NCBI GenBank assembly: GCA_964537885.1
Contig: CAZIDC010000001.1
Span: forward strand, 1 to 35,356
Length of the DNA: 35,356 bases
DNA from: an uncultured Syntrophaceae bacterium
GTDB taxonomy: Bacteria > Desulfobacterota > SM23-61
Direction: 5' to 3'
The number at the start of each line of letters is the position of its first letter. Within the stretch, counting starts at the first letter, position 1. A program made the translations under genes and the position numbers. The notes beneath the pieces were generated by a model. That model did no database searches, had not been told where the DNA came from, and saw only the letters and a list, made by a program, of their open reading frames with translations. Below are positions 1-35,356 of this stretch, one piece after another.

Positions 1-901
1 CCCGGTCTAAAGCTTCATCCCAGGAAGCCGGCCGAAATTTTTCTCCTTCTTTGACTAAAGGCTCGGTCAGCCGGTCCGGGCTGTGGATATAATCAAACCC
101 GAACCTCCCCTTTACGCACGTCCAGCCTTTATTAATTCCCTGATCCTTGTCCGAAGTGGCTTTGAGGACCCGGTTGTCCTTAACATTCAGGACCAGCGTG
201 CATCCAACCCCGCAATAAGAACAGATGGTCGGAACTTTTTTCAATTCCCAATCCCTTCCCTCAAAGCGCCCCGCTTTCGGGCTCAAAGCGCCTACCGGAC
301 AGACGCTGACGCAGTTGCCGCAAAACACGCAGGGGGTTTCCGCCAGGGAGTGGTCGAAGGAAGCCGCGATCTTGGTGCCGAATCCCCGCTTGGAGTAGTC
401 CACGGCCTCGCAGTATTGGACTTCGTGGCAGACGGTAACGCACCGGCCGCAAAGGATGCACTTGTTGTAATCCCTCTCGAAGAATGGATTGGAAAAACGC
501 AGGGGATAGTGGTGCGTTTCTCCCTGAAAACGGGATTGGCGGATGCCGAATTCGTAGGCGTATTTTTCCAGCAGGCAGGTCCCGCTCTTTTCGCAGGTCA
601 TGCAGTCGTACGGATGATCGGAAAGCAAAAACTCGATCACTAACTTCCGGGCATCCTGTACCCGTTGGGTGTTCGTCCGCACGACCATCCTGTTGGCCAC
701 TGGGTAGGCACAGGAAGCGACCAGCGTCCTGGCTCCTTCGACTTCCACCACGCACAATCGGCAGGCCGTGGTGGGCGTAAGACCTTCCCAGTAGCAAAGA
801 TGGGGGATATGGATTCCCGCTTTTTGCGCGGCTTTAAAGAGGGTTGTGCCCTCTTCGGCCCTAATCTCCCGCCCGTCAATGGTCAATCGTATTTCATCCA
901 T
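1..901 (-). CDS. fdhA: Formate dehydrogenase alpha (catalytic) subunit, 5' part only. It has NuoG-like 2Fe-2S and 4Fe-4S domains followed by the start of the molybdopterin domain. The C-terminus lies beyond the window start.
   Basis: The ORF is absent from the supplied track because it is open at the window edge. My reverse translation from ATG 901-899 reads MDEIRLTIDGREIRAEEGTTLFKAAQKAGIHIPHLCYWEGLTPTTACRLCVVEVEG ... CILCGRCVTVC ... CVFCGNCVSVCPVGAL ... PTICSYCGVGCTLVLNVKDNRVLKATSDKDQGINKGWTCVKGRFGFDYIHSPDRL, with no stop down to position 1. The CxxCxxxC plus KGxxCxKG pattern is typical of molybdopterin formate dehydrogenases. A GAGGG Shine-Dalgarno lies upstream. Confidence 0.85.
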   Translation of the reverse strand, partial: MDEIRLTIDGREIRAEEGTTLFKAAQKAGIHIPHLCYWEGLTPTTACRLCVVEVEGARTLVASCAYPVANRMVVRTNTQRVQDARKLVIEFLLSDHPYDCMTCEKSGTCLLEKYAYEFGIRQSRFQGETHHYPLRFSNPFFERDYNKCILCGRCVTVCHEVQYCEAVDYSKRGFGTKIAASFDHSLAETPCVFCGNCVSVCPVGALSPKAGRFEGRDWELKKVPTICSYCGVGCTLVLNVKDNRVLKATSDKDQGINKGWTCVKGRFGFDYIHSPDRLTEPLVKEGEKFRPASWDEALDR

Positions 902-920
902 TTTTCCCTCTCATCTAACT

Positions 921-1049
921 TTCACCGCAGAGCACGCGGAGAACGCAGAGTTGAAAATGAAAAATTAAAACCCATGCGCTTGACGCTAACCGGTTATAGC
1001 CAATCTATCTATGTCCTTTCCCTGCGCCCTCAGCGCTCTCCGCGGTGAA
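921..1049. repeat. Inverted heptad-array element, family B (core CGCAGAG, termini TTCACCGC / GCGGTGAA)
   Basis: Left arm 921-950 is ttcaccgcagagcacgcggagaacgcagag. Right arm 1021-1049 is cctgcgccctcagcgctctccgcggtgaa. The centre is AT-rich. The element lies between the NuoF::GltD stop (1059) and the fdhA start (901). Confidence 0.85.
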
Positions 1050-1058
1050 ATAATGTTT

Positions 1059-4000
1059 TTAACGTTCCAAGTCGCACCGCAAACAGCGCTTCGCTTCGCG
1101 GACCGCCGTCTCTTCATCGAACCCCAGATTCACTTCTTCAAAAGTGCAGACCCGGCGGTCGACCGCCATCGCGGTCATTCTGGCCCGCGGTTTTACCGCC
1201 TCAGCTTCGGCTCCCTCTTCCCCGGTTTTGGGCACACTGGCCCGCAGCAGGGCTTGGTAAACCCGGTCTTGATAGAGGTCTTTCCCCCGCAAGTACCGAT
1301 CGATGGAAAGGGCCGCGCGATACCCGCTGGCCATGGCCTCCACGATCGTCGAGGGGCCGGTGACCACGTCACCGCCGGCAAAGACGCCGGGAATATGCAC
1401 AGCCAGGGTTTGCGGGTCCACCGCGAGGGTCGAGGCCTTGGTCGTCTTGAAGCCATCGTTCTGGGGAAGGCAGGACAAATCAGGGACATAACCGATGGCT
1501 GGGATAACCCCGTCCACCTCCATAAAAAATTCCGAGCCTTTAACCGGGACCGGGCGGCGTCTTCCGCTGGTATCGTAGGCTCCAAGTTCCATGCGCTGGC
1601 ATTCCAGGCCTTTGACCCTGCCGTTCTCCGTGATCACCCGGGTAGGAGCCATGAGGTAAAGAATCCTGATCTTCTCATGCTCGGCCTCCTCGATCTCTTC
1701 ATCATTAGCCGGCATCTCCTCCCGCGTTCGGCGGTAAATGATCGAAACCTCCTGCGCGCCCAAGCGCAGAGCCGTGCGGGCGGCGTCGATCGCCACGTTC
1801 CCCCCGCCGATGACCGCCACTTTCTTGCCCGCTTCCATTTTTTCGCCCAAATTTACCCGGCGCAAAAAATCGACTCCTGGCAAGACTCCCTGAGCATCTT
1901 CCCCGGGAATATTCATCTTCTGATTCAAATGGGCACCCATGGCTAAGAACACCGCCTTGTATCCCTGCCGGAAAAGGTCATCGATCGTAAAGTCCCGGCC
2001 AAGGGCTTTCCCGGTATTGATTTCCACGTTATGCTGGCAGATGAAGCGGATGTCATTCTCCAAAATCTCCCGGGGCAGCCGGTAATCCGGGATACCCACG
2101 GCGAGCATACCTCCGGCCACCGGCAGGGCTTCGAATATCGTAACCGGGTATCCCCGCCGCCCTAAATGATAAGCCGCATTCAATCCCGCCGGCCCGGCCC
2201 CCACCACAGCCACCCTTTCTGCTTTGGGCTTTTCCAGCAAAGTGGGAGGGGCCATTTTGCCCTGTTTACGTTCCCAATCAGCGGCAAATCTTTTCAGCGA
2301 CGAAATAGCGATGGGCTCATCGATCTCTCCCCGCTTGCACATGCCCTCGCAGGGGTGATTGCACACCCTCCCGCAAATTCCGGCCAAAGGCATGGTTAGC
2401 CGGATGAGGCTCAGAGCCTCCTCGTACCTCTCTTCGGAAATCAGGGCCGTGTAACCCACGGCATCGCAGCGCACCGGGCAGGTGTTTTCACAAGGGGCAA
2501 AGACCAGGGCTTCACAGGAGCCGGCCGGACAGTATTTATCCCGGATATGGGCTTCATACTCATTCCGGAAATGGTGAATGGTCGAGAGCACGGGGTTGGG
2601 ACAGGTCTGCCCCAGGCCACAAAGGGCGGAATCTTTTATAATTTGCCCGATTTCCAGGAGGAGTTCGATGTCTCCCTCCCGGCCTTGCCCTTTGGTTATG
2701 CGCGTCAGAATCTCCAGCATGCGTTTCGTGCCAATGCGGCAGGGAACGCATTTACCGCAGGATTCGTCCTGGGTGAAGTTCAGGAAGAAACGGGCAATAT
2801 CCACCATGCAGGTTTTTTCATCCATGACGATCATGCCGCCCGATCCCATCATCGAGCCAGCCTGGGTCAGGGATTCGTAGTCAATCGGCAGGTCCAGATA
2901 TTGAGAAGGCAGACATCCCCCTGAAGGTCCTCCCATCTGAGCTGCCTTGAAGCCACGGCCCCGGGGAATACCTCCGCCGATTTGATAGATGACCTCCCGC
3001 AGGGTTGTCCCCATGGGTACTTCCACCAGACCCGTGTTGTTGATCTTTCCAGTCAGGGAGAAAATCTTCGTGCCCTTGCTCCCCGCAGTTCCAATGGCCG
3101 CATAGGCCGCCGAACCTCCCAGGATGATGGAGCGGATGTTGGCATAAGTCTCCACGTTATTGATATTCGTGGGCTTACCCCAAAGACCTGCGACCGCTGG
3201 AAACGGCGGGCGCGCCCGGGGCATCCCCCTCTTGCCCTCGATGGAGGCCAAAAGAGCCGTCTCTTCTCCGCAAACGAAGGCCCCCGCTCCTTCTTTGATC
3301 TTGGCGTGGAAGCTGAATTCGGAGCCCAGAATGTTCTCCCCGATGAGGCCCAGCTTTTCGGCCTGATCGATGGCCATCTTTAGGTGCTGAACGGCCAAGG
3401 GGTATTCGGCCCGGACATATAAATAGCCGCTCTGAGAGCCGATGGCGTAAGCCGCGATGAGCATCCCCTCCAGGACCAGATGGGGATTTCCCTCCAGCAC
3501 GCTCCGGTCCATGAAAGCCCCGGGATCCCCTTCGTCAGCGTTGCAGACGATATACTTCACGTCCCCGGCCGAACCTCGGGTGAAGCGCCATTTCCTCCCA
3601 GTGGGGAACCCGGCCCCCCCTCTTCCGCGCAGCCCAGATTTTTCCACTTCGTCGATAACCTGTTCCGGCGTCATGGAGAAAAGGGCTTTGCTCAAGGCCG
3701 AATAACCCCCCCGGGCAAGGTAATCCCTGATCTCCGTCGGATCGATGCGGCCATTATCGCTGAAGACCGAGCGCATCTGGCCCTTATAAAAGGGGACATC
3801 ATGATCATAGACGACCACTTGACCGGTGGCGGGATCCGTGTAAAGCAGTCTCTGCACCAGCCGCCCACCAATGATGGTTTCCGAAACAACCTCCGCTATA
3901 TCTCCTAAGGCTACCTGTTGATAGAAAATTTCCTTGGGCTGGATGACGACCACGGGCCCCCGCTCGCAGAATCCGTGGCAACCCGTGCGCATTACATCCA

Positions 4001-4205
4001 CATTCCCCTCGAGGCCTTGCTTCCGAATTTCCTCGATAAAGGCCAAGCGAACCTCTTCGCCCCCCCAAGCCCGGCACCCCGTCCCGCCGCATATGGTCAC
4101 ACAGGTTTTATCAGGATCCCGCCCCTCAAGTATGGTTTCCCGGAGCGCGGTCAAGTCCTGCGCGGACTTCAGCTTCCCTTTCAACTTTTCTCCCCCTTCA
4201 GGCAT
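1059..4205 (-). CDS. Fusion protein. The N-terminus has a thioredoxin-like 2Fe-2S domain plus a NuoF/HndC-like NADH-FMN-4Fe4S module. The C-terminus has a GltD/NfnB-like NAD(P)H:FAD oxidoreductase module.
   Basis: 1048-aa ORF. The NuoF half carries CGGTGCRAWG, GRGGAGFPTGRKW and ESCGKCVPCRIG. The GltD-like half carries GICGRVCNHPCEGMC, VAVVGAGPAGLNAAYHL and VAVIGGGNVAIDAART. Its ATG at 4205 overlaps the upstream nuoE-like stop by 8 nt. Confidence 0.9.
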   Translation of the reverse strand: MPEGGEKLKGKLKSAQDLTALRETILEGRDPDKTCVTICGGTGCRAWGGEEVRLAFIEEIRKQGLEGNVDVMRTGCHGFCERGPVVVIQPKEIFYQQVALGDIAEVVSETIIGGRLVQRLLYTDPATGQVVVYDHDVPFYKGQMRSVFSDNGRIDPTEIRDYLARGGYSALSKALFSMTPEQVIDEVEKSGLRGRGGAGFPTGRKWRFTRGSAGDVKYIVCNADEGDPGAFMDRSVLEGNPHLVLEGMLIAAYAIGSQSGYLYVRAEYPLAVQHLKMAIDQAEKLGLIGENILGSEFSFHAKIKEGAGAFVCGEETALLASIEGKRGMPRARPPFPAVAGLWGKPTNINNVETYANIRSIILGGSAAYAAIGTAGSKGTKIFSLTGKINNTGLVEVPMGTTLREVIYQIGGGIPRGRGFKAAQMGGPSGGCLPSQYLDLPIDYESLTQAGSMMGSGGMIVMDEKTCMVDIARFFLNFTQDESCGKCVPCRIGTKRMLEILTRITKGQGREGDIELLLEIGQIIKDSALCGLGQTCPNPVLSTIHHFRNEYEAHIRDKYCPAGSCEALVFAPCENTCPVRCDAVGYTALISEERYEEALSLIRLTMPLAGICGRVCNHPCEGMCKRGEIDEPIAISSLKRFAADWERKQGKMAPPTLLEKPKAERVAVVGAGPAGLNAAYHLGRRGYPVTIFEALPVAGGMLAVGIPDYRLPREILENDIRFICQHNVEINTGKALGRDFTIDDLFRQGYKAVFLAMGAHLNQKMNIPGEDAQGVLPGVDFLRRVNLGEKMEAGKKVAVIGGGNVAIDAARTALRLGAQEVSIIYRRTREEMPANDEEIEEAEHEKIRILYLMAPTRVITENGRVKGLECQRMELGAYDTSGRRRPVPVKGSEFFMEVDGVIPAIGYVPDLSCLPQNDGFKTTKASTLAVDPQTLAVHIPGVFAGGDVVTGPSTIVEAMASGYRAALSIDRYLRGKDLYQDRVYQALLRASVPKTGEEGAEAEAVKPRARMTAMAVDRRVCTFEEVNLGFDEETAVREAKRCLRCDLER

Positions 4206-4662
4206 ATTGCCTTAATACTTTTTCCACTTTGGCCGGTGTCAATTTTCCATAATAATTTTTATCGACCAGAAGCACCGGGGACAGGGCGCAAGCCCCAAGA
4301 CAAGCCACGGTTTCAAACGTGAATTTGAAATCCGGGGTGGTCTCGTTTTCTTCTAGGCCCAGGAACTGCTGGGTCGCTTTCAAAATATTCTTCCCGCCCC
4401 GCACGTGGCAGGCCGTTCCCCGGCAGACCCGTACCGTATGCCGGCCCCGGGGAGTTAGGTAAAACTGGGCATAAAAGGTTATCACTCCATAAACCCGGCT
4501 TGTGGGAATTTTTAACCGTTTGCCGATATGTTTTAGAACCTCCTCTGGCAGATACCCGTAAATTCCCTGGGTTTCCTGGAGGATGGGGATGAGCGCGCCA
4601 TCCTGTCCCCGATAATGCTCCAAAACGGGCTCTAACTTTGCAAGATCCACTGGTTCCGGCAT
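4198..4662 (-). CDS. NuoE/HndA-like 2Fe-2S ferredoxin subunit (24-kDa-type)
   Basis: 154 aa. Cys pattern CRGTACHVRGG ... ETVACLGACALSP. AAGGAGG Shine-Dalgarno upstream of the ATG at 4662. Confidence 0.9.
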   Translation of the reverse strand: MPEPVDLAKLEPVLEHYRGQDGALIPILQETQGIYGYLPEEVLKHIGKRLKIPTSRVYGVITFYAQFYLTPRGRHTVRVCRGTACHVRGGKNILKATQQFLGLEENETTPDFKFTFETVACLGACALSPVLLVDKNYYGKLTPAKVEKVLRQYA

Positions 4663-4680
4663 CTTTCCTCCTTAAGAACA

Positions 4681-4768
4681 GCAATCAGCTGTCAGCGGTC
4701 AGCTTTCAGCAAAAAAATAATATGCCCATAGATTTTTTGGCGATCGCTGAATGCTGATTGCTGATCGC
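4681..4768. repeat. Inverted heptad-array element, family A (core TCAGC / GCTGA)
   Basis: Left arm is gcaaTCAGCtgTCAGCggTCAGCttTCAGC followed by an A7 run. Right arm follows a T6 run and reads gGCGATCGCTGAatGCTGAttGCTGAtcgc. It is followed by T7, which abuts the acsE stop. Confidence 0.9.
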
Positions 4769-4774
4769 TTTTTT

Positions 4775-5587
4775 TCATCCTCGGTTCCCTGTCTTCGGTT
4801 TCAACTTTTTTTCTGCTTCCTTAAGGAAATGATCCGAGTAGGGGTGGCGTTCGAGGATGACTTCCGCGGCGGCGGCGGCCTCCAGCAGACAGGGGTCGAG
4901 AATATCGGCGATAACCGTGTCGAGACCGCAGGCCATGGCCATGGTCAGGAAGGTCTGGTTGATCAACCTTCTTTGCTTCGCCCCTTGCGAACAGTTGCTC
5001 AGCCCCACGACAATATGAGGAGGATTTCTTTCCTCGGCAATTACCTGGATGGCCTCGAGGACGATCGGTCCCTCGGTCTGGGAAAATTTTAAGGGGAGGA
5101 GAACGGGATCGATAAACAGCCGGTCCCGGGAAACTCCGTATTCGTCGGCTGTGTCCATGATCCGTTTGGCGATGGCCTGGCGCCCCACGGCATGCGATGG
5201 AATCCCCTGTTCATCCATGGTCAGGCCAACAATAGAGGCTCTATACTTGACAGCCAGTTCCATGAATTTGGCTAATTTTTCTTTATCCCCCGTAGTGGAA
5301 TTGATCATGGATGGATTCTGACATACCTTCAGCCCGGCCTCGATCACATCCAGCCGCCGGCTGTCTACGGCGATGGGCGTGCTGACGATTTCCTGAACGG
5401 TCTGCACTAACCAGACCATGATCTCGGCTGGCTTTAACCAAGCGGTCCCCACATTGAGATCGATGTAAGAAGCTCCGGCATCCGCTTGTCTCCGGGCTAT
5501 ATTCTGGACCGCTTCCTTGTCCTTATCAGCGATGAATTTGCGAACCCCGGGCTGGAGGCCGTTGATTTTTTCCCCGATGAAGATCAT
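4775..5587 (-). CDS. acsE: Methyltetrahydrofolate:corrinoid/iron-sulfur protein methyltransferase (canonical MeTr)
   Basis: Pterin-binding (DHPS-like) barrel. MIFIGEKING ... YIDLNVG ... MINST ... VVGLSNCSQG ... LINQTFLTMAMACGLDTVIAD closely recalls Moorella MeTr as I remember it. The ORF track starts at 5602, where the ATG forms an ATGA overlap with the cooC stop. The homology-like start MIFIGEK is the ATG at 5587. The choice between them is unresolved. Confidence 0.88.
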   Translation of the reverse strand: MIFIGEKINGLQPGVRKFIADKDKEAVQNIARRQADAGASYIDLNVGTAWLKPAEIMVWLVQTVQEIVSTPIAVDSRRLDVIEAGLKVCQNPSMINSTTGDKEKLAKFMELAVKYRASIVGLTMDEQGIPSHAVGRQAIAKRIMDTADEYGVSRDRLFIDPVLLPLKFSQTEGPIVLEAIQVIAEERNPPHIVVGLSNCSQGAKQRRLINQTFLTMAMACGLDTVIADILDPCLLEAAAAAEVILERHPYSDHFLKEAEKKLKPKTGNRG

Positions 5588-5598
5588 GCCTTCAGCCC

Positions 5599-6360
5599 TC
5601 ATTCCCCGATTGCATCTACAATTTTTTCTATGGCTTTTAAAAAATCCGGATTCTCGCCGTAGGGAGGTTTTCCCTCCAGGTCGGCTTCAACTACCCTGAG
5701 ATCATAAGGGAGAAATCCTAAAAATGGGAACCCCGTCATTCTTGATAGAAGGAACTGGCGGTCGGACTCCCCGCGGATTTTGTTTCCCACCAGGCCAATA
5801 TTATGCAGCCCAATGTCTCCCGCCAACTGGCGGATCTTTTGGGCAACCTCCAGACTCCTCTGGCCGGGTTCGACCACTACAATGAGTTTATCTACGGCTT
5901 TGGCCGTTGCCCGTCCCAGATGTTCAACCCCGGCCTCCATGTCGAGAATGACCACTTCCCCCCGGCCTAAAAGAAGATGCGCAACCAGGGTTTTGACCAT
6001 TACGTTTTCCGGGCAAACGCACCCCCCTCCACCTTTCTGGACCGTACCCATGACCATCAGGCGAATTCCATCCTTTTCAAGGGTGTATTTCTCCGGCAGG
6101 TCATCAACCCTCGGATTAATCTTGAAAAAACCCCCCATCGAACCTGATTTGGCTTCCGTACGCTCCTCAATCAGCTCCTTCATCTCGGATATGGGCGTCA
6201 GTCGTTGATCTTTGGGAAAACCGAGGGCTAAAGCAAGGTTGCTCGCCGGATCCGCATCAATGGCCAGTACTTTCTGCCCTCGCAAAGCCAGCACACGGGC
6301 CAGCCCTGCCACAATCGTGGTCTTCCCCACCCCGCCTTTGCCAGTAACTGCCAGTTTCAT
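5599..6360 (-). CDS. cooC: CooC/AcsF-type nickel-insertion ATPase (copy 1)
   Basis: 253 aa. Deviant Walker A GKGGVGKTT, CxC nickel motif GGGGCVCPEN, GGAGA Shine-Dalgarno. Confidence 0.9.
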   Translation of the reverse strand: MKLAVTGKGGVGKTTIVAGLARVLALRGQKVLAIDADPASNLALALGFPKDQRLTPISEMKELIEERTEAKSGSMGGFFKINPRVDDLPEKYTLEKDGIRLMVMGTVQKGGGGCVCPENVMVKTLVAHLLLGRGEVVILDMEAGVEHLGRATAKAVDKLIVVVEPGQRSLEVAQKIRQLAGDIGLHNIGLVGNKIRGESDRQFLLSRMTGFPFLGFLPYDLRVVEADLEGKPPYGENPDFLKAIEKIVDAIGE

Positions 6361-6376
6361 GAATTCTCCAGGCTTT

Positions 6377-6435
6377 GGGCGATAGGCAATGGGCGATAAA
6401 TTCTCCCTTTTCCCTATTGCCTCTGGCCTATCGCC
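6377..6435. repeat. Inverted heptad-array element, family F (core GGCGATA / GGCAATn)
   Basis: Left arm is gGGCGATAGGCAATGGGCGATA. Right arm is ccctattgcctctggcctatcgcc, whose reverse complement is GGCGATAGGCCAGAGGCAATAGGG. The right arm covers the DUF3786 stop codon. Confidence 0.8.
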
Positions 6436-7054
6436 TGTTTTTTATTAATTTCCACACCACCGTCTCCGCCAGGATGACGATGTCTTCCACCGGCAAATAT
6501 TCGCTTACCGAAGCGTCAAAGAGAAAGTTGCCATCGGCCGGGAACTCTTCATCTCCCCTCCATAAAATCAGGCCAAGGGGGACAAAAGGAAACGCCGGGA
6601 CTTTGATCCCGACATCTCCGAAACCGAGAGGTTCTCCCCCCAATTCTTCAGCCGCAGACTTCAAGGCATCCGGATTTCCCCCAAAAAAATTTACCAAAGG
6701 CCCTTGGCAGCGTTTCAGGAAAACGGGATGATAAAAAGCCCCCCCGGGAACTTCGGCGAAAGATACCCATTGCCCAGCCGCAGGGGCTCCGGCGGCCTTT
6801 GTCAAATAATGAAGAACCAGAATTTCTTCCCGGAGAGGAATCGGCCCCTGCCCGTTCTCGGGAGCAATCGATCCGCTGGGGAAGGAAATTAAAATTTCAT
6901 GCCCTAAATACTTCAGCGCAACTCGGGATTCCCCGCCGGGCCCCGGCTCATACCTTCCTCCTCCGCGGGCAGCCCGGTCCCGTAAGTCCGCTTTCGCGAG
7001 ACCCTCCACCGCCATCTGCCGGGCCAACTGGTAATTTTCCTGTTTCGGCAACAT
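6428..7054 (-). CDS. Conserved hypothetical protein, probably the DUF3786 family that accompanies acs clusters
   Basis: 208-aa ORF with protein-like composition, co-directional inside the acs block. The family assignment is from memory of DUF3786 proteins, not from a search. There is no obvious Shine-Dalgarno before ATG 7054. Its last two codons and stop lie inside a repeat arm. Confidence 0.6.
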   Translation of the reverse strand: MLPKQENYQLARQMAVEGLAKADLRDRAARGGGRYEPGPGGESRVALKYLGHEILISFPSGSIAPENGQGPIPLREEILVLHYLTKAAGAPAAGQWVSFAEVPGGAFYHPVFLKRCQGPLVNFFGGNPDALKSAAEELGGEPLGFGDVGIKVPAFPFVPLGLILWRGDEEFPADGNFLFDASVSEYLPVEDIVILAETVVWKLIKNRR

Positions 7055-7058
7055 AAAA

Positions 7059-7164
7059 AGCTATCAGCTTTCAGCCGTCAGCTTTTAGCTAAAACAAAAG
7101 CAAACTATAAGTCTTAATTGCTTTGGTCTCTGCTGATTGCTAATCGCTGACCGCTGATGGCTAT
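7059..7164. repeat. Inverted heptad-array element, family A
   Basis: Left arm is agctaTCAGCttTCAGCcgTCAGCttttagc. Right arm is tGCTGAttGCTAAtcGCTGAccGCTGAtggct. The element ends 3 nt before the TAA stop of the 7167-8048 gene. Confidence 0.9.
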
Positions 7165-7166
7165 CT

Positions 7167-8048
7167 TTACAGTTCCAACCACGAATGGGAATACAGGCTT
7201 TTGCCCAGAAGAACCTTGGTGGTTTTGAAATACTCGATTTCCTTGGGGGTCAGAGTTTTTACATCCGGCTCTTCTCCGTCCATCATCCGGTGGACCAGGC
7301 TGACGATGGCGGACATTCCTCCTTTGGCAAGCATTAGCAATTCCTCATCGTAAGCATCGACGATCGCGGAGTATAGGCCATACTTCATCAGCATTATCAA
7401 ATAGGCTCGGTTTAAAACCGGGCGCAGGTTGGCCGGGGCGCCGTTGGAGATGTTGGACAACCCCACGATGGATTTGGCTTCGGGAGCAATGTCCTTGAGC
7501 ATGGACATGAACTCCAGGCAGGAGAGGACCTGATTGATTTCCACGCTAACCGGGCTGACGATGGGATCGATCCAGATATCCTCGGTGGGGATCCCTAAGT
7601 TATTGGCCTGATAGATGAAATCCACGGCAAGGGACGCTCTCTCGTTGGCGTCCCGCGGCATCCCCTCTTTTCCCCAGAGGAGGCCGATGACGTGGGCATT
7701 ATAATTTTTGGCCATGGGCAACACTTTTTCCAGACGTTCGGGCTGGAGGGATACGGAATTGATCAAAGCCTTCCCTTTATGGACCTTCAGGCCAGCCTCC
7801 ATGGCCGCGGGATTAGTAGTATCCAGGGAAAGGGGTTTGCTCACGACTCCCTGGACCTCCTTCACCAACCAATCCATTACTTCTTCGCCGGCCTTGCGGG
7901 ATGGGCCGATGTTCAGGTCTAAGTAGTCGATGCCCACCTTTTCCTCGTGCTTGGCCATCTCGACGATGGGCTCGGCCCGCCGCTCTTTCATGGCTGGCCC
8001 GATCGTCTTGGACATGATGTTGATGTTCTCACCGACGCAAACAACCAT
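7167..8048 (-). CDS. Divergent pterin-binding methyltransferase paralog (AcsE/MtrH-like)
   Basis: 293 aa. VGENINIMSK ... DYLDLNIGP ... LINSVS ... IVGLSNISNGAP matches the pterin-binding barrel but is clearly diverged from the 4775-5587 copy, and it has an extra C-terminal tail. AAGGAGG Shine-Dalgarno. Confidence 0.8.
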   Translation of the reverse strand: MVVCVGENINIMSKTIGPAMKERRAEPIVEMAKHEEKVGIDYLDLNIGPSRKAGEEVMDWLVKEVQGVVSKPLSLDTTNPAAMEAGLKVHKGKALINSVSLQPERLEKVLPMAKNYNAHVIGLLWGKEGMPRDANERASLAVDFIYQANNLGIPTEDIWIDPIVSPVSVEINQVLSCLEFMSMLKDIAPEAKSIVGLSNISNGAPANLRPVLNRAYLIMLMKYGLYSAIVDAYDEELLMLAKGGMSAIVSLVHRMMDGEEPDVKTLTPKEIEYFKTTKVLLGKSLYSHSWLEL

Positions 8049-8064
8049 CTCTTTCCTCCTTTAA

Positions 8065-8160
8065 AAGCAGCATACAGCAACCAGCGATCGGCAATCAGCC
8101 CAAATAAGAAAGATTATTTAATTGCTTAAGCTGAAAGCTGATTGCTGAAAGCTGACCGCT
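8065..8160. repeat. Inverted heptad-array element, family A (left arm more degenerate, CAGC core)
   Basis: Left arm is aagcagcatacagcaaccagcgatcggcaatcagcc. Right arm is ttgcttaaGCTGAaaGCTGAttGCTGAaaGCTGAccgct. Confidence 0.85.
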
Positions 8161-8164
8161 ATTT

Positions 8165-9517
8165 TTATTCCGGTTTCCACATCTTCAGGAAGGCCGGGAT
8201 GTGGCCGGCTTCCCTCGGCCCGATAGAGATTTTCCAATCGGGTAATTCTTCCTCCAGCTCCCCGCTGATAACGGCTGCATAACCGGGGATGATCAGCTTG
8301 CGGTGTTTTACCTTATCGGCGATCCCGCACTTTTTCACGAAGGGAGCAATGAGGTCGGCGCTGAACTTGCCCGCCGCCCATGCGGTCATGACCGACAATC
8401 CTTCCGTGTCCTTGACTAAAAGCCAGCAGGGTACACGGCTGCCTTCGATCTCTCCCGAAACGATGAAATAAGTCAATGAGAAGTTGGAGGTAATCAGAAC
8501 GGGGGAGTTCTCGCCCGGCCCGCCAATTTCGTATATTCCTTCGCTCGTGGCCATCGGCCGCTGCGGGTCGGTGTAGAGGTTCATCCGCTCCAGCAGGATC
8601 GGGAAAAGGCTATGGCCATCGATGTCCGAAAGAACCACGAGTCCGCCGTATTTGGCCACGAAGAGAGATGCCAGGAGCGCCTCTTTCATCGGATCGTCGG
8701 TCATCTCGCAGGGGAAGGTAATCGTCGGGAAACCTAAAGGGCGGAACTTTTTAACCAGTGCCGCCCGCCGGATGACAATCTGATCCTCCAGGGCCTTGCG
8801 GGTCGTTCGCGCCCCGGAATCCAGCACCAAGTCTTTCAGACCGGCCGCGGTCAATTTGTTGGTCAGCTCGACCAGCTCGTCCAGGCTTTTCCCCTTGACG
8901 GCGAGAGGCGCGGCAATCTCTTTGGCTAACTGGGCCATGGGCTCGGCATTCGCTTGGGTCGCGGCATAAAGCAGCGGTTTGCGGTCGGCGCAGGCTCTGG
9001 CCCCGGCCCCAAGGACCTTGGGGTCTTCGCTCATTAAAACCATCCCTTTGCCGTTAACCTTTTCTTTCACTTTTTTCACAAAGGCTTCGAATGCGGCCGG
9101 GTCCCCCGATTCTCCCTTGAGGGCCACGAGGTCGGCTTGCAGCGTCAGCCCTACCCGCTCGAACTTCAATTCCCTCAGTTTCTTCAGGCGTCCCTCTACT
9201 TCGGCATCGCTCATCTTGTCCGAAACAAGAACCGCAATCCCCGTAGGGTTGACGAAACGTTTTTCGTGGCGGAACATGACGGTCTCGCCGCCGATCTTCA
9301 ATGCCTTATCTCCAGTGCCAATGGTCAAGGGGCGAATGGGGGGCGCGGAAGCCTCTTCCAATGCCGCTTTGGCCTCTTCGGATACATGGGGACACGCGGA
9401 TAGCTCCGCCTGCCCGGCGGCTAACTTCATGGCAAAGGCGAGGCAGGTGGGCACGCCGCACTCTCCGCAGTTGGTCTTCGGAAGCTTTTTGAATATCTCA
9501 ATTCCTGTCAGGGCCAT
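8165..9517 (-). CDS. acsC: Corrinoid iron-sulfur protein, large subunit
   Basis: 450 aa. N-terminal 4Fe-4S motif CGECGVPTCLAFAMKL ... ACPH. The size matches AcsC. AAGGAG Shine-Dalgarno. Confidence 0.93.
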   Translation of the reverse strand: MALTGIEIFKKLPKTNCGECGVPTCLAFAMKLAAGQAELSACPHVSEEAKAALEEASAPPIRPLTIGTGDKALKIGGETVMFRHEKRFVNPTGIAVLVSDKMSDAEVEGRLKKLRELKFERVGLTLQADLVALKGESGDPAAFEAFVKKVKEKVNGKGMVLMSEDPKVLGAGARACADRKPLLYAATQANAEPMAQLAKEIAAPLAVKGKSLDELVELTNKLTAAGLKDLVLDSGARTTRKALEDQIVIRRAALVKKFRPLGFPTITFPCEMTDDPMKEALLASLFVAKYGGLVVLSDIDGHSLFPILLERMNLYTDPQRPMATSEGIYEIGGPGENSPVLITSNFSLTYFIVSGEIEGSRVPCWLLVKDTEGLSVMTAWAAGKFSADLIAPFVKKCGIADKVKHRKLIIPGYAAVISGELEEELPDWKISIGPREAGHIPAFLKMWKPE

Positions 9518-9537
9518 ATCTCACTCCTTTTCTTAAA

Positions 9538-9620
9538 GCGATCAGCAGTCAGCTATCAGCTCTCAGCGAAATTAAAAATTTATTTCTTGCTGATCGCTGA
9601 CTGCTGATGGCTGATTGCTG
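9538..9620. repeat. Inverted heptad-array element, family A
   Basis: Left arm is gcgaTCAGCagTCAGCtaTCAGCtcTCAGCgaaa. Right arm is tttcttGCTGAtcGCTGActGCTGAtgGCTGAttgctg. It is followed by T7, which overlaps the acsB TGA. Confidence 0.9.
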
Positions 9621-9626
9621 TTTTTT

Positions 9627-11837
9627 TCAAAACAATGACGGCAGGGAAAGCGCCGGGTGGCCTTTTTCCGTCAGGAAGGGAAGAATCTCGTCTTCCGTCG
9701 TCCCGATCGTCTCATCAGCGATCATCTCCGGGAAGTTGGGGATGCCGATTCCCTCCGCCAGCTTCTTCAGACGGTCCATGATCTCCTCTTTGAGCATTTT
9801 GGGCATCCACACCAAGCGTTTGATGCCCCCCTCGGCCATGATGAACTTCTTGCTGCAGATATAATGTTTACTGTGCCCGACAAAACCCGGCGTTACCGAT
9901 CCGCCGCCAACAGAGCCGGCCAGGGTCGTGAACTTCATCCCGCAGGGGGTCATGCCGGTATAGTCCCGGTTAACGGTCATAATCCCGTTGCACATGGGCA
10001 GCACCGCGGCGATGCACTCGAAACAGCCGCAGGAAGTCATCGGGTCCACCATAATGCTGTAGGCATTGTACTTTTCCAGTTTTTGGCGGGAGGCCTTGAA
10101 AACAAAATCATTGACCCCTTTCCACTGCCCCAGAACTGGGTCAATCACTTCACCCTTGACCACGGGCTGGTTCGGTCCCGTGGGGTTGATCTCGTTGGAG
10201 GCTTTGCCGTCCAGCCAGTTGTAGGCTCCGCAAAGCCCCGTGCGCTCCGGAGTGATGATGCAAACGTGGGTTGGGGCAAAGGACTGGCAGAGCGTGCAGG
10301 AGTAGAAAGTCTCTTCGGACTCGTCGGTCATCCCTTCGATACGGGCATCGCGCTTCTGGTAGACTTTGCGGGCCTGTTCCAGAATCTCCTTCACCTTCTT
10401 TTCCTCGGTATAGATCTTCACCTGCACTTTGTCGAAGATCGATCCGAAGTCCTGGTGGTATTTGGCGTGGAGGATATCCCCTATATGCCTCAGGGTAAAC
10501 CCTTTTTCCACGGCCCCCTTGCCGATGCGGACCCAGGCGATATCCCGCTGCCCGATATGCATCAGCCCCTGGGCATAGTTGACCAGATGGTGGATCTGCC
10601 GTTCCAGGATGGGTTCAAAATCCTCCTGCATCTGCCGGCCGGCCACTTCGGCCACGATGGCCAGGGGAAGTTTGGCCGGGGGCGTTACATCCTTGATGTC
10701 CGGGCCGATGACTTCGACTTTTCCGTCCTCTACCTCATTCATACCTTTGGTTGTGGTCCATTCACAGGCGATGGATCGCCCACCGCCGCACTCTAAGTAA
10801 ATATCTTCTCCCCGGATGCGCTCCCCCTCAAAAGCCGGGCCATAAGCCACGGGGACATTCACGGTGGAAACCGACACCTTGAGGCCTCGAACTTCGATGG
10901 ATTTCTGAGGCATCTCCCGATGGAGCACGTTGGCTACCACGTGCTCATAAGTGCATACCCCGGTGGGTAAAATTTCGGGAATGTCCGTATCGGCTATGGT
11001 CGGAAAGCCCCAGTTCACGCATCCAGCGGCATTGGCGGCCCACTCGGCATTCACTTCCCCCAGGGCGTTAACAAAGGCAAAGATCCGGTCTTTATTATAT
11101 AAAAGGATCTTTCGATAATCCCCCGGTTTTACCCCTCCGAAAGCCATGGCCGCCCGGTTGGCAAAACCCAGGGCAAAGACCGCGGCGGAGATATCCGGGC
11201 CAAAAGGAACCAGGCGGGTATTCCACCCGATCTGCACCCCGGCCTGTAAGAGCTGTTCGGAAAAGGTGGTCCCGTTCTGGTTAGCCGCCATAAATACGTA
11301 GAGGTTCTTTTTCTGATATTCCTCGGCAATCCATTTGGCCGTCTCGGGGTCCGGGGCGGCGCCGACAATGGCGGCAAAGCCCGGTGCTGTTCCATCGACA
11401 AACTGGATTCCCCGTTTGCGAAAGACCGTATCTTCGGCGGCCCCGAGCCAGATTTTTCCCCCCGCTTCGTCAATCTCCTCGCTCACCAAGTAAAAGCCGG
11501 GGTCCTCCACATAACGGATGGCCTCGACAATCTCCTCGGCCAGAATTGCGGCCATCCCGGCATCCAAGAGCGGACCCAGGAAGGGCAGGTGATGAACATT
11601 TTTAACATGGGGCGGTAAGAGTTTCCTGATAATCTCCAGGGGCTTTTTGGCATCCCCCAAAGTCTTTACCGCAATACCCAGGACAGAATAGATAATGGGC
11701 AGGTAATAGGCGGTGTTGGGAAACTCCAACTTCTGATCCGGGCCATATTTTGCCAGGGCCTTTTTATAGGTTCCTTCGGCTTTGGAAACGATATTGTAGG
11801 CGCCCTGAATGGCGGCAAAAGCAACTAACTTGGACAT
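9627..11837 (-). CDS. acsB: Acetyl-CoA synthase (A-cluster subunit), full-length bacterial type
   Basis: 736 aa. A-cluster ligands SCTLCQSFAPTHVCIITPERTGLCGA and TSCGCFEC (Cys-Gly-Cys). AAGGAGG Shine-Dalgarno. Confidence 0.95.
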   Translation of the reverse strand: MSKLVAFAAIQGAYNIVSKAEGTYKKALAKYGPDQKLEFPNTAYYLPIIYSVLGIAVKTLGDAKKPLEIIRKLLPPHVKNVHHLPFLGPLLDAGMAAILAEEIVEAIRYVEDPGFYLVSEEIDEAGGKIWLGAAEDTVFRKRGIQFVDGTAPGFAAIVGAAPDPETAKWIAEEYQKKNLYVFMAANQNGTTFSEQLLQAGVQIGWNTRLVPFGPDISAAVFALGFANRAAMAFGGVKPGDYRKILLYNKDRIFAFVNALGEVNAEWAANAAGCVNWGFPTIADTDIPEILPTGVCTYEHVVANVLHREMPQKSIEVRGLKVSVSTVNVPVAYGPAFEGERIRGEDIYLECGGGRSIACEWTTTKGMNEVEDGKVEVIGPDIKDVTPPAKLPLAIVAEVAGRQMQEDFEPILERQIHHLVNYAQGLMHIGQRDIAWVRIGKGAVEKGFTLRHIGDILHAKYHQDFGSIFDKVQVKIYTEEKKVKEILEQARKVYQKRDARIEGMTDESEETFYSCTLCQSFAPTHVCIITPERTGLCGAYNWLDGKASNEINPTGPNQPVVKGEVIDPVLGQWKGVNDFVFKASRQKLEKYNAYSIMVDPMTSCGCFECIAAVLPMCNGIMTVNRDYTGMTPCGMKFTTLAGSVGGGSVTPGFVGHSKHYICSKKFIMAEGGIKRLVWMPKMLKEEIMDRLKKLAEGIGIPNFPEMIADETIGTTEDEILPFLTEKGHPALSLPSLF

Positions 11838-11878
11838 GAATCATCCTCCTTTTAGGAATCGTTATGGGTCTTTTAGAT

Positions 11879-13921
11879 TTACACTGCCGCCAGCTTCTGC
11901 CGGTCAGCCATATCCATGAGCACGCGCTCCCGAGCCTTATCAATCCCCAGAGCCTTGCGCTTAAGGTCGATGTGGGCAATCATCTTGCGAGCCATCTCAT
12001 AGGGGTCCTCGATTAAATCCCATTTGCCCCCGACGATTTTCTCTAACCCATTGAAGAGGTAATCCTTGAAGACCGGGGATCCTTCCACGGGGAGATTGAC
12101 CCCAAAGATCGTGTAAACTCCCGAGGCCACAAAATAATGCCCGATGGAAATGGCTTTTTCGCTCATCCATTCCGGGGCGCATCCGGCAGCGGGGAGATCG
12201 CTGATATCTTTTCCCAGACCGCCGGCCTTGACCACTTCGGTGGCGGCCATGAGGATGCGGCTATTGTCCACGCAGGATCCCATATGGAGGACGGGAGGGA
12301 TCCCTACCGTCTCGCAGACCTCGGCCAGCCCGGGGCCGCAATAAATGCGGGCCGCCTCGGGAACCAGGAGACCGGCCTTGCCGCAGGCCATGGCGTTACA
12401 GCCGGTGGTCAGGACGATAACATCATTTTTCAAAAGCTCCTTGACCACGATCAGGTGGGCGCTGTCATGCATGGTCCGGGCGTTGTTGCATCCCACTACT
12501 CCCCCAATCCCCCGGATCCGGCCATTGATGATATTGTCGTTCAAAGGAACGTAGGAGCCGCGGAAAGTTCCCCCAAGATGGTAATTAATGGCTTCATAAC
12601 TGAACCCCACCACCATCTTCTCCTTCTCTTTGGGGATCAGAACTTCGGCGCGACGGTTGGGGAAGTTATCGACGGCTATTTTCACAATCTTTTTGGCATC
12701 TTCCAGGGCGTGATGTTCGTCGAACTGGACATGCTCGGTTTTCCCCGAGGCAATCTTACAGCGGGTGTTGGTGGTGATCAGCTTGGTGTGATAGCAGGCA
12801 GCCACGTTGGCCAGGTTTTCCATAATGCATTGCACGTCCACCACCATCGCTTCCACCGCACCGGTAATAATCGCCAATTCCTGCTGGAGAAAGTTGCCGG
12901 CAATGGGCATGCCATGCCGCACCAGGATCTCATTAGCCGTACAGCACATCCCGGCCAGGACGATCCCTTTCGCTCCTTTTGAGGCAGCGTACTTCAGCAT
13001 TTCCGGATCTTGGGACGCCACCACGATCATCTCCGAAAGAAGCGGTTCATGACCGTGGACGATGATATTGACGTGATCTTTTTTTAGAACCCCGAGGTTG
13101 ATCTCACCATGAATGGGATAGGGAGTCCCGAAGAGGACGTCCTGCAGGTCGGTGGCAATCATCGATCCGGCCCAACCATCGGCTAATGCCGCCCTCGAGC
13201 ACTGCTTGACGATGTTCTGGTAATCCTGGTCCACGCCCATGTGGGTGCGGTGCATGATTTCCACGATCTCCCGGTCAATTCCCCGGGGGACGATATCCAG
13301 TTTCTTCCAAAGCTCATAACGGGGCTTCGGGGCGCGCCGGGCATAGTAGACCTCCCCTTCCTGTTTCCCCCATTCTCCAAGCGCTCTCTCCCCCACTTCC
13401 ACGGCAATTTCATGTATATCCCGGGGCTTCTCCACGCCGTCGACAAGCTCTGTAGTCGCCACATCAAAGTCTTCGGCAATCTTCCGCAACTTGACTTCGT
13501 CTTTGATCTGATAATCCGGGGTTTGTTTACGGGCTGCCGCTAAGAACACTTCGGCAACGCCCCGGCCATGATCGGAATGGGCAGCCGCACCGGCGGCGAC
13601 CATGCGGGCGAAATTGCGGGCGGCAATGGTCTCGGGAGTTGCTCCGCAAAGCCCTTTGCGCATATCCTTTCCTTCCAAATCTTTCTTGGTTAGAGGAAGA
13701 CGACAGGGTCCTTGGGCGCACATCTTACAGCAAGTCCCCTGAATCCCGATGTTACAGGCTTTCATGGTCTCAGCCCGGTCAAAGATCGTTTCGACTCCCT
13801 CGGCCTGAGCTTTGTATAACATCTGAATCGTGGAAGAATCCACGCTCTTTTCCTCTGGTTTTATCGGTTTTTTCTCTTTTTCCATGACCTGCAATTTCCC
13901 TTTAGTCTCTTCTGCTGCCAT
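11879..13921 (-). CDS. acsA: Carbon monoxide dehydrogenase catalytic subunit
   Basis: 680 aa. N-terminal Cys cluster GTCCKMCAQGPCRL, with the size and context of AcsA/CooS. AAGGAGG Shine-Dalgarno. Confidence 0.95.
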   Translation of the reverse strand: MAAEETKGKLQVMEKEKKPIKPEEKSVDSSTIQMLYKAQAEGVETIFDRAETMKACNIGIQGTCCKMCAQGPCRLPLTKKDLEGKDMRKGLCGATPETIAARNFARMVAAGAAAHSDHGRGVAEVFLAAARKQTPDYQIKDEVKLRKIAEDFDVATTELVDGVEKPRDIHEIAVEVGERALGEWGKQEGEVYYARRAPKPRYELWKKLDIVPRGIDREIVEIMHRTHMGVDQDYQNIVKQCSRAALADGWAGSMIATDLQDVLFGTPYPIHGEINLGVLKKDHVNIIVHGHEPLLSEMIVVASQDPEMLKYAASKGAKGIVLAGMCCTANEILVRHGMPIAGNFLQQELAIITGAVEAMVVDVQCIMENLANVAACYHTKLITTNTRCKIASGKTEHVQFDEHHALEDAKKIVKIAVDNFPNRRAEVLIPKEKEKMVVGFSYEAINYHLGGTFRGSYVPLNDNIINGRIRGIGGVVGCNNARTMHDSAHLIVVKELLKNDVIVLTTGCNAMACGKAGLLVPEAARIYCGPGLAEVCETVGIPPVLHMGSCVDNSRILMAATEVVKAGGLGKDISDLPAAGCAPEWMSEKAISIGHYFVASGVYTIFGVNLPVEGSPVFKDYLFNGLEKIVGGKWDLIEDPYEMARKMIAHIDLKRKALGIDKARERVLMDMADRQKLAAV

Positions 13922-13960
13922 CCTGTTTTCCTCCTTGCTTGACTGGCAACCGCCAGCGAT

Positions 13961-14902
13961 TCAATTCGCCATAAGTTCCGCGATTAACTCCCGAACCAGT
14001 TTTATAGCTTCGGGATGTCTCATCACCAATATATCCGCCCCGGCCATCAAAAGGATAACCCCGGTGATGGCCTCCATCAGAATGCCCCTCTTCTTGGCGT
14101 CCCCGAGATGCGGGGCGTCTTCCGTCTTTAACTTGGCCTCTTTGGCCTTCCAGACTTCTTTGGCCATATTGCAGAGGAGGGGAAACTGCAGCCTCTCATC
14201 CTGTTGAGTCAGGGCGGCCATGCGGTCTCGTTCCATTACCGAATAGGTATATTCGATCCCATACCCCAGACCCCCAGTTGTGGGATCCACTAAAATCTGG
14301 GCGTCCGGCACCCCAAGATTTCCCAGGAGAACATTCAACTGCTTCGCCAGGTTGACATCGATGGGAGTGGAAGCGATGAGCGTGTGTTTGTAGCCAATCG
14401 CCCCGGCGCCGATTTGTTTGTAGTTTTTCTCCCCCACCGGCCCGATAACCAGGTTTTTCCCAGCACAAAGCTCCGAAACCCGCCGCAGGGTTTCGGCATC
14501 CTTTTCATCGTTGCCACAGCCCCATACGATCAAAGGGACGTCCACGGCATCCGCAACTTTTTTGGCGATCATGGCCGCTTCTTCAAAAGGCCGGTTTAAC
14601 CCATTGGGATCCGTGCTGGCTAACTGCAAACAGATCATTTCTGCCCCGAAAGTATTTATGCACTTCTGAGCCCAGGCTACAGGATCTTGAACCACATCCT
14701 TGAAAGGTTCAAGAGCGGCCTCGGCCCAGTCTTCCGGCTGGGCATCGTATATTTCCATTGCGATTCTCGGCGGATGGGGCATCTGGCCTTCAAAAAGGTA
14801 AAAGGGATACATGGTTTCCCCGCCTATGGTCAGAGCCTTCCCCCCTGCCCCCACAGTGACCTCTTTGATCTTTCCTGTATAACTCATTTTTGGTATTTCC
14901 AC
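13961..14902 (-). CDS. acsD: Corrinoid iron-sulfur protein, small subunit
   Basis: 313-aa TIM-barrel-like sequence in the AcsD position. The start is a GTG at 14902, 5-6 nt after GGAGGG. The alternative ATG at 14887 lies too far from the Shine-Dalgarno. Confidence 0.88.
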   Translation of the reverse strand: MEIPKMSYTGKIKEVTVGAGGKALTIGGETMYPFYLFEGQMPHPPRIAMEIYDAQPEDWAEAALEPFKDVVQDPVAWAQKCINTFGAEMICLQLASTDPNGLNRPFEEAAMIAKKVADAVDVPLIVWGCGNDEKDAETLRRVSELCAGKNLVIGPVGEKNYKQIGAGAIGYKHTLIASTPIDVNLAKQLNVLLGNLGVPDAQILVDPTTGGLGYGIEYTYSVMERDRMAALTQQDERLQFPLLCNMAKEVWKAKEAKLKTEDAPHLGDAKKRGILMEAITGVILLMAGADILVMRHPEAIKLVRELIAELMAN

Positions 14903-15078
14903 AGCTCCCTCCCTGAAAGACAGTGTTTGTTATTCGTATCAGTGGCTAAATAATGCCTTTTTCTCCAGACTCTTGGTCAATGATCCTCCCCCTTTCTGAA
15001 AAAGATTAGTGTAAAGTGTTGAGCGTCAAATTTTTTAACAGATTTTTATTTCCAAATATCGGCCTATATCCTATTTTC

Positions 15079-15837
15079 CTAAACCCGGATCATCTTCTCC
15101 ATCATCCCCGCGACCCTCTCCACAGCGGGCGACTCCTCGGGAAGATCTAAAAGAGACTTCCCTTGAAGATCATACTCAAAGATCGTGTTGTCCACCGGGA
15201 TGATCCCCAATAATTCCACTCCTTGTTTCTGAATCTCCTGCTGAAACCCGGCCGCGAGCTCCCCGGGCGCCCGGTCAACGACTAAGTGCTTCTCTTTTAC
15301 GGCCAGCTTCAGATCCGCAATCAGCTCCCGGATCTTGCCTACGGTGCGGATCCCTTTTATCGAATAATCCGAAAGGAAAAGCAAGTGGTCCACCCCCTGG
15401 GTTGTCCGGCGGCTCAAATGCTCCATCCCCGCTTCATTGTCCATAACCACAAAAGGATAATTCTTGGCCAGCTGGTCAATGTGCCGGCGAAGAATGTTGT
15501 TGGCGTAGCAATAGCAACCCGGTCCTTCGGGCCGTCCCATGACTAATAGGTCCAGGCCCGGGGACTCGACCAGGGTTTCATGCACCTTCATCTCTAAATA
15601 GGTCTCTTTGGCCATTCCCGGGGGCAGATTCATCTTGGATTCAAAAAATTCCTCCCGGGCCCCCCCCAGGCTCTTCTCGGCGTTAAGGCCCAGAGCGTCC
15701 GCCAGGTTGGCGTTGGGGTCCGCATCCACCGCCAGAATCGGCCCACAGCCTTTCTTCTTGAGGTACCGGATGACGAGGGCGGAAAGAGTCGTCTTCCCCG
15801 TTCCCCCCTTCCCGGCCACGGCAATTACCTGAGTCAT
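15079..15837 (-). CDS. cooC: CooC/AcsF-type nickel-insertion ATPase (copy 2)
   Basis: Walker A GKGGTGKTT and CxC motif GPGCYCYANN. The track ORF starts at a TTG at 15849. I prefer the ATG at 15837 (MTQVIAVAGKGG). Confidence 0.88.
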   Translation of the reverse strand: MTQVIAVAGKGGTGKTTLSALVIRYLKKKGCGPILAVDADPNANLADALGLNAEKSLGGAREEFFESKMNLPPGMAKETYLEMKVHETLVESPGLDLLVMGRPEGPGCYCYANNILRRHIDQLAKNYPFVVMDNEAGMEHLSRRTTQGVDHLLFLSDYSIKGIRTVGKIRELIADLKLAVKEKHLVVDRAPGELAAGFQQEIQKQGVELLGIIPVDNTIFEYDLQGKSLLDLPEESPAVERVAGMMEKMIRV

Positions 15838-15848
15838 TAAAGTACCCA

Positions 15849-15914
15849 AAGTGTGAAAGTGTTAGTGTGAGTTTAAAAAAATATTACTGACACTGACACT
15901 CACACTAATCACTG
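15849..15914. repeat. Inverted short-period array element, family D (core AGTGT / ACACT, period 6-7)
   Basis: Left arm is aagtgtgaaagtgttagtgtgagt. Right arm is actgacactgacactcacactaatcactg. The RACo stop codon lies inside the right arm. Confidence 0.8.
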
Positions 15915-17864
15915 TTTTAATCTCTGGCTCACCCCGGGAAACTCCGCGCCGTTCGTATGGGGCAAAAATAGAGCCGCTATGTAGTTATCCATAAAACCGG
16001 GGCTTTCGCTCAATTCGACATTGGTCATCATCCGGGAAATCCGCTCCCCATCGTCGAGCATCTCGTTGCAAAACGAGATGAGCCTTGCTCCCAAGAGGGA
16101 GCCGTTGCCGATAAATAGAAAACGGTCTGGCGGCAGCTCCGGCAGGAGCCCGATGGTAATGGCCCGCTCAACGTCGATGAACGAGCCGAAGGCCCCGGCA
16201 ATGACGACCTGTTCCAAATTCCCGATGGCCAGCCCAACGGATTGCAGCAGGGTCGCGTAACCGGCGTACATGGCCGCCTTGGCGCGAATGAGGTTGTCGA
16301 TGTCCACTTCCGTGATGACGACGTCCGCTCCGGTGGCCGTGTCCTCCCCGTAGGCCAGGACGTATTCCATCCCGTCCGGCCCCGGGCGGATGCGCCGGGT
16401 AGGCAGGTCGGTGTCAAATTTTCCGTTGGGCGAGATTACGCCGGCTTCTAAAAACTCAGCCACCATATTGATCAACCCCGATCCGCAAATTCCTTTGGGT
16501 TTAACCATGCCAATCGTCAGGAGCATGGGCTCAAAGGAATTGGAGTCAAGCCGAAAGTCTTCGATCGCTCCCAGGGTGGCCCGCATTCCGTGTTTGATCC
16601 CCCCGCCTTCAAAAGCCGGCCCGGCCGAGCAGGCCGCGGTAACCATCCAGTCCGCATTGCCGATGACGATCTCGCCGTTGGTTCCGATGTCGATGTATAA
16701 AGTCAGGGGTTTGCGCTGGTAGATCCCTGAACCCAGGATGCCGGATACGATGTCTCCCCCCACATAGGACGCCACCGAGGGAAACGTATAAAGATGAACA
16801 TGCTCGCCCACCTCCAGCCCCAGGTTCACGGCCCGGACCGGAGGGATGAAGTTGGCCACCGGTGTATAAGGGGATTCCCGGATATATTTCGGATCCAGCC
16901 CTAAAAGAAGATGGGTCATGACGGTATTCCCCGCGGCGGTCATGTGCGATACCCTGGATAAATCGGTTCCTGACTTGGCGGCCAGCTCCCGGACAATTCC
17001 ATTGATCGTTCCGATGGCGCTCTCCTGCAGCTTTTTCAATCCTCCCGGCTTTTGGGAATAGACGATCCGGCTGATGACGTCGTCCCCGAACTGGATCTGG
17101 GAATTATAATCCGAAGCCTCCGCCAGGGTTTTTCTATTGTTTAAATCCAGGAGCTGCCCCCAAACGCTGGTCGTTCCCACATCCAGCACGATGGAATAAT
17201 GCTCCGGGGCGGTATCTCCCGGTTCCAGGTTGATCAGCTTCACCCGCCTGGAGCCGCGCAACTGGTACTCCCCAAGCTGGGATTCCATCCTCGTCTGCAC
17301 TAAGGTAGCGGTTACTTTCCAGCCGGCTTCTCTCAGAATAAAAGGCAACTTTTTGAGGAGCCGCGAGTCCACCGAAATCCCTTCATGGCCATGGGTCTTT
17401 TTTATCGCCAGGAGCAGGCGGGAAAGGTCCGAACGGTTATCCTTGATCGTTGGCGGATCCATTCCCACGTAGTGCTTGCGCAGAGCCGGGTTGAAGCACC
17501 AGCCCAGGACTAAAGATTCCAGCTCCTGGTGGGAAACTTTCCGGCCGGCGCCGACCCGCCCCCGGGTTCGGGCGATTACCCGTTTATCCAGCGAGGATTC
17601 AATCGGAACAAGGACCTCTAAGTCGCTCAGGATGCGGGTCTGGCAGGCCTGGCGGGTGCCCCCGCGAAATTCTTCTTCGGAGACGTTTGGTCCTCGGGGG
17701 CCCTCCGTCTCACCCTTCTCCACCAGCACCCGGCATTTGCCGCAGACACCCTCCCCCCCGCAGGAAGCCTGGATGTAAACCCCCGCTTCCATCGCCGCCC
17801 TGAGCAAGTTCTCTCCTTTGGCGACTTGAATCTCCCGGTTGTGAGGTTGAAAACGAACAAGCAT
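15909..17864 (-). CDS. acsV: Reductive activator of corrinoid protein (RACo/AcsV-type): 2Fe-2S ferredoxin domain plus ASKHA ATPase
   Basis: 651 aa. N-terminal plant-type ferredoxin motif SCGGEGVCGKCRV, then a long ASKHA-like body (DVGTTS, DIGTNGE). Its TGA stop is embedded in a repeat arm. Confidence 0.85.
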   Translation of the reverse strand: MLVRFQPHNREIQVAKGENLLRAAMEAGVYIQASCGGEGVCGKCRVLVEKGETEGPRGPNVSEEEFRGGTRQACQTRILSDLEVLVPIESSLDKRVIARTRGRVGAGRKVSHQELESLVLGWCFNPALRKHYVGMDPPTIKDNRSDLSRLLLAIKKTHGHEGISVDSRLLKKLPFILREAGWKVTATLVQTRMESQLGEYQLRGSRRVKLINLEPGDTAPEHYSIVLDVGTTSVWGQLLDLNNRKTLAEASDYNSQIQFGDDVISRIVYSQKPGGLKKLQESAIGTINGIVRELAAKSGTDLSRVSHMTAAGNTVMTHLLLGLDPKYIRESPYTPVANFIPPVRAVNLGLEVGEHVHLYTFPSVASYVGGDIVSGILGSGIYQRKPLTLYIDIGTNGEIVIGNADWMVTAACSAGPAFEGGGIKHGMRATLGAIEDFRLDSNSFEPMLLTIGMVKPKGICGSGLINMVAEFLEAGVISPNGKFDTDLPTRRIRPGPDGMEYVLAYGEDTATGADVVITEVDIDNLIRAKAAMYAGYATLLQSVGLAIGNLEQVVIAGAFGSFIDVERAITIGLLPELPPDRFLFIGNGSLLGARLISFCNEMLDDGERISRMMTNVELSESPGFMDNYIAALFLPHTNGAEFPGVSQRLKQ

Positions 17865-17878
17865 TTCTGTCTTTTTTT

Positions 17879-17909
17879 ACGCTCTGCGCCGTGCGCTATG
17901 CGTTCTGGC
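17879..17909. repeat. Solo (single-arm) heptad array, family C
   Basis: ACGCTCT GCGCCGT GCGCTAT GCGTTCT, preceded by T7. I found no inverted partner in the 44-nt metF-RACo spacer. Confidence 0.7.
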
Positions 17910-18835
17910 TATGATACCTGCGGCCGGGGCAGGAGTCCGGCCCGCTCTACGATCTCATGCACCTTTTCCTCCCATTCGATGGCCATGAGATGGATGCCAT
18001 GGACCCCTTCGATCTGCCGGAGCTTCCTGATCTGTTCCACGCAGATGTTCAATCCTTCTTCTTTGGCTTTCTCTTTCCCTGCGCTCTTCATCCGGTTGAT
18101 GATCTCATCCGGCACTTCCATTCCGGCAACCTTATCCTTCATGTACCTGGCCATGCCCACGGATTTCAAGGGGGTCACGCCCGCCAGGATATGCACTTTC
18201 TCGTGCAGCCCCCGCTCCCGGACCATCTGCATGAACCGCTCGAATTTATCCATATCGTAGATACACTGGGTCTGGATAAAATCGACTCCCGCGGCCACCT
18301 TTTTGGCCAGGCGGATGACCCGGTACTCAAACGGATCGGCAAAGGGGTTCTCTGCGGCCCCGATAAACATCGCCGGGACTCCTTCGATCTCGTCCCCCCC
18401 CAGAACCTTGTGTTCATCGCGCATCTTTTTGACGGTCTGGATTAACTGGATCGAATCCAGGTCGAAGACATTCTTGGCCGTGGGGTGGTTTCCGAATTTC
18501 TGATGGTCTCCCGAAAGACAGAGGATGTTGCGGATCCCCAAGGCATAGGCTCCGAAAATGTCGCTCTGGATGGCAATGCGATTGCGGTCGCGGACGACCA
18601 TCTGCATGGTCGGCTCCAGACCCATCTGTTTAAGAATGGCCCCCACGGCGATGGAGGACATGCGCACGATGGCGGTCTGGTTATCGGTTACATTGATGGC
18701 GTCCACGTTGCCCCTGAGCAGATTGGCTTTGCGCTCGACGACGGAAACATCCGCCCCCTTGGGCGGCCCCAGCTCCCCGGTGACGGCAAACGTGCCGTTG
18801 GTAAGGACTTTCTCCAAATTGCTTCCGGCTTTCAT
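17909..18835 (-). CDS. metF: Methylenetetrahydrofolate reductase, acetogen-type catalytic subunit
   Basis: MTHFR barrel (GPPKG, GAENPFADP, GVDFIQTQCIYD). The track start at 18892 adds 19 non-conserved residues. The ATG at 18835 forms an ATGA overlap with the metV stop. Confidence 0.9.
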   Translation of the reverse strand: MKAGSNLEKVLTNGTFAVTGELGPPKGADVSVVERKANLLRGNVDAINVTDNQTAIVRMSSIAVGAILKQMGLEPTMQMVVRDRNRIAIQSDIFGAYALGIRNILCLSGDHQKFGNHPTAKNVFDLDSIQLIQTVKKMRDEHKVLGGDEIEGVPAMFIGAAENPFADPFEYRVIRLAKKVAAGVDFIQTQCIYDMDKFERFMQMVRERGLHEKVHILAGVTPLKSVGMARYMKDKVAGMEVPDEIINRMKSAGKEKAKEEGLNICVEQIRKLRQIEGVHGIHLMAIEWEEKVHEIVERAGLLPRPQVS

Positions 18836-19500
18836 ATCTTCAAATCCTCCCGGACCCGTTTCCGCGGGCCCCCGTCGCGGCTCGTGGTCCAATCTTTGAT
18901 GGGCAGGACAATCTCCAACTTTTCCAGCTGTCCCAGTTCCTTGAGACGGTCATAAATCAATTGCCAGCCGCAGTCGATTTCCGGATCAATCTCGCACTTG
19001 CCGCGTTTCGACCCGCCGCAGGGTCCATTGAAAAGACTCTTCGAACACCGGGCCACCGGGCAGATGCCCCCCGTCCGGTCCAGGACGCAGTTCCCGCAAG
19101 CCTGGCAGCGCTCAGTCCAAACCCCCTGTTCTTCGGTAACGCCGATGAACTGGGTGTCCACTCCCGGCAAAACCGGGTGCTTGCGGAACTTTTCAGCCAC
19201 AAACTGGATGCCCGCTCCGCAGGCCAAGGAGAGAATGGCCTGATAACCATCGGCATACGGCCGCATCGGTTCGAGATATTCCGTGTCGCACTGCCGCTCC
19301 AGAGTTACCTCCTTAATCTCGAGCGATTTCCCCTGGGTCTGGCGAGCCAGGCGCAGGGCCGAGGAAAGAATGCCTACTTCTTTTTCCCCCCCGGCCGAAC
19401 AGACGGTTACACAACCTTTGCATCCGACGACTAAAATCTTGTCGTAGGGTTCAATCATGGCCAGGATTTCTTTAATGGGTTTCCCTTCCGCAATAATCAT
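18832..19500 (-). CDS. metV: MetV, the Cys-rich MTHFR-associated subunit
   Basis: 222 aa. CKGCVTVC and CQACGNCVLDRTGGICPVARCSKSLFNGPCGGS. AGGAGG Shine-Dalgarno. Confidence 0.88.
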   Translation of the reverse strand: MIIAEGKPIKEILAMIEPYDKILVVGCKGCVTVCSAGGEKEVGILSSALRLARQTQGKSLEIKEVTLERQCDTEYLEPMRPYADGYQAILSLACGAGIQFVAEKFRKHPVLPGVDTQFIGVTEEQGVWTERCQACGNCVLDRTGGICPVARCSKSLFNGPCGGSKRGKCEIDPEIDCGWQLIYDRLKELGQLEKLEIVLPIKDWTTSRDGGPRKRVREDLKI

Positions 19501-19518
19501 CTCAAACTCCTCCTAAAA

Positions 19519-19617
19519 ACGCATAGAGCATAGCGCATGGCGCATAGCGTTTAAAACTAAAAAGCTATGCTCTTTGTTCTTCTTTACGCAATGCGCTATG
19601 CGCTATGCGCTCTGCGT
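19519..19617. repeat. Inverted heptad-array element, family C (core GCGCTAT / ATAGCGC)
   Basis: The 32-nt arms are acgcatagagcatagcgcatggcgcatagcgt and acgcaatgcgctatgcgctatgcgctctgcgt. By my count 28 of 32 positions are complementary. The right arm lies inside the mvhD ORF. Confidence 0.9.
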
Positions 19618-20026
19618 ATTTTTTGCTCGGGCTGGGCCCCAGTTGGCGGATCTTTTCAGTCATCTCTCGGGCCACTTCTGCAAAGCGCGGTCCCATGGCT
19701 GCGGACATGTTATACATCTCCAGCCGGTCTCCACCAATCCCGGCATCCTCCAGGATGCGCTTGGCCATAGCCACCCGTTTCTTGGCCCGCAGGTTGCCGG
19801 TGAGGAAGTGGCAGTCGCCCTCCAGGCAACCGGCGACATAAACGCCGTCGGCCCCTTTTTCAAACGCTTCCAGCAGAAAACGGACGTCGATCTTGCCCGT
19901 GCAGGGAATCCGCACGATGCGGATGTTCGCCGGATACTGCAAACGCATGGTTCCGGCAAGATCCGCGGCCGTGTAAGCGCAAAAATGGCAACAAAAAGCG
20001 ATGATCGTCGGCTCGAATTTTTCCAT
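19565..20026 (-). CDS. mvhD: MvhD-like 2Fe-2S electron-transfer subunit
   Basis: CCHFCAY ... CTGK ... GCLEGDCHF. The ATG at 20026 shares one nt with the hdrL stop (TGATG). The last ~20 codons are encoded by a repeat arm. Confidence 0.88.
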   Translation of the reverse strand: MEKFEPTIIAFCCHFCAYTAADLAGTMRLQYPANIRIVRIPCTGKIDVRFLLEAFEKGADGVYVAGCLEGDCHFLTGNLRAKKRVAMAKRILEDAGIGGDRLEMYNMSAAMGPRFAEVAREMTEKIRQLGPSPSKKYAERIAHSALRKEEQRA

Positions 20027-23000
20027 CAAGCGGCCTCCCCTTTCAGCGCATCGGCCGGAATATCAAAAAGAACATCACACTTGGCCATGATCTGCTCATC
20101 GGTGAAATGTTGGAGTGTAATCGCTTTCCCCGGGCATTCCGCGGCACAGATGCCGCAGCCATGGCACTTGGCGATTTCGATCTCGGCTACGCCGTCGGCG
20201 TTGATCACGGGAACGTTGTAAGGACAAGCGCGCACGCAGGTCAGGCAGGCGGCACACTTTTCCGGGTCCACGACCGAGACCACCCCGCCTACGTAGATCT
20301 GGTCCTTGGCCAGGACCGTGCAGGCCCGGGATACAGCGGCCAACGCCTGGGAGATACTCTCCTCGACCATTTTCGGCGAGTGGGCCACCCCGCAGAGGTA
20401 GATGCCCTCGGAAGCAAAGTCCACGGGCCTGAGCTTCATGTGAGCTTCCAGGAAAAAGCCGTCGGCGGTTCGGGGCACCTTGAGCATGCTGGCCAGTTTC
20501 GCGGTGTCCGCGGCCACGGTAGCCGCGGATAAAATCAGAAGGTCGGGAGCAAAAGAAATGTTTTCCCGCAGGACGGGATTGTACAAGAAGACCTCCAATT
20601 TTCCGTCCTGGATCCGAACCTCAGGTTTTTTCTCCTCTTCATACCGCAGGAAGAGCACGCCGGCCTTACGCGCCCGGGCGTAATGTTCCTCCAACATGCT
20701 GTACATCCGCATATCCCGGTATAGGATGACCACCCGCGCTTTGGGGTTCAGGGCCTTGATCGTCAAGGCGTTCTTTACGGCCTCAGCGCAACACACCCGG
20801 CTGCAATAAGGCCGCTCTTCATTCCGCGACCCGACGCATTGGATCATGACCACTTCTTTCAAATCGCCAGCCTTTTTCCCATCGGTGGCCATGAGCCTCT
20901 CCAGTTCCAACTGGGTTAAAATTCTGCTGTCCTCTCCGTAGAGGTATTCTTTGGGTTTGAGCTCTTCCCCCCCGGTGGCCACGATGGTAACGCCATGTTC
21001 CAGCTCCCGGGGAAGCATCTTCGCCCCGACCATCAGGCTGGTTTTAAAGTTGCCCACGTAACCCGAAAAATCAGTGACGACGGCATTGGTGAAAACCTGG
21101 ATCTGGGGATGCCGGGTCACTCGGGTGATCATTTCTTTTAGGTATTGGGGCACGTCTTTCCCGTCCAGCGTTCGGTAAAGATGGCGCAGATTGCCGCCCA
21201 GCTCCCCTTCCTTCTCCACCAAGAAAGTTTCAAACCCTTGCTCGGCCAACCCGAGAGCCGCAGTCATCCCGGATAATCCTCCTCCAATCACTAAGCCTTT
21301 CTTAATCACCCCTTTGGTCAACTCTTCCAGGGGGCGGATCAGACGGGCGTTGGCCACGGCCATGCGCACCAAGTCCCGGGCTTTCGAGGTTGCTTCTTCT
21401 TTCTGGTTCATATGGACCCAGGAACACTGATCCCGGATGTTGGCCATTTCGAAGAGGTATTGGTTCAGACTGGCTTCCCGGATCGTTTCCCGAAAGAGAG
21501 GCTCATGGGTGCGCGGGGAGCAGGAAGCCACCACCACCCGGTTCAACTTGTGTTCCTCGATGGCTTTCTTGATCTTTTCTTGCGTATCCTGGGAGCAGGT
21601 GTATAGATTTTCTTCCGCAAAGACCACGTTCCCCAGAGTGGCCGCATATTCTTTGACGGAGGGGACGTCGACTACTCCGGCGATGTTATTCCCGCAGCGG
21701 CAGACAAAGACCCCGATCCTTGGGGATTCTTCCTTCACATCTTTTTGTTCCGGGTATTCCTTACGAATGACCATCGTTCCCCGGACCTCTGAGAGAATCT
21801 CCGAGGCGGCGGCGGCGGCTCCGCTGGCCTGGGCTACTGTCTCGGGAATGTCCTTCGGGCCCTGGAAAACCCCGCAAACGAAAACCCCCGGTTGGGAAGT
21901 GGCCAGCGGCGCAAAAATATCGGTCTTGGCAAAGCCATAGGCGTCAAGGTCGATTCCCAACTTTTTCCCCAGCTCTTTGGTGGAGGCCGAAGGAGTCATC
22001 CCCACCGAGAGGACCACTAAGTCGAATTCCTCTTCCTGAATCTCCCCCGCTTCATTTACGTAGGAGATCAAAAGGTTTTTGGTCTGCGGGTCCTCTGCCA
22101 CCCGGGAAATCATGCAGCGCACGTAGCGCACGCCGTATTCTTTTTTAGCCCGTTCGTAGTAGGCATCGAACCCTTTGCCATAGGCCCGGAGGTCGATGAA
22201 AAAGATCGTCGGCTCAATTTCCTTGTTATGCTCCTTGGCAATGATCGCTTCCTTGGTCGCGTACATGCAGCAAACCGCCGAGCAATATTTATGGTCCTGG
22301 TCGCGGCTGCCCACGCATTGTAAAAAAGCCAACTTCCGCGGTGTTTTCCCGTCCGAGGGGCGATTCACGTGCCCCATCGTCGGGCCGGAGGCCGAAAGCA
22401 ATCGCTCGAACTGCAGAGCGTTTACTACGTTGGGGTACCGTCCCCAGCCATACTCCGGCGACAATTGGGCGTTGTAAACTTCGTAGCCGGGCGCCAGGAT
22501 CAGGGAACCCACCGGCACTTCTTCCAGCCGTTCCACCATGTTGTGATCAATCGCTCCCAAGCCACATTTGTAATAACAGCTCAAACACTCCGAGCATACT
22601 CCGCAGGCCAGGCACCGGGCCGCCTCGGCCTGGGCTTCTTCATCGGTATACCCTAAATTCACCTCAGCAAACGATCGGGTTCGTTGGACGACCCCCATGG
22701 TTTGCACGTGTACCCGGGGAGTTGCGCGGATTTCGCCCAAGGCCATCCGCTCCTTGATTTCCTCCATGGTCAACTTGACAACGGGCAACTCCGGTTTGGC
22801 CTCGGGCTCCAATTCGCCACCCCGCAGATAGCGCTGGATGCTGGCTGCCGCCTTATGCCCTGCGGCCACCGCTTCGATGACGAAAGCGGTCCCGCTGATG
22901 GCATCCCCGGCAGCAAACACGCCGGGGCGGGTGGTGGCGTAGGTGTTGGGATTGACGGCTACGGTTTCCTGGCGGGTTACGCCTACTCCGGTGCTTTCAG

Positions 23001-24516
23001 GGATAAACTCCAGACCGGCCCGCTGGCCCACCGAAAAGATCACCGTTTCGCAGGGGACCACGTGCTCTGAGCCGGGCACAGGGACGGGCCGGCGGCGGCC
23101 GCTCCCGTCCGTCTCCCCCAGCTCCATGCGGATGAAGCGGATTCCCGCCACGCGGCCATTCCCGTCGCCGATGATCTCGGCCGGGTTGGACAGGAAGTGA
23201 AATTGCACGCCTTCTTCTTCGGCGTGTTGAATTTCCAGCGAGTCAGCCGTCGCTTCCGCGGGCGACCGGCGATAGTGGACATGCACTTCTTTGCCAAACC
23301 GGACCGCCGTGCGCGCGCAGTCCATGGCCACATCGCCCGCGCCGATCACGATCACGCGCTGGCCCAGTTCCGGAGGGTTGCCCAAGCGCACGTCCCGGAG
23401 AAAGGGAGTGTTGAGTAGCACCCCTTTCAGGTCCGCGCCGGGGATCGGTAAGGGGATCCCCTTATGCGCCCCCACGGCAATGAGCACCGCGTCGTACCCT
23501 TGGATAAATAAATCCTCGATATGGACCACCGGACTGTTCAATCGCAGGTCCACCCCCAGGTCGACGATGTCGGCCACTTCGCGCTCGATGATCTCCGCCG
23601 GCAAGCGGTACTCGGGCACGCCGACGCGCAACATACCCCCCGGAACCGGCAGCCCCTCAAATACCGCAACCGGATAACCCAGCCGCACTAAGTCCTGGGC
23701 CGCCGTCAGTCCACATGGCCCTGCTCCGATAATGGCCACACGCTTGTCTTGGGTTGGCTGAATGGGCGTAACCGGGGAACGGGGCTGGGCGTAAACTTTA
23801 TCGGTGACAAAACGTTTGAGCGCGCGGATGTCGAGGGGTTGATCGACCAGGTTGCGGTTGCAGGCGTCTTCGCAGCGATGGTTACAAATGCGCCCGCAGA
23901 TCCCGGGAAAAGGATTGTCTTCTTTGATCACCCGCAGGGCGTCCTCGTAACGGCCTTCGCGGATGAGGGCAATATAGCCTTGGGCGCGCTGGCCGGACGG
24001 GCAAGCATCCCGGCAGGGAGCGATGCCTCTTTTTTCAATGGCAAAAGCATTGGGTACAGCCTGGGGGTAGAGTTTATAAGCGGCCCGCTGCTTGGCCATC
24101 CCTTCATCGAATCGCCCCGGGATGATGACCGGACACACCTGGGCGCATTCACTGCAGCCCGTGCATTTGCTCACGTCGATATAGCGCGGCTTGCGGCGGA
24201 CTGTAACCATGAAGTTGCCAGCCTGGCCATCCACTTTCATGACTTCGGTATCGGTCATCAACTGGATGTTTAGGTGCCGCCCCGTTTCCACTAACTTGGG
24301 GCTGATGGTACACATCGAGCAATCGTTGGTGGGAAAGGTCTTATCCAACTGGGCCATCCGCCCGCCAATGGCCGTGGTTTCTTCCACTAAGTAAACCTTA
24401 AAGCCGGAATTGGCCAGGTCTAAGGCGGCTTGCATTCCACCTACGCCGCCGCCGACCACCATCACAGATCCAGTTTTTCCGCTTTTTGTCAGTTGAGGGT
24501 CTTTCACTTTCTCCAT
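20026..24516 (-). CDS. hdrA: Giant HdrA-type flavoprotein (HdrL-like). An HdrA-like FAD module is interrupted by a GltD/NfnB-like NAD(P)H module and followed by a second complete HdrA module.
   Basis: 1496-aa uninterrupted ORF. VMVVGGGVGGMQAALDLA ... CSMC ... CTGCSECAQVCP. Next comes GICGRICNHRCEDAC and VAIIGAGPCGLTAAQDL (GltD-like). The HdrA sequence then resumes (CVGSRDQ ... CSAVCC). The second module begins with RIGVFVCRCGNNIAG ... GLVIGGGLSGMTAALGLAEQG ... CVGSRNE ... CSRVCC, ending in terminal 2x4Fe-4S motifs. Confidence 0.9.
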   Translation of the reverse strand: MEKVKDPQLTKSGKTGSVMVVGGGVGGMQAALDLANSGFKVYLVEETTAIGGRMAQLDKTFPTNDCSMCTISPKLVETGRHLNIQLMTDTEVMKVDGQAGNFMVTVRRKPRYIDVSKCTGCSECAQVCPVIIPGRFDEGMAKQRAAYKLYPQAVPNAFAIEKRGIAPCRDACPSGQRAQGYIALIREGRYEDALRVIKEDNPFPGICGRICNHRCEDACNRNLVDQPLDIRALKRFVTDKVYAQPRSPVTPIQPTQDKRVAIIGAGPCGLTAAQDLVRLGYPVAVFEGLPVPGGMLRVGVPEYRLPAEIIEREVADIVDLGVDLRLNSPVVHIEDLFIQGYDAVLIAVGAHKGIPLPIPGADLKGVLLNTPFLRDVRLGNPPELGQRVIVIGAGDVAMDCARTAVRFGKEVHVHYRRSPAEATADSLEIQHAEEEGVQFHFLSNPAEIIGDGNGRVAGIRFIRMELGETDGSGRRRPVPVPGSEHVVPCETVIFSVGQRAGLEFIPESTGVGVTRQETVAVNPNTYATTRPGVFAAGDAISGTAFVIEAVAAGHKAAASIQRYLRGGELEPEAKPELPVVKLTMEEIKERMALGEIRATPRVHVQTMGVVQRTRSFAEVNLGYTDEEAQAEAARCLACGVCSECLSCYYKCGLGAIDHNMVERLEEVPVGSLILAPGYEVYNAQLSPEYGWGRYPNVVNALQFERLLSASGPTMGHVNRPSDGKTPRKLAFLQCVGSRDQDHKYCSAVCCMYATKEAIIAKEHNKEIEPTIFFIDLRAYGKGFDAYYERAKKEYGVRYVRCMISRVAEDPQTKNLLISYVNEAGEIQEEEFDLVVLSVGMTPSASTKELGKKLGIDLDAYGFAKTDIFAPLATSQPGVFVCGVFQGPKDIPETVAQASGAAAAASEILSEVRGTMVIRKEYPEQKDVKEESPRIGVFVCRCGNNIAGVVDVPSVKEYAATLGNVVFAEENLYTCSQDTQEKIKKAIEEHKLNRVVVASCSPRTHEPLFRETIREASLNQYLFEMANIRDQCSWVHMNQKEEATSKARDLVRMAVANARLIRPLEELTKGVIKKGLVIGGGLSGMTAALGLAEQGFETFLVEKEGELGGNLRHLYRTLDGKDVPQYLKEMITRVTRHPQIQVFTNAVVTDFSGYVGNFKTSLMVGAKMLPRELEHGVTIVATGGEELKPKEYLYGEDSRILTQLELERLMATDGKKAGDLKEVVMIQCVGSRNEERPYCSRVCCAEAVKNALTIKALNPKARVVILYRDMRMYSMLEEHYARARKAGVLFLRYEEEKKPEVRIQDGKLEVFLYNPVLRENISFAPDLLILSAATVAADTAKLASMLKVPRTADGFFLEAHMKLRPVDFASEGIYLCGVAHSPKMVEESISQALAAVSRACTVLAKDQIYVGGVVSVVDPEKCAACLTCVRACPYNVPVINADGVAEIEIAKCHGCGICAAECPGKAITLQHFTDEQIMAKCDVLFDIPADALKGEAA

Positions 24517-24529
24517 TTAAATTCCACCT

Positions 24530-25372
24530 TCATAGCAGGCCTTTAAGAGTTAAAAGTTTCACGGGATTCACGAAGTGCCTTTTGAACCATTGGCCCGCAT
24601 CCCGATGGGCCATGGCCAGGCCGATCAGCTCCGTGAAGTAAAGGACAGGCAATTCATACCGCTTCCCGGTTTGCCGCGAAATATCTTCCTGCCGGGAATC
24701 AAGGTTGGATTGGCATAGGGGACAAGCCACGACAATGGCCTCGGCGCCGGCTTCCAGAGCCTTGTCGAAAAGCTTCTGGGTCAGGCGGAGGACGATATCC
24801 GTCCGGGTAAGCACTAAGCTGCCCCCGCAGCAATCTGTTTTATACGACCAGGGAATCGATTCGGCCCCCAGCATCCCCATCAGGCGGTCCATTTCCTCCG
24901 GGTTTTCAAAGTTCTTCGCGCCGGTAACCCGGGGGGGCCTGACCAGCAAGCAGCCGTAGTAACATACCACCTTTAGCCCGGTTAACGGCCGCTTCATCAA
25001 AACTTTTATTTTTTCCAGAAGCTCGGAGCTGGCCAGGAACTCGAGAAGGCTCAGAATGTGGAAATTCCCGGTCAAAGCTTTGGCCCCATGGCCCTTGGCG
25101 GCTTCTTGCTCCGCGGCTTTGAACCGGCTGTAGCACGCCGCGCAGGGAATCACGACATCCATCCCCTGCTCCCCGGCAATGGCCAGGTTGCGGGCGGTCA
25201 GGTTGAAGGCTAAGGATTCATCGGTGCTATGGGCAGAACTGGCTCCGCAACAATTCCAGTCCGGCAGTTCGCACAACTCCACGCCGAGCCTCTCGCTGAC
25301 CGCCTTGGTGGATTCATCGTATTCCCGAGATGTTCCGTGGAGGGCGCACCCGGGGTAGTAAGAAACTTTCAC
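24530..25372 (-). CDS. hdrB: Heterodisulfide reductase subunit B-like (two CCG domains)
   Basis: 280 aa. CCG motifs DWNCCGASS and KTDCCGGSL. GTG start at 25372, preceded by GAAGGA. Confidence 0.88.
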   Translation of the reverse strand: MKVSYYPGCALHGTSREYDESTKAVSERLGVELCELPDWNCCGASSAHSTDESLAFNLTARNLAIAGEQGMDVVIPCAACYSRFKAAEQEAAKGHGAKALTGNFHILSLLEFLASSELLEKIKVLMKRPLTGLKVVCYYGCLLVRPPRVTGAKNFENPEEMDRLMGMLGAESIPWSYKTDCCGGSLVLTRTDIVLRLTQKLFDKALEAGAEAIVVACPLCQSNLDSRQEDISRQTGKRYELPVLYFTELIGLAMAHRDAGQWFKRHFVNPVKLLTLKGLL

Positions 25373-25386
25373 AGTTTTTTCCTTCT

Positions 25387-25923
25387 TTATGATTTAGGTT
25401 TGGGAAAGAGGGCTTTGACCTCCTTCTTGCGGCTTATTCCTGAAGGCAGAAGTTTCAGTTTTCCTTTGCTGAACATCTTCCAGCCCAGCTTGAAATCATC
25501 GAAAAATTTTCCCGTCTTCATTTTATAGCGCGCCATCATCCCCAGCTCGTGAACCCGGCCGTGAGTGCGGATGGAATTTAGGAACGCGGCGTGAAAAAGC
25601 GGGACTTCCTTCTCCGCCGGGGTCACCCCTTCCCGGAGAGCGCACTGGCGGAGCCAGTCCATGACTTTAGCGATATCAATATCATTCGGGCAACGCGTGC
25701 TGCAGGTATAGCAGGAAGCACAGACCCAGATTGTCTTGGATGAAAGGAGCCTATCTTTCATCCCCAGGGAGACCATCTGCATGACCTGGTTGGGTTTATA
25801 GTCCATGGCAAAGGCCACCGGACACCCGGCCGAACACTTCTGGCACTGGTAACAATCCTGGATGTTGATCCCGCTGTCTGCAAAGGGGAAGCCCCCGGGA
25901 TCGGTACGCTTTCCTGTTTCCAT
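25387..25923 (-). CDS. hdrC: Heterodisulfide reductase subunit C-like (2x 4Fe-4S)
   Basis: CYQCQKCSAGCP and CASCYTCSTRCP. The track ORF begins at a TTG at 25992. The first ATG is 25923 (METGKRT). The start is uncertain. Confidence 0.82.
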   Translation of the reverse strand: METGKRTDPGGFPFADSGINIQDCYQCQKCSAGCPVAFAMDYKPNQVMQMVSLGMKDRLLSSKTIWVCASCYTCSTRCPNDIDIAKVMDWLRQCALREGVTPAEKEVPLFHAAFLNSIRTHGRVHELGMMARYKMKTGKFFDDFKLGWKMFSKGKLKLLPSGISRKKEVKALFPKPKS

Positions 25924-26011
25924 TTTGCTTTCTGCCAAAGGTCTGTTCTCCTTTATTAAATTTAATAGGACGCAGATTTCCGCAGATAACAACAGTTAAG
26001 TACGTTGTTTT

Positions 26012-26057
26012 AATAGGGGATAGCAGTCTCTGCCCCGAAATCCTGCATTCCCCTATT
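26012..26057. other. Non-heptad hairpin in the folD-hdrC spacer
   Basis: AATAGGGGA ... TCCCCTATT is a 9-bp perfect stem, extended by gcag/ctgc. No adjacent U-run on either strand. Confidence 0.5.
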
Positions 26058-26126
26058 AAAAAGATACCCCTCGGCGAATTTCACCGCTATGAGGTATATC
26101 ATTCCTAAAAGAAGCTAAGCACCGTG

Positions 26127-26145
26127 CCGCAGAACGTTCTTGCGG
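26127..26145. other. Near-perfect palindrome immediately after the folD stop
   Basis: CCGCA-GAACGTTC-tTGCGG. The inner GAACGTTC is a perfect 8-bp palindrome. It starts 2 nt from the folD TGA. Confidence 0.45.
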
Positions 26146-26147
26146 TT

Positions 26148-27038
26148 TCAGCCCTTAATCCCCGCCGCAACTTTGGCCGCTTTGACTGTATTCGTCATTA
26201 ACATGGTTATCGTCATCGGGCCCACCCCTCCGGGAACCGGCGTAATGGCGCTGGCCTTTTCTTTGACTCCTTCAAAATCCACATCCCCGCAGAGGATTGC
26301 TTTTCCCTCCTTGGTCATCCCCACGCGGTTCACCCCGACGTCGATGACTACGGCCCCTTCCTTGACCATGTCTGCGGTTACGGCCTTGGGCTTGCCCGCG
26401 GCTACAACCAGGATGTCTGCCCTTTTGGTATGGAAAGCGATATCTCTCGTTCCCGTGTGACAGATCGTTACCGTGGCATTGGCTCCCTTCTGCTTTTGGA
26501 GCAATATGTTCGCAATGGGTTTGCCGACAATGTTGGACCGCCCTAATACTACGACTTCCGCTCCATCGATCTTCGCCCCGGAGCGAATGAGCAGCTGCTG
26601 AATCCCGGCCGGGGTGCAGGGAAGATAATCCGCCTCGCCGATCATCAATTTCCCCACGTTCACAGGGTGGAAACCGTCCACGTCCTTCTTGGGATCGATG
26701 GCATAGAGAACTTTGGTTTCGTTGATATGCTTGGGCAGCGGCAATTGCACTAAGATTCCGTGGATCTTCGGGTCCCGGTTGTACTTCTCGATCAATTCTA
26801 AAAGCTTCGCTTCGGTAATATCCGCAGGTTGGTTGTCCTGAACCGAATAGAATCCCAATTCCTTGGCGGTTTTTTGCTTTCCGGTTACATAGCTTACCGA
26901 AGCCGGGTTTTCTCCCACCAGAATCGTCACCAACCCGGGGACTACGTTGTGTTTTTCTTTGAGCAGCGAGATTTCTCGGGATAGTTCTTCCCGGATTTGT
27001 TTCGCCACTTCCGTCCCGCTGATAATCTTCGCGGCCAT
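26148..27038 (-). CDS. folD: Bifunctional methylene-THF dehydrogenase / methenyl-THF cyclohydrolase
   Basis: 296 aa. VILVGxNPAS-like LVGENPASVSYV and PVPGGVGPMTI. AGGAGG Shine-Dalgarno. Confidence 0.95.
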   Translation of the reverse strand: MAAKIISGTEVAKQIREELSREISLLKEKHNVVPGLVTILVGENPASVSYVTGKQKTAKELGFYSVQDNQPADITEAKLLELIEKYNRDPKIHGILVQLPLPKHINETKVLYAIDPKKDVDGFHPVNVGKLMIGEADYLPCTPAGIQQLLIRSGAKIDGAEVVVLGRSNIVGKPIANILLQKQKGANATVTICHTGTRDIAFHTKRADILVVAAGKPKAVTADMVKEGAVVIDVGVNRVGMTKEGKAILCGDVDFEGVKEKASAITPVPGGVGPMTITMLMTNTVKAAKVAAGIKG

Positions 27039-27064
27039 TTTTTTCCTCCTATTTTTCTAAAAGC

Positions 27065-27180
27065 ATTCACCGCAGAGCGCGCCGAGGTCGCAGAGAATTT
27101 CTATAATTAAAAAACCGAACGTTGGCTTTTTATAATTTTGTTCATTTACCTCAGCGTTCTCAGCGATCTCTGCGGTGAAT
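27065..27180. repeat. Inverted heptad-array element, family B
   Basis: Left arm is attcaccgcagagcgcgccgaggtcgcagagaa. Right arm is acctcagcgttctcagcgatctctgcggtgaat. The outer 13 bp are perfectly complementary. The termini are the same as in the 921-1049 element. Confidence 0.88.
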
Positions 27181-27183
27181 AAG

Positions 27184-28944
27184 TTAAAAGAGTCCTTTCA
27201 CCTTGCCGGTCTTCACATCCACGTCGATCCTCCGGAAGGCAGGATCCGAGCTGGTTCCGGGCATCAGGCTGATGGTCCCGGCGCAAGGACAGAGAAACTT
27301 CGCCCCCGAATAAACCAGGATGTCCCGAATGGGCAGCGTCCAGCCTTTGGGGACTCCCTTGAGGGCTGGATCATGAGTTAAACTCAGATGAGTCTTGACC
27401 ATCATGGTGGAAAAATCCTGGAATTTGGGGTCGGACTCAAATTTCTTGGCTTTGGCGGTAGCCTCGGGCATCCAGGAAACGCCGTCCGCCCCGTATACTT
27501 TCTTGGCAATGGTCTCCACCCGCTGGCGCAAAGGCATCTCCAAAGGATAGAGAAACTTGAAATCCACTTTGTCGTTGCAGGCTTCGATGACCGCATCCGC
27601 CAGTTCCAGGGCTCCATCCCCCCCGTTGGCCCAGTGGGAGGATACGGCGCAGCGCGCCCCGGCCTGCTCGGCCGCTTTGCGGATCAGGGCAATCTCAGCT
27701 TTCGTATCCGTATGGAAGGAATTGACGCAAACGACGGGGTTGATTCCGGCCTGCTTGACAATGCCGATATGGTGGATCATGTTGGCCACCCCTTTTTCCA
27801 GGAGCGGCAAATTTTCCTTGGTATAGGAGGGATCCAGAGGAAGACCGGCCACCACCCGAGGTCCGCCCCCGTGCATCTTCAACGCCCGGACCGTGCTGGT
27901 GATTACCGAAACGTTGGGAATGAGACCGCTCAGCCGGCATTTGACATCCCAGAATTTTTCAAACCCGATGTCGGCGCCGAACCCGCTTTCGGTGACATGA
28001 TAATCGAACATTTTCAGGCCGATGCGGTCGGCGATGATGGAGGATTGTCCGACGGCGATATTGGCAAAGGGCCCGGCATGAATCATAACGGGCTGTCCTT
28101 CGACGGTTTGCATGAGGGTGGGGTTAATCGTGTTGCGCATCCAGGCGCACATGGCTCCGGCGACTTCGAGGTCGCTGGTAGTTACCGGATTGCCTTTTTT
28201 ATCGTAGGCTACCGTGATTTTGCCCAGCCTTTCCCGCAAGTCGGCCAGGTCCCGAACAATGGAGAGGATGGCCATGAGCTCGGAGCTGACGGCAATGCCA
28301 AACCTTGAGGACATCAGGAAGCCGTCCATTTTCCCGCCGATCCCCATGAGGATATTCCGCAATCCCTGGGCGCAAAAGTCTATCACCCAGCCCATTTCCA
28401 CGTTCTTGGAATCAATGTCCAGACGTTTCAGATTGCGCTTGGCCAACTGCTCGTCCGTGTAATTGGCTTCGTGCTGCATGCGGGCATTGAGGGCTACCAT
28501 AGCTAAATTGTGGGCATTCATGAGGTCATTGATGTCCCCCGTAAGCCCCATGGAGAACTCGGTCAGGGGAATTGCCTGAGCATTTCCCCCGCCGGCCGCG
28601 CTCCCTTTGATGTTCATGGTCGGCCCGCCCGAAGGCTGGCGGATGCAGCCGCCGACATTCTTTTTCCTTTTTCCCAATCCCTCGATAAGCCCCATAGAAG
28701 TGGTAGTTTTCCCCTCGCCGAGGGGGGTGGGAGTAATGGCGGTTACTTCGACATACTTGCCATCGGGCTTATGTCCCAGGCGGTTGATGATCTTCATAAA
28801 ATCGAGCTTACCCAGCCGCCCGTAAGGGATCACTTCATCCTTCTCCAGCCCCAGCTCTTTCTGCCAGTCCCCGATTGATTTCATATGCGCTTCGGCAGCC
28901 TCAGAGATCTGCCAGTCAGCCATTTTTACTGCATCATAGGCCAT
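27184..28944 (-). CDS. fhs: Formate-tetrahydrofolate ligase
   Basis: 586 aa. P-loop [20 protein letters not shown] Shine-Dalgarno 7 nt before the ATG. Confidence 0.95.
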
Positions 28945-29003
28945 TTCCTATTCCTCCTTTTTTTTAGTTTGCTGAATTCTTTTAAATTCTTTTCGCAGTA
29001 GCG

Positions 29004-29032
29004 ATTAGAAACACCCTTACCTCCTTGGTCAA
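29004..29032 (-). promoter_or_regulatory. Weaker proximal sigma70-like promoter candidate
   Basis: The minus strand reads TTGACC, a 17-nt spacer, then TCTAAT, about 60 nt upstream of the fhs ATG. Confidence 0.3.
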
Positions 29033-29385
29033 AAGGGGTCGGTGCAATCCTTACATGAAGATCATTCCTGGATGTTCCTGACCACCCCCTCCCTGAAAAA
29101 TTTTCCCCTTTTACGATTTACAACCCCGGCTATCCCGATCAAAAAATGCTTGTGGATTTGTTGCCGAAATCTCCTCGTCGCTTTTCCCCCAAAAGGAATT
29201 TTTATTGCCCCTGGACGATTCAGGTTGAATTTTTCAAAGTTGTAATTCGGTCGTTCTGGTTTCAGGCTCTTTCGTGGAGAGAAAAAGATCCGGGGTGAGG
29301 TATGGGTGAAAGAAAAAAGGATGGTGCTTTGTGTCCCCTGTCCTTTTCCCGAATACAAATGCCCAAAAGAACTGTTAAACATCCC

Positions 29386-29417
29386 CCCGGGGCAAAAGTT
29401 TCCTTTTGCCTCTCGGG
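29386..29417 (-). other. Stable RNA hairpin with a GNRA tetraloop inside the putative fhs leader
   Basis: The minus strand reads CCCG-aga-GGCAAAAG-GAAA-CUUUUGCC-c-CGGG. That is an 8-bp perfect stem, a GAAA loop and a 4-bp outer helix. Confidence 0.5.
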
Positions 29418-29548
29418 TTTGAACCGATTTAAACCAGATCAACTTAAAACACTTTAATCAACCTTTGAATCGCCATAAACCTGTAACGGTTTGCGGAACG
29501 AATGGTCTGAGGATGCCCGTTTTTCCAGAGATAAAATTTTTCGCCCGC

Positions 29549-29577
29549 ATTTAACCATATGTGGGATATCTTGTCAA
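29549..29577 (-). promoter_or_regulatory. Sigma70-type promoter with an extended -10, candidate main promoter of the fhs-to-fdhA cluster
   Basis: The minus strand reads TTGACA (29577-29572), then 17 nt (agatatcccacatatgg), then TTAAAT (29554-29549). The TG of the extended -10 sits in the right place. An A-rich stretch (gcgaaaaagc) lies just upstream. Confidence 0.55.
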
Positions 29578-29852
29578 GCTTTTTCGCCTTGAATTCTGCC
29601 GCTCTTTCTTTTTAAATTTCTCTTTTATTAACGCGAGAGTGGAAGGAAATGGAGGCGGGCCGATCCGCTCCAACAATTTTGGCTCTCCTTGCCCGGTTCC
29701 TTGGAAGAATCACCGCCGGATGATGATTCACGAATCACCCTAAAAAAATGGGGGAGACAGGCGATTCTCTCCAAAATAAATCCCCCTAAAAGGGGAAGGT
29801 GTGAAAAAATTCAAATCTGGATGGGGAAAACTCTTCTTGTTGTCCAGGGGTC

Positions 29853-29879
29853 GGAAAAATTCGTCCGCCTGAGGCGGAC
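29853..29879 (-). terminator. Candidate intrinsic terminator downstream of the cNMP-domain gene
   Basis: The minus strand reads GUCCGCC-UCA-GGCGGAC, a 7-bp GC-rich stem, followed by GAAUUUUUCC. The 3-nt loop is the minimum size. Confidence 0.5.
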
Positions 29880-30123
29880 CAAAATCGGGGGGACAGGAAT
29901 GATCCCCAACGGATAATATGCCTTCCGCGAAGGGACGCCGGCAACTTGGAACAAAACCATGTAGATACATAGGGATTGGCCTTCGGGCCTAACCGAAGTT
30001 GATTCCCCTGCCGGCAACAAGGAGAGCACCGCATCATTTTGGCAAGCGAATTTTTCTGGCCCCTGGACATGAGTGAAGCCTCTCTTTTCCCCCTACCCCA
30101 ATTTTTTCACAGCTTCGGGCGGA

Positions 30124-30600
30124 TCAGGAAACGGTTTCGGCTAACAGCGATCGGGTCCGGAAAAGGCGGGTGGCGATCAAGCAGGAGAACCTCTGAAGAA
30201 ATAACAAGCCAAAGGTTGGGTGGCGCTGGAATAGACGTTCCATGTCCTTCCCTTTGATCATAAGAACCTGACAATCCTCAAGAGCTTTGGCCGTAGAGGT
30301 ATATTTACGGGGATACACGAGCGCCGACCATCCGAAGAGGTCGCCTTTTTTCTTGACAATCCCCGTTATAAATTCCCCTTCCCCCTGGCGGCTGGAAAGA
30401 GCGACTGCCCCCTTCGAAAGAACTAAAAGGTGGCGAGCCCGGCTCTTCTCTTTGAGAATGATCGCCCCTTTGGTGAAGGAGACCTGGCGGAACAATGCGG
30501 CCAGTTCCTTTAGGACTTTTTCCGGTGCTCCCCGAAAATAGGAAGAACGCAGCAGATCTTTTGCAATCGTCCCGGTCGTGGATTTTGCTGTCGCTTTCAT
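30124..30600 (-). CDS. Stand-alone cyclic-nucleotide-binding (cNMP/CAP effector) domain protein without a DNA-binding domain
   Basis: 158 aa. Beta-barrel pattern F..A....L..L......F.KG..I ... GDLFGWSALV ... A.AL.D...L. The ORF ends right after the C-helix, so there is no room for an HTH. AGAGGGA Shine-Dalgarno. Confidence 0.75.
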   Translation of the reverse strand: MKATAKSTTGTIAKDLLRSSYFRGAPEKVLKELAALFRQVSFTKGAIILKEKSRARHLLVLSKGAVALSSRQGEGEFITGIVKKKGDLFGWSALVYPRKYTSTAKALEDCQVLMIKGKDMERLFQRHPTFGLLFLQRFSCLIATRLFRTRSLLAETVS

Positions 30601-30739
30601 GTTCCCTCTTTCATCGGGAATTCCAGCGGAAGATAAACCCGAATTTTGGATCAGATTCCCGGCTGATTCCCCACTTCAATCGAACCCCATCGCTAATGGC
30701 TTCTTCCATCCTCCCTGACTTGCCTCATTCTTTTTAACT

Positions 30740-30768
30740 ATTTTATCAGAGGATCATTCCCAGTGCAA
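30740..30768 (-). promoter_or_regulatory. Sigma70-like promoter candidate for the cNMP-domain gene
   Basis: The minus strand reads TTGCAC, a 17-nt spacer, then TAAAAT, about 140 nt upstream of ATG 30600. Confidence 0.3.
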
Positions 30769-30835
30769 CCCCAGAATAATTCCCCCCGATCCATCAACGA
30801 GGCGATCACCGCCGCGGGCGCGATGGGCTTTGCGT

Positions 30836-32548
30836 TCAAGCCCCTTCGCGGTACGCTTTCTGGTATTCTGACCAGAGGAATTCTTTTTTGACCCCATGGT
30901 CGATAAAATCCCAGGGCAGGATTTCTTCCCAACCTCGCTCCCGGTAAACGTAAAAATCCGGGTTCACATCAACGGAACGATAGACCTGCGGCCAGTTCCA
31001 CCCAAGGCCGTGTCCAGTTAATAACAACTTTCCGACCCGTCGATCCCCCCGCGCCAAAAGGGCCTGCAAAAAAGCCCATTTCGGGAAATCGGCCGAGACC
31101 GAAAGGCCCTTCTCCCGCCGAAGCCCGTTTTTTATAGTTTTGATCTTTTCATTCAAGCTCCGCAGGTCCTCAAAAGGATGCCACTGGAAGGGCGTGGCCG
31201 GCTTGGGAACGAAAGAATTCAGGCTGAGAGTGATTCTTTCTATCCCCTTCCTCCCTCCGCTTGCTTTCCGGATGTGATGCCTGATTCTTTTGGCAAGGTC
31301 GACGATCCCCTTGACATCTTCCATCTTTTCCCAAGGCAGGCCGATCATAAAGTAGAGGCGGAGGTTTTGCACCCCGCGATCGGCCAGGATTTCCGCCGCC
31401 CGGAGGATTTCCTCCTCCGTGAACCCTTTGCGCACCACCCGGCGCATTCTCTCGGACCCTGCCTCCGGGGCCAGGGTGATCGTCTTCTGTCCGCTTTCCA
31501 AAACAAGGTCGGCCACTTCTGGCGTTAGGGAATCCACTCTGAGGGATGAGAAGGAGAGGGACCTGGGGGATTGGAGAATCCCCTGTCCGAGGGTGACCAG
31601 ATCAGGGTAGTCCGAGATTGCCGCGCCCACCAGCCCGACTTTTTCCGCCGGGCCAGCCCCCGCAAGGATTGCCTCCCTAAGGAGAGGGCCGTCCCGTACT
31701 CGATGAGGATAGTAGGTGAAACAACTGGCGCAGAACCGGCAGCCGCGCCGGCAGCCGCGGCTGAGTTCAAGCAAGAACATCCCCGAGAGTTCTGTATTCG
31801 GCGTTACCAGAACAGAAGTTGTGAGAGATTCATTCAGATTCTTTAGCCAGGCTCTCTTGACCCGCGACGGGAAGGCTCCCTGGGGAACAAACGAATCAAT
31901 CGTTCCATCCGCCCTGTAAGATACCTCATAAAACTGAGGAACGTAGATTCCTTCGATCTTCGCCAGCTCGGCCAACAGGGCCTCTCTATTCACCCTCTTG
32001 CCCCGGCCTTGCCGCAGGGCCTCCGTCAAGGCCGGCGCAACGACTTCGGCCTCCCCGATCACGAAGAGGTCTACAAAGTCGGCCAGCGGCTCGGGGTTCA
32101 TCAACACGGTGGCCCCGCCGGCAATGACTAAAGGATGGACCGCGGTCCGCTCCTTTTTGAGCATGGGAATCCTGGCCAATTCCATCATCTGGAGGAGGTG
32201 GGGATAATCATTCTCGTAGGAGATGGAAAAGGCCAGGACATCAAAGTGGCTGACCGGCCGCTGGGATTCCAGGACAAAGAGCGGGGTTCCTGTCCGGCGG
32301 TGCTCCTCGTAATCTTCAGGGTCCGGCAAAAAAACCCGTTGGCACACTATGCCCGGCTGCCCGTTGAAAAGCCGGTAAACCGCCTGGAACCCCAAGTTGG
32401 ACATCGCCGCGTAATACCGTTGAGGAAAAGCCAGAGCGATAAACAATTCTCCCCTGTGGTCGACCGCTTTGTTCTCCCCGCCCCCCAATAAAACTTTTCT
32501 CTCGGCGGCCAGGAGTTTTTTGGCTTTTTCAATCAGCTTGTTGGACAT
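30836..32548 (-). CDS. Radical SAM protein with an N-terminal B12-binding-like domain (function unknown)
   Basis: 570 aa. CxxxCxxC motif SRGCRRGCRFC. The N-terminal Rossmann-like segment precedes it. No clear Shine-Dalgarno. Confidence 0.85.
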   Translation of the reverse strand: MSNKLIEKAKKLLAAERKVLLGGGENKAVDHRGELFIALAFPQRYYAAMSNLGFQAVYRLFNGQPGIVCQRVFLPDPEDYEEHRRTGTPLFVLESQRPVSHFDVLAFSISYENDYPHLLQMMELARIPMLKKERTAVHPLVIAGGATVLMNPEPLADFVDLFVIGEAEVVAPALTEALRQGRGKRVNREALLAELAKIEGIYVPQFYEVSYRADGTIDSFVPQGAFPSRVKRAWLKNLNESLTTSVLVTPNTELSGMFLLELSRGCRRGCRFCASCFTYYPHRVRDGPLLREAILAGAGPAEKVGLVGAAISDYPDLVTLGQGILQSPRSLSFSSLRVDSLTPEVADLVLESGQKTITLAPEAGSERMRRVVRKGFTEEEILRAAEILADRGVQNLRLYFMIGLPWEKMEDVKGIVDLAKRIRHHIRKASGGRKGIERITLSLNSFVPKPATPFQWHPFEDLRSLNEKIKTIKNGLRREKGLSVSADFPKWAFLQALLARGDRRVGKLLLTGHGLGWNWPQVYRSVDVNPDFYVYRERGWEEILPWDFIDHGVKKEFLWSEYQKAYREGA

Positions 32549-32561
32549 GCTTGGCCAAAGA

Positions 32562-32648
32562 AGCCTTCAGCGTTCAGCGATCAGCTTTCAGCTAAAGAAA
32601 GATCATGTTTTTTTTAGCTTTCCGCTGATTGCTGACCGCTGATAGCTG
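32562..32648. repeat. Inverted heptad-array element, family A
   Basis: Left arm is agccTTCAGCgtTCAGCgaTCAGCttTCAGCta. Right arm is tagctttccGCTGAttGCTGAccGCTGAtagctg. It is followed by T5, which overlaps the ftsZ TGA. Confidence 0.9.
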
Positions 32649-32652
32649 TTTT

Positions 32653-33843
32653 TCAATCCGCCTGCTTCCTCAAGAAGGTAGGGATATCGTACTCATCTTC
32701 CCCCACGTGGGCCGGAAAACGGCCTTTATGAAACTTGGCCGGTTTTTCCTGAGCCTCAACGGTCTTCTCCTGGCGGATGAACGTGGGAATATCCCGGTTG
32801 CTTTCCCTGTGGGTAAAGCTGACGACGGTCTTTTCTTGTTCCAGGGCGGAGGCTGGAGATTCAAGCCGGCGCTCTTCCTCTTCCAGCGCTTTTCCGAATC
32901 CCGTGGCAATCACCGTGACCCGCATTTCCTCCCCCAGGTTTTCATCAATTACGGCCCCGAAGATGATGTTGGCATCATCGTGGGCTTCCTCCTGGATGAG
33001 TGAGGAGGCCTCGTTTACCTCGTAGAGGGTCAGGTCGGGCCCCCCCGAAACGTTGATCAAAATCCCCCGGGCTCCAGCGATGGTAATATCCTCCAGCAGA
33101 GGGCTGGAGATGGCCCGTTGGGCGGCTTCGATGGCCCGATTTTCCCCGCTCGCGCACCCTGTCCCCATCAGGGCCAATCCCATTTCCGCCATCACCGTCC
33201 GGACATCGGCGAAATCCAGGTTAATCAAGCCGTGGACCGTAATCAGGTCCGAAATTCCTTTGACGGCCTGGAGCAGGACCTCATCCGCTTTCCGGAACGT
33301 CTCCAGCAAGGGCATATCCCGGCCAGCAATGTTGAGCAATCTCTGATTGGGGATGGTGATCAGCGTGTCCACGCATTTACGAAGTTCTTTGAGCCCTTCT
33401 TCGGCCTGCTGCTGCCTTTTCTTGCCTTCGAAGAGAAACGGTTTGGTGACGACGGCTACCGTAAGCGCCCCCGCATCTTTAGCGATGGAAGCCAGAATCG
33501 GCGCCCCGCCCGTGCCCGTACCGCCACCCATCCCCGCCGTTATGAAGACCATATCGGCGCCACTTAGAATCTCCCGGATCCGGTCTTTGTCCTCCAGGAT
33601 GGCATTTTTCCCAATCTCGGGGTTGGCTCCGGCTCCCAGGCCTTTGGTCAGCTTGGCCCCTAATTGAATCTTGATGGGCGAACCGCAGTTGGCCAGAGCC
33701 TGGGCATCCGTGTTGGCCCCGATAAACTCTACCCCGCTCAAACTGGATTTAATCATGGTGTTAACGGCATTGCATCCCCCGCCCCCGATGCCCACCACTT
33801 TCAAATTGGCCCCTGAATTCCTGCTTTCTTCCAATTCAAACAT
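32653..33843 (-). CDS. ftsZ: Cell division protein FtsZ
   Basis: [13 protein letters not shown] and the tubulin signature [12 protein letters not shown]. The track start is a GTG at 33852. The ATG at 33843 sits 7 nt after GGAGGT. Confidence 0.95.
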
Positions 33844-33866
33844 TCCCCCCACCTCCCTTTTAAATT

Positions 33867-33943
33867 ATTGCGGACTGGCGATTGCGGATTTACGATTCTT
33901 TAATTTTTATTTGCTTTTCGTTCCGCATCCCGCATTCCGAAAT
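33867..33943. repeat. Inverted heptad-array element, family E (core ATTGCGG / CCGCAT)
   Basis: Left arm is ATTGCGG ACTGGCG ATTGCGG ATTTACG. Right arm is cgttccgcatcccgcattccgaaat. The element lies between the ftsA stop and the ftsZ Shine-Dalgarno. Confidence 0.85.
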
Positions 33944-33946
33944 CTT

Positions 33947-35182
33947 TTAGAAGAATTCGCTGAACCATTTTCTCATTCTCTGGCCCACCTTACCGAATAG
34001 ATTGCGGTCGCTGCTTTTAAAGCGGCCTTCGGCTCCGTGTCGTTTTCCATAGAGTACCAAACCGACGGCCGCAGCGTACATGGGATTATTGACTACATCC
34101 ACCAGGCCGCCCACCCCTGAAGGATACCCTCGACGAACCGGAAGGTTGAAAATCTGCTCGACCAATTCGGGCAGTCCTTCCAGAGAAGCAGTTCCTCCGG
34201 TGAGCACAACCCCCGACGGGATAAGGTTTTCGTACCCGGATTTGAGGATCTCGCGGTGGACGAGGGTGAAAATTTCTTCCATCCGGGGTTCAATGATCTC
34301 AGCCAGGATCTGCCGGGACAGAACCCTGGCTCTCCTCCCCCCCACGCTGGGAACTTCAATGGTTTCCTCCTTTTTCACCATCGAAGTCAGCGCGCACCCG
34401 TATTTGGTTTTGATCTTCTCCGATTCCACCAGGGGTGTTCTCAACCCCACCGCGATATCGTTGGTCAGGTGATTGCCCCCCAGGCCAAAAATAGCGGTCT
34501 GCCGGACCGCACCTTGCGAGAAAACGACCAGATCGGTTGTCCCGCCGCCAATGTCCACTAAGGCAACGCCGAGATCCTTTTCGTCCGGGATGAGCACCGC
34601 CTCACTGGCCGCTAACTGTTCCAGGACGATGTCACTCACCTCGAGATCTGTCCGGTTGCAGCACCGGATGATATTTTGGGCCGAGGTTACGGCCCCGGTA
34701 ACGATATGGACTTTCGCCTCTAAGCGAACCCCGGACATTCCCAGGGGCTCCATGATTCCGTCCTGTTCATCCACGATGAATTCCTGCGGGAGAACATGAA
34801 TGACTTCCCGGTCCATGGGAATGGCGACGGCCCGGGCGGCGTCTATGACCCGCTTTACATCGCTTTCCGAGACTTCTCGATTTTTAACGGCCACAATCCC
34901 GTGGCTGTTAAACCCCCGGATATGGCTTCCGGCAATCCCGCAATAAACGGCCGTAATCTCCGCTCCGGCCATCAGCTCCGCTTCCTCCACGGCTTTGCGG
35001 ATCGATTCTACCGTGGCGTCGATGTTGATAACCACGCCCTTGCGCAGCCCCTTCGAAGGGTGGGTTCCGATGCCCACGATATCCACGCCGGAATCGCTGA
35101 TTTCCCCCACAATGGCGCAGATTTTGGTGGTCCCAATATCCAGGCCGACGATGATGTTTTCTCTCTTCCCTTTTTTAACCAT
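33947..35182 (-). CDS. ftsA: Cell division protein FtsA
   Basis: GLDIGTTKICAIVGE and DIGGGTTD (actin-fold). The track start is a TTG at 35224. The ATG at 35182 (MVKKGK) gives the usual N-terminus. Confidence 0.93.
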   Translation of the reverse strand: MVKKGKRENIIVGLDIGTTKICAIVGEISDSGVDIVGIGTHPSKGLRKGVVINIDATVESIRKAVEEAELMAGAEITAVYCGIAGSHIRGFNSHGIVAVKNREVSESDVKRVIDAARAVAIPMDREVIHVLPQEFIVDEQDGIMEPLGMSGVRLEAKVHIVTGAVTSAQNIIRCCNRTDLEVSDIVLEQLAASEAVLIPDEKDLGVALVDIGGGTTDLVVFSQGAVRQTAIFGLGGNHLTNDIAVGLRTPLVESEKIKTKYGCALTSMVKKEETIEVPSVGGRRARVLSRQILAEIIEPRMEEIFTLVHREILKSGYENLIPSGVVLTGGTASLEGLPELVEQIFNLPVRRGYPSGVGGLVDVVNNPMYAAAVGLVLYGKRHGAEGRFKSSDRNLFGKVGQRMRKWFSEFF

Positions 35183-35228
35183 GGGGATTCCCCCTTCCCA
35201 AGGAACGATTCCCAAACAGCACAACAGG

Positions 35229-35299
35229 GTCCGTGTCAGTGTTTAGTGTCAGTAAAGACATTTTTTACTGACACGGACACTCACACTGATATTCACACT
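35229..35299. repeat. Inverted short-period array element, family D
   Basis: Left arm is gtccgtgtcagtgtttagtgtcagtaaa. Right arm is tttactgacacggacactcacactgatattcacact. The inner 11 bp (gtgtcagtaaa / tttactgacac) are perfect. Confidence 0.85.
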
Positions 35300-35305
35300 T
35301 CCCCT

Positions 35306-35356
35306 TCAAGATTTTCGGTTTTTTTCCGTCCCGGTTTCCTTCATTTTGACCACTAC
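35306..35356 (-). CDS. ftsQ: Probable 3' end of ftsQ (only the last 16 codons are in the window)
   Basis: The open frame from the window edge reads VVVKMKETGTEKNRKS then TGA at 35308-35306. Assigned only from the conserved ftsQ-ftsA-ftsZ order. Confidence 0.35.
   Translation of the reverse strand, partial: VVVKMKETGTEKNRKS

Follow-up and report, generated by a model that had tools for sequence, protein, structure and literature searches.

Most intergenic gaps of the Wood-Ljungdahl and cell-division region in the 35,356-nucleotide stretch analysed here (the window), from an uncultured Syntrophaceae bacterium, are filled with palindromes of 60-130 bp whose arms consist of 3-5 tandem units of 6-9 bp each. 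These tandem-unit palindromes are real and occur far above chance. On balance, they are probably rapidly evolving, DNA-level dispersed non-coding palindromic repeats, resembling REP/BIME/REPIN or foldback elements, with arms built of tandem units; they are not a new RNA class. Paired inverted arrays had been taken as undescribed in an earlier sequence-only reading of this DNA. Architectures almost identical to these have, however, already been published for Geobacter metallireducens (2009) and Xanthomonas (2015).

The window sequence was scanned for periodicity (21 comparisons per scan window, at least 16 matches required). Ten period-7 arrays were observed versus 0.2 in shuffles, and all ten lay in spacers; other periods from 4 to 13 yielded 0-2 arrays, and period 14, a harmonic, yielded 4. 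The same period-7 arrays were recovered by TRF. A strict paired detector, requiring three 5-mer cores and a reverse-complement partner no more than 170 nt away, recovered 5 period-7 sites; at other periods it gave 0-1, and 20 shuffles yielded none. About 13 of the approximately 17 window spacers of at least 39 nt hold a tandem-unit element (Table 1), and minus-strand folds of the spacers ranged from -19 to -63 kcal/mol (z -2.4 to -8.4). At least six unrelated unit cores occur within 35 kb and more than 15 coexist in one clade, which supports the earlier claim that many unrelated unit sequences share one geometry. Since the same elements recur in independent NCBI, JGI, ENA and Logan assemblies, they are not assembly artefacts.

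Table 1. Tandem-unit elements of the window (fold values are kcal/mol, then z).
Position	Strand	Element	Junction or context	Fold	Remark
921..1047	.	CGCAGAG+2 palindrome of 9-nt units, three per arm	nuoF/gltD-like gene / preceding ORF	-63.1; -5.6 (minus strand)	TTCACCGC termini; centre ~70 nt
4676..4772	.	TCAGCnn x4 / nnGCTGA x4 palindrome	acsE1 / nuoE	-40.7; -5.4	5-bp/2x2 ladder visible
6377..6430	.	AGGCGAT-type heptamers, ~3 per arm	DUF3786 gene end		TAG stop inside first unit
7059..7162	.	TCAGCnn / nnGCTGA palindrome	DUF3786 gene / acsE2	-41.6; -6.3	
8062..8160	.	degenerate TCAGCnn / nnGCTGA palindrome	acsE2 / acsC		
9537..9624	.	TCAGCnn x4-5 / nnGCTGA x5 palindrome	acsC / acsB	-42.9; -8.4	
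15850..15908	.	CAGTGT/ACTGAC element, ~6-nt units	acsV / cooC2		TRF period 6
17879..17905	.	unpaired four-unit array CGCTCTG CGCCGTG CGCTATG CGTTCTG	metF / acsV		
19515..19621	.	CGCATAG / CTATGCG heptamer palindrome	metV / mvhD	-59.5; -6.6	
27065..27180	.	CGCAGAG palindrome of 9-nt units	folD / fhs	-53.6; -6.4	TTCACCGC termini; TRF period 9
32561..32647	.	TCAGCnn / nnGCTGA palindrome	B12/radical-SAM gene / ftsZ	-43.6; -7.5	
33867..33944	.	ATTGCGG / CCGCAT heptamer palindrome, weak, 3-4 units	ftsZ / ftsA	-20.5; -3.2	
35229..35300	.	CAGTGT-like palindrome, ~6-nt units	upstream of ftsA	-31.0; -4.1	

The sequence-only reading had listed 13 inverted pairs of heptamer arrays, and 12 of the 13 are indeed inverted pairs at gene junctions. 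The site at 17879 is a single four-unit arm, which forms only a small local hairpin and lacks an inverted partner within the 44-nt spacer; the metF/acsV junction of a related locus (L002; related loci carry L numbers) has a paired GCGC-type element. "Heptamer" proved too narrow a class name. The units at 921 and 27065 are 9 nt long (CGCAGAG plus 2, three per arm), those at 15849 and 35229, formerly read as AGTGTnn, are about 6 nt long (ACTGAC/CAGTGT), and the dominant period among 76 paired sites was 7 in 39, 6 in 19, 9 in 13, 8 in 3 and 10 in 2. At 6377 and 33867, only about 3 weak units per arm were found instead of 4-5. The proposed rule of five conserved plus two variable nucleotides is strict for TCAGCnn alone; in 55 period-7 arrays, 63% of the mismatches lay in two adjacent columns versus 55% expected. 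The proposed ladder of 5-6 bp helices separated by 2x2 loops was likewise correct in part. When the two arms of period-7 hairpins from the window and related loci are compared, their mismatches tend to be spaced 7 nt apart (35 pairs vs 9-19 at neighbouring distances), indicating that a ladder component is real. However, the arms form Watson-Crick pairs at 70% of variable-phase positions versus 52% when permuted (0 of 2000 permutations reached the observed value), and many stems are thus nearly continuous rather than made of 5-bp rungs.

Unit families recur at separate junctions. TCAGCnn is the unit at 5 of the 13 window sites, and CAGTGT occupies 5 junctions in L001. The 9-mer family CGCAGAG, with CACCGC termini, occurs twice in the window and also, at non-orthologous positions, in L002 (L002:3043-3329) and in the cooC2-acsD spacers of L002, L088 and L149. 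Its centres are unrelated and span 60-400 nt, as seen also at 921 and 27065, whose arms are alignable and whose centres are not related; a CACAGAG variant related to this family occurs in L089. A family with ATGCGGA units, similar to those at 33867, was found in L076 and L058. The CAGTGT family retains an asymmetric, non-periodic end, CACT[AC]ATCACTGT, at at least five non-orthologous junctions. The copy at 15850..15908 is flipped relative to most others: its end motif CACTAATCACTGT lies on the antisense strand, whereas 13 other copies have this motif on the sense strand. Among 120 independent contigs, neighbouring arrays were ordered TCAGC-then-GCTGA in 45 cases vs 3 in the reverse order, a fixed polarity that goes beyond what a pure hairpin requirement would impose. 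Different families are nested or clustered in single spacers of L088, L089, L083 and L001. Unpaired arrays and adjacent arrays of different families are also present, so the primary unit may be the array and not the palindrome.

Of the 76 paired sites found across related loci (2.0 Mb), 68 were intergenic, in agreement with the claimed restriction to gene junctions. The 76 sites came from 27 of 166 sources, so that what had been called a genome-wide property looks lineage-wide. Paired sites are concentrated in deltaproteobacterial relatives. Chloroflexi/Dehalococcoidia loci that carry the same operon seldom have them, and the first scan detected none in its loci from this group. A siphovirus (tailed-phage) contig, L255, carries TCAGCnn pairs at most structural-gene junctions, and these copies offer a route for spread between lineages.

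Orthologous junctions carry different unit families, even in strains whose flanking genes are 99.3-99.8% identical. The acsB-acsC slot is occupied in 16 of 16 relatives by five unrelated hairpin types; it holds TCAGC heptamers in the window, CAGTGT hexamers in L081 (AcsC 97% identical) and GAGGYT hexamers in L002. At acsE2/acsC, orthologous TCAGC elements are found in L002, L087, L090 and L093; L001, L081-L086 and L094 have CAGTGT ladders there, and L088 has a REP-like palindrome. Between L084 and L085, acsB has 4 differing positions in 2000 nt and acsC has 10 in 1353 nt; their acsB-acsC spacers consist of a 102-nt hexamer-type ladder in the former and a plain 60-nt GTAG...CTAC REP-like palindrome in the latter, with sharp breakpoints directly after GAAAAA and directly before AAAGGAG. 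For L083 and L085 the count is only 3 in 1353 nt, and SNPs do not cluster near the junction. The acsC genes of L085 and L086 are identical (0 of 1353 nt), yet their spacers differ by a 13-nt (two-unit) indel, and other comparisons showed unit indels of 6 nt and 18 nt. The statement that the elements are not REP/BIME is accordingly right as to membership and wrong as to kinship, ladders and GTAG...CTAC palindromes being interchangeable in one slot. They are not CRISPR, as had been stated, and no Rfam family matched them.

A common generating mechanism, which the sequence-only reading had mentioned as an alternative, fits these data better than the reading it preferred. Families, slot turnover, slippage, mirror-image arms and strand symmetry were counted in favour of dispersed palindromes, as were polarity, nesting, position, lineage restriction and phage copies. 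Units are gained and lost through slippage, as the unit indels show, and the mirror symmetry of the arms may be maintained either through copying of one arm from the other (quasipalindrome template switching) or through purifying selection for pairing. The pattern of occurrence shows that whole elements of a family reach new junctions as copies or replace one another at them. The elements persist almost exclusively in the short interval that separates a stop codon from the ribosome-binding site or start codon that follows. A self-folding insert is least harmful to a polycistronic operon there. If transcribed, the elements would form long imperfect intercistronic stem-loops, which may secondarily serve as decay barriers, weak terminators or coupling devices; such roles, if real, would follow from the elements and not be the reason for their existence. 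Against dispersal counts that no mobilising enzyme was seen within about 20 kb around one operon per genome. The elements showed no target-site duplication, and no close relative offered a clean empty site, so insertion is putative. The loops of family members are not alignable, which is unusual for copies that have transposed recently; BIME-like assembly or rapid decay would explain this more readily than classical MITE transposition. The cassette-like swaps could also arise without transposition, by homologous recombination of short tracts between strains.

Selection at the RNA level, one of the two forms of selection on periodic structure that the sequence-only reading preferred, appears unlikely. 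Intercistronic ladder stem-loops would then punctuate polycistronic mRNA by blocking 3'-5' exonucleases, attenuating read-through or coupling termination to initiation between cistrons, and any folding sequence would suffice, hence the many families. Consistent with this, all close relatives have hairpins in the acsB-acsC and acsC-acsE2 slots, of five unrelated kinds, and fold stability far exceeds that of shuffles. The hairpin foot in the window lies 0-11 nt past the upstream stop and mostly 12-29 nt ahead of the next start, leaving the Shine-Dalgarno sequence free; downstream of the 3' arm there is often a U-rich stretch, and upstream of the 5' arm an A-run. At 7059..7162 and in phage L255, the 3' arm adjoins an ATG without a Shine-Dalgarno sequence, as hairpin-mediated coupling predicts. 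The 100% occupancy of some slots in the clade and the presence in a size-constrained phage hint at some selective value of the hairpin. However, a sense-strand signature was absent: G-U pairs in the folds numbered 215 sense vs 183 antisense, the sense fold was more stable at 32 sites and the antisense fold at 30 (Wilcoxon p = 0.72), and arm mismatches were A-C in 42 cases vs G-T in 40. Orthologous TCAGC elements showed no covariation. Other Desulfobacterota (L012, L016, L044) and Dehalococcoidia run the same operon with hairpin-free spacers of 14-34 nt, and the acsA-acsB junction of the window itself is empty. The flipped CAGTGT copy also speaks against an RNA role, and neither the arm polarity nor the common asymmetric ends are necessary for folding.

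It is more doubtful still that the arrays are periodic binding sites on double-stranded DNA, with one small dimer per 7-9 bp unit or an IHF/HU-type nucleoid protein, through which inverted arrays would locally organise or insulate the chromosome. The omega repressor, a ribbon-helix-helix protein, recognises 7-bp heptads, as MetJ does 8-bp metboxes. The strict short period, the conserved core with looser positions, the 3-5 contiguous units, the two-fold symmetry around an AT-rich centre and the strand-symmetric variation would all suit such binding. Nevertheless, the number of unrelated cores would call for many specific proteins, the sites lie within operons and not at promoters, and independent binding sites have no need for inter-arm mirroring of variable positions. 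Furthermore, a family swap at a fixed slot in near-identical strains would amount to random rewiring of regulation, and copies are found in a phage structural module too.

Neutral local by-products of chance-heptamer slippage and local inverted duplication, without dispersal or function, are disfavoured as very improbable: arbitrary-core heptamer arrays are common (scrambled GTCCANN x4 in 104 viral contigs, ACGTCNN x4 in 18), unit-number polymorphism reflects active slippage, and prokaryotes show a general excess of heptamer simple repeats, ascribed to polymerase slippage in work cited in PMC4692102, but independent local births do not account for one unit at five sites in 35 kb, families at non-orthologous junctions, conserved non-periodic ends, fixed arm polarity or whole-element replacement with sharp breakpoints.

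The closest known systems describe the kind of element without assigning it a known function. In G. metallireducens, three classes of opposite-strand paired tandem 7-9-mers were presented as "global regulator binding sites" (Aklujkar et al. 2009, PMC2700814), namely class 1 (GTTGCTYN, 24 pairs), class 2 (TCTCCGTS[Y], 21 pairs) and class 3 (MTYCTGA, 8 pairs of five heptamers with listed coordinates about 70-115 nt apart). These arrays are intergenic, one pair lying between proB and proA, and the authors proposed, without a test, IHF/HU-type binding, the sole published interpretation (PMC2700814). Like the window elements, they have 3-5 units of 7-9 nt in opposite-strand pairs, a variable spacer, several classes per genome and a deltaproteobacterial host. 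Class 3 on the other strand (TCAGRAK) is near TCAGCnn, and GGTTGCT units in L002, L093 and L094 resemble class 1. The unit sequences are not identical, however, hexamer families and interchange with GTAG palindromes are unreported in Geobacter, and the evidence here points to mobile or dispersed palindromes rather than protein binding.

Xanthomonas has 70-75 convergent pairs of GGGAATC heptamer arrays that are stem-loop capable and transcribed; close species differ in the length and sequence of the repeats but mostly retain the type, single array or inverted pair (Rehm et al. 2015, PMC4692102). They share intergenic tandem heptamers and convergent inverted pairs with the window, but represent one G-rich family that was investigated for G-quadruplex formation, whereas the window has many families and no G-tract units. 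Cyanobacterial STRR and the Beggiatoaceae TAACTGA repeats are intergenic heptamers in 2-6 copies near start codons, with a patchy distribution suggesting horizontal spread; the Maribeggiatoa genome has 169 direct sets vs 1 inverted (MacGregor 2015, PMC4679880). These short, strongly intergenic tandem heptamers thus form direct arrays in nearly all cases, unlike the inverted pairs that are the rule in the window, and their unit sequences differ.

REP/BIME/REPIN elements with RAYT transposases (Di Nocera et al. 2013, PMC3733652; Bertels and Rainey 2011, PMC3116915) are likewise abundant intergenic palindromes, mostly 3' of ORFs between co-directional genes, with several families per genome. They form inverted dimers 20-100 bp apart, they differ between strains as is typical for mobile DNA, a target-site duplication is not expected, and in relatives of the window GTAG...CTAC palindromes share exact slots with ladders. 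A REP is, however, a single short GTAG-tagged palindrome (stem 5-13 bp, loop 2-20), whereas ladder arms are tandem arrays that are not self-palindromic and lack the GTAG tag. MITEs and Foldback/Galileo elements resemble the window elements in being non-coding, with tandem-unit inverted termini, a variable centre, families, nesting and lengths of 60-400 bp. The window elements differ in lacking target-site duplications and an identified autonomous partner, and Foldback elements are eukaryotic and much longer.

Two window arrays overlap coding ends. The AGGCGAT family forms or adjoins the DUF3786 gene end at the same junction in L001, L002 and L088. In translation, the mvhD ORF extends 16-17 codons into one arm of 19515..19621, and the VhuD profile match to its product stops at residue 136 of 154.

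When every spacer of the window was read, the construction proposed in the sequence-only reading, in which tandem copies of a short unit face their reverse complement across a centre, was present. Tandem Repeats Finder returned arrays with periods of 7, 9 and 6 (see table). A sliding test that demanded at least 16 matches in 21 comparisons found 10 arrays of period 7 in the window, all of them in spacers, as compared to 0.2 in shuffles, and the other periods within 4 to 13 gave only 0 to 2 arrays each. A strict paired detector found five sites of period 7 and 0 to 1 site at other periods, with none in 20 shuffles. The arrays consisted of 3 to 5 units of 7 or 9 nt, or of ca. 6 nt at two sites, and belonged to at least six unit families within 35 kb, all at gene junctions. 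Twelve of the 13 sites were paired on opposite strands, with centres of ca. 15 to 70 nt, and the minus-strand RNAs of the spacers were predicted to form long hairpins (dG of −19 to −63 kcal/mol, z of −2.4 to −8.4). The claim that all 13 sites are inverted heptamer arrays therefore held for the construction itself and failed in several details: the units are longer or shorter than seven at four sites, one supposed inverted pair has a single arm only, and two sites are present but weak. The core observation stands: the arrays are real, well above chance and lineage-wide.

The long ORFs of the window (GC 0.52–0.63) were all on the minus strand, and the NCBIfam profile names indicated a Wood-Ljungdahl cluster. 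The genes identified were nuoE-like, nuoF/gltD-like, two acsE-like methyltransferase genes, cooC, a DUF3786 gene, acsC, acsB, acsA, acsD, a second cooC, acsV, metF, metV, mvhD, a gltD/hdrA fusion encoding 1496 aa, hdrB, hdrC, folD and fhs, followed by small ORFs, a B12/radical-SAM gene, ftsZ and ftsA. Two of the encoded proteins are unusually large fusions. The nearest genomes were uncultured deltaproteobacterial MAGs; AcsC of the window was 88% identical to that of the related locus L001, 84% identical to that of L002 (Deltaproteobacteria bacterium SM23_61) and 97% identical to that of a 1.8-kb Logan contig (L081). One detector was applied to the window and 165 related loci (2.0 Mb), which were collected in GTDB genomes, metagenomes and encoding contigs by way of AcsC. 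It found 76 paired sites in 27 sources, 68 of them intergenic, with a dominant period of 7 in 39 sites, 6 in 19, 9 in 13, 8 in three and 10 in two. The sources with multiple sites were deltaproteobacterial relatives of the window. No paired sites were found in the Dehalococcoidia/Chloroflexi loci carrying the same operon in a first scan of GTDB, and the spacers of three other Desulfobacterota (L012, L016 and L044) were 14 to 34 nt long and had no hairpins.

Tandem-unit elements and associated features in the window and in related loci (L handles)
Source	Position	Feature
Window	4685, 4742, 7059, 8128, 9537, 9587, 19520, 19587, 32562	Tandem Repeats Finder, period 7
Window	27150	Tandem Repeats Finder, period 9
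Window	15886	Tandem Repeats Finder, period 6
Window	921, 27065	Read as heptamers; units of 9 nt
Window	15849, 35229	Read as heptamers; units of ca. 6 nt
Window	17879	Read as inverted pair; single arm
Window	6377, 33867	Present, weak
Window	15850	Flipped copy of the CAGTGT-family end
Window, L095		acsB-acsC slot: TCAGCnn ladder
L001, L081, L082-L084, L089		acsB-acsC slot: CAGTGT hexamer ladder
L002, L091		acsB-acsC slot: GAGGYT/GGTTAA hexamers
L085, L086, L088, L093, L149		acsB-acsC slot: plain GTAG...CTAC GC-rich palindrome
L087		acsB-acsC slot: C-rich palindrome
L085	2298-2357	REP-like palindrome
L086, L088, L093, L149		REP-like palindrome
L002	acsD-acsA and acsA-acsB junctions	REP-like palindrome
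L002	11354-11555	acsC-acsE2: two near-identical TCAGC hairpins in tandem
L037	15054-15412, 1924-2143	Long members
L002	3043-3329	Long member
L088	cooC2-acsD spacer	Long member
L001	4112-4224	Unpaired arrays of different families
L082, L083	acsE1-nuoE spacer	Unpaired arrays of different families
Window	1059-4205	1048-aa NuoF-like/GltD-like fusion
Window	20026-24516	1496-aa GltD-like/HdrA-like fusion
Window	25993-26147	hdrC-folD spacer: long non-periodic palindrome (TTTTTAATAGGGGAATGCAGG…CTGCTATCCCCTATTAAAA), no tandem-unit element
Window	19565-19640 (minus strand)	mvhD-like ORF tail across one arm of a CGCATAG element
Window	6428-6437	DUF3786-cooC1 junction: DUF3786 stop codon within first AGGCGAT/AGGTAAT unit
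L001	13035	AGGCGAT/AGGTAAT family at DUF3786 gene end
L002	13138	AGGCGAT/AGGTAAT family at DUF3786 gene end
L088		AGGCGAT/AGGTAAT family at DUF3786 gene end
L082	4224-4436	70-aa conserved ORF
L001, L002, L087-L089, L149	cooC2-acsD spacer	70-aa conserved ORF
Window	14903-15078	13-codon remnant of the 70-aa ORF (LTKSLEKKALFSH-stop) and degenerate AACACT array

The slot between acsB and acsC was occupied by different families in different genomes, and a like exchange was seen at the acsC-acsE2 slot. The AcsC proteins encoded in L082 to L086 were identical. Between L084 and L085, acsB showed 4 differences in 2000 nt and acsC 10 in 1353 nt; the acsB-acsC slot nevertheless held a 102-nt CAGTGT ladder in L084 and a 60-nt GTAG palindrome in L085, with the breakpoints of the swap lying exactly at GAAAAA| and |AAAGGAG. 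L083 and L085 had only three differences in acsC (positions 24, 171 and 1353) and no SNP cluster near the junction. L085 and L086 had no differences over the 1353 nt of acsC, and their acsC-acsE2 spacers differed by a 13-nt, two-unit indel; elsewhere, arms gained or lost blocks of 6 nt and 18 nt. These indels and swaps in near-identical strains indicate that strains diverge both by slippage and by the replacement of whole elements. Classical-looking REP palindromes (GTAGGGGCG…CGCCCCTAC) were dispersed in genomes that also bear ladders and sat in the same slots, and true GTAG palindromes were present in L002, L085, L086, L088, L093 and L149. The tandem pair of TCAGC hairpins in L002 is a recent whole-element duplication.

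The TCAGC, CAGTGT, CGCATAG, AGGYAAT, GTTCGGA and CGCAGAG 9-mer families, among others, recurred from genome to genome at junctions that are not orthologous. Copies of the CAGTGT family retained a non-periodic, asymmetric end, CACT[AC]ATCACTGT, which was sense-oriented in 13 copies over four distinct junctions and flipped once. Since families recur at non-orthologous junctions and share asymmetric ends, they are dispersed families and not local accidents.

Arm mismatches were examined in 35 hairpins of period 7, taken from the window and related loci, and recurred at a distance of 7 (35 pairs vs 9 to 19 at neighbouring distances). Departures from the unit consensus fell in two adjacent columns in 63% of cases as compared to the expected 55% (observed 197, null 172.6, sd 5.2), a concentration that was absolute for TCAGCnn and weak in the other families. 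At the variable-phase positions, 70% were Watson-Crick paired between the arms vs 52% after permutation of units (0 of 2000 permutations), which implies that the arms are true mirror images and that many stems are nearly continuous. The proposed ladder of short helices was thus borne out in part. Each arm is a direct tandem array, not palindromic by itself, and ends in A[CT]AG... rather than GTAG; the flanks of the elements, an A-run 5' and a T-rich run 3', prolong the palindrome and do not amount to a target-site duplication.

Long members of 220 to 400 nt with tandem-unit termini were also observed, among them members of 220 to 360 nt in L002 and L037 and similarly long ones in spacers of L088 and L089, and one of their arms comprised 18 TAATGAC units. 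Other palindromes were nested in their centres, suggesting that elements were inserted into elements. Some arrays of different families were unpaired and ran head to tail (AGGCAAT x6, ACACGRA x5 and AACACTY x3), and elsewhere unpaired arrays faced a non-complementary family (GGGTTAC… and then AGCTGAT…). Judging by these unpaired and mixed-family arrays, the basic module may be the array and not the palindrome.

Four copies of TCAGCNN matched at least 120 IMG/VR contigs. Among the matched contigs listed, neighbouring arrays were in the order TCAGC-then-GCTGA in 45 cases and GCTGA-then-TCAGC in three, a polarity that a mere requirement for pairing would not impose. One of the contigs, L255 (1-12560), is a genuine tailed, siphovirus-like phage, whose PHROGs matches were a head-tail adaptor, Neck1, a tail terminator, a tail protein, a 1030-aa tape measure (best matches at 40% identity over 20% of its length) and DNA methyltransferases. 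Its TCAGCnn/nnGCTGA arrays lie at most junctions of the structural module, and some overlap TGA stops and ATG starts. Control cores also matched viral contigs (scrambled GTCCANN x4 in 104 contigs and ACGTCNN x4 in 18) and were mostly unpaired. Tandem heptamers as such are thus general in environmental prokaryotic and viral DNA, and inverted pairing is family-dependent; an excess of short tandem heptamers is known for many prokaryotic genomes. No transposase came up when the array-rich contigs L251 and L255 were scanned with Pfam and PHROGs, and no transposase-like ORF was found among the proteins scanned, the related genomes being covered for at most 10 kb to either side of a single operon.

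Taken together, the ladders are probably, on balance, dispersed DNA palindromes, similar in behaviour to REP/BIME/REPIN or foldback miniature elements, whose arms are tandem 6–9 bp units. The families are dispersed, with conserved asymmetric ends, fixed arm polarity and unit slippage; replacement is cassette-like in near-identical strains, the arms are mirror images and the variation is strand-symmetric; and the elements are restricted to the gap between stop codon and RBS and are present in a phage. The arms would be copied onto each other by template switching, and the elements would be spread by a mobilising activity or by short-tract recombination. They may be tolerated in the gap because a self-folding insert would reunite stop and start.

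The alternative that the elements are RNA punctuation maintained by selection, which the sequence-only reading had favoured in the form of an RNA ladder hairpin, beside a periodic protein-binding array, gains from the 100% occupancy of slots and from the phage case. A transition in a stem yields G-U if read from one strand and A-C if read from the other, and an excess of G-U would be expected under selection on the sense RNA. This signature was absent: there were 215 G-U pairs in the sense folds as compared to 183 in the antisense folds, the more stable fold was sense at 32 sites and antisense at 30 (Wilcoxon p = 0.72), and arm mismatches were A-C in 42 cases and G-T in 40. Variation is symmetric between the strands, as a DNA-level process would predict, which leaves the RNA ladder unsupported and selected punctuation unlikely. 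For five orthologous TCAGC elements, whose repeat alignment is ambiguous, the covariation term was +2.96 (a penalty), with double changes in 2 of 30 pairs, and Rfam gave no match at the gathering score on either strand of the whole window. With respect to terminators, the stems are long and interrupted, and the centres of 15 to 70 nt are outside the 3–8 nt loop limit of the consensus scan; the 3' flank is ca. 40% T at +2 to +6, the 5' flank is A-rich, and several elements sit within operons for subunits of one complex. Secondary putative RNA effects such as a decay barrier, attenuation or coupling are plausible. That the arrays serve as periodic protein-binding sites is quite improbable in view of the many families, and the family structure makes purely local slippage products more improbable still.

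STRR units are CCCCAGT, TTGGTCA and CAACAGT, and their hosts are cyanobacteria. The window shares with them heptanucleotide tandem arrays in non-coding DNA, but no window unit equals these units, and the nearest genomes are deltaproteobacterial MAGs. A CRISPR array was rejected, since the units are 6 to 9 nt, contiguous and inverted in the second half, as opposed to repeats of 24 to 48 nt with unique spacers of similar size. An interpretation as Chi-like sites or recombination hotspots was dropped because there is one Chi sequence per species, not 15 families, and candidate composite or autonomous elements, with partners 400 to 4000 nt apart around an ORF, were almost only same-family neighbours flanking ordinary operon genes. 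The ladders resemble MITEs in having terminal inverted repeats and a length below 500 bp and in being non-coding; unlike MITEs, they gave no evidence of target-site duplication at the 63 elements analysed, where flanking direct repeats were distributed in length like shuffled flank pairs.

GTAG-tagged REPs form inverted dimers associated with RAYT transposases (Di Nocera et al. 2013, PMC3733652). A cognate RAYT is an IS200/IS605-like tyrosine transposase with the repeats on its flanks. The ladders are likewise extragenic inverted dimers with multiple families per genome and strain-level variation, whereas a short GTAG-ended palindromic unit (stem 5–13 bp, loop 2–20) does not describe their arms. 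Direct TAACTGA arrays occur in Beggiatoaceae, cyanobacteria and Bacteroidetes (MacGregor 2015, PMC4679880), and Xanthomonas has 70 to 75 convergent pairs of GGGAATC arrays, which are transcribed and vary in length between species (Rehm et al. 2015, PMC4692102). In Geobacter metallireducens, three classes of tandem-unit arrays have been described: GTTGCTYN octamers in tandem arrays of four (24 pairs, class 1), TCTCCGTS[Y] units in arrays of three (21 pairs, class 2) and MTYCTGA heptamers in arrays of five (eight opposite-strand pairs, one of them between proB and proA; class 3), the class 3 alignment listing ATTCTGA/CTCCTGA arrays at coordinates ca. 70 to 115 nt apart; IHF/HU binding was guessed by the authors (Aklujkar et al. 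2009, PMC2700814). The window elements have the same architecture as class 3, and share with the Geobacter sites 3 to 5 contiguous units (7 to 9 nt in Geobacter), an opposite-strand partner tens of bases away, several families and an intergenic or intercistronic location. The unit consensus (TCAGCnn, CGCAGAG+2, CGCATAG, CAGTGT, ATTGCGG and AGGCGAT in the window) differs from all three classes, with only partial likeness (TCAGRAK on the other strand of class 3 vs TCAGCnn; GGTTGCT in L002).

This kind of element has therefore already been described twice, and the window adds a new lineage, new unit families, and hexamer and nonamer variants. What is new is strain-level turnover, interchange with GTAG palindromes and carriage by phage, which together open the long-standing question of origin to testing. 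The window and its relatives are an unusually clean natural experiment, in which families, including REP-like palindromes, replace each other in fixed slots of one conserved operon between strains that are >99% identical. We tentatively raise the possibility that the ladders, Geobacter classes 1 to 3, the Xanthomonas pairs and the phage TCAGC arrays all belong to a single class of miniature mobile DNA, widespread but so far unrecognised, with dedicated machinery, shuttled between phyla by phages and co-opted as the standard cistron punctuation of the lineages that bear it. Such machinery might be a hairpin-DNA-specific transposase that reads the repeated units, or slippage plus template switching at stalled forks.

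The elements confuse gene callers, and their many short inverted and direct repeats can break metagenome assemblies within key metabolic operons. They can also extend or terminate ORFs. In the mvhD-like ORF, the VhuD profile stops at residue 136 of 154, and 16 to 17 extra codons (…KKYAERIAHSALRKEEQRA-stop) follow, with the TAG in the centre of the element; the mvhD tail of L001 differs at the corresponding point. The AGGCGAT/AGGTAAT family provides or adjoins the end of the DUF3786 gene in four genomes and is far more stable at this junction than the families at other junctions. Besides, the relatives have an ORF of 70 aa between cooC2 and acsD (LAKNLEEKKLFSGEKVKV…WYGSEKRKNPA) that is conserved but belongs to no known family, and it is reduced to a remnant in the window.

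Follow-up and report, generated by a model that had tools for sequence, protein, structure and literature searches.

A predicted NADPH module in place of the ferredoxin-directed domain of a bifurcating-type NuoF subunit encoded beside a formate dehydrogenase

How much energy acetogens, syntrophs and acetate oxidisers have to spend depends on the electron donor for the reduction of CO2 to formate, thermodynamically the hardest step of the Wood-Ljungdahl pathway. The known donors are ferredoxin, H2 (HDCR), NADPH (Moorella) and NADH together with ferredoxin (the bifurcating Hyl/Hyt types). In the solved Bfu enzymes, the C-terminal B3/B4 domain of BfuB provides the ferredoxin site and is the path taken by the low-potential electrons. 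Among the closest described systems are the bifurcating HydABC, NiFe-HydABCSL and Fdh-Bfu enzymes (A. mobile 7t2r, T. kivui 8a6t, A. woodii 7q4v, T. maritima 7p5h; G. acidurici HylABC-FdhF2) and StnABC/NfnABC (S. ovata 8oh5, C. saccharolyticus 9bov/9bp5, T. sibiricus 9n5u), in which a GltD-type module lies inside the NuoG-like BfuA (~102-567) and BfuB retains the B3/B4 ferredoxin domain. In StnC, formate activity was not detected and the FDH-like domain is catalytically dead. Further ones are NfnAB/NfnSL (T. maritima 4ylf, P. furiosus 5jca), where the FAD itself bifurcates, the non-bifurcating NAD-dependent FdsABG (R. capsulatus 6tg9, C. necator 6vw7), and the NADP-dependent tungsten-selenium formate dehydrogenase of Moorella thermoacetica (alpha = sfrA2+fdhF3, beta = sfrB2), known to us from the literature as a Wood-Ljungdahl Sec-FDH fed by a GltD-type NADPH flavoprotein.

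The window, that is, the whole stretch of 35,356 nucleotides analysed here, carries at 1059-4205 on the minus strand a NuoF(HydB/BfuB)::GltD fusion gene, which is a single uninterrupted ORF of 1048 aa plus stop codon. The sequence-only reading had described a complete NuoF/HndC-type module fused to a GltD/NfnB-like one with a boundary at about 580/585; the open frame, Pfam and NCBIfam all agree with this description, and the boundary found at residues 567/571 (window about 2493-2510) is compatible with it. Residues 1-567 constitute a complete bifurcating-type HydB/BfuB (2Fe-2S_thioredx 31-108; Complex1_51K 187-357, E 3.9e-45; SLBB 382-430; NADH_4Fe-4S 469-553, E 8e-35) and residues 571-1048 a GltD/NfnB-type module with two [4Fe-4S] clusters, FAD and NADPH predicted (Fer4_20 563-649, E 2e-22; Pyr_redox_2 664-961, E 1.3e-36), the NCBIfam models dividing the protein in the same way (nuoF_fam 156-554, E 1e-149; GltD-type models 562-1045, E 1e-145). 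In 32 compared sequences with identities of 48-87%, none of the FMN/NADH, Fe-S, FAD and NADPH motifs varies. The AF2 monomer reaches a pLDDT of 84 and a pTM of 0.65, with only 64-70 pLDDT at the junction, and a Foldseek search with this monomer found no PDB chain spanning both halves (TMq <=0.52).

The NuoF half begins with a thioredoxin-like [2Fe-2S] domain (residues 31-108; 3882-4115, minus strand; Bfu cluster 'B5'), assigned by Pfam and by alignment with HydB, whose ligands Cys39, 44, 76 and 80 are all kept in the clade of the window, Cys39 and Cys44 being missing from many GltB-linked fusions. It is followed by the FMN/NADH-binding core with the SLBB domain (residues 187-430; 2916-3647, minus strand; PF01512) and by the [4Fe-4S] domain of cluster N3/'B1' (residues 469-553; 2547-2801, minus strand; PF10589, E 8e-35), whose ligands Cys483, 486, 489 and 529 are conserved in 39/39 loci; the GRGGAGFPTG and CxxCxxC...C motifs are invariant. 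Bifurcating-type beta subunits are recognised by A/E-x-M near the NADH site, a Phe near FMN and GGPSG, and non-bifurcating ones by T/S-x-K/S/A, a Tyr and no GGPSG (Losey et al., PMC7311640). All three bifurcating-type signatures are present in the fusion, where DPGAFMDR, GAGAFVCGEE and GGPSG are invariant. The NuoF half is closest to structurally proven bifurcating BfuB (7t2r_B, 8a6t_B, 7q4v_B, 9bov_B and 8oh5_B); it scores 795-796 bits against the bifurcating HydB 7t2r_B and only ~410-412 bits against FdsB. The distinction that the sequence-only reading had drawn from FdsABG-type NAD-FDH and from HDCR is supported.

The junction (residues 552-571; 2493-2552, minus strand) was defined by the HydB alignments and a junction alignment. 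It contains the Zn-site ('B2') motif AHIRDKYCPAGSCEAL; AHIRDKYCPAGSC matches the same motif of 7t2r_B, 8a6t_B and 7q4v_B; Cys559 and Cys564 of this region are conserved in 39/39 loci. The alignments to 7t2r_B, 8a6t_B, 7q4v_B and 9bov_B end at the Zn motif, beyond which an ordinary HydB runs on into its C-terminal 2x[4Fe-4S] domain. The fusion does not: its GltD module starts 7 residues after the motif, and every fusion examined in the junction alignment lacks the B3/B4 domain, with the 8 Cys and two CxxCxxCxxxCP motifs that ordinary HydB has there. By these alignments, the GltD module replaces the C-terminal B3/B4 domain of BfuB and is not simply appended to it.

The GltD half opens with a GltD/DPD-type 2x[4Fe-4S] domain (residues 572-649; 2259-2492, minus strand; PF14691, E 2e-22), which also aligns with the inserts of C. 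saccharolyticus NfnA and S. ovata StnC. Its cluster ligands are Cys572, 576, 611, 615, 619 and 623, the set being completed by Cys1041 and Cys1044 (conserved in 38/39 loci) of the C-terminal tail FEEVNLGF...EAKRCLRCDLE (residues 1010-1047; 1065-1178, minus strand). This tail, which phmmer aligns as a second domain with 4ylf_B 10-43 and 5jca_L 5-48, corresponds to the N-terminus of NfnB/NfnL, and hence reveals a circular permutation. Between the two lie the FAD and NADPH Rossmann domains (residues 664-961; 1323-2216, minus strand; PF07992, E 1.3e-36), with the FAD motif VAVVGAGPAGL...FEA...GG and the NADPH motif VIGGGNVAIDAART...IIYRRTREEMPA. G669/G671/G674, G800-802/A805 and Y824/R825/R826 (GxGxxA plus YRR) are invariant in the 32 sequences, and the region aligns with the NADPH-binding NfnA, StnC and NfnL. 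The module runs collinearly with its NADPH counterparts in C. saccharolyticus NfnA (9bov_A 102-567), T. sibiricus NfnA (9n5u_A 104-594) and S. ovata StnC (8oh5_C 102-566); by these alignments it belongs to the StnC/NfnA-insert subtype, which is circularly permuted relative to the NfnB of NfnAB.

With StnABC/NfnABC the locus shares NuoE-like and NuoG/FDH-like subunits, a bifurcating-type NuoF-like subunit (687-693 bits) and the same permuted FAD/NADPH module (368-424 bits, collinear over ~470 residues), but the module stands at the C-terminus of BfuB in the place of the B3/B4 domain. With the bifurcating Hyd and Fdh-Bfu enzymes it shares the gene order C-B-A, a type-1 BfuA with its catalytic domain fused and the layout of the BfuB core from the N-terminal [2Fe-2S] to the Zn motif (Foldseek 54-67% identity over the aligned parts, TM to target 0.85-0.96), whereas an NADPH/FAD site stands where these enzymes have the C-terminal 2x[4Fe-4S] domain and with it their canonical ferredoxin port. 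The large subunit of NfnAB/NfnSL is homologous to the GltD half (327-331 bits) but unpermuted, and no gene for an NfnS partner (PyrK-like [2Fe-2S]/FAD/NADH) was seen among the ORFs of the window. FdsABG has the same layout of NuoE, NuoF and NuoG-fused FDH, but its similarity is far lower (365-412 bits) and FdsB possesses neither the bifurcating-type signatures nor a GltD module. Finally, the beta subunits of Moorella FDH and Geobacter SfrAB, compared by their description in the literature, consist of the NuoF C-terminal [4Fe-4S] and GltD only, without FMN/NADH domain, N-terminal [2Fe-2S] or NuoE partner; the fusion holds a whole NuoF and hence is not of this type.

The two neighbouring genes would supply the remaining subunits. 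Upstream, a NuoE/HydC/BfuC-like subunit of 154 aa (4198-4662, minus strand; PF01257, E 2.5e-52; NCBIfam HoxE/NuoE/FDH-gamma models) contains the four cysteines of the C1 [2Fe-2S] site (CRGTAC...CLGAC), and its stop overlaps the start of the fusion by 8 nt, an overlap that is identical in the relative L001. Downstream, the neighbour is a NuoG-fused FdhA (BfuA type 1), as had been proposed, of which Pfam and NCBIfam recognise the first 300 aa (2-901, minus strand) before the contig ends. This fragment comprises Fer2_4, NADH-G_4Fe-4S_3, Fer4_Nqo3 and Molybdop_Fe4S4, that is, a [2Fe-2S], a His-ligated [4Fe-4S], two further [4Fe-4S] and the molybdopterin-type [4Fe-4S] cluster, and Pfam detects no insert after its [2Fe-2S] domain. 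The spacer of 157 nt that separates it from the fusion (902-1058) harbours an imperfect 29-nt inverted repeat (920-948 and 1022-1050) and no promoter or terminator scoring above chance.

The catalytic part of FdhA was approached through its orthologues and through C459, the only contig of the MAG that overlaps the fdhA of the window. C459 nearly matches the last ~80 nt of the fragment in the window, its residues 271-892 are 72-89% identical to the FdhA of the orthologues, and it has a TGA at codon 350; no contig with a private continuation was found in the MAG, and C459 itself resembles a chimera or the collapse of a repeat. The selenocysteine and SECIS element that the sequence-only reading had suggested looking for occur in the orthologues and in C459 (U350-H351, with a SECIS-like hairpin), while the copy of the window ends with the contig. 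Since the orthologues contain HCARL-U-HSSTVAGLA and a full molybdopterin domain, in contrast to the dead domain of StnC, and selB is present in the genome, the FdhA partner is probably a selenoprotein, although the window's own copy is cut. Neither fdhD nor moaA was seen at the locus, which the contig leaves inside fdhA. The NuoE-like, fusion and FdhA genes close a complete Wood-Ljungdahl cluster; their synteny is kept in all 78-89% orthologues, and Wood-Ljungdahl genes lie upstream of them in L004, L005, L036, L108 and L109. In the MAG, which is 93% complete, rnfC was not found, which is consistent with a ferredoxin-sparing first step, and dsrA, as a mark of sulfate reducers, was not found above its cut-off in the genome.

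The fusion is far from rare. At the 90% identity level, at least 120 clusters with this architecture were recovered from independent JGI, ENA, NCBI and Logan assemblies, all with the same Pfam content, 70-87% identical and nearly all of 1007-1049 aa, a few being shorter partial sequences. It is present in 110/401 sampled genomes of the phylum (~27%), and full-length copies occur in MAGs of many phyla, which answers the question of how widespread it is. A literature search, covering few subscription journals, found no description or biochemical study of it. Related fusions adjoin HydA, MetVF or a GltB-like partner, and because of these associations NuoF::GltD appears to be a reusable NAD(H)/NADP(H) core. 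The junction is identical in all the fusions compared, yet a single origin is unsupported, as the tree of the N-terminal half mixes fused and plain HydB and calls for at least 9 changes; recombination within the conserved core is the likely process. The FDH-linked fusions form two well-supported clades, one in this phylum and one in Bacteroidota, on an unresolved backbone.

The model we propose, to which we would give an even chance of being right, is a three-subunit cytoplasmic Bfu-type FDH/CO2 reductase coupling NADH and NADPH without a canonical ferredoxin site, in which we infer from the architecture, motifs, conservation and gene context which substrates are used, that they are coupled and that ferredoxin is absent. 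The NuoE-like subunit, the fusion and the NuoG-fused FdhA would form the last module of the Wood-Ljungdahl cluster. The NuoF part would keep the 'flavobicluster' core (FMN with the NAD(H) site, B1 [4Fe-4S], Zn site and N-terminal [2Fe-2S]), C1 being contributed by the NuoE-like partner, and the place of the ferredoxin-directed domain would be occupied by a GltD-type wire leading from two [4Fe-4S] clusters to FAD and the NADP(H) site. Three couples would thereby be joined, the pterin serving CO2/formate, FMN serving NAD(H) and FAD serving NADP(H), which would stand in for ferredoxin as the partner of lower potential. For CO2 fixation, NADH and NADPH would together reduce 2 CO2 to 2 formate (confurcation), and in the oxidative direction formate would reduce NAD+ and NADP+. 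Probably, then, the fusion ties CO2 reduction to both nucleotides. The cofactor inventory anticipated by the sequence-only reading, two pyridine-nucleotide sites plus FMN and FAD attached to a CO2 reductase, is borne out by the predicted domains and their invariant motifs; its interpretation as a putative Nfn-like or bifurcating unit with NADP+/ferredoxin is partly supported, and ferredoxin chemistry has become less likely than it implied because the B3/B4 domain is replaced.

Several considerations count against this model. Cellular NADPH is only ~100 mV more negative than NADH, so that such a 'mini-bifurcation' yields little energy and can operate only while formate is low. By analogy with NfnSL, the GltD clusters could still dock ferredoxin. 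The confidence of the AF2 model is only moderate at the junction, and for the catalytic part of FdhA, which lies off this contig, the model relies on C459 and the orthologues. A MetVF partner, at about -200 mV, is at odds with the scheme of a mid-potential third substrate unless the bifurcated couple changes. It is conceivable, though unlikely, that the enzyme is instead an uncoupled dual-cofactor FDH, where NADH at FMN and NADPH at FAD are independent entries or exits of one Fe-S wire to the pterin and whichever nucleotide is available is used. All the cofactors could indeed sit on one connected chain, in the M. thermoacetica FDH, for which the literature gives no hint of bifurcation, NADPH enters by an SfrB-type (GltD-like) beta subunit, and SfrB-like proteins of 650-673 aa align with fusion residues 425-1044 across the same 'NuoF C-terminal [4Fe-4S] then GltD' junction (45% identity for that of L001). 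However, an enzyme with two uncoupled sites would act as a futile transhydrogenase and short-circuit the pools of NADH and NADPH, and the NuoF half, with its 796 bits to bifurcating HydB against ~412 to FdsB, keeps all the bifurcating-type signatures and the B5 and Zn sites that are missing from non-bifurcating FDH beta subunits.

More improbable still appears an Nfn-like enzyme that uses ferredoxin docked on the GltD clusters or on those of NuoE or FdhA, i.e. an FDH combined with an NADH-dependent Fd:NADP oxidoreductase (for example, 2 NADPH + NAD+ + CO2 or Fd(ox) -> 2 NADP+ + NADH + formate or Fd(red)), which is how the sequence-only reading had interpreted the complex. In its components the complex matches StnABC/NfnABC, which performs such chemistry and whose genes in S. 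ovata likewise stand at the end of a Wood-Ljungdahl cluster; NfnSL is the next-best match to the C-terminal half, and the two [4Fe-4S] clusters of its GltD-like subunit lead to ferredoxin. In the fusion, however, the junction alignment suggests that these clusters, tethered 7 residues from the Zn site, would be directed into the core and not towards the surface. As for an artificial fusion by frameshift or mis-assembly near 2450-2500, or a decayed GltD half without functional FAD/NAD(P)H motifs, both raised by the sequence-only reading, the MAG is split into 755 contigs and this one stops within the adjacent gene, but the independent clusters, the genomes of this and other phyla, the common junction and the invariant cofactor motifs of both halves reject an artefact and make this explanation negligible.

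Returning to the coupled NADH/NADPH model, a more general version may be put forward tentatively, with considerable doubt: NuoE plus NuoF::GltD would be a ferredoxin-independent bifurcation module between the nucleotide pools, NADH serving as the high- and NADPH as the low-potential partner, that forms here an obligately coupled NADH+NADPH-confurcating CO2 reductase and exists in sister versions for H2 (HydA) and methylene-THF (MetVF).

In conclusion, what is new here is the start of GltD 7 residues past the Zn motif, the replacement of the B3/B4 domain and the permuted StnC/NfnA subtype of the module. The locus suggests a further solution to the donor problem, a bifurcating-type core with its ferredoxin branch swapped for NADPH, in a design that is common, being carried by about a quarter of the sampled genomes of the phylum and by MAGs of many others, and that current metabolic reconstructions label simply 'NuoF'. 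The fusion is a natural experiment: can the [B1-FMN-C1] flavobicluster work with a partner other than ferredoxin? Shared among FDH, hydrogenase, MTHFR and a GltB-like enzyme, the module would be a general redox adaptor. If ferredoxin-independent bifurcation is true, these uncultured anaerobes would store energy in the disequilibrium between NADPH and NADH, not in reduced ferredoxin.

The placement of Pfam and NCBIfam domains bears out the union of NuoF with a GltD/NfnB-like module that the sequence-only reading had proposed for the 1048-aa protein encoded at 1059-4205 of the minus strand, coordinates included. A thioredoxin-like [2Fe-2S] domain (residues 31-108), the NuoF FMN/NADH domain (187-357), an SLBB domain (382-430) and the NuoF [4Fe-4S] domain (469-553) are followed by a DPD/GltD-type two-cluster domain (563-649) and by FAD/NAD(P)H Rossmann domains (664-961). 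Among 5.8 billion proteins searched, at least 120 clusters at the 90% identity level share this Pfam content, nearly all of them 1007-1049 aa long and 70-87% identical, and about a dozen more full-length fusion clusters appear at the 50% level; the clusters at the 90% level stem from JGI, ENA, NCBI and Logan assemblies. Across 32 aligned sequences with identities as low as 48%, every cofactor motif in either half is invariant. Within the limits of a comparison, the architecture shared by the relatives and these invariant motifs rule out that a frameshift or mis-join at 2450-2500 created the fusion, and the feared loss of functional motifs in the C-terminal half is not seen: its FAD motif, its GxGxxA motif and YRR at the NADPH site are all retained in the 32 sequences. 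The AF2 model of the fusion has an overall pLDDT of 84, falling to 64-70 at the junction, and a pTM of 0.65; a structure search with this model found no PDB chain spanning both halves.

The N half belongs with the β subunits of the electron-bifurcating BfuABC (Bfu) family. It scores 796 bits against the NiFe-HydABCSL subunit 7t2r_B and aligns end to end with HydB of T. kivui and A. woodii, NfnB of C. saccharolyticus and T. sibiricus and StnB of S. ovata, whereas the β subunits of non-bifurcating formate dehydrogenases (FDH) are much less similar (365-412 bits). Signatures of the DPGAFMDR, GAGAFVCGEE and GGPSG types have been proposed to separate bifurcating from non-bifurcating β subunits (PMC7311640), and all three are present. 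The cysteines of two clusters, four for the N-terminal [2Fe-2S] (B5) and those of B1, are present as well, and so is the motif AHIRDKYCPAGSCEAL. This motif, which aligns with the conserved one directly ahead of the C-terminal domain in solved HydB/NfnB structures, is taken to be the Zn (B2) site, and all alignments of the fusion to solved HydB end there.

What follows the Zn motif differs between ordinary HydB and the fusions. In ordinary HydB, including three paralogues of the window's genome, two CxxCxxCxxxCP motifs form the C-terminal domain with clusters B3/B4; cryo-EM studies of NfnABC assign to B3/B4 the transport of the low-potential electron away from the mobile C1 cluster. In all fusions, the GltD cluster domain opens with (A/S)PC(E/Q)xxCP, 7 residues past the second Zn-site cysteine. 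Since B3/B4 constitute the low-potential branch and GltD stands at that very position, the fusion appears to have exchanged the ferredoxin branch for two [4Fe-4S] clusters, FAD and NADP(H). A third state of this position occurs in HydB-like proteins of Dehalococcoidales MAGs (loci L043-L059; 558 aa in L043), which stop right past the Zn motif and carry neither the ferredoxin-like domain nor GltD. In Desulfosarcina and relatives (L064, L065, L072, L075, L078-L080), a NuoF-like half has, about 830-940 nt further on and equally oriented, a distant GltD-like part (31-32% identity) behind it. Either a longer fusion interrupted by an extra domain or a pair of separate genes may explain the arrangement; in L078, the one locus whose reading frame was looked at, the frame has stops.

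For about 470 residues, the C half runs collinear with the NADPH insert of the A subunits NfnA of C. saccharolyticus (424 bits), NfnA of T. sibiricus and StnC of S. ovata, and shares with these inserts a circular permutation relative to the NfnB/NfnL subunit of NfnAB: the N-terminal FEEV.LGY...EA.RCLQC of NfnL has its counterpart, two of the eight cluster cysteines included, at the extreme C-terminus of the fusion. In the Bfu survey paper and in the Stn papers, such a module is described in the A subunit only. SfrB-like proteins of 650-673 aa, in which neither the FMN domain nor the Zn cysteines are present, align with residues 425-1044 through an identical junction; for M. thermoacetica, published annotation assigns the β subunit of its classical NADPH-dependent FDH to an sfrB-type gene of this kind.

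The ORFs of the window form a complete Wood-Ljungdahl cluster, and all the long ones save a plus-strand ORF of 157 aa (18961-19434; no Pfam match) lie on the minus strand. They include fhs, folD, hdrC-like and hdrB-like genes, mvhD, metF, RACo, two cooC, acsD, CODH, acsB, acsC, two pterin-binding methyltransferase genes and a DUF3786 gene. The NuoE-like gene (4198-4662), third from the end of the cluster, overlaps the start of the fusion by 8 nt, as in one relative, and the fusion is followed by fdhA, which encodes the NuoG-fused FdhA. The 157-nt spacer before fdhA (902-1058) contains an imperfect 29-nt inverted repeat (920-948/1022-1050, 79% complementary), probably one of the cluster's intergenic palindromic elements. 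Between the hdrCB-like genes and mvhD-metF lies the gene of a 1496-aa HdrA-like protein (20026-24516), with its own GltD/NfnB-type module (Fer4_20, 166-242; Pyr_redox_2, 259-553) that shares 45% identity with the fusion's C half; proteins like it, 1478-1495 aa long, occur widely (P0179, P0256, P0264). With a GltD module in both proteins, the FDH and MTHFR/Hdr redox modules each carry an NADPH-type flavin module.

The contig ends within fdhA (2-901), leaving its first 300 codons and thus the Fe-S N-terminus only. The final 80 nt or so match C459, a 3075-bp contig of the same genome, with 2 mismatches followed by 55 identical bases, the near-identity (window 1-87) starting at about codon 273. 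A full FdhA is encoded on C459, behind the last part of a conventional HydB C-terminal domain. Identity to FdhA of the fusion-bearing orthologues is only 57-59% over its first 270 residues but 72-89% (mostly 79-89%) over residues 271-892, the latter about level with the window's own N-terminus (76-84%). Most likely, two fdhA copies with a common 3' part were collapsed by the assembler, or C459 is chimeric, and in both cases the 3' part of C459 stands for the missing remainder; gene conversion would be another account. Contig C349, where NuoE and HydB run off the end, probably lies ahead of C459. Selenocysteine, suggested as a feature to look for, is indicated by a TGA at codon 350 in C459 and in all fdhA orthologues of the window's phylum (HCARL-U-HSSTVAGLA), where the conserved hairpin GUCGCC-GGUCU-GGCGAU follows this context; the window's own fdhA is truncated upstream of that codon. 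The genome contains selB, and the Bacteroidota FdhA have Cys at this position.

Full-length fusions occur in MAGs labelled Thermodesulfobacteriota, Syntrophorhabdales, Syntrophaceae, Aminicenantes, Planctomycetota, Gemmatimonadota, Bacteroidota, Ignavibacteriota, Calditrichota, Elusimicrobiota and others, and an even sample of the window's phylum has at least one in 110 of 401 genomes and 73 of 255 genera. The orthologues, 78-89% identical to the N half, keep the NuoE-fusion-FdhA order without exception, and at five loci (L004, L005, L036, L108, L109) they share with the window upstream genes for the pterin methyltransferase, cooC or acsC; these orthologues are rare, being found in that sample in G003, G006, G011, G226 and the window's genome. 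The remaining fusions (45-65% identical) have as partners a short 2Fe-2S/dicluster protein with a GltB-type FMN subunit, the [FeFe]-hydrogenase HydA, MetV and MetF, other FdhA-like or NuoG-like proteins, or none. The fusion tree places FDH-linked members in two strongly supported clades (the window's phylum and Bacteroidota) on a poorly supported backbone. In the tree of the N halves, the MetVF-linked clade and that of the window are sisters, and fused and plain HydB are interleaved, yet the junction is common to all fusions, which suggests recombination in the conserved core.

The MetVF operon (NuoE, NuoF::GltD, MetV PF12225, MetF PF02219; L092:783-5528 in G010, of the window's family, also L090, L091, L094 and L096) is devoid of a NuoG-like subunit and, with this same NAD(H)/NADP(H) core driving it, is a candidate methylene-THF reductase. 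On the 830-kb ENA contig L001 of a relative (374-8969), the NuoE-fusion-FdhA genes adjoin a nuo cluster (nuoA, B, C, D, a 673-aa SfrB-like protein consisting of the NuoF C-terminal [4Fe-4S] domain and GltD, an 877-aa NuoG/molybdopterin-like protein, nuoH, nuoI) in which NuoE and FMN-type NuoF are absent; it could possibly encode an NADPH-fed complex I. The window's genome (contigs C10, C206, C349, C325 and C647) has three more NuoE/HydB sets whose C-terminal domains are ordinary, that of C10 adjoining another FdhA-like gene, a stand-alone GltB-like FMN gene (C647) and at least eight GltD paralogues. Could the one on C325, beside an FdhA-like gene, form with it an SfrAB-like or Moorella-like pair?

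By its sequence, the complex has a complete bifurcating-type [B1-FMN-C1] core, no canonical ferredoxin domain and three substrate ports: one at the pterin, one for NAD(H) at the FMN and one for NADP(H) at the FAD. In the model that we propose, NADP(H) would stand in for ferredoxin. In cells, NADPH exceeds NADH in reducing power by about 100 mV. At low formate, maintained for example through Fhs or a syntrophic partner, the CO2/formate couple would lie between the two nucleotide couples, so that a coupled reaction, NADH + NADPH + 2 CO2 <-> NAD+ + NADP+ + 2 formate, is plausible. The same ports would also suit an uncoupled FDH using NADH and NADPH, which we consider rather unlikely, as such an enzyme would level both nucleotide pools. 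More doubtful still seems an enzyme of the Nfn type in which ferredoxin remains a substrate, bound at a different site.

No description of a NuoF/HydB::GltD fusion was found in the literature searched. The FDH-linked, Wood-Ljungdahl-embedded, selenocysteine fusion is a new form inside Bfu-family FDH, not a new category. Neither rnfC nor dsrA was found in the MAG, which consists of 755 contigs and is 93% complete. If the coupled reaction with NADH and NADPH is true, the reduction of CO2 to formate would spare ferredoxin.

Follow-up and report, generated by a model that had tools for sequence, protein, structure and literature searches.

Hairpins with arms of tandem 6-9-nt units dock in stop-codon to Shine-Dalgarno gaps of an uncultured Syntrophaceae bacterium

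A stretch of 35,356 nt from an uncultured Syntrophaceae bacterium (GCA_964537885.1 CAZIDC010000001.1:1-35356, the window hereafter), in which the minus strand carries every gene, covers a carbon-fixation operon of this sediment organism and raises the question of what long hairpins are doing in its intercistronic spacers. An earlier note had claimed that these elements dock directly onto stop codons and partition the cluster into enzyme-complex modules.

The elements of the window are listed in Table 1. Each arm is built from a 6-9-nt unit repeated in tandem three or more times, and both arms are mutually reverse-complementary. The elements are 60-130 nt long, have loops of 9-30 nt, and their stems are interrupted every 5 bp. 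In the NNTCAGC-type family the core positions are 94% complementary between the arms, and complementarity at the NN positions is below chance. Copies vary in unit number and at the NN positions, the variable dinucleotides differing from copy to copy, and loops are not conserved. RNA folding energies of the window hairpins are -38 to -60 kcal/mol, with z from -3.0 to -7.4 (individual values in Table 1); no Rfam match above the gathering score was obtained in the window. Period-7 arrays are over-represented in non-coding DNA (308 vs 31-116 for control periods).

Table 1. Hairpin elements, their borders and element-free spacers in the window (fold energies in kcal/mol).
Feature	Position	Strand	Junction	Fold	z	Remarks
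CGCAGAG 9-nt-unit hairpin	920..1050	(-)	NuoF-fusion gene-NuoG/FdhA-like gene			TTCACCGC termini
NNTCAGC-type heptamer-armed hairpin	4676..4766	(-)	Pterin_bind (acsE-like) stop to nuoE start	-40.7	-5.0	stop gap 8 nt, start gap 13 nt
TGA (4775-4777), then A6 + GC	4767..4777	(-)				A-rich terminal unit of 4676..4766 element
GGCGATA-type heptamer hairpin	6370..6436	(-)	DUF3786-cooC	-24.1	-2.5	
NNTCAGC-type hairpin	7059..7162	(-)	Pterin_bind/CdhD (acsE)-DUF3786	-41.8	-5.3	4 nt from stop; 3' arm, then TTTT, then ATG
Degenerate NNTCAGC-type hairpin	8069..8160	(-)	acsC (stop 8165-8167, TAAAAAT)-acsE	-38.4	-3.0	ortholog of G012 copy
NNTCAGC-type hairpin	9537..9619	(-)	acsB (stop 9627-9629, TGA+A6+C)-acsC	-42.9	-7.0	
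41-nt spacer without element	11838..11878	(-)	acsA-acsB	-3.2	+0.5	
39-nt spacer without element	13922..13960	(-)	acsD-acsA			
Hexamer (CAGTGT) armed hairpin	15850..15906	(-)	RACo-cooC	-18.8	-3.6	
Single heptamer array without partner arm	17875..17908	(-)	metF-RACo			44-nt spacer
GCATAGC-type hairpin	19519..19617	(-)	mvhD-metV	-59.5	-6.1	
9-nt-unit type, second copy	27065..27180	(-)	fhs-folD	-53.6	-7.4	
NNTCAGC-type hairpin	32562..32647	(-)	ftsZ (stop 32653-32655)-radical-SAM	-43.6	-6.6	
CGGAATG-type heptamer hairpin	33853..33946	(-)	ftsA-ftsZ	-20.5		fills spacer; best period 7

An identical junction of TGA, an A5-A7 run and the arm had been described after acsE, acsB and ftsZ. These junctions read TGA-A6-GC-arm, TGA-A6-C-arm and TGA-A4-C-arm, respectively; the description stands if the run is taken to include the final A of TGA, and fails otherwise. 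The junction given as TAAAAAT plus arm at the acsC stop indeed reads TAA-AAAT-arm. With the arrays as borders, the gap on the stop side measures 8, 7, 3 and 1 nt in the window and, at the acsC-acsE copy, 4 nt. On the other side, the arms end 7-22 nt upstream of the start codon, and their distance to the next Shine-Dalgarno sequence (SD), claimed to be 10-25 nt, was measured as 4-9 nt (for example GCTGTTCTT-AAGGAGG and GCTGCTTTTA-AAGGAGG). Most elements are followed by a strong AAGGAGG SD; no clear SD was seen at junctions 7055-7166 and 32549-32652. At the mvhD-metV junction the mvhD ORF crosses the 5' arm and its stop (TAG 19565-19567) falls in the loop, and the metV SD (AGGAGG) lies 4 nt past the 3' arm.

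Genome-wide, 75 hairpins have arms of tandem 6-9-nt units; 64 lie between co-directional genes, 9 between convergent and 2 between divergent ones (background 73, 13 and 14%). For the 64 co-directional copies the median gap is 6 nt to the stop and 18 nt to the next start, compared with 53 and 52 nt for 163 ordinary hairpins; genes were called with a simple in-house caller, for which stops are exact and start-side gaps approximate. A stop gap of at most 10 nt was found for 61% of the 64 periodic-armed hairpins and for 17% of the 163 others, and 67% of the co-directional copies have a stop within 15 nt upstream. Of the NNTCAGC-type copies, 16 have both neighbours called; every one of these is co-directional, and 14 have a stop gap of at most 8 nt. 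The residual spacer is at most 40 nt in 61% of hosts, compared with 3.3% under a length-weighted null (binomial p about 1e-48) and 45% under a per-junction null, and there is about one element per junction whatever the spacer size. Docking onto stop codons, as the earlier note proposed, is thus real, beyond chance and common to every unit family. With 14 nt set aside for the SD, the placement shows no stop specificity (stop side 7/28 vs 5.0 expected, SD side 10/28).

The second claim, that genes encoding one complex have no element between them, did not hold. The tight junctions on which it drew are all present: the 8-nt nuoE/nuoF overlap, the ATGA overlaps of cooC/Pterin_bind (acsE-like) and metV/metF, TGATG at hdrL/mvhD, hdrC-hdrB-hdrL spacers of 14 and 13 nt, and acsD-acsA-acsB spacers of 39 and 41 nt. 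Elements do separate, however, the NuoF-like from the NuoG/FdhA-like subunit and mvhD from metV, and acsA, acsB and one element lie between the CoFeSP partners acsC and acsD. In addition, the acsA-acsB junction, element-free in the window, is filled in genomes G014 and G016, hdrC-hdrB is filled in G016, and acsD-acsA in G014 contains a single NNTCAGC-type array. With these counter-examples in the window and filled orthologous junctions in relatives, a partition into enzyme-complex modules is unsupported. Junctions that are empty in all genomes compared are those of overlapping or near-abutting genes, where any insert would interrupt an ORF or undo the coupling. Filled and empty junctions look like the outcome of history and tolerance, complex membership not being decisive.

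Relatives show how the junctions turned over. Both acsB-acsC and acsC-acsE carry a hairpin in 11/11 same-family genomes, with differing unit families, and the orthologous copies of G000 and G012 differ chiefly at variable positions. Within a genome, copies of one unit family are found at many unlinked junctions, and the preferred family differs between genomes. Among more distant genomes, 79 have a comparable acsC, and in these the spacer to the next gene has a median of 11 nt; a hairpin is absent from 71 and present in 8, of which seven are MAGs labelled Delta-/Proteobacteria-, Desulfobacterales-, Syntrophaceae- or Syntrophobacterales- and one is a Latescibacterota MAG. The short spacer indicates that the hairpins are lineage-specific insertions into a stop-SD slot without slack, and its lack of a hairpin in 71/79 genomes that the pathway needs no such punctuation. 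At metF-RACo an empty site (G013, TAA-ggagctt-ATG) can be compared with a filled one (G016, TAA-[aaaacgc...gctgttga]-aggggtt-ATG); no target-site duplication was found there. A separate GTAGGGGCG-type hairpin occurs at the same junctions in relatives.

We consider it rather likely that the elements are gene-less foldback repeats, passengers that occupy the one place among closely packed genes where they do no harm. Such a repeat would comprise two inverted arrays of a 6-9-nt unit flanking an AT-rich centre, and its full-length relatives would be those with a PF05635 gene between the same kinds of arms. In a packed operon the transcribed stop-SD gap would be the only place where an insertion of ~100 nt survives. 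With an ancestral gap of ~10 nt, the element would necessarily abut both the stop and the SD, which would appear as docking; overlapping, translationally coupled genes could not take an insert.

PF05635 is the Avd-like '23S rRNA intervening-sequence' protein, a four-helix bundle. The sole PF05635 gene of the genome (C226) lies between CGCAAGG-type arms, 9 nt past a TAA and directly ahead of AAAAGGAGG-ATG. Within the same bacterial family, complementary tandem-unit arms surround 18 of 23 PF05635 genes, and these cassettes adjoin the flanking ORFs as the gene-less hairpins do. Clear NNTCAGC arms were found in 0/23 cassettes examined, the nearest being of the TCAGTCA type, and for the NNTCAGC family the link to PF05635 is therefore indirect. 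No ORF lies inside the window elements, which, judged by their arms, would at most be gene-less derivatives of PF05635 cassettes. No mobility machinery for the elements was found in the genome: a PF01797 search for RAYT in this 93% complete assembly gave a single hit, a truncated IS200-like Y1 transposase fragment (C330) that spans profile positions 56-121 and has no arrays nearby. That all 11 relatives are filled at some junctions could mean that the hairpin is selected there, counter to the passenger reading.

Selected intercistronic RNA punctuation, setting segmental mRNA stability or uncoupling translation between modules, is the reading of the earlier note and seems to us unlikely. The stable hairpin kept at acsB-acsC and acsC-acsE despite the change of unit family would suit it, as structure rather than sequence could be selected, and so would the great stability of the hairpins, the strong SD after most of them, and the precedents of REPs for stabilisation and of rRNA intervening sequences for RNase III processing. 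Such selection is at odds, however, with the splitting of predicted single complexes (nuoF-fdhA, mvhD-metV), with the filled acsA-acsB and hdrC-hdrB junctions of relatives, with the 71/79 genomes whose ~11-nt acsC spacer has no hairpin, and with the presence of the same elements around a PF05635 cargo gene and in unrelated operons. We give distinctly less credence to microsatellites grown in place by local replication slippage, their arms matched by template switching without movement between loci. The variation in unit number and NN positions, the differences between the G000 and G012 copies, and unpaired single arrays (metF-RACo in the window, acsD-acsA in G014, hdrC-hdrB in G016) would be expected of them, but not the recurrence of one family at unlinked junctions with other families favoured in other genomes, nor PF05635 genes enclosed by the same arm families; moreover, template switching would give perfectly complementary arms, whereas the NN positions are less complementary than chance. 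Least probable of all is that the elements are intrinsic terminators, bidirectional or mainly stopping antisense transcription into the operon: intact NNTCAGC-type copies do read A-run, hairpin, T-run (AAAAACAGC...GCTGTTTTT), and thus carry a run on both strands, T5-T7 follows four copies on the plus strand of the window, and an upstream A-run and downstream T-run are common and the reverse rare (5' T-run 3/64), but runs of at least 4 occur in only 25-36% of copies (stop-side A-run 23/64, start-side T-run 16/64; no significant difference between the two in 64 copies, Wilcoxon p = 0.24), the 25-35-nt, periodically mismatched arms and the 9-30-nt loops do not resemble the compact GC-rich stem, 3-8-nt loop and U-tract of canonical terminators, a terminator consensus scan detected sub-hairpins only, and efficient termination in the sense direction at about a dozen successive sites would shut off distal genes of an essential pathway.

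The closest published parallels are E. coli REPs near stops, Xanthomonas heptamer pairs and the paired tandem-repeat sites of Geobacter. REP/BIME elements of E. coli, known from Higgins (1982) and Newbury (1987), are 20-40 nt long, begin with a conserved GTAG head and are associated with a RAYT transposase. Like these, the elements described here are dispersed, multicopy extragenic palindromes of transcribed spacers, a large share near an upstream stop and few at divergent spacers (2/75); they differ in their 60-130-nt length, in arms of tandem 6-9-nt units and in that no RAYT was found. The GTAG head is absent, NNTCAGC-type arms beginning with (A)nC-AGC, and we do not assign them to the REP/BIME class. 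Nor are they typical MITEs: loops are not conserved, dinucleotides vary between copies, no target-site duplication is seen at metF-RACo and no IS matches. Of E. coli REPs, 260/496 are counted within 15 nt of an upstream stop (Liang, Rudd and Deutscher 2015, as quoted in PMC12306157), and the roles proposed for them include stabilisation of upstream mRNA and interference with terminating ribosomes.

The convergent heptamer-repeat pairs of Xanthomonas (GGGAATC) and Nostoc are mostly transcribed, and their G-rich units are read as quadruplex formers (Rehm et al. 2015, PMC4692102). They are likewise tandem heptamers, often inverted pairs able to form stem-loops, that prefer aligned ORFs, are rare between divergent ones and occur no more than 50 bp from a stop or start codon; the units here are not G-tracts, and positions are resolved to a few nt from stop and SD. 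In Geobacter metallireducens, class 1-3 'global regulator binding sites' are read as IHF/HU-binding DNA (Aklujkar et al. 2009, PMC2700814). These are multicopy intergenic sites of 3-5 tandem 7-9-nt units paired on opposite strands (e.g. MTYCTGA x5), in an organism classed with Deltaproteobacteria, as are our relatives' records, but their unit sequences are different and neither stop-codon docking nor a cassette link is reported (PMC2700814). With such short-unit inverted repeat pairs of the Xanthomonas and Geobacter type, the elements share both tandem complementary arms and the preference for aligned ORFs and stop or start codons. Beggiatoaceae TAACTGA and cyanobacterial STRR heptamers are also lineage-specific, tandem and intergenic beside gene ends; TAACTGA units, however, form direct repeats that stop a little short of the start codon, and 1 case in 170 is inverted (PMC4679880), whereas the inverted pair is the rule here. 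The 23S rRNA intervening sequences with an S23p/PF05635 ORF (Coxiella, Leptospira) likewise form a long stem from terminal inverted repeats, and their protein family is the one that occupies the loop of full-length elements here. They sit inside 23S rRNA helices and are excised by RNase III, whereas the elements here lie between protein genes and mostly contain no ORF. In the Coxiella sequence, heptameric repeats stand in tandem in the 5' region (PMC4990558).

By analogy with REPs and with rRNA intervening sequences, which RNase III excises, it is reasonable to suppose that the elements affect segmental mRNA stability or processing. Hairpins this stable would probably act in the transcript as 3'-exonuclease barriers or RNase III processing sites, and those lying no more than about 15 nt from a stop may hinder terminating ribosomes.

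All genes of the window lie on the minus strand. Judged by their Pfam domains, they make up a Wood-Ljungdahl cluster with ftsZ and ftsA following it. From the first transcribed gene onward, the cluster consists of fhs, folD, hdrC-hdrB-hdrL-mvhD, metV-metF, RACo, cooC, acsD-acsA-acsB and acsC, and then a Pterin_bind/CdhD gene (acsE), DUF3786, cooC, a second Pterin_bind gene, nuoE, a NuoF fusion and a NuoG/FdhA-like gene. The window is the start of a 43-kb contig in an assembly of 755 contigs (3.79 Mb, 52.8% G+C), which is fragmented and in which repeats may be under-assembled. Nearly all window spacers of at least 59 nt contain a hairpin whose arms are arrays of tandem short units. The RNA of the long copies, folded in the coding direction, reaches -38 to -60 kcal/mol (z-scores of -3.0 to -7.4); the acsD-acsA-acsB spacers (39 and 41 nt) fold no better than shuffles. 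An Rfam search of the window elements gave no match. Two regions of the cluster that lack a periodic-armed hairpin, the cooC|acsD spacer and the region upstream of fhs, are the likeliest candidate promoter places within it.

Positions of periodic-armed hairpins, hairpin-free regions and candidate machinery genes (window positions unless a contig is named; a, copy included in the stem analysis)
Feature	Position	Remark
NNTCAGC heptamers	4676-4766	a
NNTCAGC heptamers	7059-7162	a
NNTCAGC heptamers	8069-8160	
NNTCAGC heptamers	9537-9619	a
NNTCAGC heptamers	32562-32647	a
GGCGATA	6370-6436	
GCATAGC	19519-19617	
CGCAGAG-type 9-mers	920-1050	
CGCAGAG-type 9-mers	27065-27180	
CAGTGT hexamers	15850-15906	
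CGGAATG	33853-33946	ftsA|ftsZ spacer
No periodic-armed hairpin	14903-15078	cooC|acsD spacer, 176 nt
No periodic-armed hairpin	28945-30123	upstream of fhs, ~1.2 kb
PF05635 gene	C226:3275-3760	locus L104
Reverse-transcriptase gene (PF00078)	C28:12765-13406	440-aa ORF

Hairpins were surveyed genome-wide by local self-complement alignment of intergenic regions no longer than 600 nt. Elements were defined by period-array pairing and local self-complement alignment, and the 3,297 genes were called with a simple codon-usage caller that gives exact stops and approximate starts. Non-coding period-7 arrays were enriched (308, versus 31-116 for control periods), and the survey yielded 75 hairpins with periodic arms (unit of 6-9 nt) and 223 others. 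The periodic-armed hairpins occupied 64 co-directional, 9 convergent and 2 divergent spacers, the background being 73%, 13% and 14%, respectively. At co-directional junctions their median distance to the upstream stop codon was 6 nt, and 61% lay within 10 nt of it, compared with 53 nt and 17% for the other hairpins; the median distance to the next start was 18 nt and 52 nt, respectively. Of the NNTCAGC type, 16 copies had both neighbours called; every one was co-directional, and their median stop gap was again 6 nt. The lone apparent outlier of this type, on contig C96, seems to lie just behind a small ORF that was not called and that ends TAG-aaac-AGC. The docking beside stop codons that the earlier note described for the window is thus real and statistically strong.

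What remained of the host spacers bears on how this placement arises. In 61% of hosts the residual spacer did not exceed 40 nt, as compared with 3.3% if insertion scaled with spacer length (p about 1e-48) and 45% if all junctions were equally likely. This indicates that the elements behave as about one per junction, irrespective of spacer length. Where the host spacer left 20 nt or more of slack, 18 of 43 elements lay within 8 nt of the stop codon versus 8.6 expected (P = 0.0004). When 14 nt were reserved for the Shine-Dalgarno (SD) sequence, the stop side was not special (7/28 versus 5.0 expected) and the SD side was equally snug (10/28, P = 0.014). Docking is best explained by geometry and selection, that is, by an insert of ~100 nt in a slot of ~10 nt between stop codon and SD. 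Some target preference behind it is possible.

The same-family relatives show how such slots are filled. Both acsB|acsC and acsC|acsE contain a stable hairpin in 11/11 of these genomes (AcsC 79-89% identical), which are related and hence non-independent samples. The hairpin type at these junctions varies by genome and may be NNTCAGC, CAGTGT hexamers, AGGTCA-like hexamers, GTAGGGGCG REP-like or G/C-rich; the acsC|acsE copy is recognisably orthologous between the window genome and relative G012. In relative G016 this junction (locus L009/L016) has two complete NNTCAGC-type hairpins in tandem within one 201-nt spacer, which suggests that elements insert beside, or duplicate next to, existing ones. 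At metF|RACo, G013 is empty (TAA-ggagctt-ATG) and G016 is filled, the insert lying exactly between stop codon and SD; the loci of G013 and G008 seem to be broken up, many of their gene matches being partial. Farther out, across 79 genomes, the spacer downstream of acsC has a median length of 11 nt (IQR 10-17), and a hairpin is present there in only 8. Of these MAGs, seven bear the label Delta-/Proteobacteria, Desulfobacterales, Syntrophaceae or Syntrophobacterales, and the eighth is from Latescibacterota; tandem-unit arms recur in at least 4 of the 8. The short, hairpin-free spacer of distant genomes indicates that the hairpins were added, in particular lineages, to a slot with no room to spare at the outset, which explains the docking and also means that the Wood-Ljungdahl pathway can do without them.

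Re-reading of the window junctions bore out the junction sequences and gene overlaps described earlier. The A5-A7 run reported after TGA is obtained if the A of TGA is counted, and not otherwise. The arms, said to end 10-25 nt ahead of the SD, in fact end 4-9 nt before the SD and 7-22 nt before the start codon, and a clear SD is lacking at two element junctions. The proposal that elements divide the cluster into enzyme-complex modules, with none between genes of one complex, is not supported, since predicted complexes are split and junctions empty in the window are filled in relatives. FdsABG-type formate dehydrogenases are one complex, and an element sits between the NuoF-like and NuoG/FdhA-like subunits. 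Similarly, Hdr-MvhD-MetFV is one complex in Moorella, and an element sits between mvhD and metV. The CoFeSP subunits acsC and acsD are set apart by acsA, acsB and an element. As to the empty junctions, acsA|acsB is filled in G014 (hexamer type) and G016 (REP-like), hdrC|hdrB is filled in G016, and acsD|acsA contains a single array in G014. At 19565-19640, the mvhD ORF has no stop codon before its element; it runs through the 5' arm, which adds the tail YAERIAHSALRKEEQRA, and terminates in the loop, and the A-run ahead of the arm consists of conserved Lys-Lys codons. The same arrangement, with other heptamers, is found in G016 and G013, and an apparently empty mvhD|metV site in the latter proved false when the ORF end was read.

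Intact NNTCAGC-type copies terminate AAAAACAGC...GCTGTTTTT, indicating that the A-run is part of the element. Genome-wide, an A-run of at least 4 is present on the stop side in 23/64 and a T-run of at least 4 on the start side in 16/64; the sides are not significantly different, and the A-run baseline after any stop is 19%. Termination of antisense transcription, proposed on the basis of four window copies, therefore does not extend to a general asymmetry. Integron attC sites, whose box consensus is RYYYAAC/GTTRRRY, were rejected because the termini AAAAAAC/GTTTTTT do not fit it.

The stems of the NNTCAGC type were compared in a core-anchored analysis of this type only (4 window copies, 14 others in the genome and 12 in relatives). 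The five core positions are paired in 94% of cases, and Watson-Crick complementarity at the two variable positions amounts to 17%, versus 29% expected from shuffling and 26-34% when the registers are slid by one or two units (P<0.0002; 0.016 for the window genome alone). The stem is thus a string of 5-bp helices split by 2x2 mismatches, which seem to be favoured. In the 3' arms of all copies of this type, three consecutive GCTGANN units together present a TGA in every reading frame, because 7 mod 3 = 1, so that any ribosome entering the element would be halted ahead of the next SD. The CAGTGT hexamer corresponds to the heptamer TGTCAGC minus one C (loci L002, L003 and L017; genomes G014 and G001); hexamer and heptamer families may be related via single-base loss followed by array homogenisation.

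A candidate protein emerged from the only PF05635 (Avd-like / 23S rRNA intervening-sequence protein) gene of the genome, which lies inside CGCAAGG-type heptamer arms that are also found on gene-less hairpins elsewhere in this genome. The cassette is docked: it begins 9 nt past a TAA and finishes just ahead of AAAAGGAGG-ATG, the SD of the next gene. PF05635 genes occur in 17/17 family genomes (1-15 each) versus 1/14 control genomes. Of 23 copies examined, 18 have complementary tandem-unit arms, whose families are those of gene-less hairpins (CAGTGT, GGTTATG, CGTAAGG, GAGTTGG and octamers), and none has clear NNTCAGC arms. The cassettes measure 430-600 nt and adjoin flanking ORFs as the gene-less hairpins do. 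The PF05635 family is similar to Avd, an accessory protein of diversity-generating retroelements (PMC10053308). Tandem heptamers are a feature of the Coxiella intervening sequence, which RNase III excises (PMC4990558). A link between tandem-unit hairpins and PF05635 cassettes was not found described in the literature searched. The genome contains a single reverse-transcriptase gene. The search of the genome for a RAYT gave only a truncated IS200-like fragment, and the RAYT hypothesis was rejected.

The window elements are new members of a poorly understood kind of repeat. Among E. coli REPs, about half are situated no more than 15 nt from a stop codon and there reduce translation upstream (Liang et al. 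2015, as cited in PMC12306157). For the GGGAATC heptamer of Xanthomonas, each genome has 70-75 convergent pairs, which occur preferentially between aligned ORFs and no more than 50 bp from stops, and most of which are transcribed (PMC4692102). A 2009 catalogue of paired sites in Geobacter metallireducens, with 3-5 tandem units of 7-9 nt, interpreted them as IHF/HU sites (PMC2700814), and the TAACTGA sets of Beggiatoaceae are direct repeats upstream of starts (PMC4679880). By analogy, a role of the element RNA in decay or processing is plausible. We regard as unlikely a more far-reaching view, according to which stop-proximal placement would be an active property of an undescribed foldback class, associated with Avd-like (PF05635) proteins and homing to the stop-SD gap of translated operons. 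Its periodically mismatched, 'beaded' stems would be cleaved or bound in the manner of rRNA intervening sequences, segmenting operon transcripts, and full occupancy of some junctions across the bacterial family would reflect a function on which the host came to rely.

If the elements are tolerated passengers only, they would still be relevant to annotation and would account for the ~100-nt spacers of such operons, for ORFs that end inside repeats, such as mvhD, and for assembly fragmentation in these lineages. The link to PF05635 cassettes supplies a concrete candidate protein. If their RNA undergoes processing or impedes decay, the dozen or so elements present in a single 30-kb Wood-Ljungdahl operon would influence subunit ratios in the pathway at the centre of energy metabolism in abundant sediment bacteria.

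Follow-up and report, generated by a model that had tools for sequence, protein, structure and literature searches.

A Moorella-type HdrA ('HdrL') fused to a GltD/NfnB-like module in a probable type IV MTHFR operon of an uncultured Thermodesulfobacteriota bacterium

As listed below, it was found that a single open reading frame of 1496 aa lies between the hdrB and mvhD genes of the window, which is the whole stretch of 35,356 nucleotides analysed here. The ORF very probably encodes the large HdrA ('HdrL') subunit of a type IV MTHFR, HdrCB-HdrA-MvhD-MetVF, in a Wood-Ljungdahl operon of an uncultured Thermodesulfobacteriota bacterium.

25387..25992, (-) strand: hdrC, 201 aa, with Pfam Fer4_8/Fer4_17 dicluster domains, directly upstream of hdrB
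24530..25372, (-) strand: hdrB, 280 aa, with two CCG domains (Pfam CCG, 2 stretches)
20026..24516, (-) strand: hdrL, or Moorella-type hdrA, 1496 aa in one open frame (domain matches, alignments, and Cys map)
19565..20029, (-) strand: mvhD, 154 aa (Pfam FlpD, 1-123 of 123 positions, 1e-51)
18832..19500, (-) strand: metV, 222 aa (Pfam PF12225, MTHFR C-terminal domain, 7e-39)
17909..18892, (-) strand: metF (Pfam MTHFR, PF02219, 2-287 of 287 positions, 1.3e-45)

The complete type IV gene set, HdrCBA-MvhD-MetVF, was thus found from the Pfam assignments and the coordinates. The order hdrC-hdrB-hdrL-mvhD-metV-metF and the uninterrupted frame from 20026 to 24516 had both been proposed in an initial annotation, and both hold. 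The six genes lie between fhs-folD and the acs/CODH genes, within a complete Wood-Ljungdahl operon. HdrB matches methanogen HdrB over nearly its full length by phmmer (9sfi_C, 1.7e-40; 5odc_B, 4e-37), and MvhD matches the solved MvhD chains 9sfi_K (2.8e-46) and 5odc_D (6.6e-38). HdrC is predicted to hold two [4Fe-4S] clusters. The listed start codon of metF is TTG and overlaps with metV by 61 bases. Thus, the true start may be further downstream. The 92.7%-complete genome has only one copy of metV, and metF is its only MTHFR match; the MTHFR of the hdrL operon appears to be the only one of this genome.

Modular layout of HdrL

HdrL has two HdrA-like modules, the first of which is interrupted by a GltD/NfnB-like module.

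24028..24516, (-) strand: start of module 1, residues 1-163; aligns to 139-291 of 5odc_A, with invariant cysteines
22597..24027, (-) strand: circularly permuted GltD/NfnB-like module, residues 164-640; NF009410 and structure-chain matches
22597..22611, (-) strand: junction R-C635-L-A-C638, read from the sequence and aligned to RCLQC (NfnB) and RCLECG (StnC, 9bov)
21730..22596, (-) strand: remainder of module 1, residues 641-929; aligns to 293-510 of 5odc_A
20026..21729, (-) strand: module 2, residues 930-1496; aligns to 2-174 and 507-650 of 5odc_A; Cys map

In the alignment to the HdrA of M. thermolithotrophicus (5odc_A), residues 11-163 of HdrL correspond to 139-291, residues 641-855 to 293-510, residues 930-1102 to 2-174, and residues 1344-1484 to 507-650. 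Residues 1-163 contain the FAD-binding start of a TrxR-like fold (GGGVGG), a TNDC66SMC69 motif, and the first Cys motif of an inserted ferredoxin domain (C118, C121, C124, and C128). The second Cys motif of this ferredoxin domain (C641, C644, C647, and C651) lies in residues 641-929, together with the rest of the TrxR-like fold and its cluster cysteines C734, C745, C749, and C750. E704 and K755 of the same fold are invariant in 223/223 homologues. Module 2 has an MvhD-like N-terminal domain (C939, C941, C974, and C999), a TrxR-like fold (GGGLSG; C1227, C1238, C1242, and C1243; E1206/K1248), and a C-terminal 2x[4Fe-4S] ferredoxin domain (C1421-C1461), while the Cys map shows no Cys between residues 1031 and 1227. 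The pairs E704/K755 and E1206/K1248 are E356/K409-type residues (M. thermolithotrophicus numbering), one pair in each TrxR-like domain.

The two halves are complementary. Half 1 carries the inserted ferredoxin domain along with the Cys197-type motif, but lacks the N-terminal domain of HdrA, which is MvhD-like in half 2, and the C-terminal ferredoxin domain. Half 2 has these two terminal domains and, according to the alignment and the Cys map, contains neither an inserted ferredoxin domain nor a Cys197-type motif (TNDCSxC). Judging from the aligned domains, the two halves in a single chain mimic the methanogen HdrA dimer. A recent tandem duplication as the source of the two halves was rejected, since their TrxR-like parts are only ~30% identical. 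HdrL scores below the cut-offs of the NCBIfam HdrA equivalogs (NF041778, 722.6 vs 1400; NF041891, 705.9 vs 1300; NF040770, 995.3 vs 1100). By these comparisons, HdrL is homologous to the CoB-CoM heterodisulfide reductase HdrA but is not a methanogen-type HdrA.

The insert matches the solved chains 9bov_A (8.5e-118), StnC 8oh5_C (1e-97), and NfnB 4ylf_B (2e-93), and residues 160-659 exceed the cut-off of the GltD-type NCBIfam model NF009410 (542.6 vs 516 bits). It was revealed that the insert is circularly permuted; the N-terminal segment of NfnB aligns to its C-terminal end. StnC and 9bov_A have the same permuted order, ending in ...EA.RCL.CG. The junction R-C635-L-A-C638 is the GltD-type 'RCLxC' element and directly abuts C641, the first Cys of the second ferredoxin motif. 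Eight Cys residues for two [4Fe-4S] clusters (C168, C172, C207, C211, C215, C219, C635, and C638), a FAD site (IIGAGPCG), and an NAD(P)H site (GAGDVAMD...HVHYRRS) are found in the insert. The YRR(S/T) signature is common to the insert and the five best-matching solved chains, 4ylf_B, 5jca_L (NfnI-L), 8oh5_C, 9n5u_A (NfnA), and 9bov_A, several of which bind NADPH. Homologous FeS-FAD-NADPH modules occur in StnC of the Sporomusa Stn transhydrogenase, in NfnA of NfnABC, in 9bov_A, and in NfnB, but they sit there on other scaffolds, which lack HdrA and MetFV. In HdrL, the module is an internal domain and not a separate subunit as in the NfnAB transhydrogenase. No gene for the NfnA partner (PyrK-like, [2Fe-2S] and FAD) was found among the ORFs of the window, and a literature search for HdrL together with NfnB found nothing. 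Altogether, 38 cysteines of HdrL are conserved across 223 full-length homologues (37 invariant, and C207 in 96%), a set that fits 8-9 [4Fe-4S] clusters.

These results bear on the initial annotation, which had read three parts in the ORF and had suggested domain annotation as a check. This was done, and the three-part reading agrees with the domain matches and with the alignments to solved HdrA, NfnB, and StnC. The claimed pyridine-nucleotide module, a GltD-like dinucleotide-binding insert, is present by the NF009410 score and the NfnB match given above. The two quoted motifs were both located, GICGRICNHRCEDAC at residues 205-219 and RIGVFVCRCGNNIAG at residues 933-947. HdrA had been thought to be split in its FAD domain at about residues 160-640. 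The interruption stands, but the insert breaks the inserted ferredoxin domain, between the Cys motifs C118-C128 and C641-C651, and not the flavin fold. The second HdrA module had been called complete, which it is not, given the ferredoxin domain and the Cys197-type motif that it lacks.

Comparison with the Moorella enzyme and the proposed electron route

HdrCBA-MvhD-MetVF is reportedly the type IV ('Hdr-type') MTHFR of Moorella thermoacetica, as Mock et al. are said to have described in 2014. The Moorella locus has the same six genes in the same order, adjoining acs/CODH genes, and the complex co-purifies as six subunits. As described by Kremp et al. 2022 (PMC9430772), the M. thermoacetica HdrA is 1487 aa in length, has an N-terminal ferredoxin and TrxR-like domain interrupted by a GltD domain, continues in residues 922-1487 as an HdrA that has no inserted ferredoxin domain, and conserves E696/K750 and E1204/K1246. 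Compared with this published description and not by sequence alignment, HdrL has a similar size (~1490 aa) and the same three-part layout. The landmarks are nearly at the same positions; module 2 begins at 922 vs 930, and E696/K750 and E1204/K1246 stand against E704/K755 and E1206/K1248. The Moorella-type architecture was found in HdrL from the alignments to 5odc_A, NfnB, and StnC and from the Cys map, so that the proposed link to the MetFV-HdrABC-MvhD reductase of Moorella is well founded. The hosts differ, as Moorella is a Bacillota acetogen. No Moorella sequence was among the 120 best hits of whole-database protein searches with the HdrL of the window and with its Desulfotruncus arcticus orthologue (L073).

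Is this a new version of the enzyme? The initial annotation had regarded it as one that would answer the question of the electron donor. Since the Moorella HdrA has the same architecture, the design of HdrL is that of the canonical type IV enzyme and is not new. Because this architecture equals that of an enzyme already under study, the window does not settle how the type IV enzyme is powered.

It had also been proposed that, with a pyridine-nucleotide module built in, the enzyme needs no further partner, or that the module fixes the identity of this partner. One polypeptide indeed combines the HdrA core with a complete NAD(P)H-FAD-FeS entry module, and electron transfer from NAD(P)H (-320 mV) to methylene-THF (-200 mV, a literature value) is exergonic. 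However, the Moorella HdrA of the same architecture is the NADH-oxidising site of a complex that lacks NADH-dependent methylene-THF reduction, and a third partner was inferred for it. Bifurcating-flavin E/K signatures are present in both modules of HdrL. In addition, a self-contained NAD(P)H-dependent MTHFR is not indicated because the operon keeps HdrC and a full-length HdrB with both CCG domains. Thus, this proposal is unlikely to be right.

For the type IV MTHFR with a further partner, the structures of methanogen Hdr and of NfnB suggest, by analogy, the following order of electron transfer among the HdrL clusters. NAD(P)H would bind to the GltD module; here, the GxGxxA and YRRS signature makes NADPH the most likely nucleotide. 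The bound nucleotide would reduce the GltD FAD, from which electrons would travel one at a time, first via the two GltD-type clusters and next via both clusters of the ferredoxin domain, to the half 1 FAD, which has the E/K 'bifurcating' signature. From the HdrA core, electrons would reach MetV and MetF (FMN), probably via MvhD, and methylene-THF would be reduced. HdrC and HdrB may provide the site for the third redox partner. As in Moorella, bifurcation or confurcation with strict coupling is the probable reaction, rather than a plain NAD(P)H:methylene-THF oxidoreduction.

Other systems share only parts of this design. Biochemical work on the type IV enzyme comes from M. thermoacetica and S. 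ovata only, and the HdrA of both was produced in E. coli BL21 delta-iscR. Sporomusa ovata HdrCBA-MvhD-MetVF (Kremp et al. 2022) has the same gene set and order, and its HdrA is also a tandem, with no inserted ferredoxin domain in the C-terminal half. In contrast, this HdrA is 101 kDa in size, has neither the GltD module nor the extra ferredoxin domain, and has one E/K-bearing flavin site. Acetobacterium woodii MetFV-RnfC2 (type III MTHFR) resembles the present enzyme in its MetFV core and an NADH-oxidising subunit, while its entry module is RnfC-like with FMN. The A. woodii enzyme is not bifurcating and has no Hdr or MvhD subunits. For the archaeal 'type III' HdrA and the HdrA9-11 of ANME-1, NAD(P)H was proposed to replace ferredoxin at one branch (Chadwick et al. 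2022, PMC9012536; PMC12054007, 2025). Unlike HdrL, these are single HdrA units, neither fused to a second HdrA nor clustered with metFV. No cryo-EM structure of an Hdr-type MTHFR was found in the literature search.

Operon context and distribution of HdrL

HdrL was defined by Strittmatter et al. 2009 as a large fusion of HdrA and the small subunit of glutamate synthase, which contains an NAD(P)H site and whose gene precedes mvhD. The ORF and its downstream gene have all these features, which confirms the earlier link to HdrL. Desulfobacterium autotrophicum HRM2 (Strittmatter et al. 2009, PMC2702500) and Syntrophobacter fumaroxidans (Sedano-Nunez et al. 2018, PMC5947623) have such large HdrA/glutamate-synthase-type fusions; they were discussed for sulfate respiration, and some have selenocysteine or a fumarate-reductase-like domain. 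Their HdrL copies adjoin dsr, fdh, or hdrABC genes. In contrast, the hdrL gene of the window adjoins metVF among the Wood-Ljungdahl genes of its operon, and the 92.7%-complete genome gave no match to DsrA above the cut-off.

Full-length (~1500-aa) HdrL relatives are spread over many phyla, with at least 595 species genomes carrying one. Downstream of hdrL, the related loci have mvhD (59/61), metV (41/61), and metF (37/57). The exact six-gene order is in the minority, being found in 4/41 loci with both flanks available, among 80 related loci. Thus, the subunit composition varies across the family.

HdrL-HdrBC-MvhD may instead be a general NAD(P)H-linked disulfide or DsrC-type reductase, or may serve, for example, the formate dehydrogenase of the operon, being merely co-transcribed with metVF. 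The hdrL genes of sulfate reducers next to dsrABC, fdh, or por genes and the roughly one third of related loci lacking a downstream metV would fit this explanation. However, the start of mvhD overlaps with the stop codon of hdrL by 4 bases here, with metV and metF next, and the hdrL-mvhD-metV-metF string recurs in Chloroflexota, Desulfobacterota, Bacillota, and other phyla. The lack of a DsrA match above the cut-off in the genome is also against it. Furthermore, Hdr is tied to MetVF by the co-purification of the Moorella complex and by pulldown assays in S. ovata, which showed an interaction of MetVF with MvhD and the Hdr subunits. A general reductase is therefore highly improbable, and HdrL is better explained as a subunit of the type IV MTHFR.

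Although the hdrL gene comes from a fragmented metagenome-assembled genome (755 contigs, 92.7% complete), an assembly chimera joining separate hdrA and gltD genes, named in the initial annotation as what would overturn it, is refuted for practical purposes, because the protein encoded by an independent ENA contig is 97% identical to HdrL and runs colinear with it, with no gap, from residue 1 to 1190 and thus across all three domain junctions, and because the ~1500-aa layout is found in the species genomes counted above and in hundreds of protein clusters, among them cultured Desulfotomaculum, Desulforamulus, Desulfoscipio, and Pelotomaculum.

Two types of nucleotide-binding cassette

Two types of cassette were found in the HdrL family, an NADPH-type (GxGxxA...YRR[ST]) and an NADH-type (GGGNVA...[CS]LE), the distinguishing motif being at residues 392-418 in the HdrL of the window. 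Both types, one copy of each, are present in Desulfoscipio gibsoniae and in Desulfotruncus arcticus, and the type varies among strains of Desulfotomaculum nigrificans. The HdrL of the window has the YRR type, while the nearest relatives of its backbone carry the LE type. The Moorella enzyme was reported to use NADH, in contrast to the NADPH preference that the YRRS/GxGxxA motif suggests for the insert of the window. The core of the GltD insert (residues ~221-500) might be a mobile cassette with two ancient forms, exchanged many times by recombination between closely related HdrL backbones, and the HdrL of the window would then combine an NADPH-type cassette with a backbone that, in its nearest relatives, goes with the NADH-type. 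With an NADPH-type cassette in its HdrL, the type IV MTHFR would therefore be NADPH-linked. This proposal may turn out either way. No paper describing such a cassette switch between HdrL backbones was found. The NADPH-type signature also occurs in the NuoF-GltD subunit of a putative formate dehydrogenase that is encoded in the hdrL operon.

In summary, the analysis of HdrL yields a complete residue map of its cofactor sites and shows the wide spread of the type IV enzyme over many phyla. The interchangeable cassettes, sometimes side by side in cultured strains, are a natural experiment on donor specificity and pathway energetics. If true, the NADPH link would set this enzyme apart from that of Moorella, which is NADH-linked, and the redox balance of the pathway would be different.

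Gene neighbourhood of hdrL

The hdrL gene, a Moorella-type hdrA, is one open frame of 1496 codons. The genes around it all lie on the minus strand, forming one long Wood-Ljungdahl operon, as listed below.

Genes of the hdrL operon
27184-28944, minus, fhs
26148-27038, minus, folD
25387-25992, minus, hdrC
24530-25372, minus, hdrB
20026-24516, minus, hdrL (large ORF)
19565-20029, minus, mvhD, whose start overlaps the hdrL stop
18832-19500, minus, metV
17909-18892, minus, metF
15909-17864, minus, RACo
15079-15849, minus, cooC
13961-14902, minus, acsD
11879-13921, minus, cooS/acsA
9627-11837, minus, acsB
8165-9517, minus, acsC
7167-8048, minus, acsE (pterin-binding)
6428-7054, minus, DUF3786 protein
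5599-6360, minus, second cooC
4775-5602, minus, second pterin-binding protein
4198-4662, minus, NuoE-like protein
1059-4205, minus, NuoF-GltD fusion (1048 aa)
2-901, minus, NuoG/FdhA-type molybdopterin protein, N-terminus

The order hdrC-hdrB-hdrL-mvhD-metV-metF, which the initial annotation had read from the DNA, agrees with these coordinates. HdrB has both CCG domains (1.7e-40 against methanogen HdrB), and MvhD matches a solved structure at 2.8e-46. Two pterin-binding proteins, the DUF3786 protein and the second cooC lie between the acs and NuoE/F genes (4775-8048, minus strand). Upstream of fhs (29062-35224, minus strand), a 126-aa ORF without a Pfam match, a cNMP-binding-domain protein (30124-30600, minus), a B12-binding radical SAM protein (30836-32548, minus), ftsZ and ftsA were found.

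Is this order common among the relatives? I surveyed the 80 best related loci, counting only loci with enough flanking sequence. The mvhD gene comes after hdrL in 59 of the 61 loci with sufficient downstream sequence, metV lies downstream in 41/61 and metF in 37/57. The hdrC-hdrB pair is directly upstream of hdrL in 12 of 56 loci, and a metF paralogue takes its place in 9 of the 56; in many Chloroflexota loci, hdrC-hdrB is found downstream of metF. The exact Moorella gene order occurs in 4 of the 41 loci with both flanks present. One of the four, L064 from a Thermodesulfobacteriota MAG, is the nearest named relative (73% identity), and its operon goes on with RACo, cooC, acsD and cooS as in the window. 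Many Chloroflexota have two tandem hdrL-like genes, each with an mvhD behind it; metV-metF come next, and hdrC-hdrB lie downstream instead of upstream (loci L002, L003, L004, L006, L011, L013, L014 and L032). Another recurrent arrangement is metF paralogue, hdrL, mvhD, metV and metF without hdrBC (L022, L024, L026, L028, L029, L031, L034, L036, L039, L046 and L059).

The window's FtsZ shares 81-84% identity with proteins labelled Thermodesulfobacteriota, and the best HdrL matches are labelled Thermodesulfobacteriota, Syntrophaceae or Deltaproteobacteria. The host genome (G000), a 92.7% complete MAG, comprises 3.79 Mb on 755 contigs, and its single metF and single metV both belong to this operon. 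DsrA, RnfC and a [NiFe]-hydrogenase large subunit gave no match above the curated cut-offs in G000, which is weak evidence for absence in such a fragmented MAG. There are one [FeFe]-hydrogenase-like match and four MvhD-family matches, one of which lies inside a 776-aa frame on contig C237. Contig C325 has a frame of 1185 aa that contains a GltD-type FeS domain.

Anatomy of the HdrL protein

The large ORF was compared with solved structures by phmmer. Residues 11-163 align with residues 139-291 of Methanothermococcus thermolithotrophicus HdrA (5odc_A), a stretch in which the TrxR-like flavin fold begins and which includes the first half of the inserted ferredoxin domain, while residues 641-855 align with 293-510, covering the second half of this domain and the remainder of the flavin fold. 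In the second unit, residues 930-1102 correspond to 2-174 (the MvhD-like N-terminal domain, after which a second flavin fold begins) and residues 1344-1484 to 507-650 (where this fold ends, plus the C-terminal ferredoxin domain). A GltD/NfnB-type module takes up residues 164-640 (NCBIfam NF009410, 542.6 bits against a cut-off of 516), which matches 9bov_A (8.5e-118), NfnA 9n5u_A (1.8e-108), StnC 8oh5_C (1e-97), NfnB 4ylf_B (2e-93) and NfnI-L 5jca_L (1.9e-89). It was revealed that the insert is circularly permuted relative to NfnB, whose opening segment (...FEEVALGYT.EEA..EAQRCLQC) aligns with the end of the insert (...FAEVNLGYTDEEAQAEAARCLAC, residues 610-638). The same permutation is seen in StnC and 9bov_A.

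Thus, from these alignments, the insertion point lies inside the ferredoxin domain of unit 1, between C128 and C641, and outside the flavin fold proper. Unit 1 has the TNDC66SMC69 motif, equivalent to the Cys197 position of the methanogen enzyme, and the inserted ferredoxin domain, and lacks the N-terminal domain and the C-terminal ferredoxin domain, both of which are present in unit 2. Since the cysteine map of unit 2 is empty between residues 1031 and 1227, this unit lacks the Cys197 motif and the inserted ferredoxin domain. As judged from their sequences, the two units are complementary. The initial annotation was right about the uninterrupted ORF and the GltD-type dinucleotide insert; its split HdrA FAD domain is indeed split, at the ferredoxin domain and not in the flavin fold, and its second HdrA module exists but is not complete. 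At only about 30% identity between the two flavin folds, the HdrA units stem from an old fusion and not from a recent duplication.

Mis-assembly of separate genes, a concern of the initial annotation, is not the case. P0026, a homologue on an independent ENA contig, is 97% identical, and its colinear, gap-free alignment over residues 1-1190 takes in all three junctions; among the matches listed, more than 100 clusters (formed at 90% identity, about 1500 aa long) align along the entire protein at 60-83% identity. Together, these exclude an assembly artefact. In a scan with one genome per species, relatives were found in at least 595 genomes of Chloroflexota, Desulfobacterota, Acidobacteriota, Bacillota and other phyla; among the carriers in culture are Desulfotruncus arcticus, Desulfoscipio gibsoniae, Desulfotomaculum nigrificans, Desulforamulus ruminis and Pelotomaculum propionicicum.

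Of the cysteines, 38 are conserved across 223 aligned full-length homologues (37 are invariant and C207 is found in 96%). They fit eight to nine [4Fe-4S] clusters: two in the inserted ferredoxin domain, two of the GltD type, one per flavin fold, a single one in the N-terminal domain, and another two in the ferredoxin domain at the C-terminus. E704/K755 of unit 1, corresponding to E356/K409, by which bifurcating HdrA flavins are recognized in the literature, is invariant (223/223). The unit 2 pair is less constant, E1206 being found in 176/223 and K1248 in 164/223; the window has both (residue 1248 at 20773-20775 and residue 1206 at 20899-20901, minus strand). This points to universal constraint on the first flavin only.

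Known counterparts and a putative electron route

The name HdrL was coined in 2009 for HdrA/glutamate-synthase fusions that have mvhD downstream (Strittmatter et al., PMC2702500). In Moorella HdrA, two HdrA units are fused that have lost Cys197 and the N-terminal domain in a complementary way, and ANME-1 HdrA9-11 have a 500-aa NfnB insertion within the ferredoxin domain (Chadwick et al. 2022, PMC9012536); the archaeal forms were named type II and type III HdrA in a 2025 survey (PMC12054007). The Moorella thermoacetica HdrA is a 162.8-kDa protein with conserved E696/K750 and E1204/K1246 (Kremp, Roth and Mueller 2022, PMC9430772), and the window protein has 1496 residues, unit 2 from residue 930, and E704/K755 and E1206/K1248. 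By the published description, the two share one design. The large ORF thus encodes a further representative of a known enzyme design.

According to reviews, NADH is oxidized at HdrA in the Moorella enzyme, as known from the heterologously produced subunit. With benzyl viologen, the complex carries out both methylene-THF reduction and NADH oxidation, but NADH is not coupled to methylene-THF, and a third partner has been postulated. A 2026 paper called the reaction "not fully understood" and proposed menaquinol as a co-reductant. The initial annotation had read the fused design as new and self-contained, and as an answer to the question of the donor. This fails because the design is that of the very enzyme which posed the question; the observation itself was confirmed, and its interpretation is only partly supported.

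A route can be proposed by homology with GltD/NfnB and the methanogen Hdr structure. NAD(P)H would reduce the FAD of the GltD module, and single electrons may reach the FAD of unit 1 via the two GltD clusters and then both clusters of the ferredoxin domain. In canonical HdrA, the inserted ferredoxin domain passes electrons out to ferredoxin, and thus the GltD module may replace ferredoxin at that branch. Such a replacement was likewise proposed for archaeal type III HdrA (PMC12054007). MvhD would dock at the N-terminal domain of unit 2, completed by a unit 1 cysteine, and pass electrons via MetV and MetF to methylene-THF, while HdrCB would provide a third reaction site. The overall mode could be bifurcation from NAD(P)H or confurcation of NAD(P)H with a second donor.

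Two types of nucleotide cassette

The second Rossmann fold of the window's insert reads GAGDVAMD...HVHYRRS. All five best-matching solved relatives have YRR(S/T) at that place, and several of them are NADPH-binding enzymes. Many close homologues have GGGNVA.D...(C/S)LE(S/K/A) instead, and an acidic residue at this position is the usual mark of NADH preference. By this general Rossmann-fold rule, I infer that the LE motif is NADH-like and the YRR motif NADPH-like.

The C-terminal 480 aa of the NuoF-GltD protein are a GltD module permuted as in HdrL, 45% identical to the HdrL insert over all 477 residues. Since its motif is YRRT, both large redox enzymes of the operon look NADPH-linked. The operon end (2-4662, minus strand) probably encodes an NADPH-linked formate dehydrogenase, which is possibly bifurcating. 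NuoEFG-type genes next to metFV have been regarded as a possible further MTHFR type (Yi et al. 2021).

Among the 223 full-length proteins, 118 are of the YRR type and 104 of the LE type. On a FastTree backbone tree (HdrA residues 1-160 and 660-1490), the labels change at least 24 times, against a mean of 76 for shuffled labels; an IQ-TREE tree of 45 proteins has eight changes, at least six of which are forced by well-supported branches. The AU test rejects a single YRR clade, a group named after seeing the tree, on the backbone (delta lnL 717, p 5e-75). In a GltD-core tree without the motif columns, a single branch with 100% support divides YRR from LE. In the window, a YRR cassette is combined with a backbone whose closest relatives are of the LE type: it is 84% identical to P0032 (LE) in the backbone and 53% in residues 241-500, while P0077 (Chloroflexota, YRR) is 60% and 80% identical, respectively. 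The simplest reading would be that the cassette (roughly residues 221-500) has been repeatedly exchanged by recombination. This FAD/NAD(P)H core of the GltD insert lies at 23017-23856 (minus strand) in the window, and both types occur among the homologues P0001-P0240. D. nigrificans CO-1-SRB has SLEAE and another D. nigrificans has YRRTR, while D. gibsoniae, Desulfoscipio sp. XC116 and D. arcticus have one copy of each type. The interest lies in this predicted, testable NADPH/NADH cassette switch, not in the HdrL architecture.

Follow-up and report, generated by a model that had tools for sequence, protein, structure and literature searches.

The window analyzed here, a whole stretch of 35,356 nucleotides from an uncultured Syntrophaceae bacterium, carries on its minus strand fhs (27184-28944; PF01268, 719 bits), the first gene of an fhs-folD-hdrCB... 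cluster, and upstream of it a gene for a 158-aa protein with a cNMP-binding domain (30124-30600; taken from the ORF list, Pfam PF00027, 63 bits). The two genes are separated by a gap of 1179 nt (28945-30123), the largest in the window, whose upper edge is the TGA stop codon of the cNMP-domain gene (30124..30126, minus strand). An earlier note had described this gap as a large, AT-rich interval without a credible ORF, and both observations were borne out. Other spacers between long minus-strand ORFs do not exceed 235 nt, only short ORFs occur in the gap, the longest being a minus-strand frame of 126 aa with a TTG start (29062-29442), and the GC fraction within the gap is 0.43-0.48 as against about 0.55-0.58 in fhs. 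The heptad-array element is likewise missing from the gap in this genome, as had been stated; it does occur in the fhs leader of two close relatives.

About a third of the gap (29%) is a dispersed repeat overlooked in the first reading. This repeat is a MITE: it is short and without a transposase ORF, ends in inverted repeats, is flanked by a fixed 3-bp duplication and has dispersed copies. It spans 322 bp (29795..30116, plus strand) and contains no ORF of its own (chance ORFs cross it). Its terminal inverted repeats, at 29795-29811 (GAAGGTGTGAAAAAATT) and 30100-30116 (AATTTTTTCACAGCTTC), are 17 nt long and 94% complementary, an inner inverted repeat lies at 29841-29863 and 30047-30069, and the target-site duplication GGG is identical on the left (29792..29794) and on the right (30117..30119). 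Repeat matches in the bacterium's own genome are confined, within the window, to positions 29777-30134. The genome holds 32 BLAST matches to the MITE, about 10 of them full length and many at contig ends.

Copies were also found in five relatives at 66-85% identity, and each relative genome contains the end-repeat pattern 20-107 times, compared with 0-7 times for the control. A relative of about 96% identity carries the MITE at the same site. In the set of 25 full copies from six genomes (311-324 bp) the ends were alike and the terminal inverted repeats were kept in every copy. Identical 3-mers flank 16 of the 25, whereas permuted partners gave 5.1 (maximum 12 in 1000 permutations) and shifted-frame controls 0-4. 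Length variants of 105-140 bp share the same ends. A literature search returned no description of this MITE family.

The MITE is inserted immediately downstream of the cNMP-domain gene, in a hairpin that the pattern scan returned as terminator-like (TTCCCC-TTTTA-GGGGGA followed by the U-tract TTTATTTTGG; 29771..29797, minus strand). The hairpin proper occupies 29797-29781 and is the element that the earlier note had listed as 'ccccctaaaagggg'. Excision of the MITE together with one copy of the duplication restores TGA-TCCGCCC-TTTTA-GGGGG-ATTTATTTT, that is, a hairpin and U-run just past the stop codon, the pattern of an intrinsic terminator, and we regard it as the putative terminator of the cNMP-domain gene. 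The MITE would have entered the 3' side of the loop of this hairpin, 5 nt past the stop codon, and the duplicated GGG/CCC would have rebuilt the split hairpin and its U-tract at the far end of the element (29797-29771). Other copies likewise lie on the 3' side of the loop in C-run/G-run hairpins, as judged from the 25 copies. Within the MITE, the pattern scan found a further terminator-like hairpin, GTCCGCC-TCA-GGCGGAC followed by GAATTTTTCC (29863..29879, minus strand), which is in the sense for read-through from the cNMP-domain gene and, in the copy alignment, is limited to copies with a 10-nt indel.

The 'recurring C4-5/A4 blocks' reported for the gap were overstated, since exact sites number two in the whole window, at 29186 and 29782. 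The looser pattern CCCCN0-2AAAAGG gave four overlapping matches in the window where 1.0 was expected, a number reached by 3 of 100 shuffled sequences. The site at 29782 is the terminator-like hairpin that hosts the MITE, and the C/G-A/T blocks are largely the target hairpin of this element. The MITE itself has no part in fhs regulation beyond pushing the cNMP-domain gene and fhs apart.

A candidate parent of the MITE was found in another genus. In genome G015 (G015:C198) a transposase gene, split into two ORFs, is followed 180 nt past its 3' end by a perfect copy of the 17-nt end GAAGGTGTGAAAAAATT. The two ORFs score 248 and 140/140.5 bits against NF033551 (IS1182), each below the 270-bit cut-off and together above it. 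The Pfam domains of this transposase (DUF772, DDE_Tnp_1 and DDE_Tnp_1_6) are those expected for IS1182. One end of the G015 element was seen, the other lying off the contig. In genome G004 a truncated copy has an end that agrees at 13 of 17 positions, and the assembly of the present genome contains no such IS1182-family transposase. An 826-bp end-repeat pair in G004 was rejected as a parent because it proved to be a MITE with a group II intron-like fragment and no transposase. The MITE may be related, through internal deletion, to an insertion sequence of the IS1182 family in this lineage, whose transposase would move it in trans.

The element resembles bacterial MITEs derived from DDE insertion sequences, such as MITEAba12 and Correia/NEMIS, in being short and ORF-free with inverted repeats and a fixed-length target duplication. 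It shares with them the tens of dispersed intergenic copies, an end apparently in common with a transposase-bearing element, the length variants, the rod-like predicted RNA fold and the insertion beside gene ends. Peculiar to it are the 3-bp duplication and the preference for the 3' loop side of C-run/G-run hairpins. Elements of the IS1397 and ISKpn1 type belong to the IS3 family and insert in the loops of enterobacterial REP/BIME repeats. The present MITE resembles these in inserting at a fixed place in palindromic hairpins downstream of genes; on the other hand, it is probably related to IS1182 and its target preference is drawn from 25 copies only.

The remainder of the gap faces fhs. An AT-rich spacer that is unique in the genome and 96.7% identical in the close relative L247 (29578..29770, minus strand) extends from the terminator to a sigma70-like promoter pointing at fhs (29547..29577, minus strand). 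The promoter comprises a -35 element TTGACA that matches the consensus at 6 of 6 positions (29577-29572), a 17-nt spacer ending in TG (29557-29556) and a -10-like element TTAAAT with 4 of 6 consensus positions (29554-29549). The rule-based promoter scan omits it because the -10 element has no A at position 2. Just upstream of the -35 element lies an A-tract, GCGAAAAAG (29587-29579, minus strand), which is conserved in relatives.

The promoter block, AAAAAnCTTGACAAGA...TATGnT(T)AAAT, is present in 11 of the 12 genomes of the family, and of the 23 metagenome fhs loci checked 18 have it. Over about 30 loci it lies 236-682 nt upstream of the fhs ATG and always faces fhs, and the genes upstream of it differ (an HTH gene, a glyoxalase-like gene, an ACT-domain gene or the cNMP-domain gene). 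Its 15-mer recurs genome-wide before other genes, a rho-like gene included (16 matches against 3 for the control, with one mismatch allowed). The reading of CTTGACAAG as the site of a specific transcription factor was weakened because this 15-mer stands upstream of many unrelated genes. A sigma54 promoter in the conserved block was rejected by eye, there being no GG at -24.

We infer that transcription of fhs starts near 29542-29540. The A-tract and the sigma70-type promoter would thus direct, from a start near 29540, the synthesis of a 5' leader of about 595 nt (28945..29546, minus strand), which probably forms one transcript with fhs and carries the Shine-Dalgarno (SD) sequence AGGAGG (28958-28953) ahead of the ATG (28944-28942). 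The corresponding predicted leaders measure 250-680 nt in all promoter-bearing relatives. In Eubacterium limosum, 5' UTRs of 41-64 nt were determined by dRNA-seq for Wood-Ljungdahl clusters, and the methyl-branch cluster there is preceded by TTGACA-type promoters and AGGAGG ribosome-binding sites, with UTR structure proposed to tune translation (PMC5651825). The fhs gene studied here resembles the E. limosum methyl-branch cluster in its TTGACA-type promoter and AGGAGG. It differs in a leader about ten times longer, the length being read from sequence here and measured there.

Outside the promoter, the leader showed no BLAST-level similarity to other genera. It contains large insertions, of 152 nt in this genome, of a 116-nt repeat in close relatives and of other palindromic repeats in genomes G008 and G012. 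Since such insertions are tolerated, much of the leader is unconstrained. Constraint relative to synonymous sites was mixed (96.7% against 92.0% in one relative, 96.4% against 96.5% in another). Whole-leader RNAalifold on a 12-sequence MAFFT alignment was too noisy for use. A 21-nt stretch of the leader (29196-29216) matches the inner repeat of the MITE (E = 0.009) and is less MITE-like in the relative of about 96% identity. That the leader insert (29186-29245) holds a second, decayed MITE was considered doubtful, this match standing by itself and being weaker in the close relative. The stable folding claimed for the gap was confirmed in both of its parts: the leader RNA is more stable than shuffled sequence (z = -3.3), and the rod-like fold predicted for MITE RNA gave z = -2.9 and -4.8 on the two strands.

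Between the promoter and fhs the leader contains a conserved folded domain, of which the window holds a diverged copy (29074..29361, minus strand; covariance model R1). The domain includes a hairpin AAAAGGA...UCCUUUU and a long-range helix that joins the pyrimidine strand CACCCAUACCUCACCCC to the purine strand GGGAGGGGGUGG; in the window's copy a 152-nt insert takes the place of the 43-nt apical part. In 9 of 10 diverged sequences the domain measures 179-182 nt, and the sequences differ at about a quarter of positions. In the first alignment 88% of cells were paired, compared with 49-66% in slid controls. With 14 sequences, which are related and were aligned by fitting to the structure of the model, 86.9% of cells were paired (slid controls 49-64%), 18 of 43 pairs had changes on both sides and 33 cells were compensatory, a number that none of 500 shuffles reached. 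The long helix has conserved U-G pairs, which are compatible with the fhs-sense strand only.

Model R1 was built without the window's sequence and scored its copy at 32.2 bits, with E = 2.7e-6 in a search of 295 kb of fhs loci and E = 0.4 only in the whole-genome search. Each genome gave one strong match, in every case the fhs leader. Strong matches came from two genera only and weaker ones from a further two, and in genera g8 and g9 the promoter is present and R1 detected no domain. A regulon search that covered this genome as well as its family and order returned fhs leaders alone, plus one partial match, which lies in this genome on contig C121 (26.5 bits) in a REP-like palindrome.

The conservation among relatives that had been proposed as a check was thus found for both features, in the promoter block of about 30 loci and in the 18 compensated pairs of the domain. 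Conserved pairing with compensatory changes and the constant link to fhs point to a structured leader RNA. On this comparative evidence we regard the domain as a candidate new cis-regulatory RNA of a narrow lineage.

In such a role the domain would set fhs expression after transcription has started. Its pyrimidine strand resembles an anti-SD sequence and would pair with a purine-rich strand that lies upstream of it and looks like an SD (AGGAGGGAGGUGG type). With the pyrimidine strand on this decoy, the real SD would be free and translation on; with it on the real SD AGGAGG, translation would be off, and the choice between the pairings would follow whatever binds or melts the domain. Thermodynamic prediction for 12 leaders pairs the SD and the pyrimidine strand in 5 of them (p = 0.5-1.0). 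For the present genome it leaves the SD largely free, and the proposed switch is therefore least visible here. A speculative reading, to which we give little credence, makes the domain an RNA sensor of a new class, either a riboswitch or an element that responds to a protein or to temperature. It would gate the passage of formate into the pathway's methyl branch (Wood-Ljungdahl) by letting the anti-SD-like strand choose between the decoy and the true fhs ribosome-binding site.

A different organization of transcription would deprive the domain of this role. The conserved promoter might drive a separate small RNA of about 150-180 nt ending near 29391-29352, fhs being transcribed from a proximal promoter with a leader of about 53 nt and the domain being non-functional or part of another transcript. 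A possible weak promoter, TTGACC-17-TCTAAT, was read from the sequence at 29004..29032 on the minus strand, a terminator-like site lies at 29391-29362 on the minus strand and is followed by CATTTGTATT, and relatives of genus g2 have a hairpin and U-run at the matching place, ahead of the domain. The 5' block with the motif GGTTGCC is kept in more clades than the domain downstream of it, and the short UTRs of E. limosum also suit this arrangement. However, the hairpin at 29391 relies on many G-U pairs and has a weak U-tract, and the proximal promoter has no A at -11, the second position of its -10 element, and is unaligned in other genera. Moreover, the domain of about 180 nt past the putative end of the small RNA keeps its length and pairing, which is hard to explain if it is untranscribed, and fhs is always the nearest gene in the direction of the promoter even though the distance between them varies. 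We consider a separate small RNA unlikely, while giving it some weight.

It is also conceivable that, besides a generic promoter, the gap consists of debris of small mobile elements, the domain being an old, inherited palindromic repeat whose loop was repeatedly invaded and which has no regulatory role. The pyrimidine/purine helix of the domain does resemble the C-rich/G-rich palindromes that flank most MITE copies, the partial match on C121 is such a palindrome, and the insertions at the apex of the domain differ among this genome, its close relatives, G008 and G012. The 21-nt match to the inner repeat of the MITE can be counted on the same side, but it weakens in the relative of about 96% identity. 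Against such an origin, each genome has a single copy of the domain, invariably placed before fhs, the domain keeps its 179-182 nt in spite of the divergence at about a quarter of positions, and compensatory changes affect 18 of its 43 pairs. We regard this origin as improbable.

It is very improbable, and already largely refuted, that the gap conceals a protein gene, whether decayed or unrecognised, or one of the known riboswitches THF-I, THF-II and ZTP. The 126-aa ORF exists, and in Firmicutes fhs and folD belong to the usual targets of riboswitches, but this ORF had no match in the Pfam search and, like the leader, no translated similarity to the 29 other leaders compared (tblastx/blastn), its frame would be broken by the 116-nt insertion in the near-identical relative (about 96%), and Rfam 15, which holds all three classes, gave no credible match on either strand of the window at E up to 10, the best of the real-looking scores being 14 bits, and no family in the fhs loci of seven relatives at E up to 0.5.

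The structured fhs leader, to which we return as the preferred reading, has its closest parallels in the leaders with THF-I (RF01831), THF-II and ZTP (RF01750) riboswitches, with which it shares a structured, conserved, sense-oriented RNA before a folate/C1 gene and a strand that could compete for the SD sequence. Unlike these aptamers, the domain is larger (about 180 nt), matches no Rfam model and has no consistent terminator or other expression platform. It also differs from them in occurring at one locus only, in one uncultured order, and no regulon points to a ligand.

Taken together, the results make it fairly probable that the gap is composed of two unrelated parts, a MITE in the terminator of the upstream gene and, facing fhs, a promoter with a long leader that contains a folded domain. 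The proposal that the gap is the regulatory region of the acetyl-CoA pathway thus holds in part: the conserved fhs promoter and the structured leader agree with it, while 29792-30119 is the MITE plus its target duplication. A mobile-element remnant, named beforehand as an explanation that would count against that proposal, was indeed found, yet it explains about a third of the gap only.

The MITE is in itself an ordinary element, and the leader domain is a candidate cis-regulatory RNA. A third of the apparent 'regulatory desert' is a transposon, and many of the contig breaks in the assembly are due to the same MITE. What is known of the control of the Wood-Ljungdahl pathway comes almost entirely from the model acetogens. 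Across the whole order the promoter stays 250-680 nt away from fhs, with a conserved folded domain between the two, and this arrangement provides a tangible starting point for testing whether C1 entry is controlled after transcription in uncultured relatives of sulfate reducers or syntrophs (an order of Thermodesulfobacteriota). Should the domain prove to bind a metabolite, it would represent a riboswitch class of its own; otherwise, the locus remains an example of a leader that small mobile elements have invaded and remodelled time and again while leaving it intact as a leader.

The gap between fhs and its upstream neighbour (window 28945-30123) proved as exceptional as the earlier note had described it: it measures 1179 nt, against at most 235 nt for the other spacers between long minus-strand ORFs, its GC content (0.43-0.48) is below that of fhs (approximately 0.55-0.58), and it lacks a credible ORF. 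The longest, of 126 aa with a TTG start, matched nothing in Pfam and showed no translated similarity among the relatives, and its frame would be broken by a 116-nt insertion in a relative approximately 96% identical. The C/A blocks that had been called recurring were found at only two exact sites, 29186 and 29782. The minus strand carries nearly all genes of the window, including fhs (formate-tetrahydrofolate ligase, 27184-28944; PF01268, 719 bits) and, upstream of it, the gene for a 158-aa protein with a cNMP-binding domain only (30124-30600); folD and HdrC/B-like genes lie downstream of fhs. The top NCBIfam match of the cNMP protein was the cNMP-binding insert of family 2B encapsulin shell proteins (45.7 bits, far under the cut-off); matches to CRP/FNR-type regulators were weaker, and a DNA-binding domain is absent. 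The source assembly is a draft (755 contigs, 3.79 Mb) of an uncultured member of the Thermodesulfobacteriota whose closest public relatives are the MAGs 'Deltaproteobacteria bacterium SM23_61' and 'Syntrophaceae bacterium'; its order comprises only 17 species-level genomes, all in one family.

BLAST of the gap against its own genome gave 32 matches, every one within window 29777-30134; approximately 10 were full length, and many were cut by contig ends. Alignment of the copies placed the ends of a MITE at 29795-30116, with GGG on either side (29792-29794 and 30117-30119), and gave a length of 311-324 bp. The element is bounded by terminal inverted repeats, GAAG(C/G)TGTGAAAAAATT and AATTTTTTCACAGCTTC, inside which lies a further inverted repeat. 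Identical 3-nt flanks were present in 16 of the 25 full copies (six genomes), compared with 5.1 for permuted partners (maximum 12 in 1000 permutations) and 0-4 for shifted frames. Copies with 66-85% identity occur in five relatives from three other genera, and the MITE occupies the identical site in a relative with 98% identical FHS protein and approximately 96% identical DNA. The end-repeat pattern occurred 20-107 times per relative genome, against 0-7 times for the reversed control, and the pairs were spaced approximately 80-150 and 300-315 bp, indicating several deletion sizes with common ends. The MITE is an ordinary element of a class already known; no published description of this one was found in the literature.

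An IS1182-family element in a relative (G015:C198) is the likely parent of the MITE. A search of the relatives for DDE transposases located there a perfect 17-nt MITE end 180 nt past the 3' end of a transposase gene. The gene is split between two ORFs, which contain DUF772, DDE_Tnp_1 and DDE_Tnp_1_6 and score 248 and 140 bits with the IS1182-family model (cut-off 270); the opposite end of the element falls off the contig. A truncated relative in genome G004 carries a 13/17 end, and no such transposase was found in the window's own genome assembly.

Most MITE copies are inserted on the 3' side of the loop in a C-run/G-run hairpin, e.g. CCCCCTTTGAAAAAGG^GGG. With the MITE and one GGG taken out, the minus strand of the window reads TGA-TCCGCCC-TTTTA-GGGGG-ATTTATTTT, in which a terminator-like hairpin lies 5 nt past the stop of the cNMP-domain gene. 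The triplet duplicated on insertion rebuilds the hairpin and its U-run at the far end of the MITE. A terminator pattern scan listed the rebuilt hairpin at 29797-29781 and, within the window's MITE copy, another terminator-like hairpin, which is sense-oriented (29879-29863). Three features pointed out in earlier readings, a block ccccctaaaagggg, a structured tail of 270 nt and a TGTGA-N6-TCAAA half-site, are all pieces of the MITE or its target site.

Three short elements of the own genome (C147:128-268, C475:1198-1338 and C217:4432-4536; 105-141 bp) have the MITE terminal repeats and different cores. Two of them contain a palindromic unit, GTCATTCCGGCGAAAGCCGGAATCCAG...GGACCCCGG..CCGGGGTGAC, that recurs without MITE ends in the fhs leaders of relatives G008 and G012. 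An 826-bp element in G004 (L213, C7:310588-311413) has MITE ends, a GC-rich insert and no transposase; the reverse strand of the insert, KESYGEGVATHTGPESCAGGRK..., carries what we take to be a motif of group II intron RNA regions.

The proposal that the gap is a regulatory region stood in part: one third of it is a transposon that sits in the terminator of the neighbouring gene; a promoter, a putative long leader and, within it, a conserved folded domain were recognized. The promoter block (29587-29547, minus strand; GCGAAAAAG-C-TTGACA-AGATATCCCACATATGG-TTAAAT) was kept in 11 of the 12 family genomes with fhs, in 18 of 23 metagenome fhs loci checked (FHS approximately 82-92% identical) and in 2 additional fhs loci from genome collections. 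It points towards fhs in every case, 236-682 nt from the ATG, and the gene upstream of it varies by genome (HTH regulator, glyoxalase-like, ACT-domain or, in the window, cNMP), indicating that the block travels with fhs. Its 15-mer AAAAnCTTGACAAGA had 16 own-genome matches at up to 1 mismatch (for example C138:4550, C97:801 and C354:2187), compared with 3 for the reversed control, and precedes many other genes there, a rho-like gene included; it appears to be a generic strong-promoter form of the lineage rather than a specific operator. Several of these sites, that of the rho-like gene among them, lie 350-435 nt before the next long ORF. The -10 of the fhs promoter is weak by E. coli rules (4/6, A missing at position 2, TG in front), and a rule-based scan of the window does not report this promoter.

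Right behind the -10, at the expected transcript start, genera g2 and g7 (G001, G012, G014, G006, G010 and metagenome leaders) carry a 9-4-9 palindrome, AATGAACGAATAATCATTCATT, with TTTTT after it; the palindrome might serve as an operator or as a 5' stem-loop/attenuator. The window's genome lacks it and has a different sequence at this position. The heptamer GGTTGCC lies at a fixed distance, approximately 75-95 nt past the promoter, in most clades (e.g. loci L017, L018 and L019), including clades without the 180-nt domain described below. Its counterpart in the window (~29480-29470) reads CCGTTACAGG, and no consistent hairpin was seen around the heptamer.

The fhs leader would extend over approximately 595 nt, from ~29540 to the ATG, and its predicted fold is more stable than that of shuffled sequences (z = -3.3). 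Rfam gave no match here or in the relatives' leaders, and outside the promoter BLAST detected no similarity of the leader to other genera. A leader segment is 179-182 nt long in 9 of 10 sequences (two genera and related metagenome contigs), with a mean column identity of 76%. RNAalifold predicted eight helices in it, among them a hairpin of the AAGAGAA...UUCUCUU type, a long-range helix of pyrimidine strand CCAUUnCUCUCCUCCC with purine strand AGGAGGGAGGUGG, and inner stems. In the MAFFT alignment 88% of cells were paired, against 49-66% with partners slid by 1-3 columns, and both-side changes occurred in 17 cells, a number reached by 5 of 500 shuffles. The covariance-model alignment of 14 sequences was 86.9% paired, with both-side changes in 18 of 43 pairs (33 cells; reached by 0 of 500 shuffles); since this alignment was fitted to the model and consists of related sequences, support for the fold is moderate rather than proof. 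On the opposite strand the conserved U-G pairs of the long helix would read A-C, which assigns the fold to RNA of fhs-sense orientation.

A covariance model of the domain trained without the window sequence (R1) found the window's copy at 29361-29074 with 32.2 bits (E = 2.7e-6 over 295 kb of fhs loci; E = 0.4, not significant, in a whole-genome search). This copy keeps the long helix and the outer hairpin, the latter as AAAAGGA/UCCUUUU, compensatory with respect to AAGAGAA/UUCUCUU, and a 152-nt insert takes the place of the 43-nt apex. Within the insert, at 29186-29245, a 21-nt stretch resembles the MITE inner inverted repeat (19/23; E = 0.009) and adjoins a weak MITE-end match; the region may stem from a decayed MITE, although the 21-nt match is weaker in the approximately 96% identical relative. 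Copies in genus g7 scored lower (26 and 16 bits), and in genera g8 and g9 the promoter is kept and the model search detected no domain. Each genome has only one strong match, at fhs, and no regulon hints at a ligand. A REP-like C-run/G-run palindrome elsewhere in the own genome (C121:4269-4344, L209 1500-1576; CCTCCCTTTATAAAAGGGAGG AATTCCCCAATTTGGGAAAGGGGGGAG) partially matches the model and resembles the domain apex and the MITE-preferred target hairpins alike.

In partition-function calculations on 12 leaders, the pyrimidine strand of the long helix is base-paired with the true SD (AGGAGG) in five (p = 0.5-1.0), suggesting that this strand could alternate between two partners, the ribosome-binding site proper and the purine decoy. 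The SD of the window's genome is predicted to be mostly free, and no consistent terminator was seen downstream of the domain; an SD-gating switch in the fhs leader is put forward as a hypothesis only.

The leader also varies by insertion. The heptad-array element, rightly reported as missing from the window's fhs leader, is present as a 116-nt repeat in the domain apex (window-equivalent ~29220) of two close relatives with 98-99% identical FHS (L247 685-800 and L246 1-92; GGACACAGATGAACACAGAT...ATCTGTGTTTATCTGCGAAAATCTGTGTCC); the own genome has dozens of copies, one at window 25955-26011. Other palindromic repeats lie inside the G008 and G012 leaders. Non-coding identity exceeded that of fhs four-fold sites in one close relative (96.7%, 822/850, against 92.0%, 263/286) and equalled it in another (96.4% and 96.5%).

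No published description of this fhs leader was found in the literature. Its domain is, from sequence comparison, a candidate new cis-regulatory RNA of narrow distribution. The mapped 5' UTRs of the Eubacterium limosum Wood-Ljungdahl clusters are 41-64 nt long (PMC5651825), whereas the leader inferred here is approximately 600 nt; a leader of this length would be unusual.
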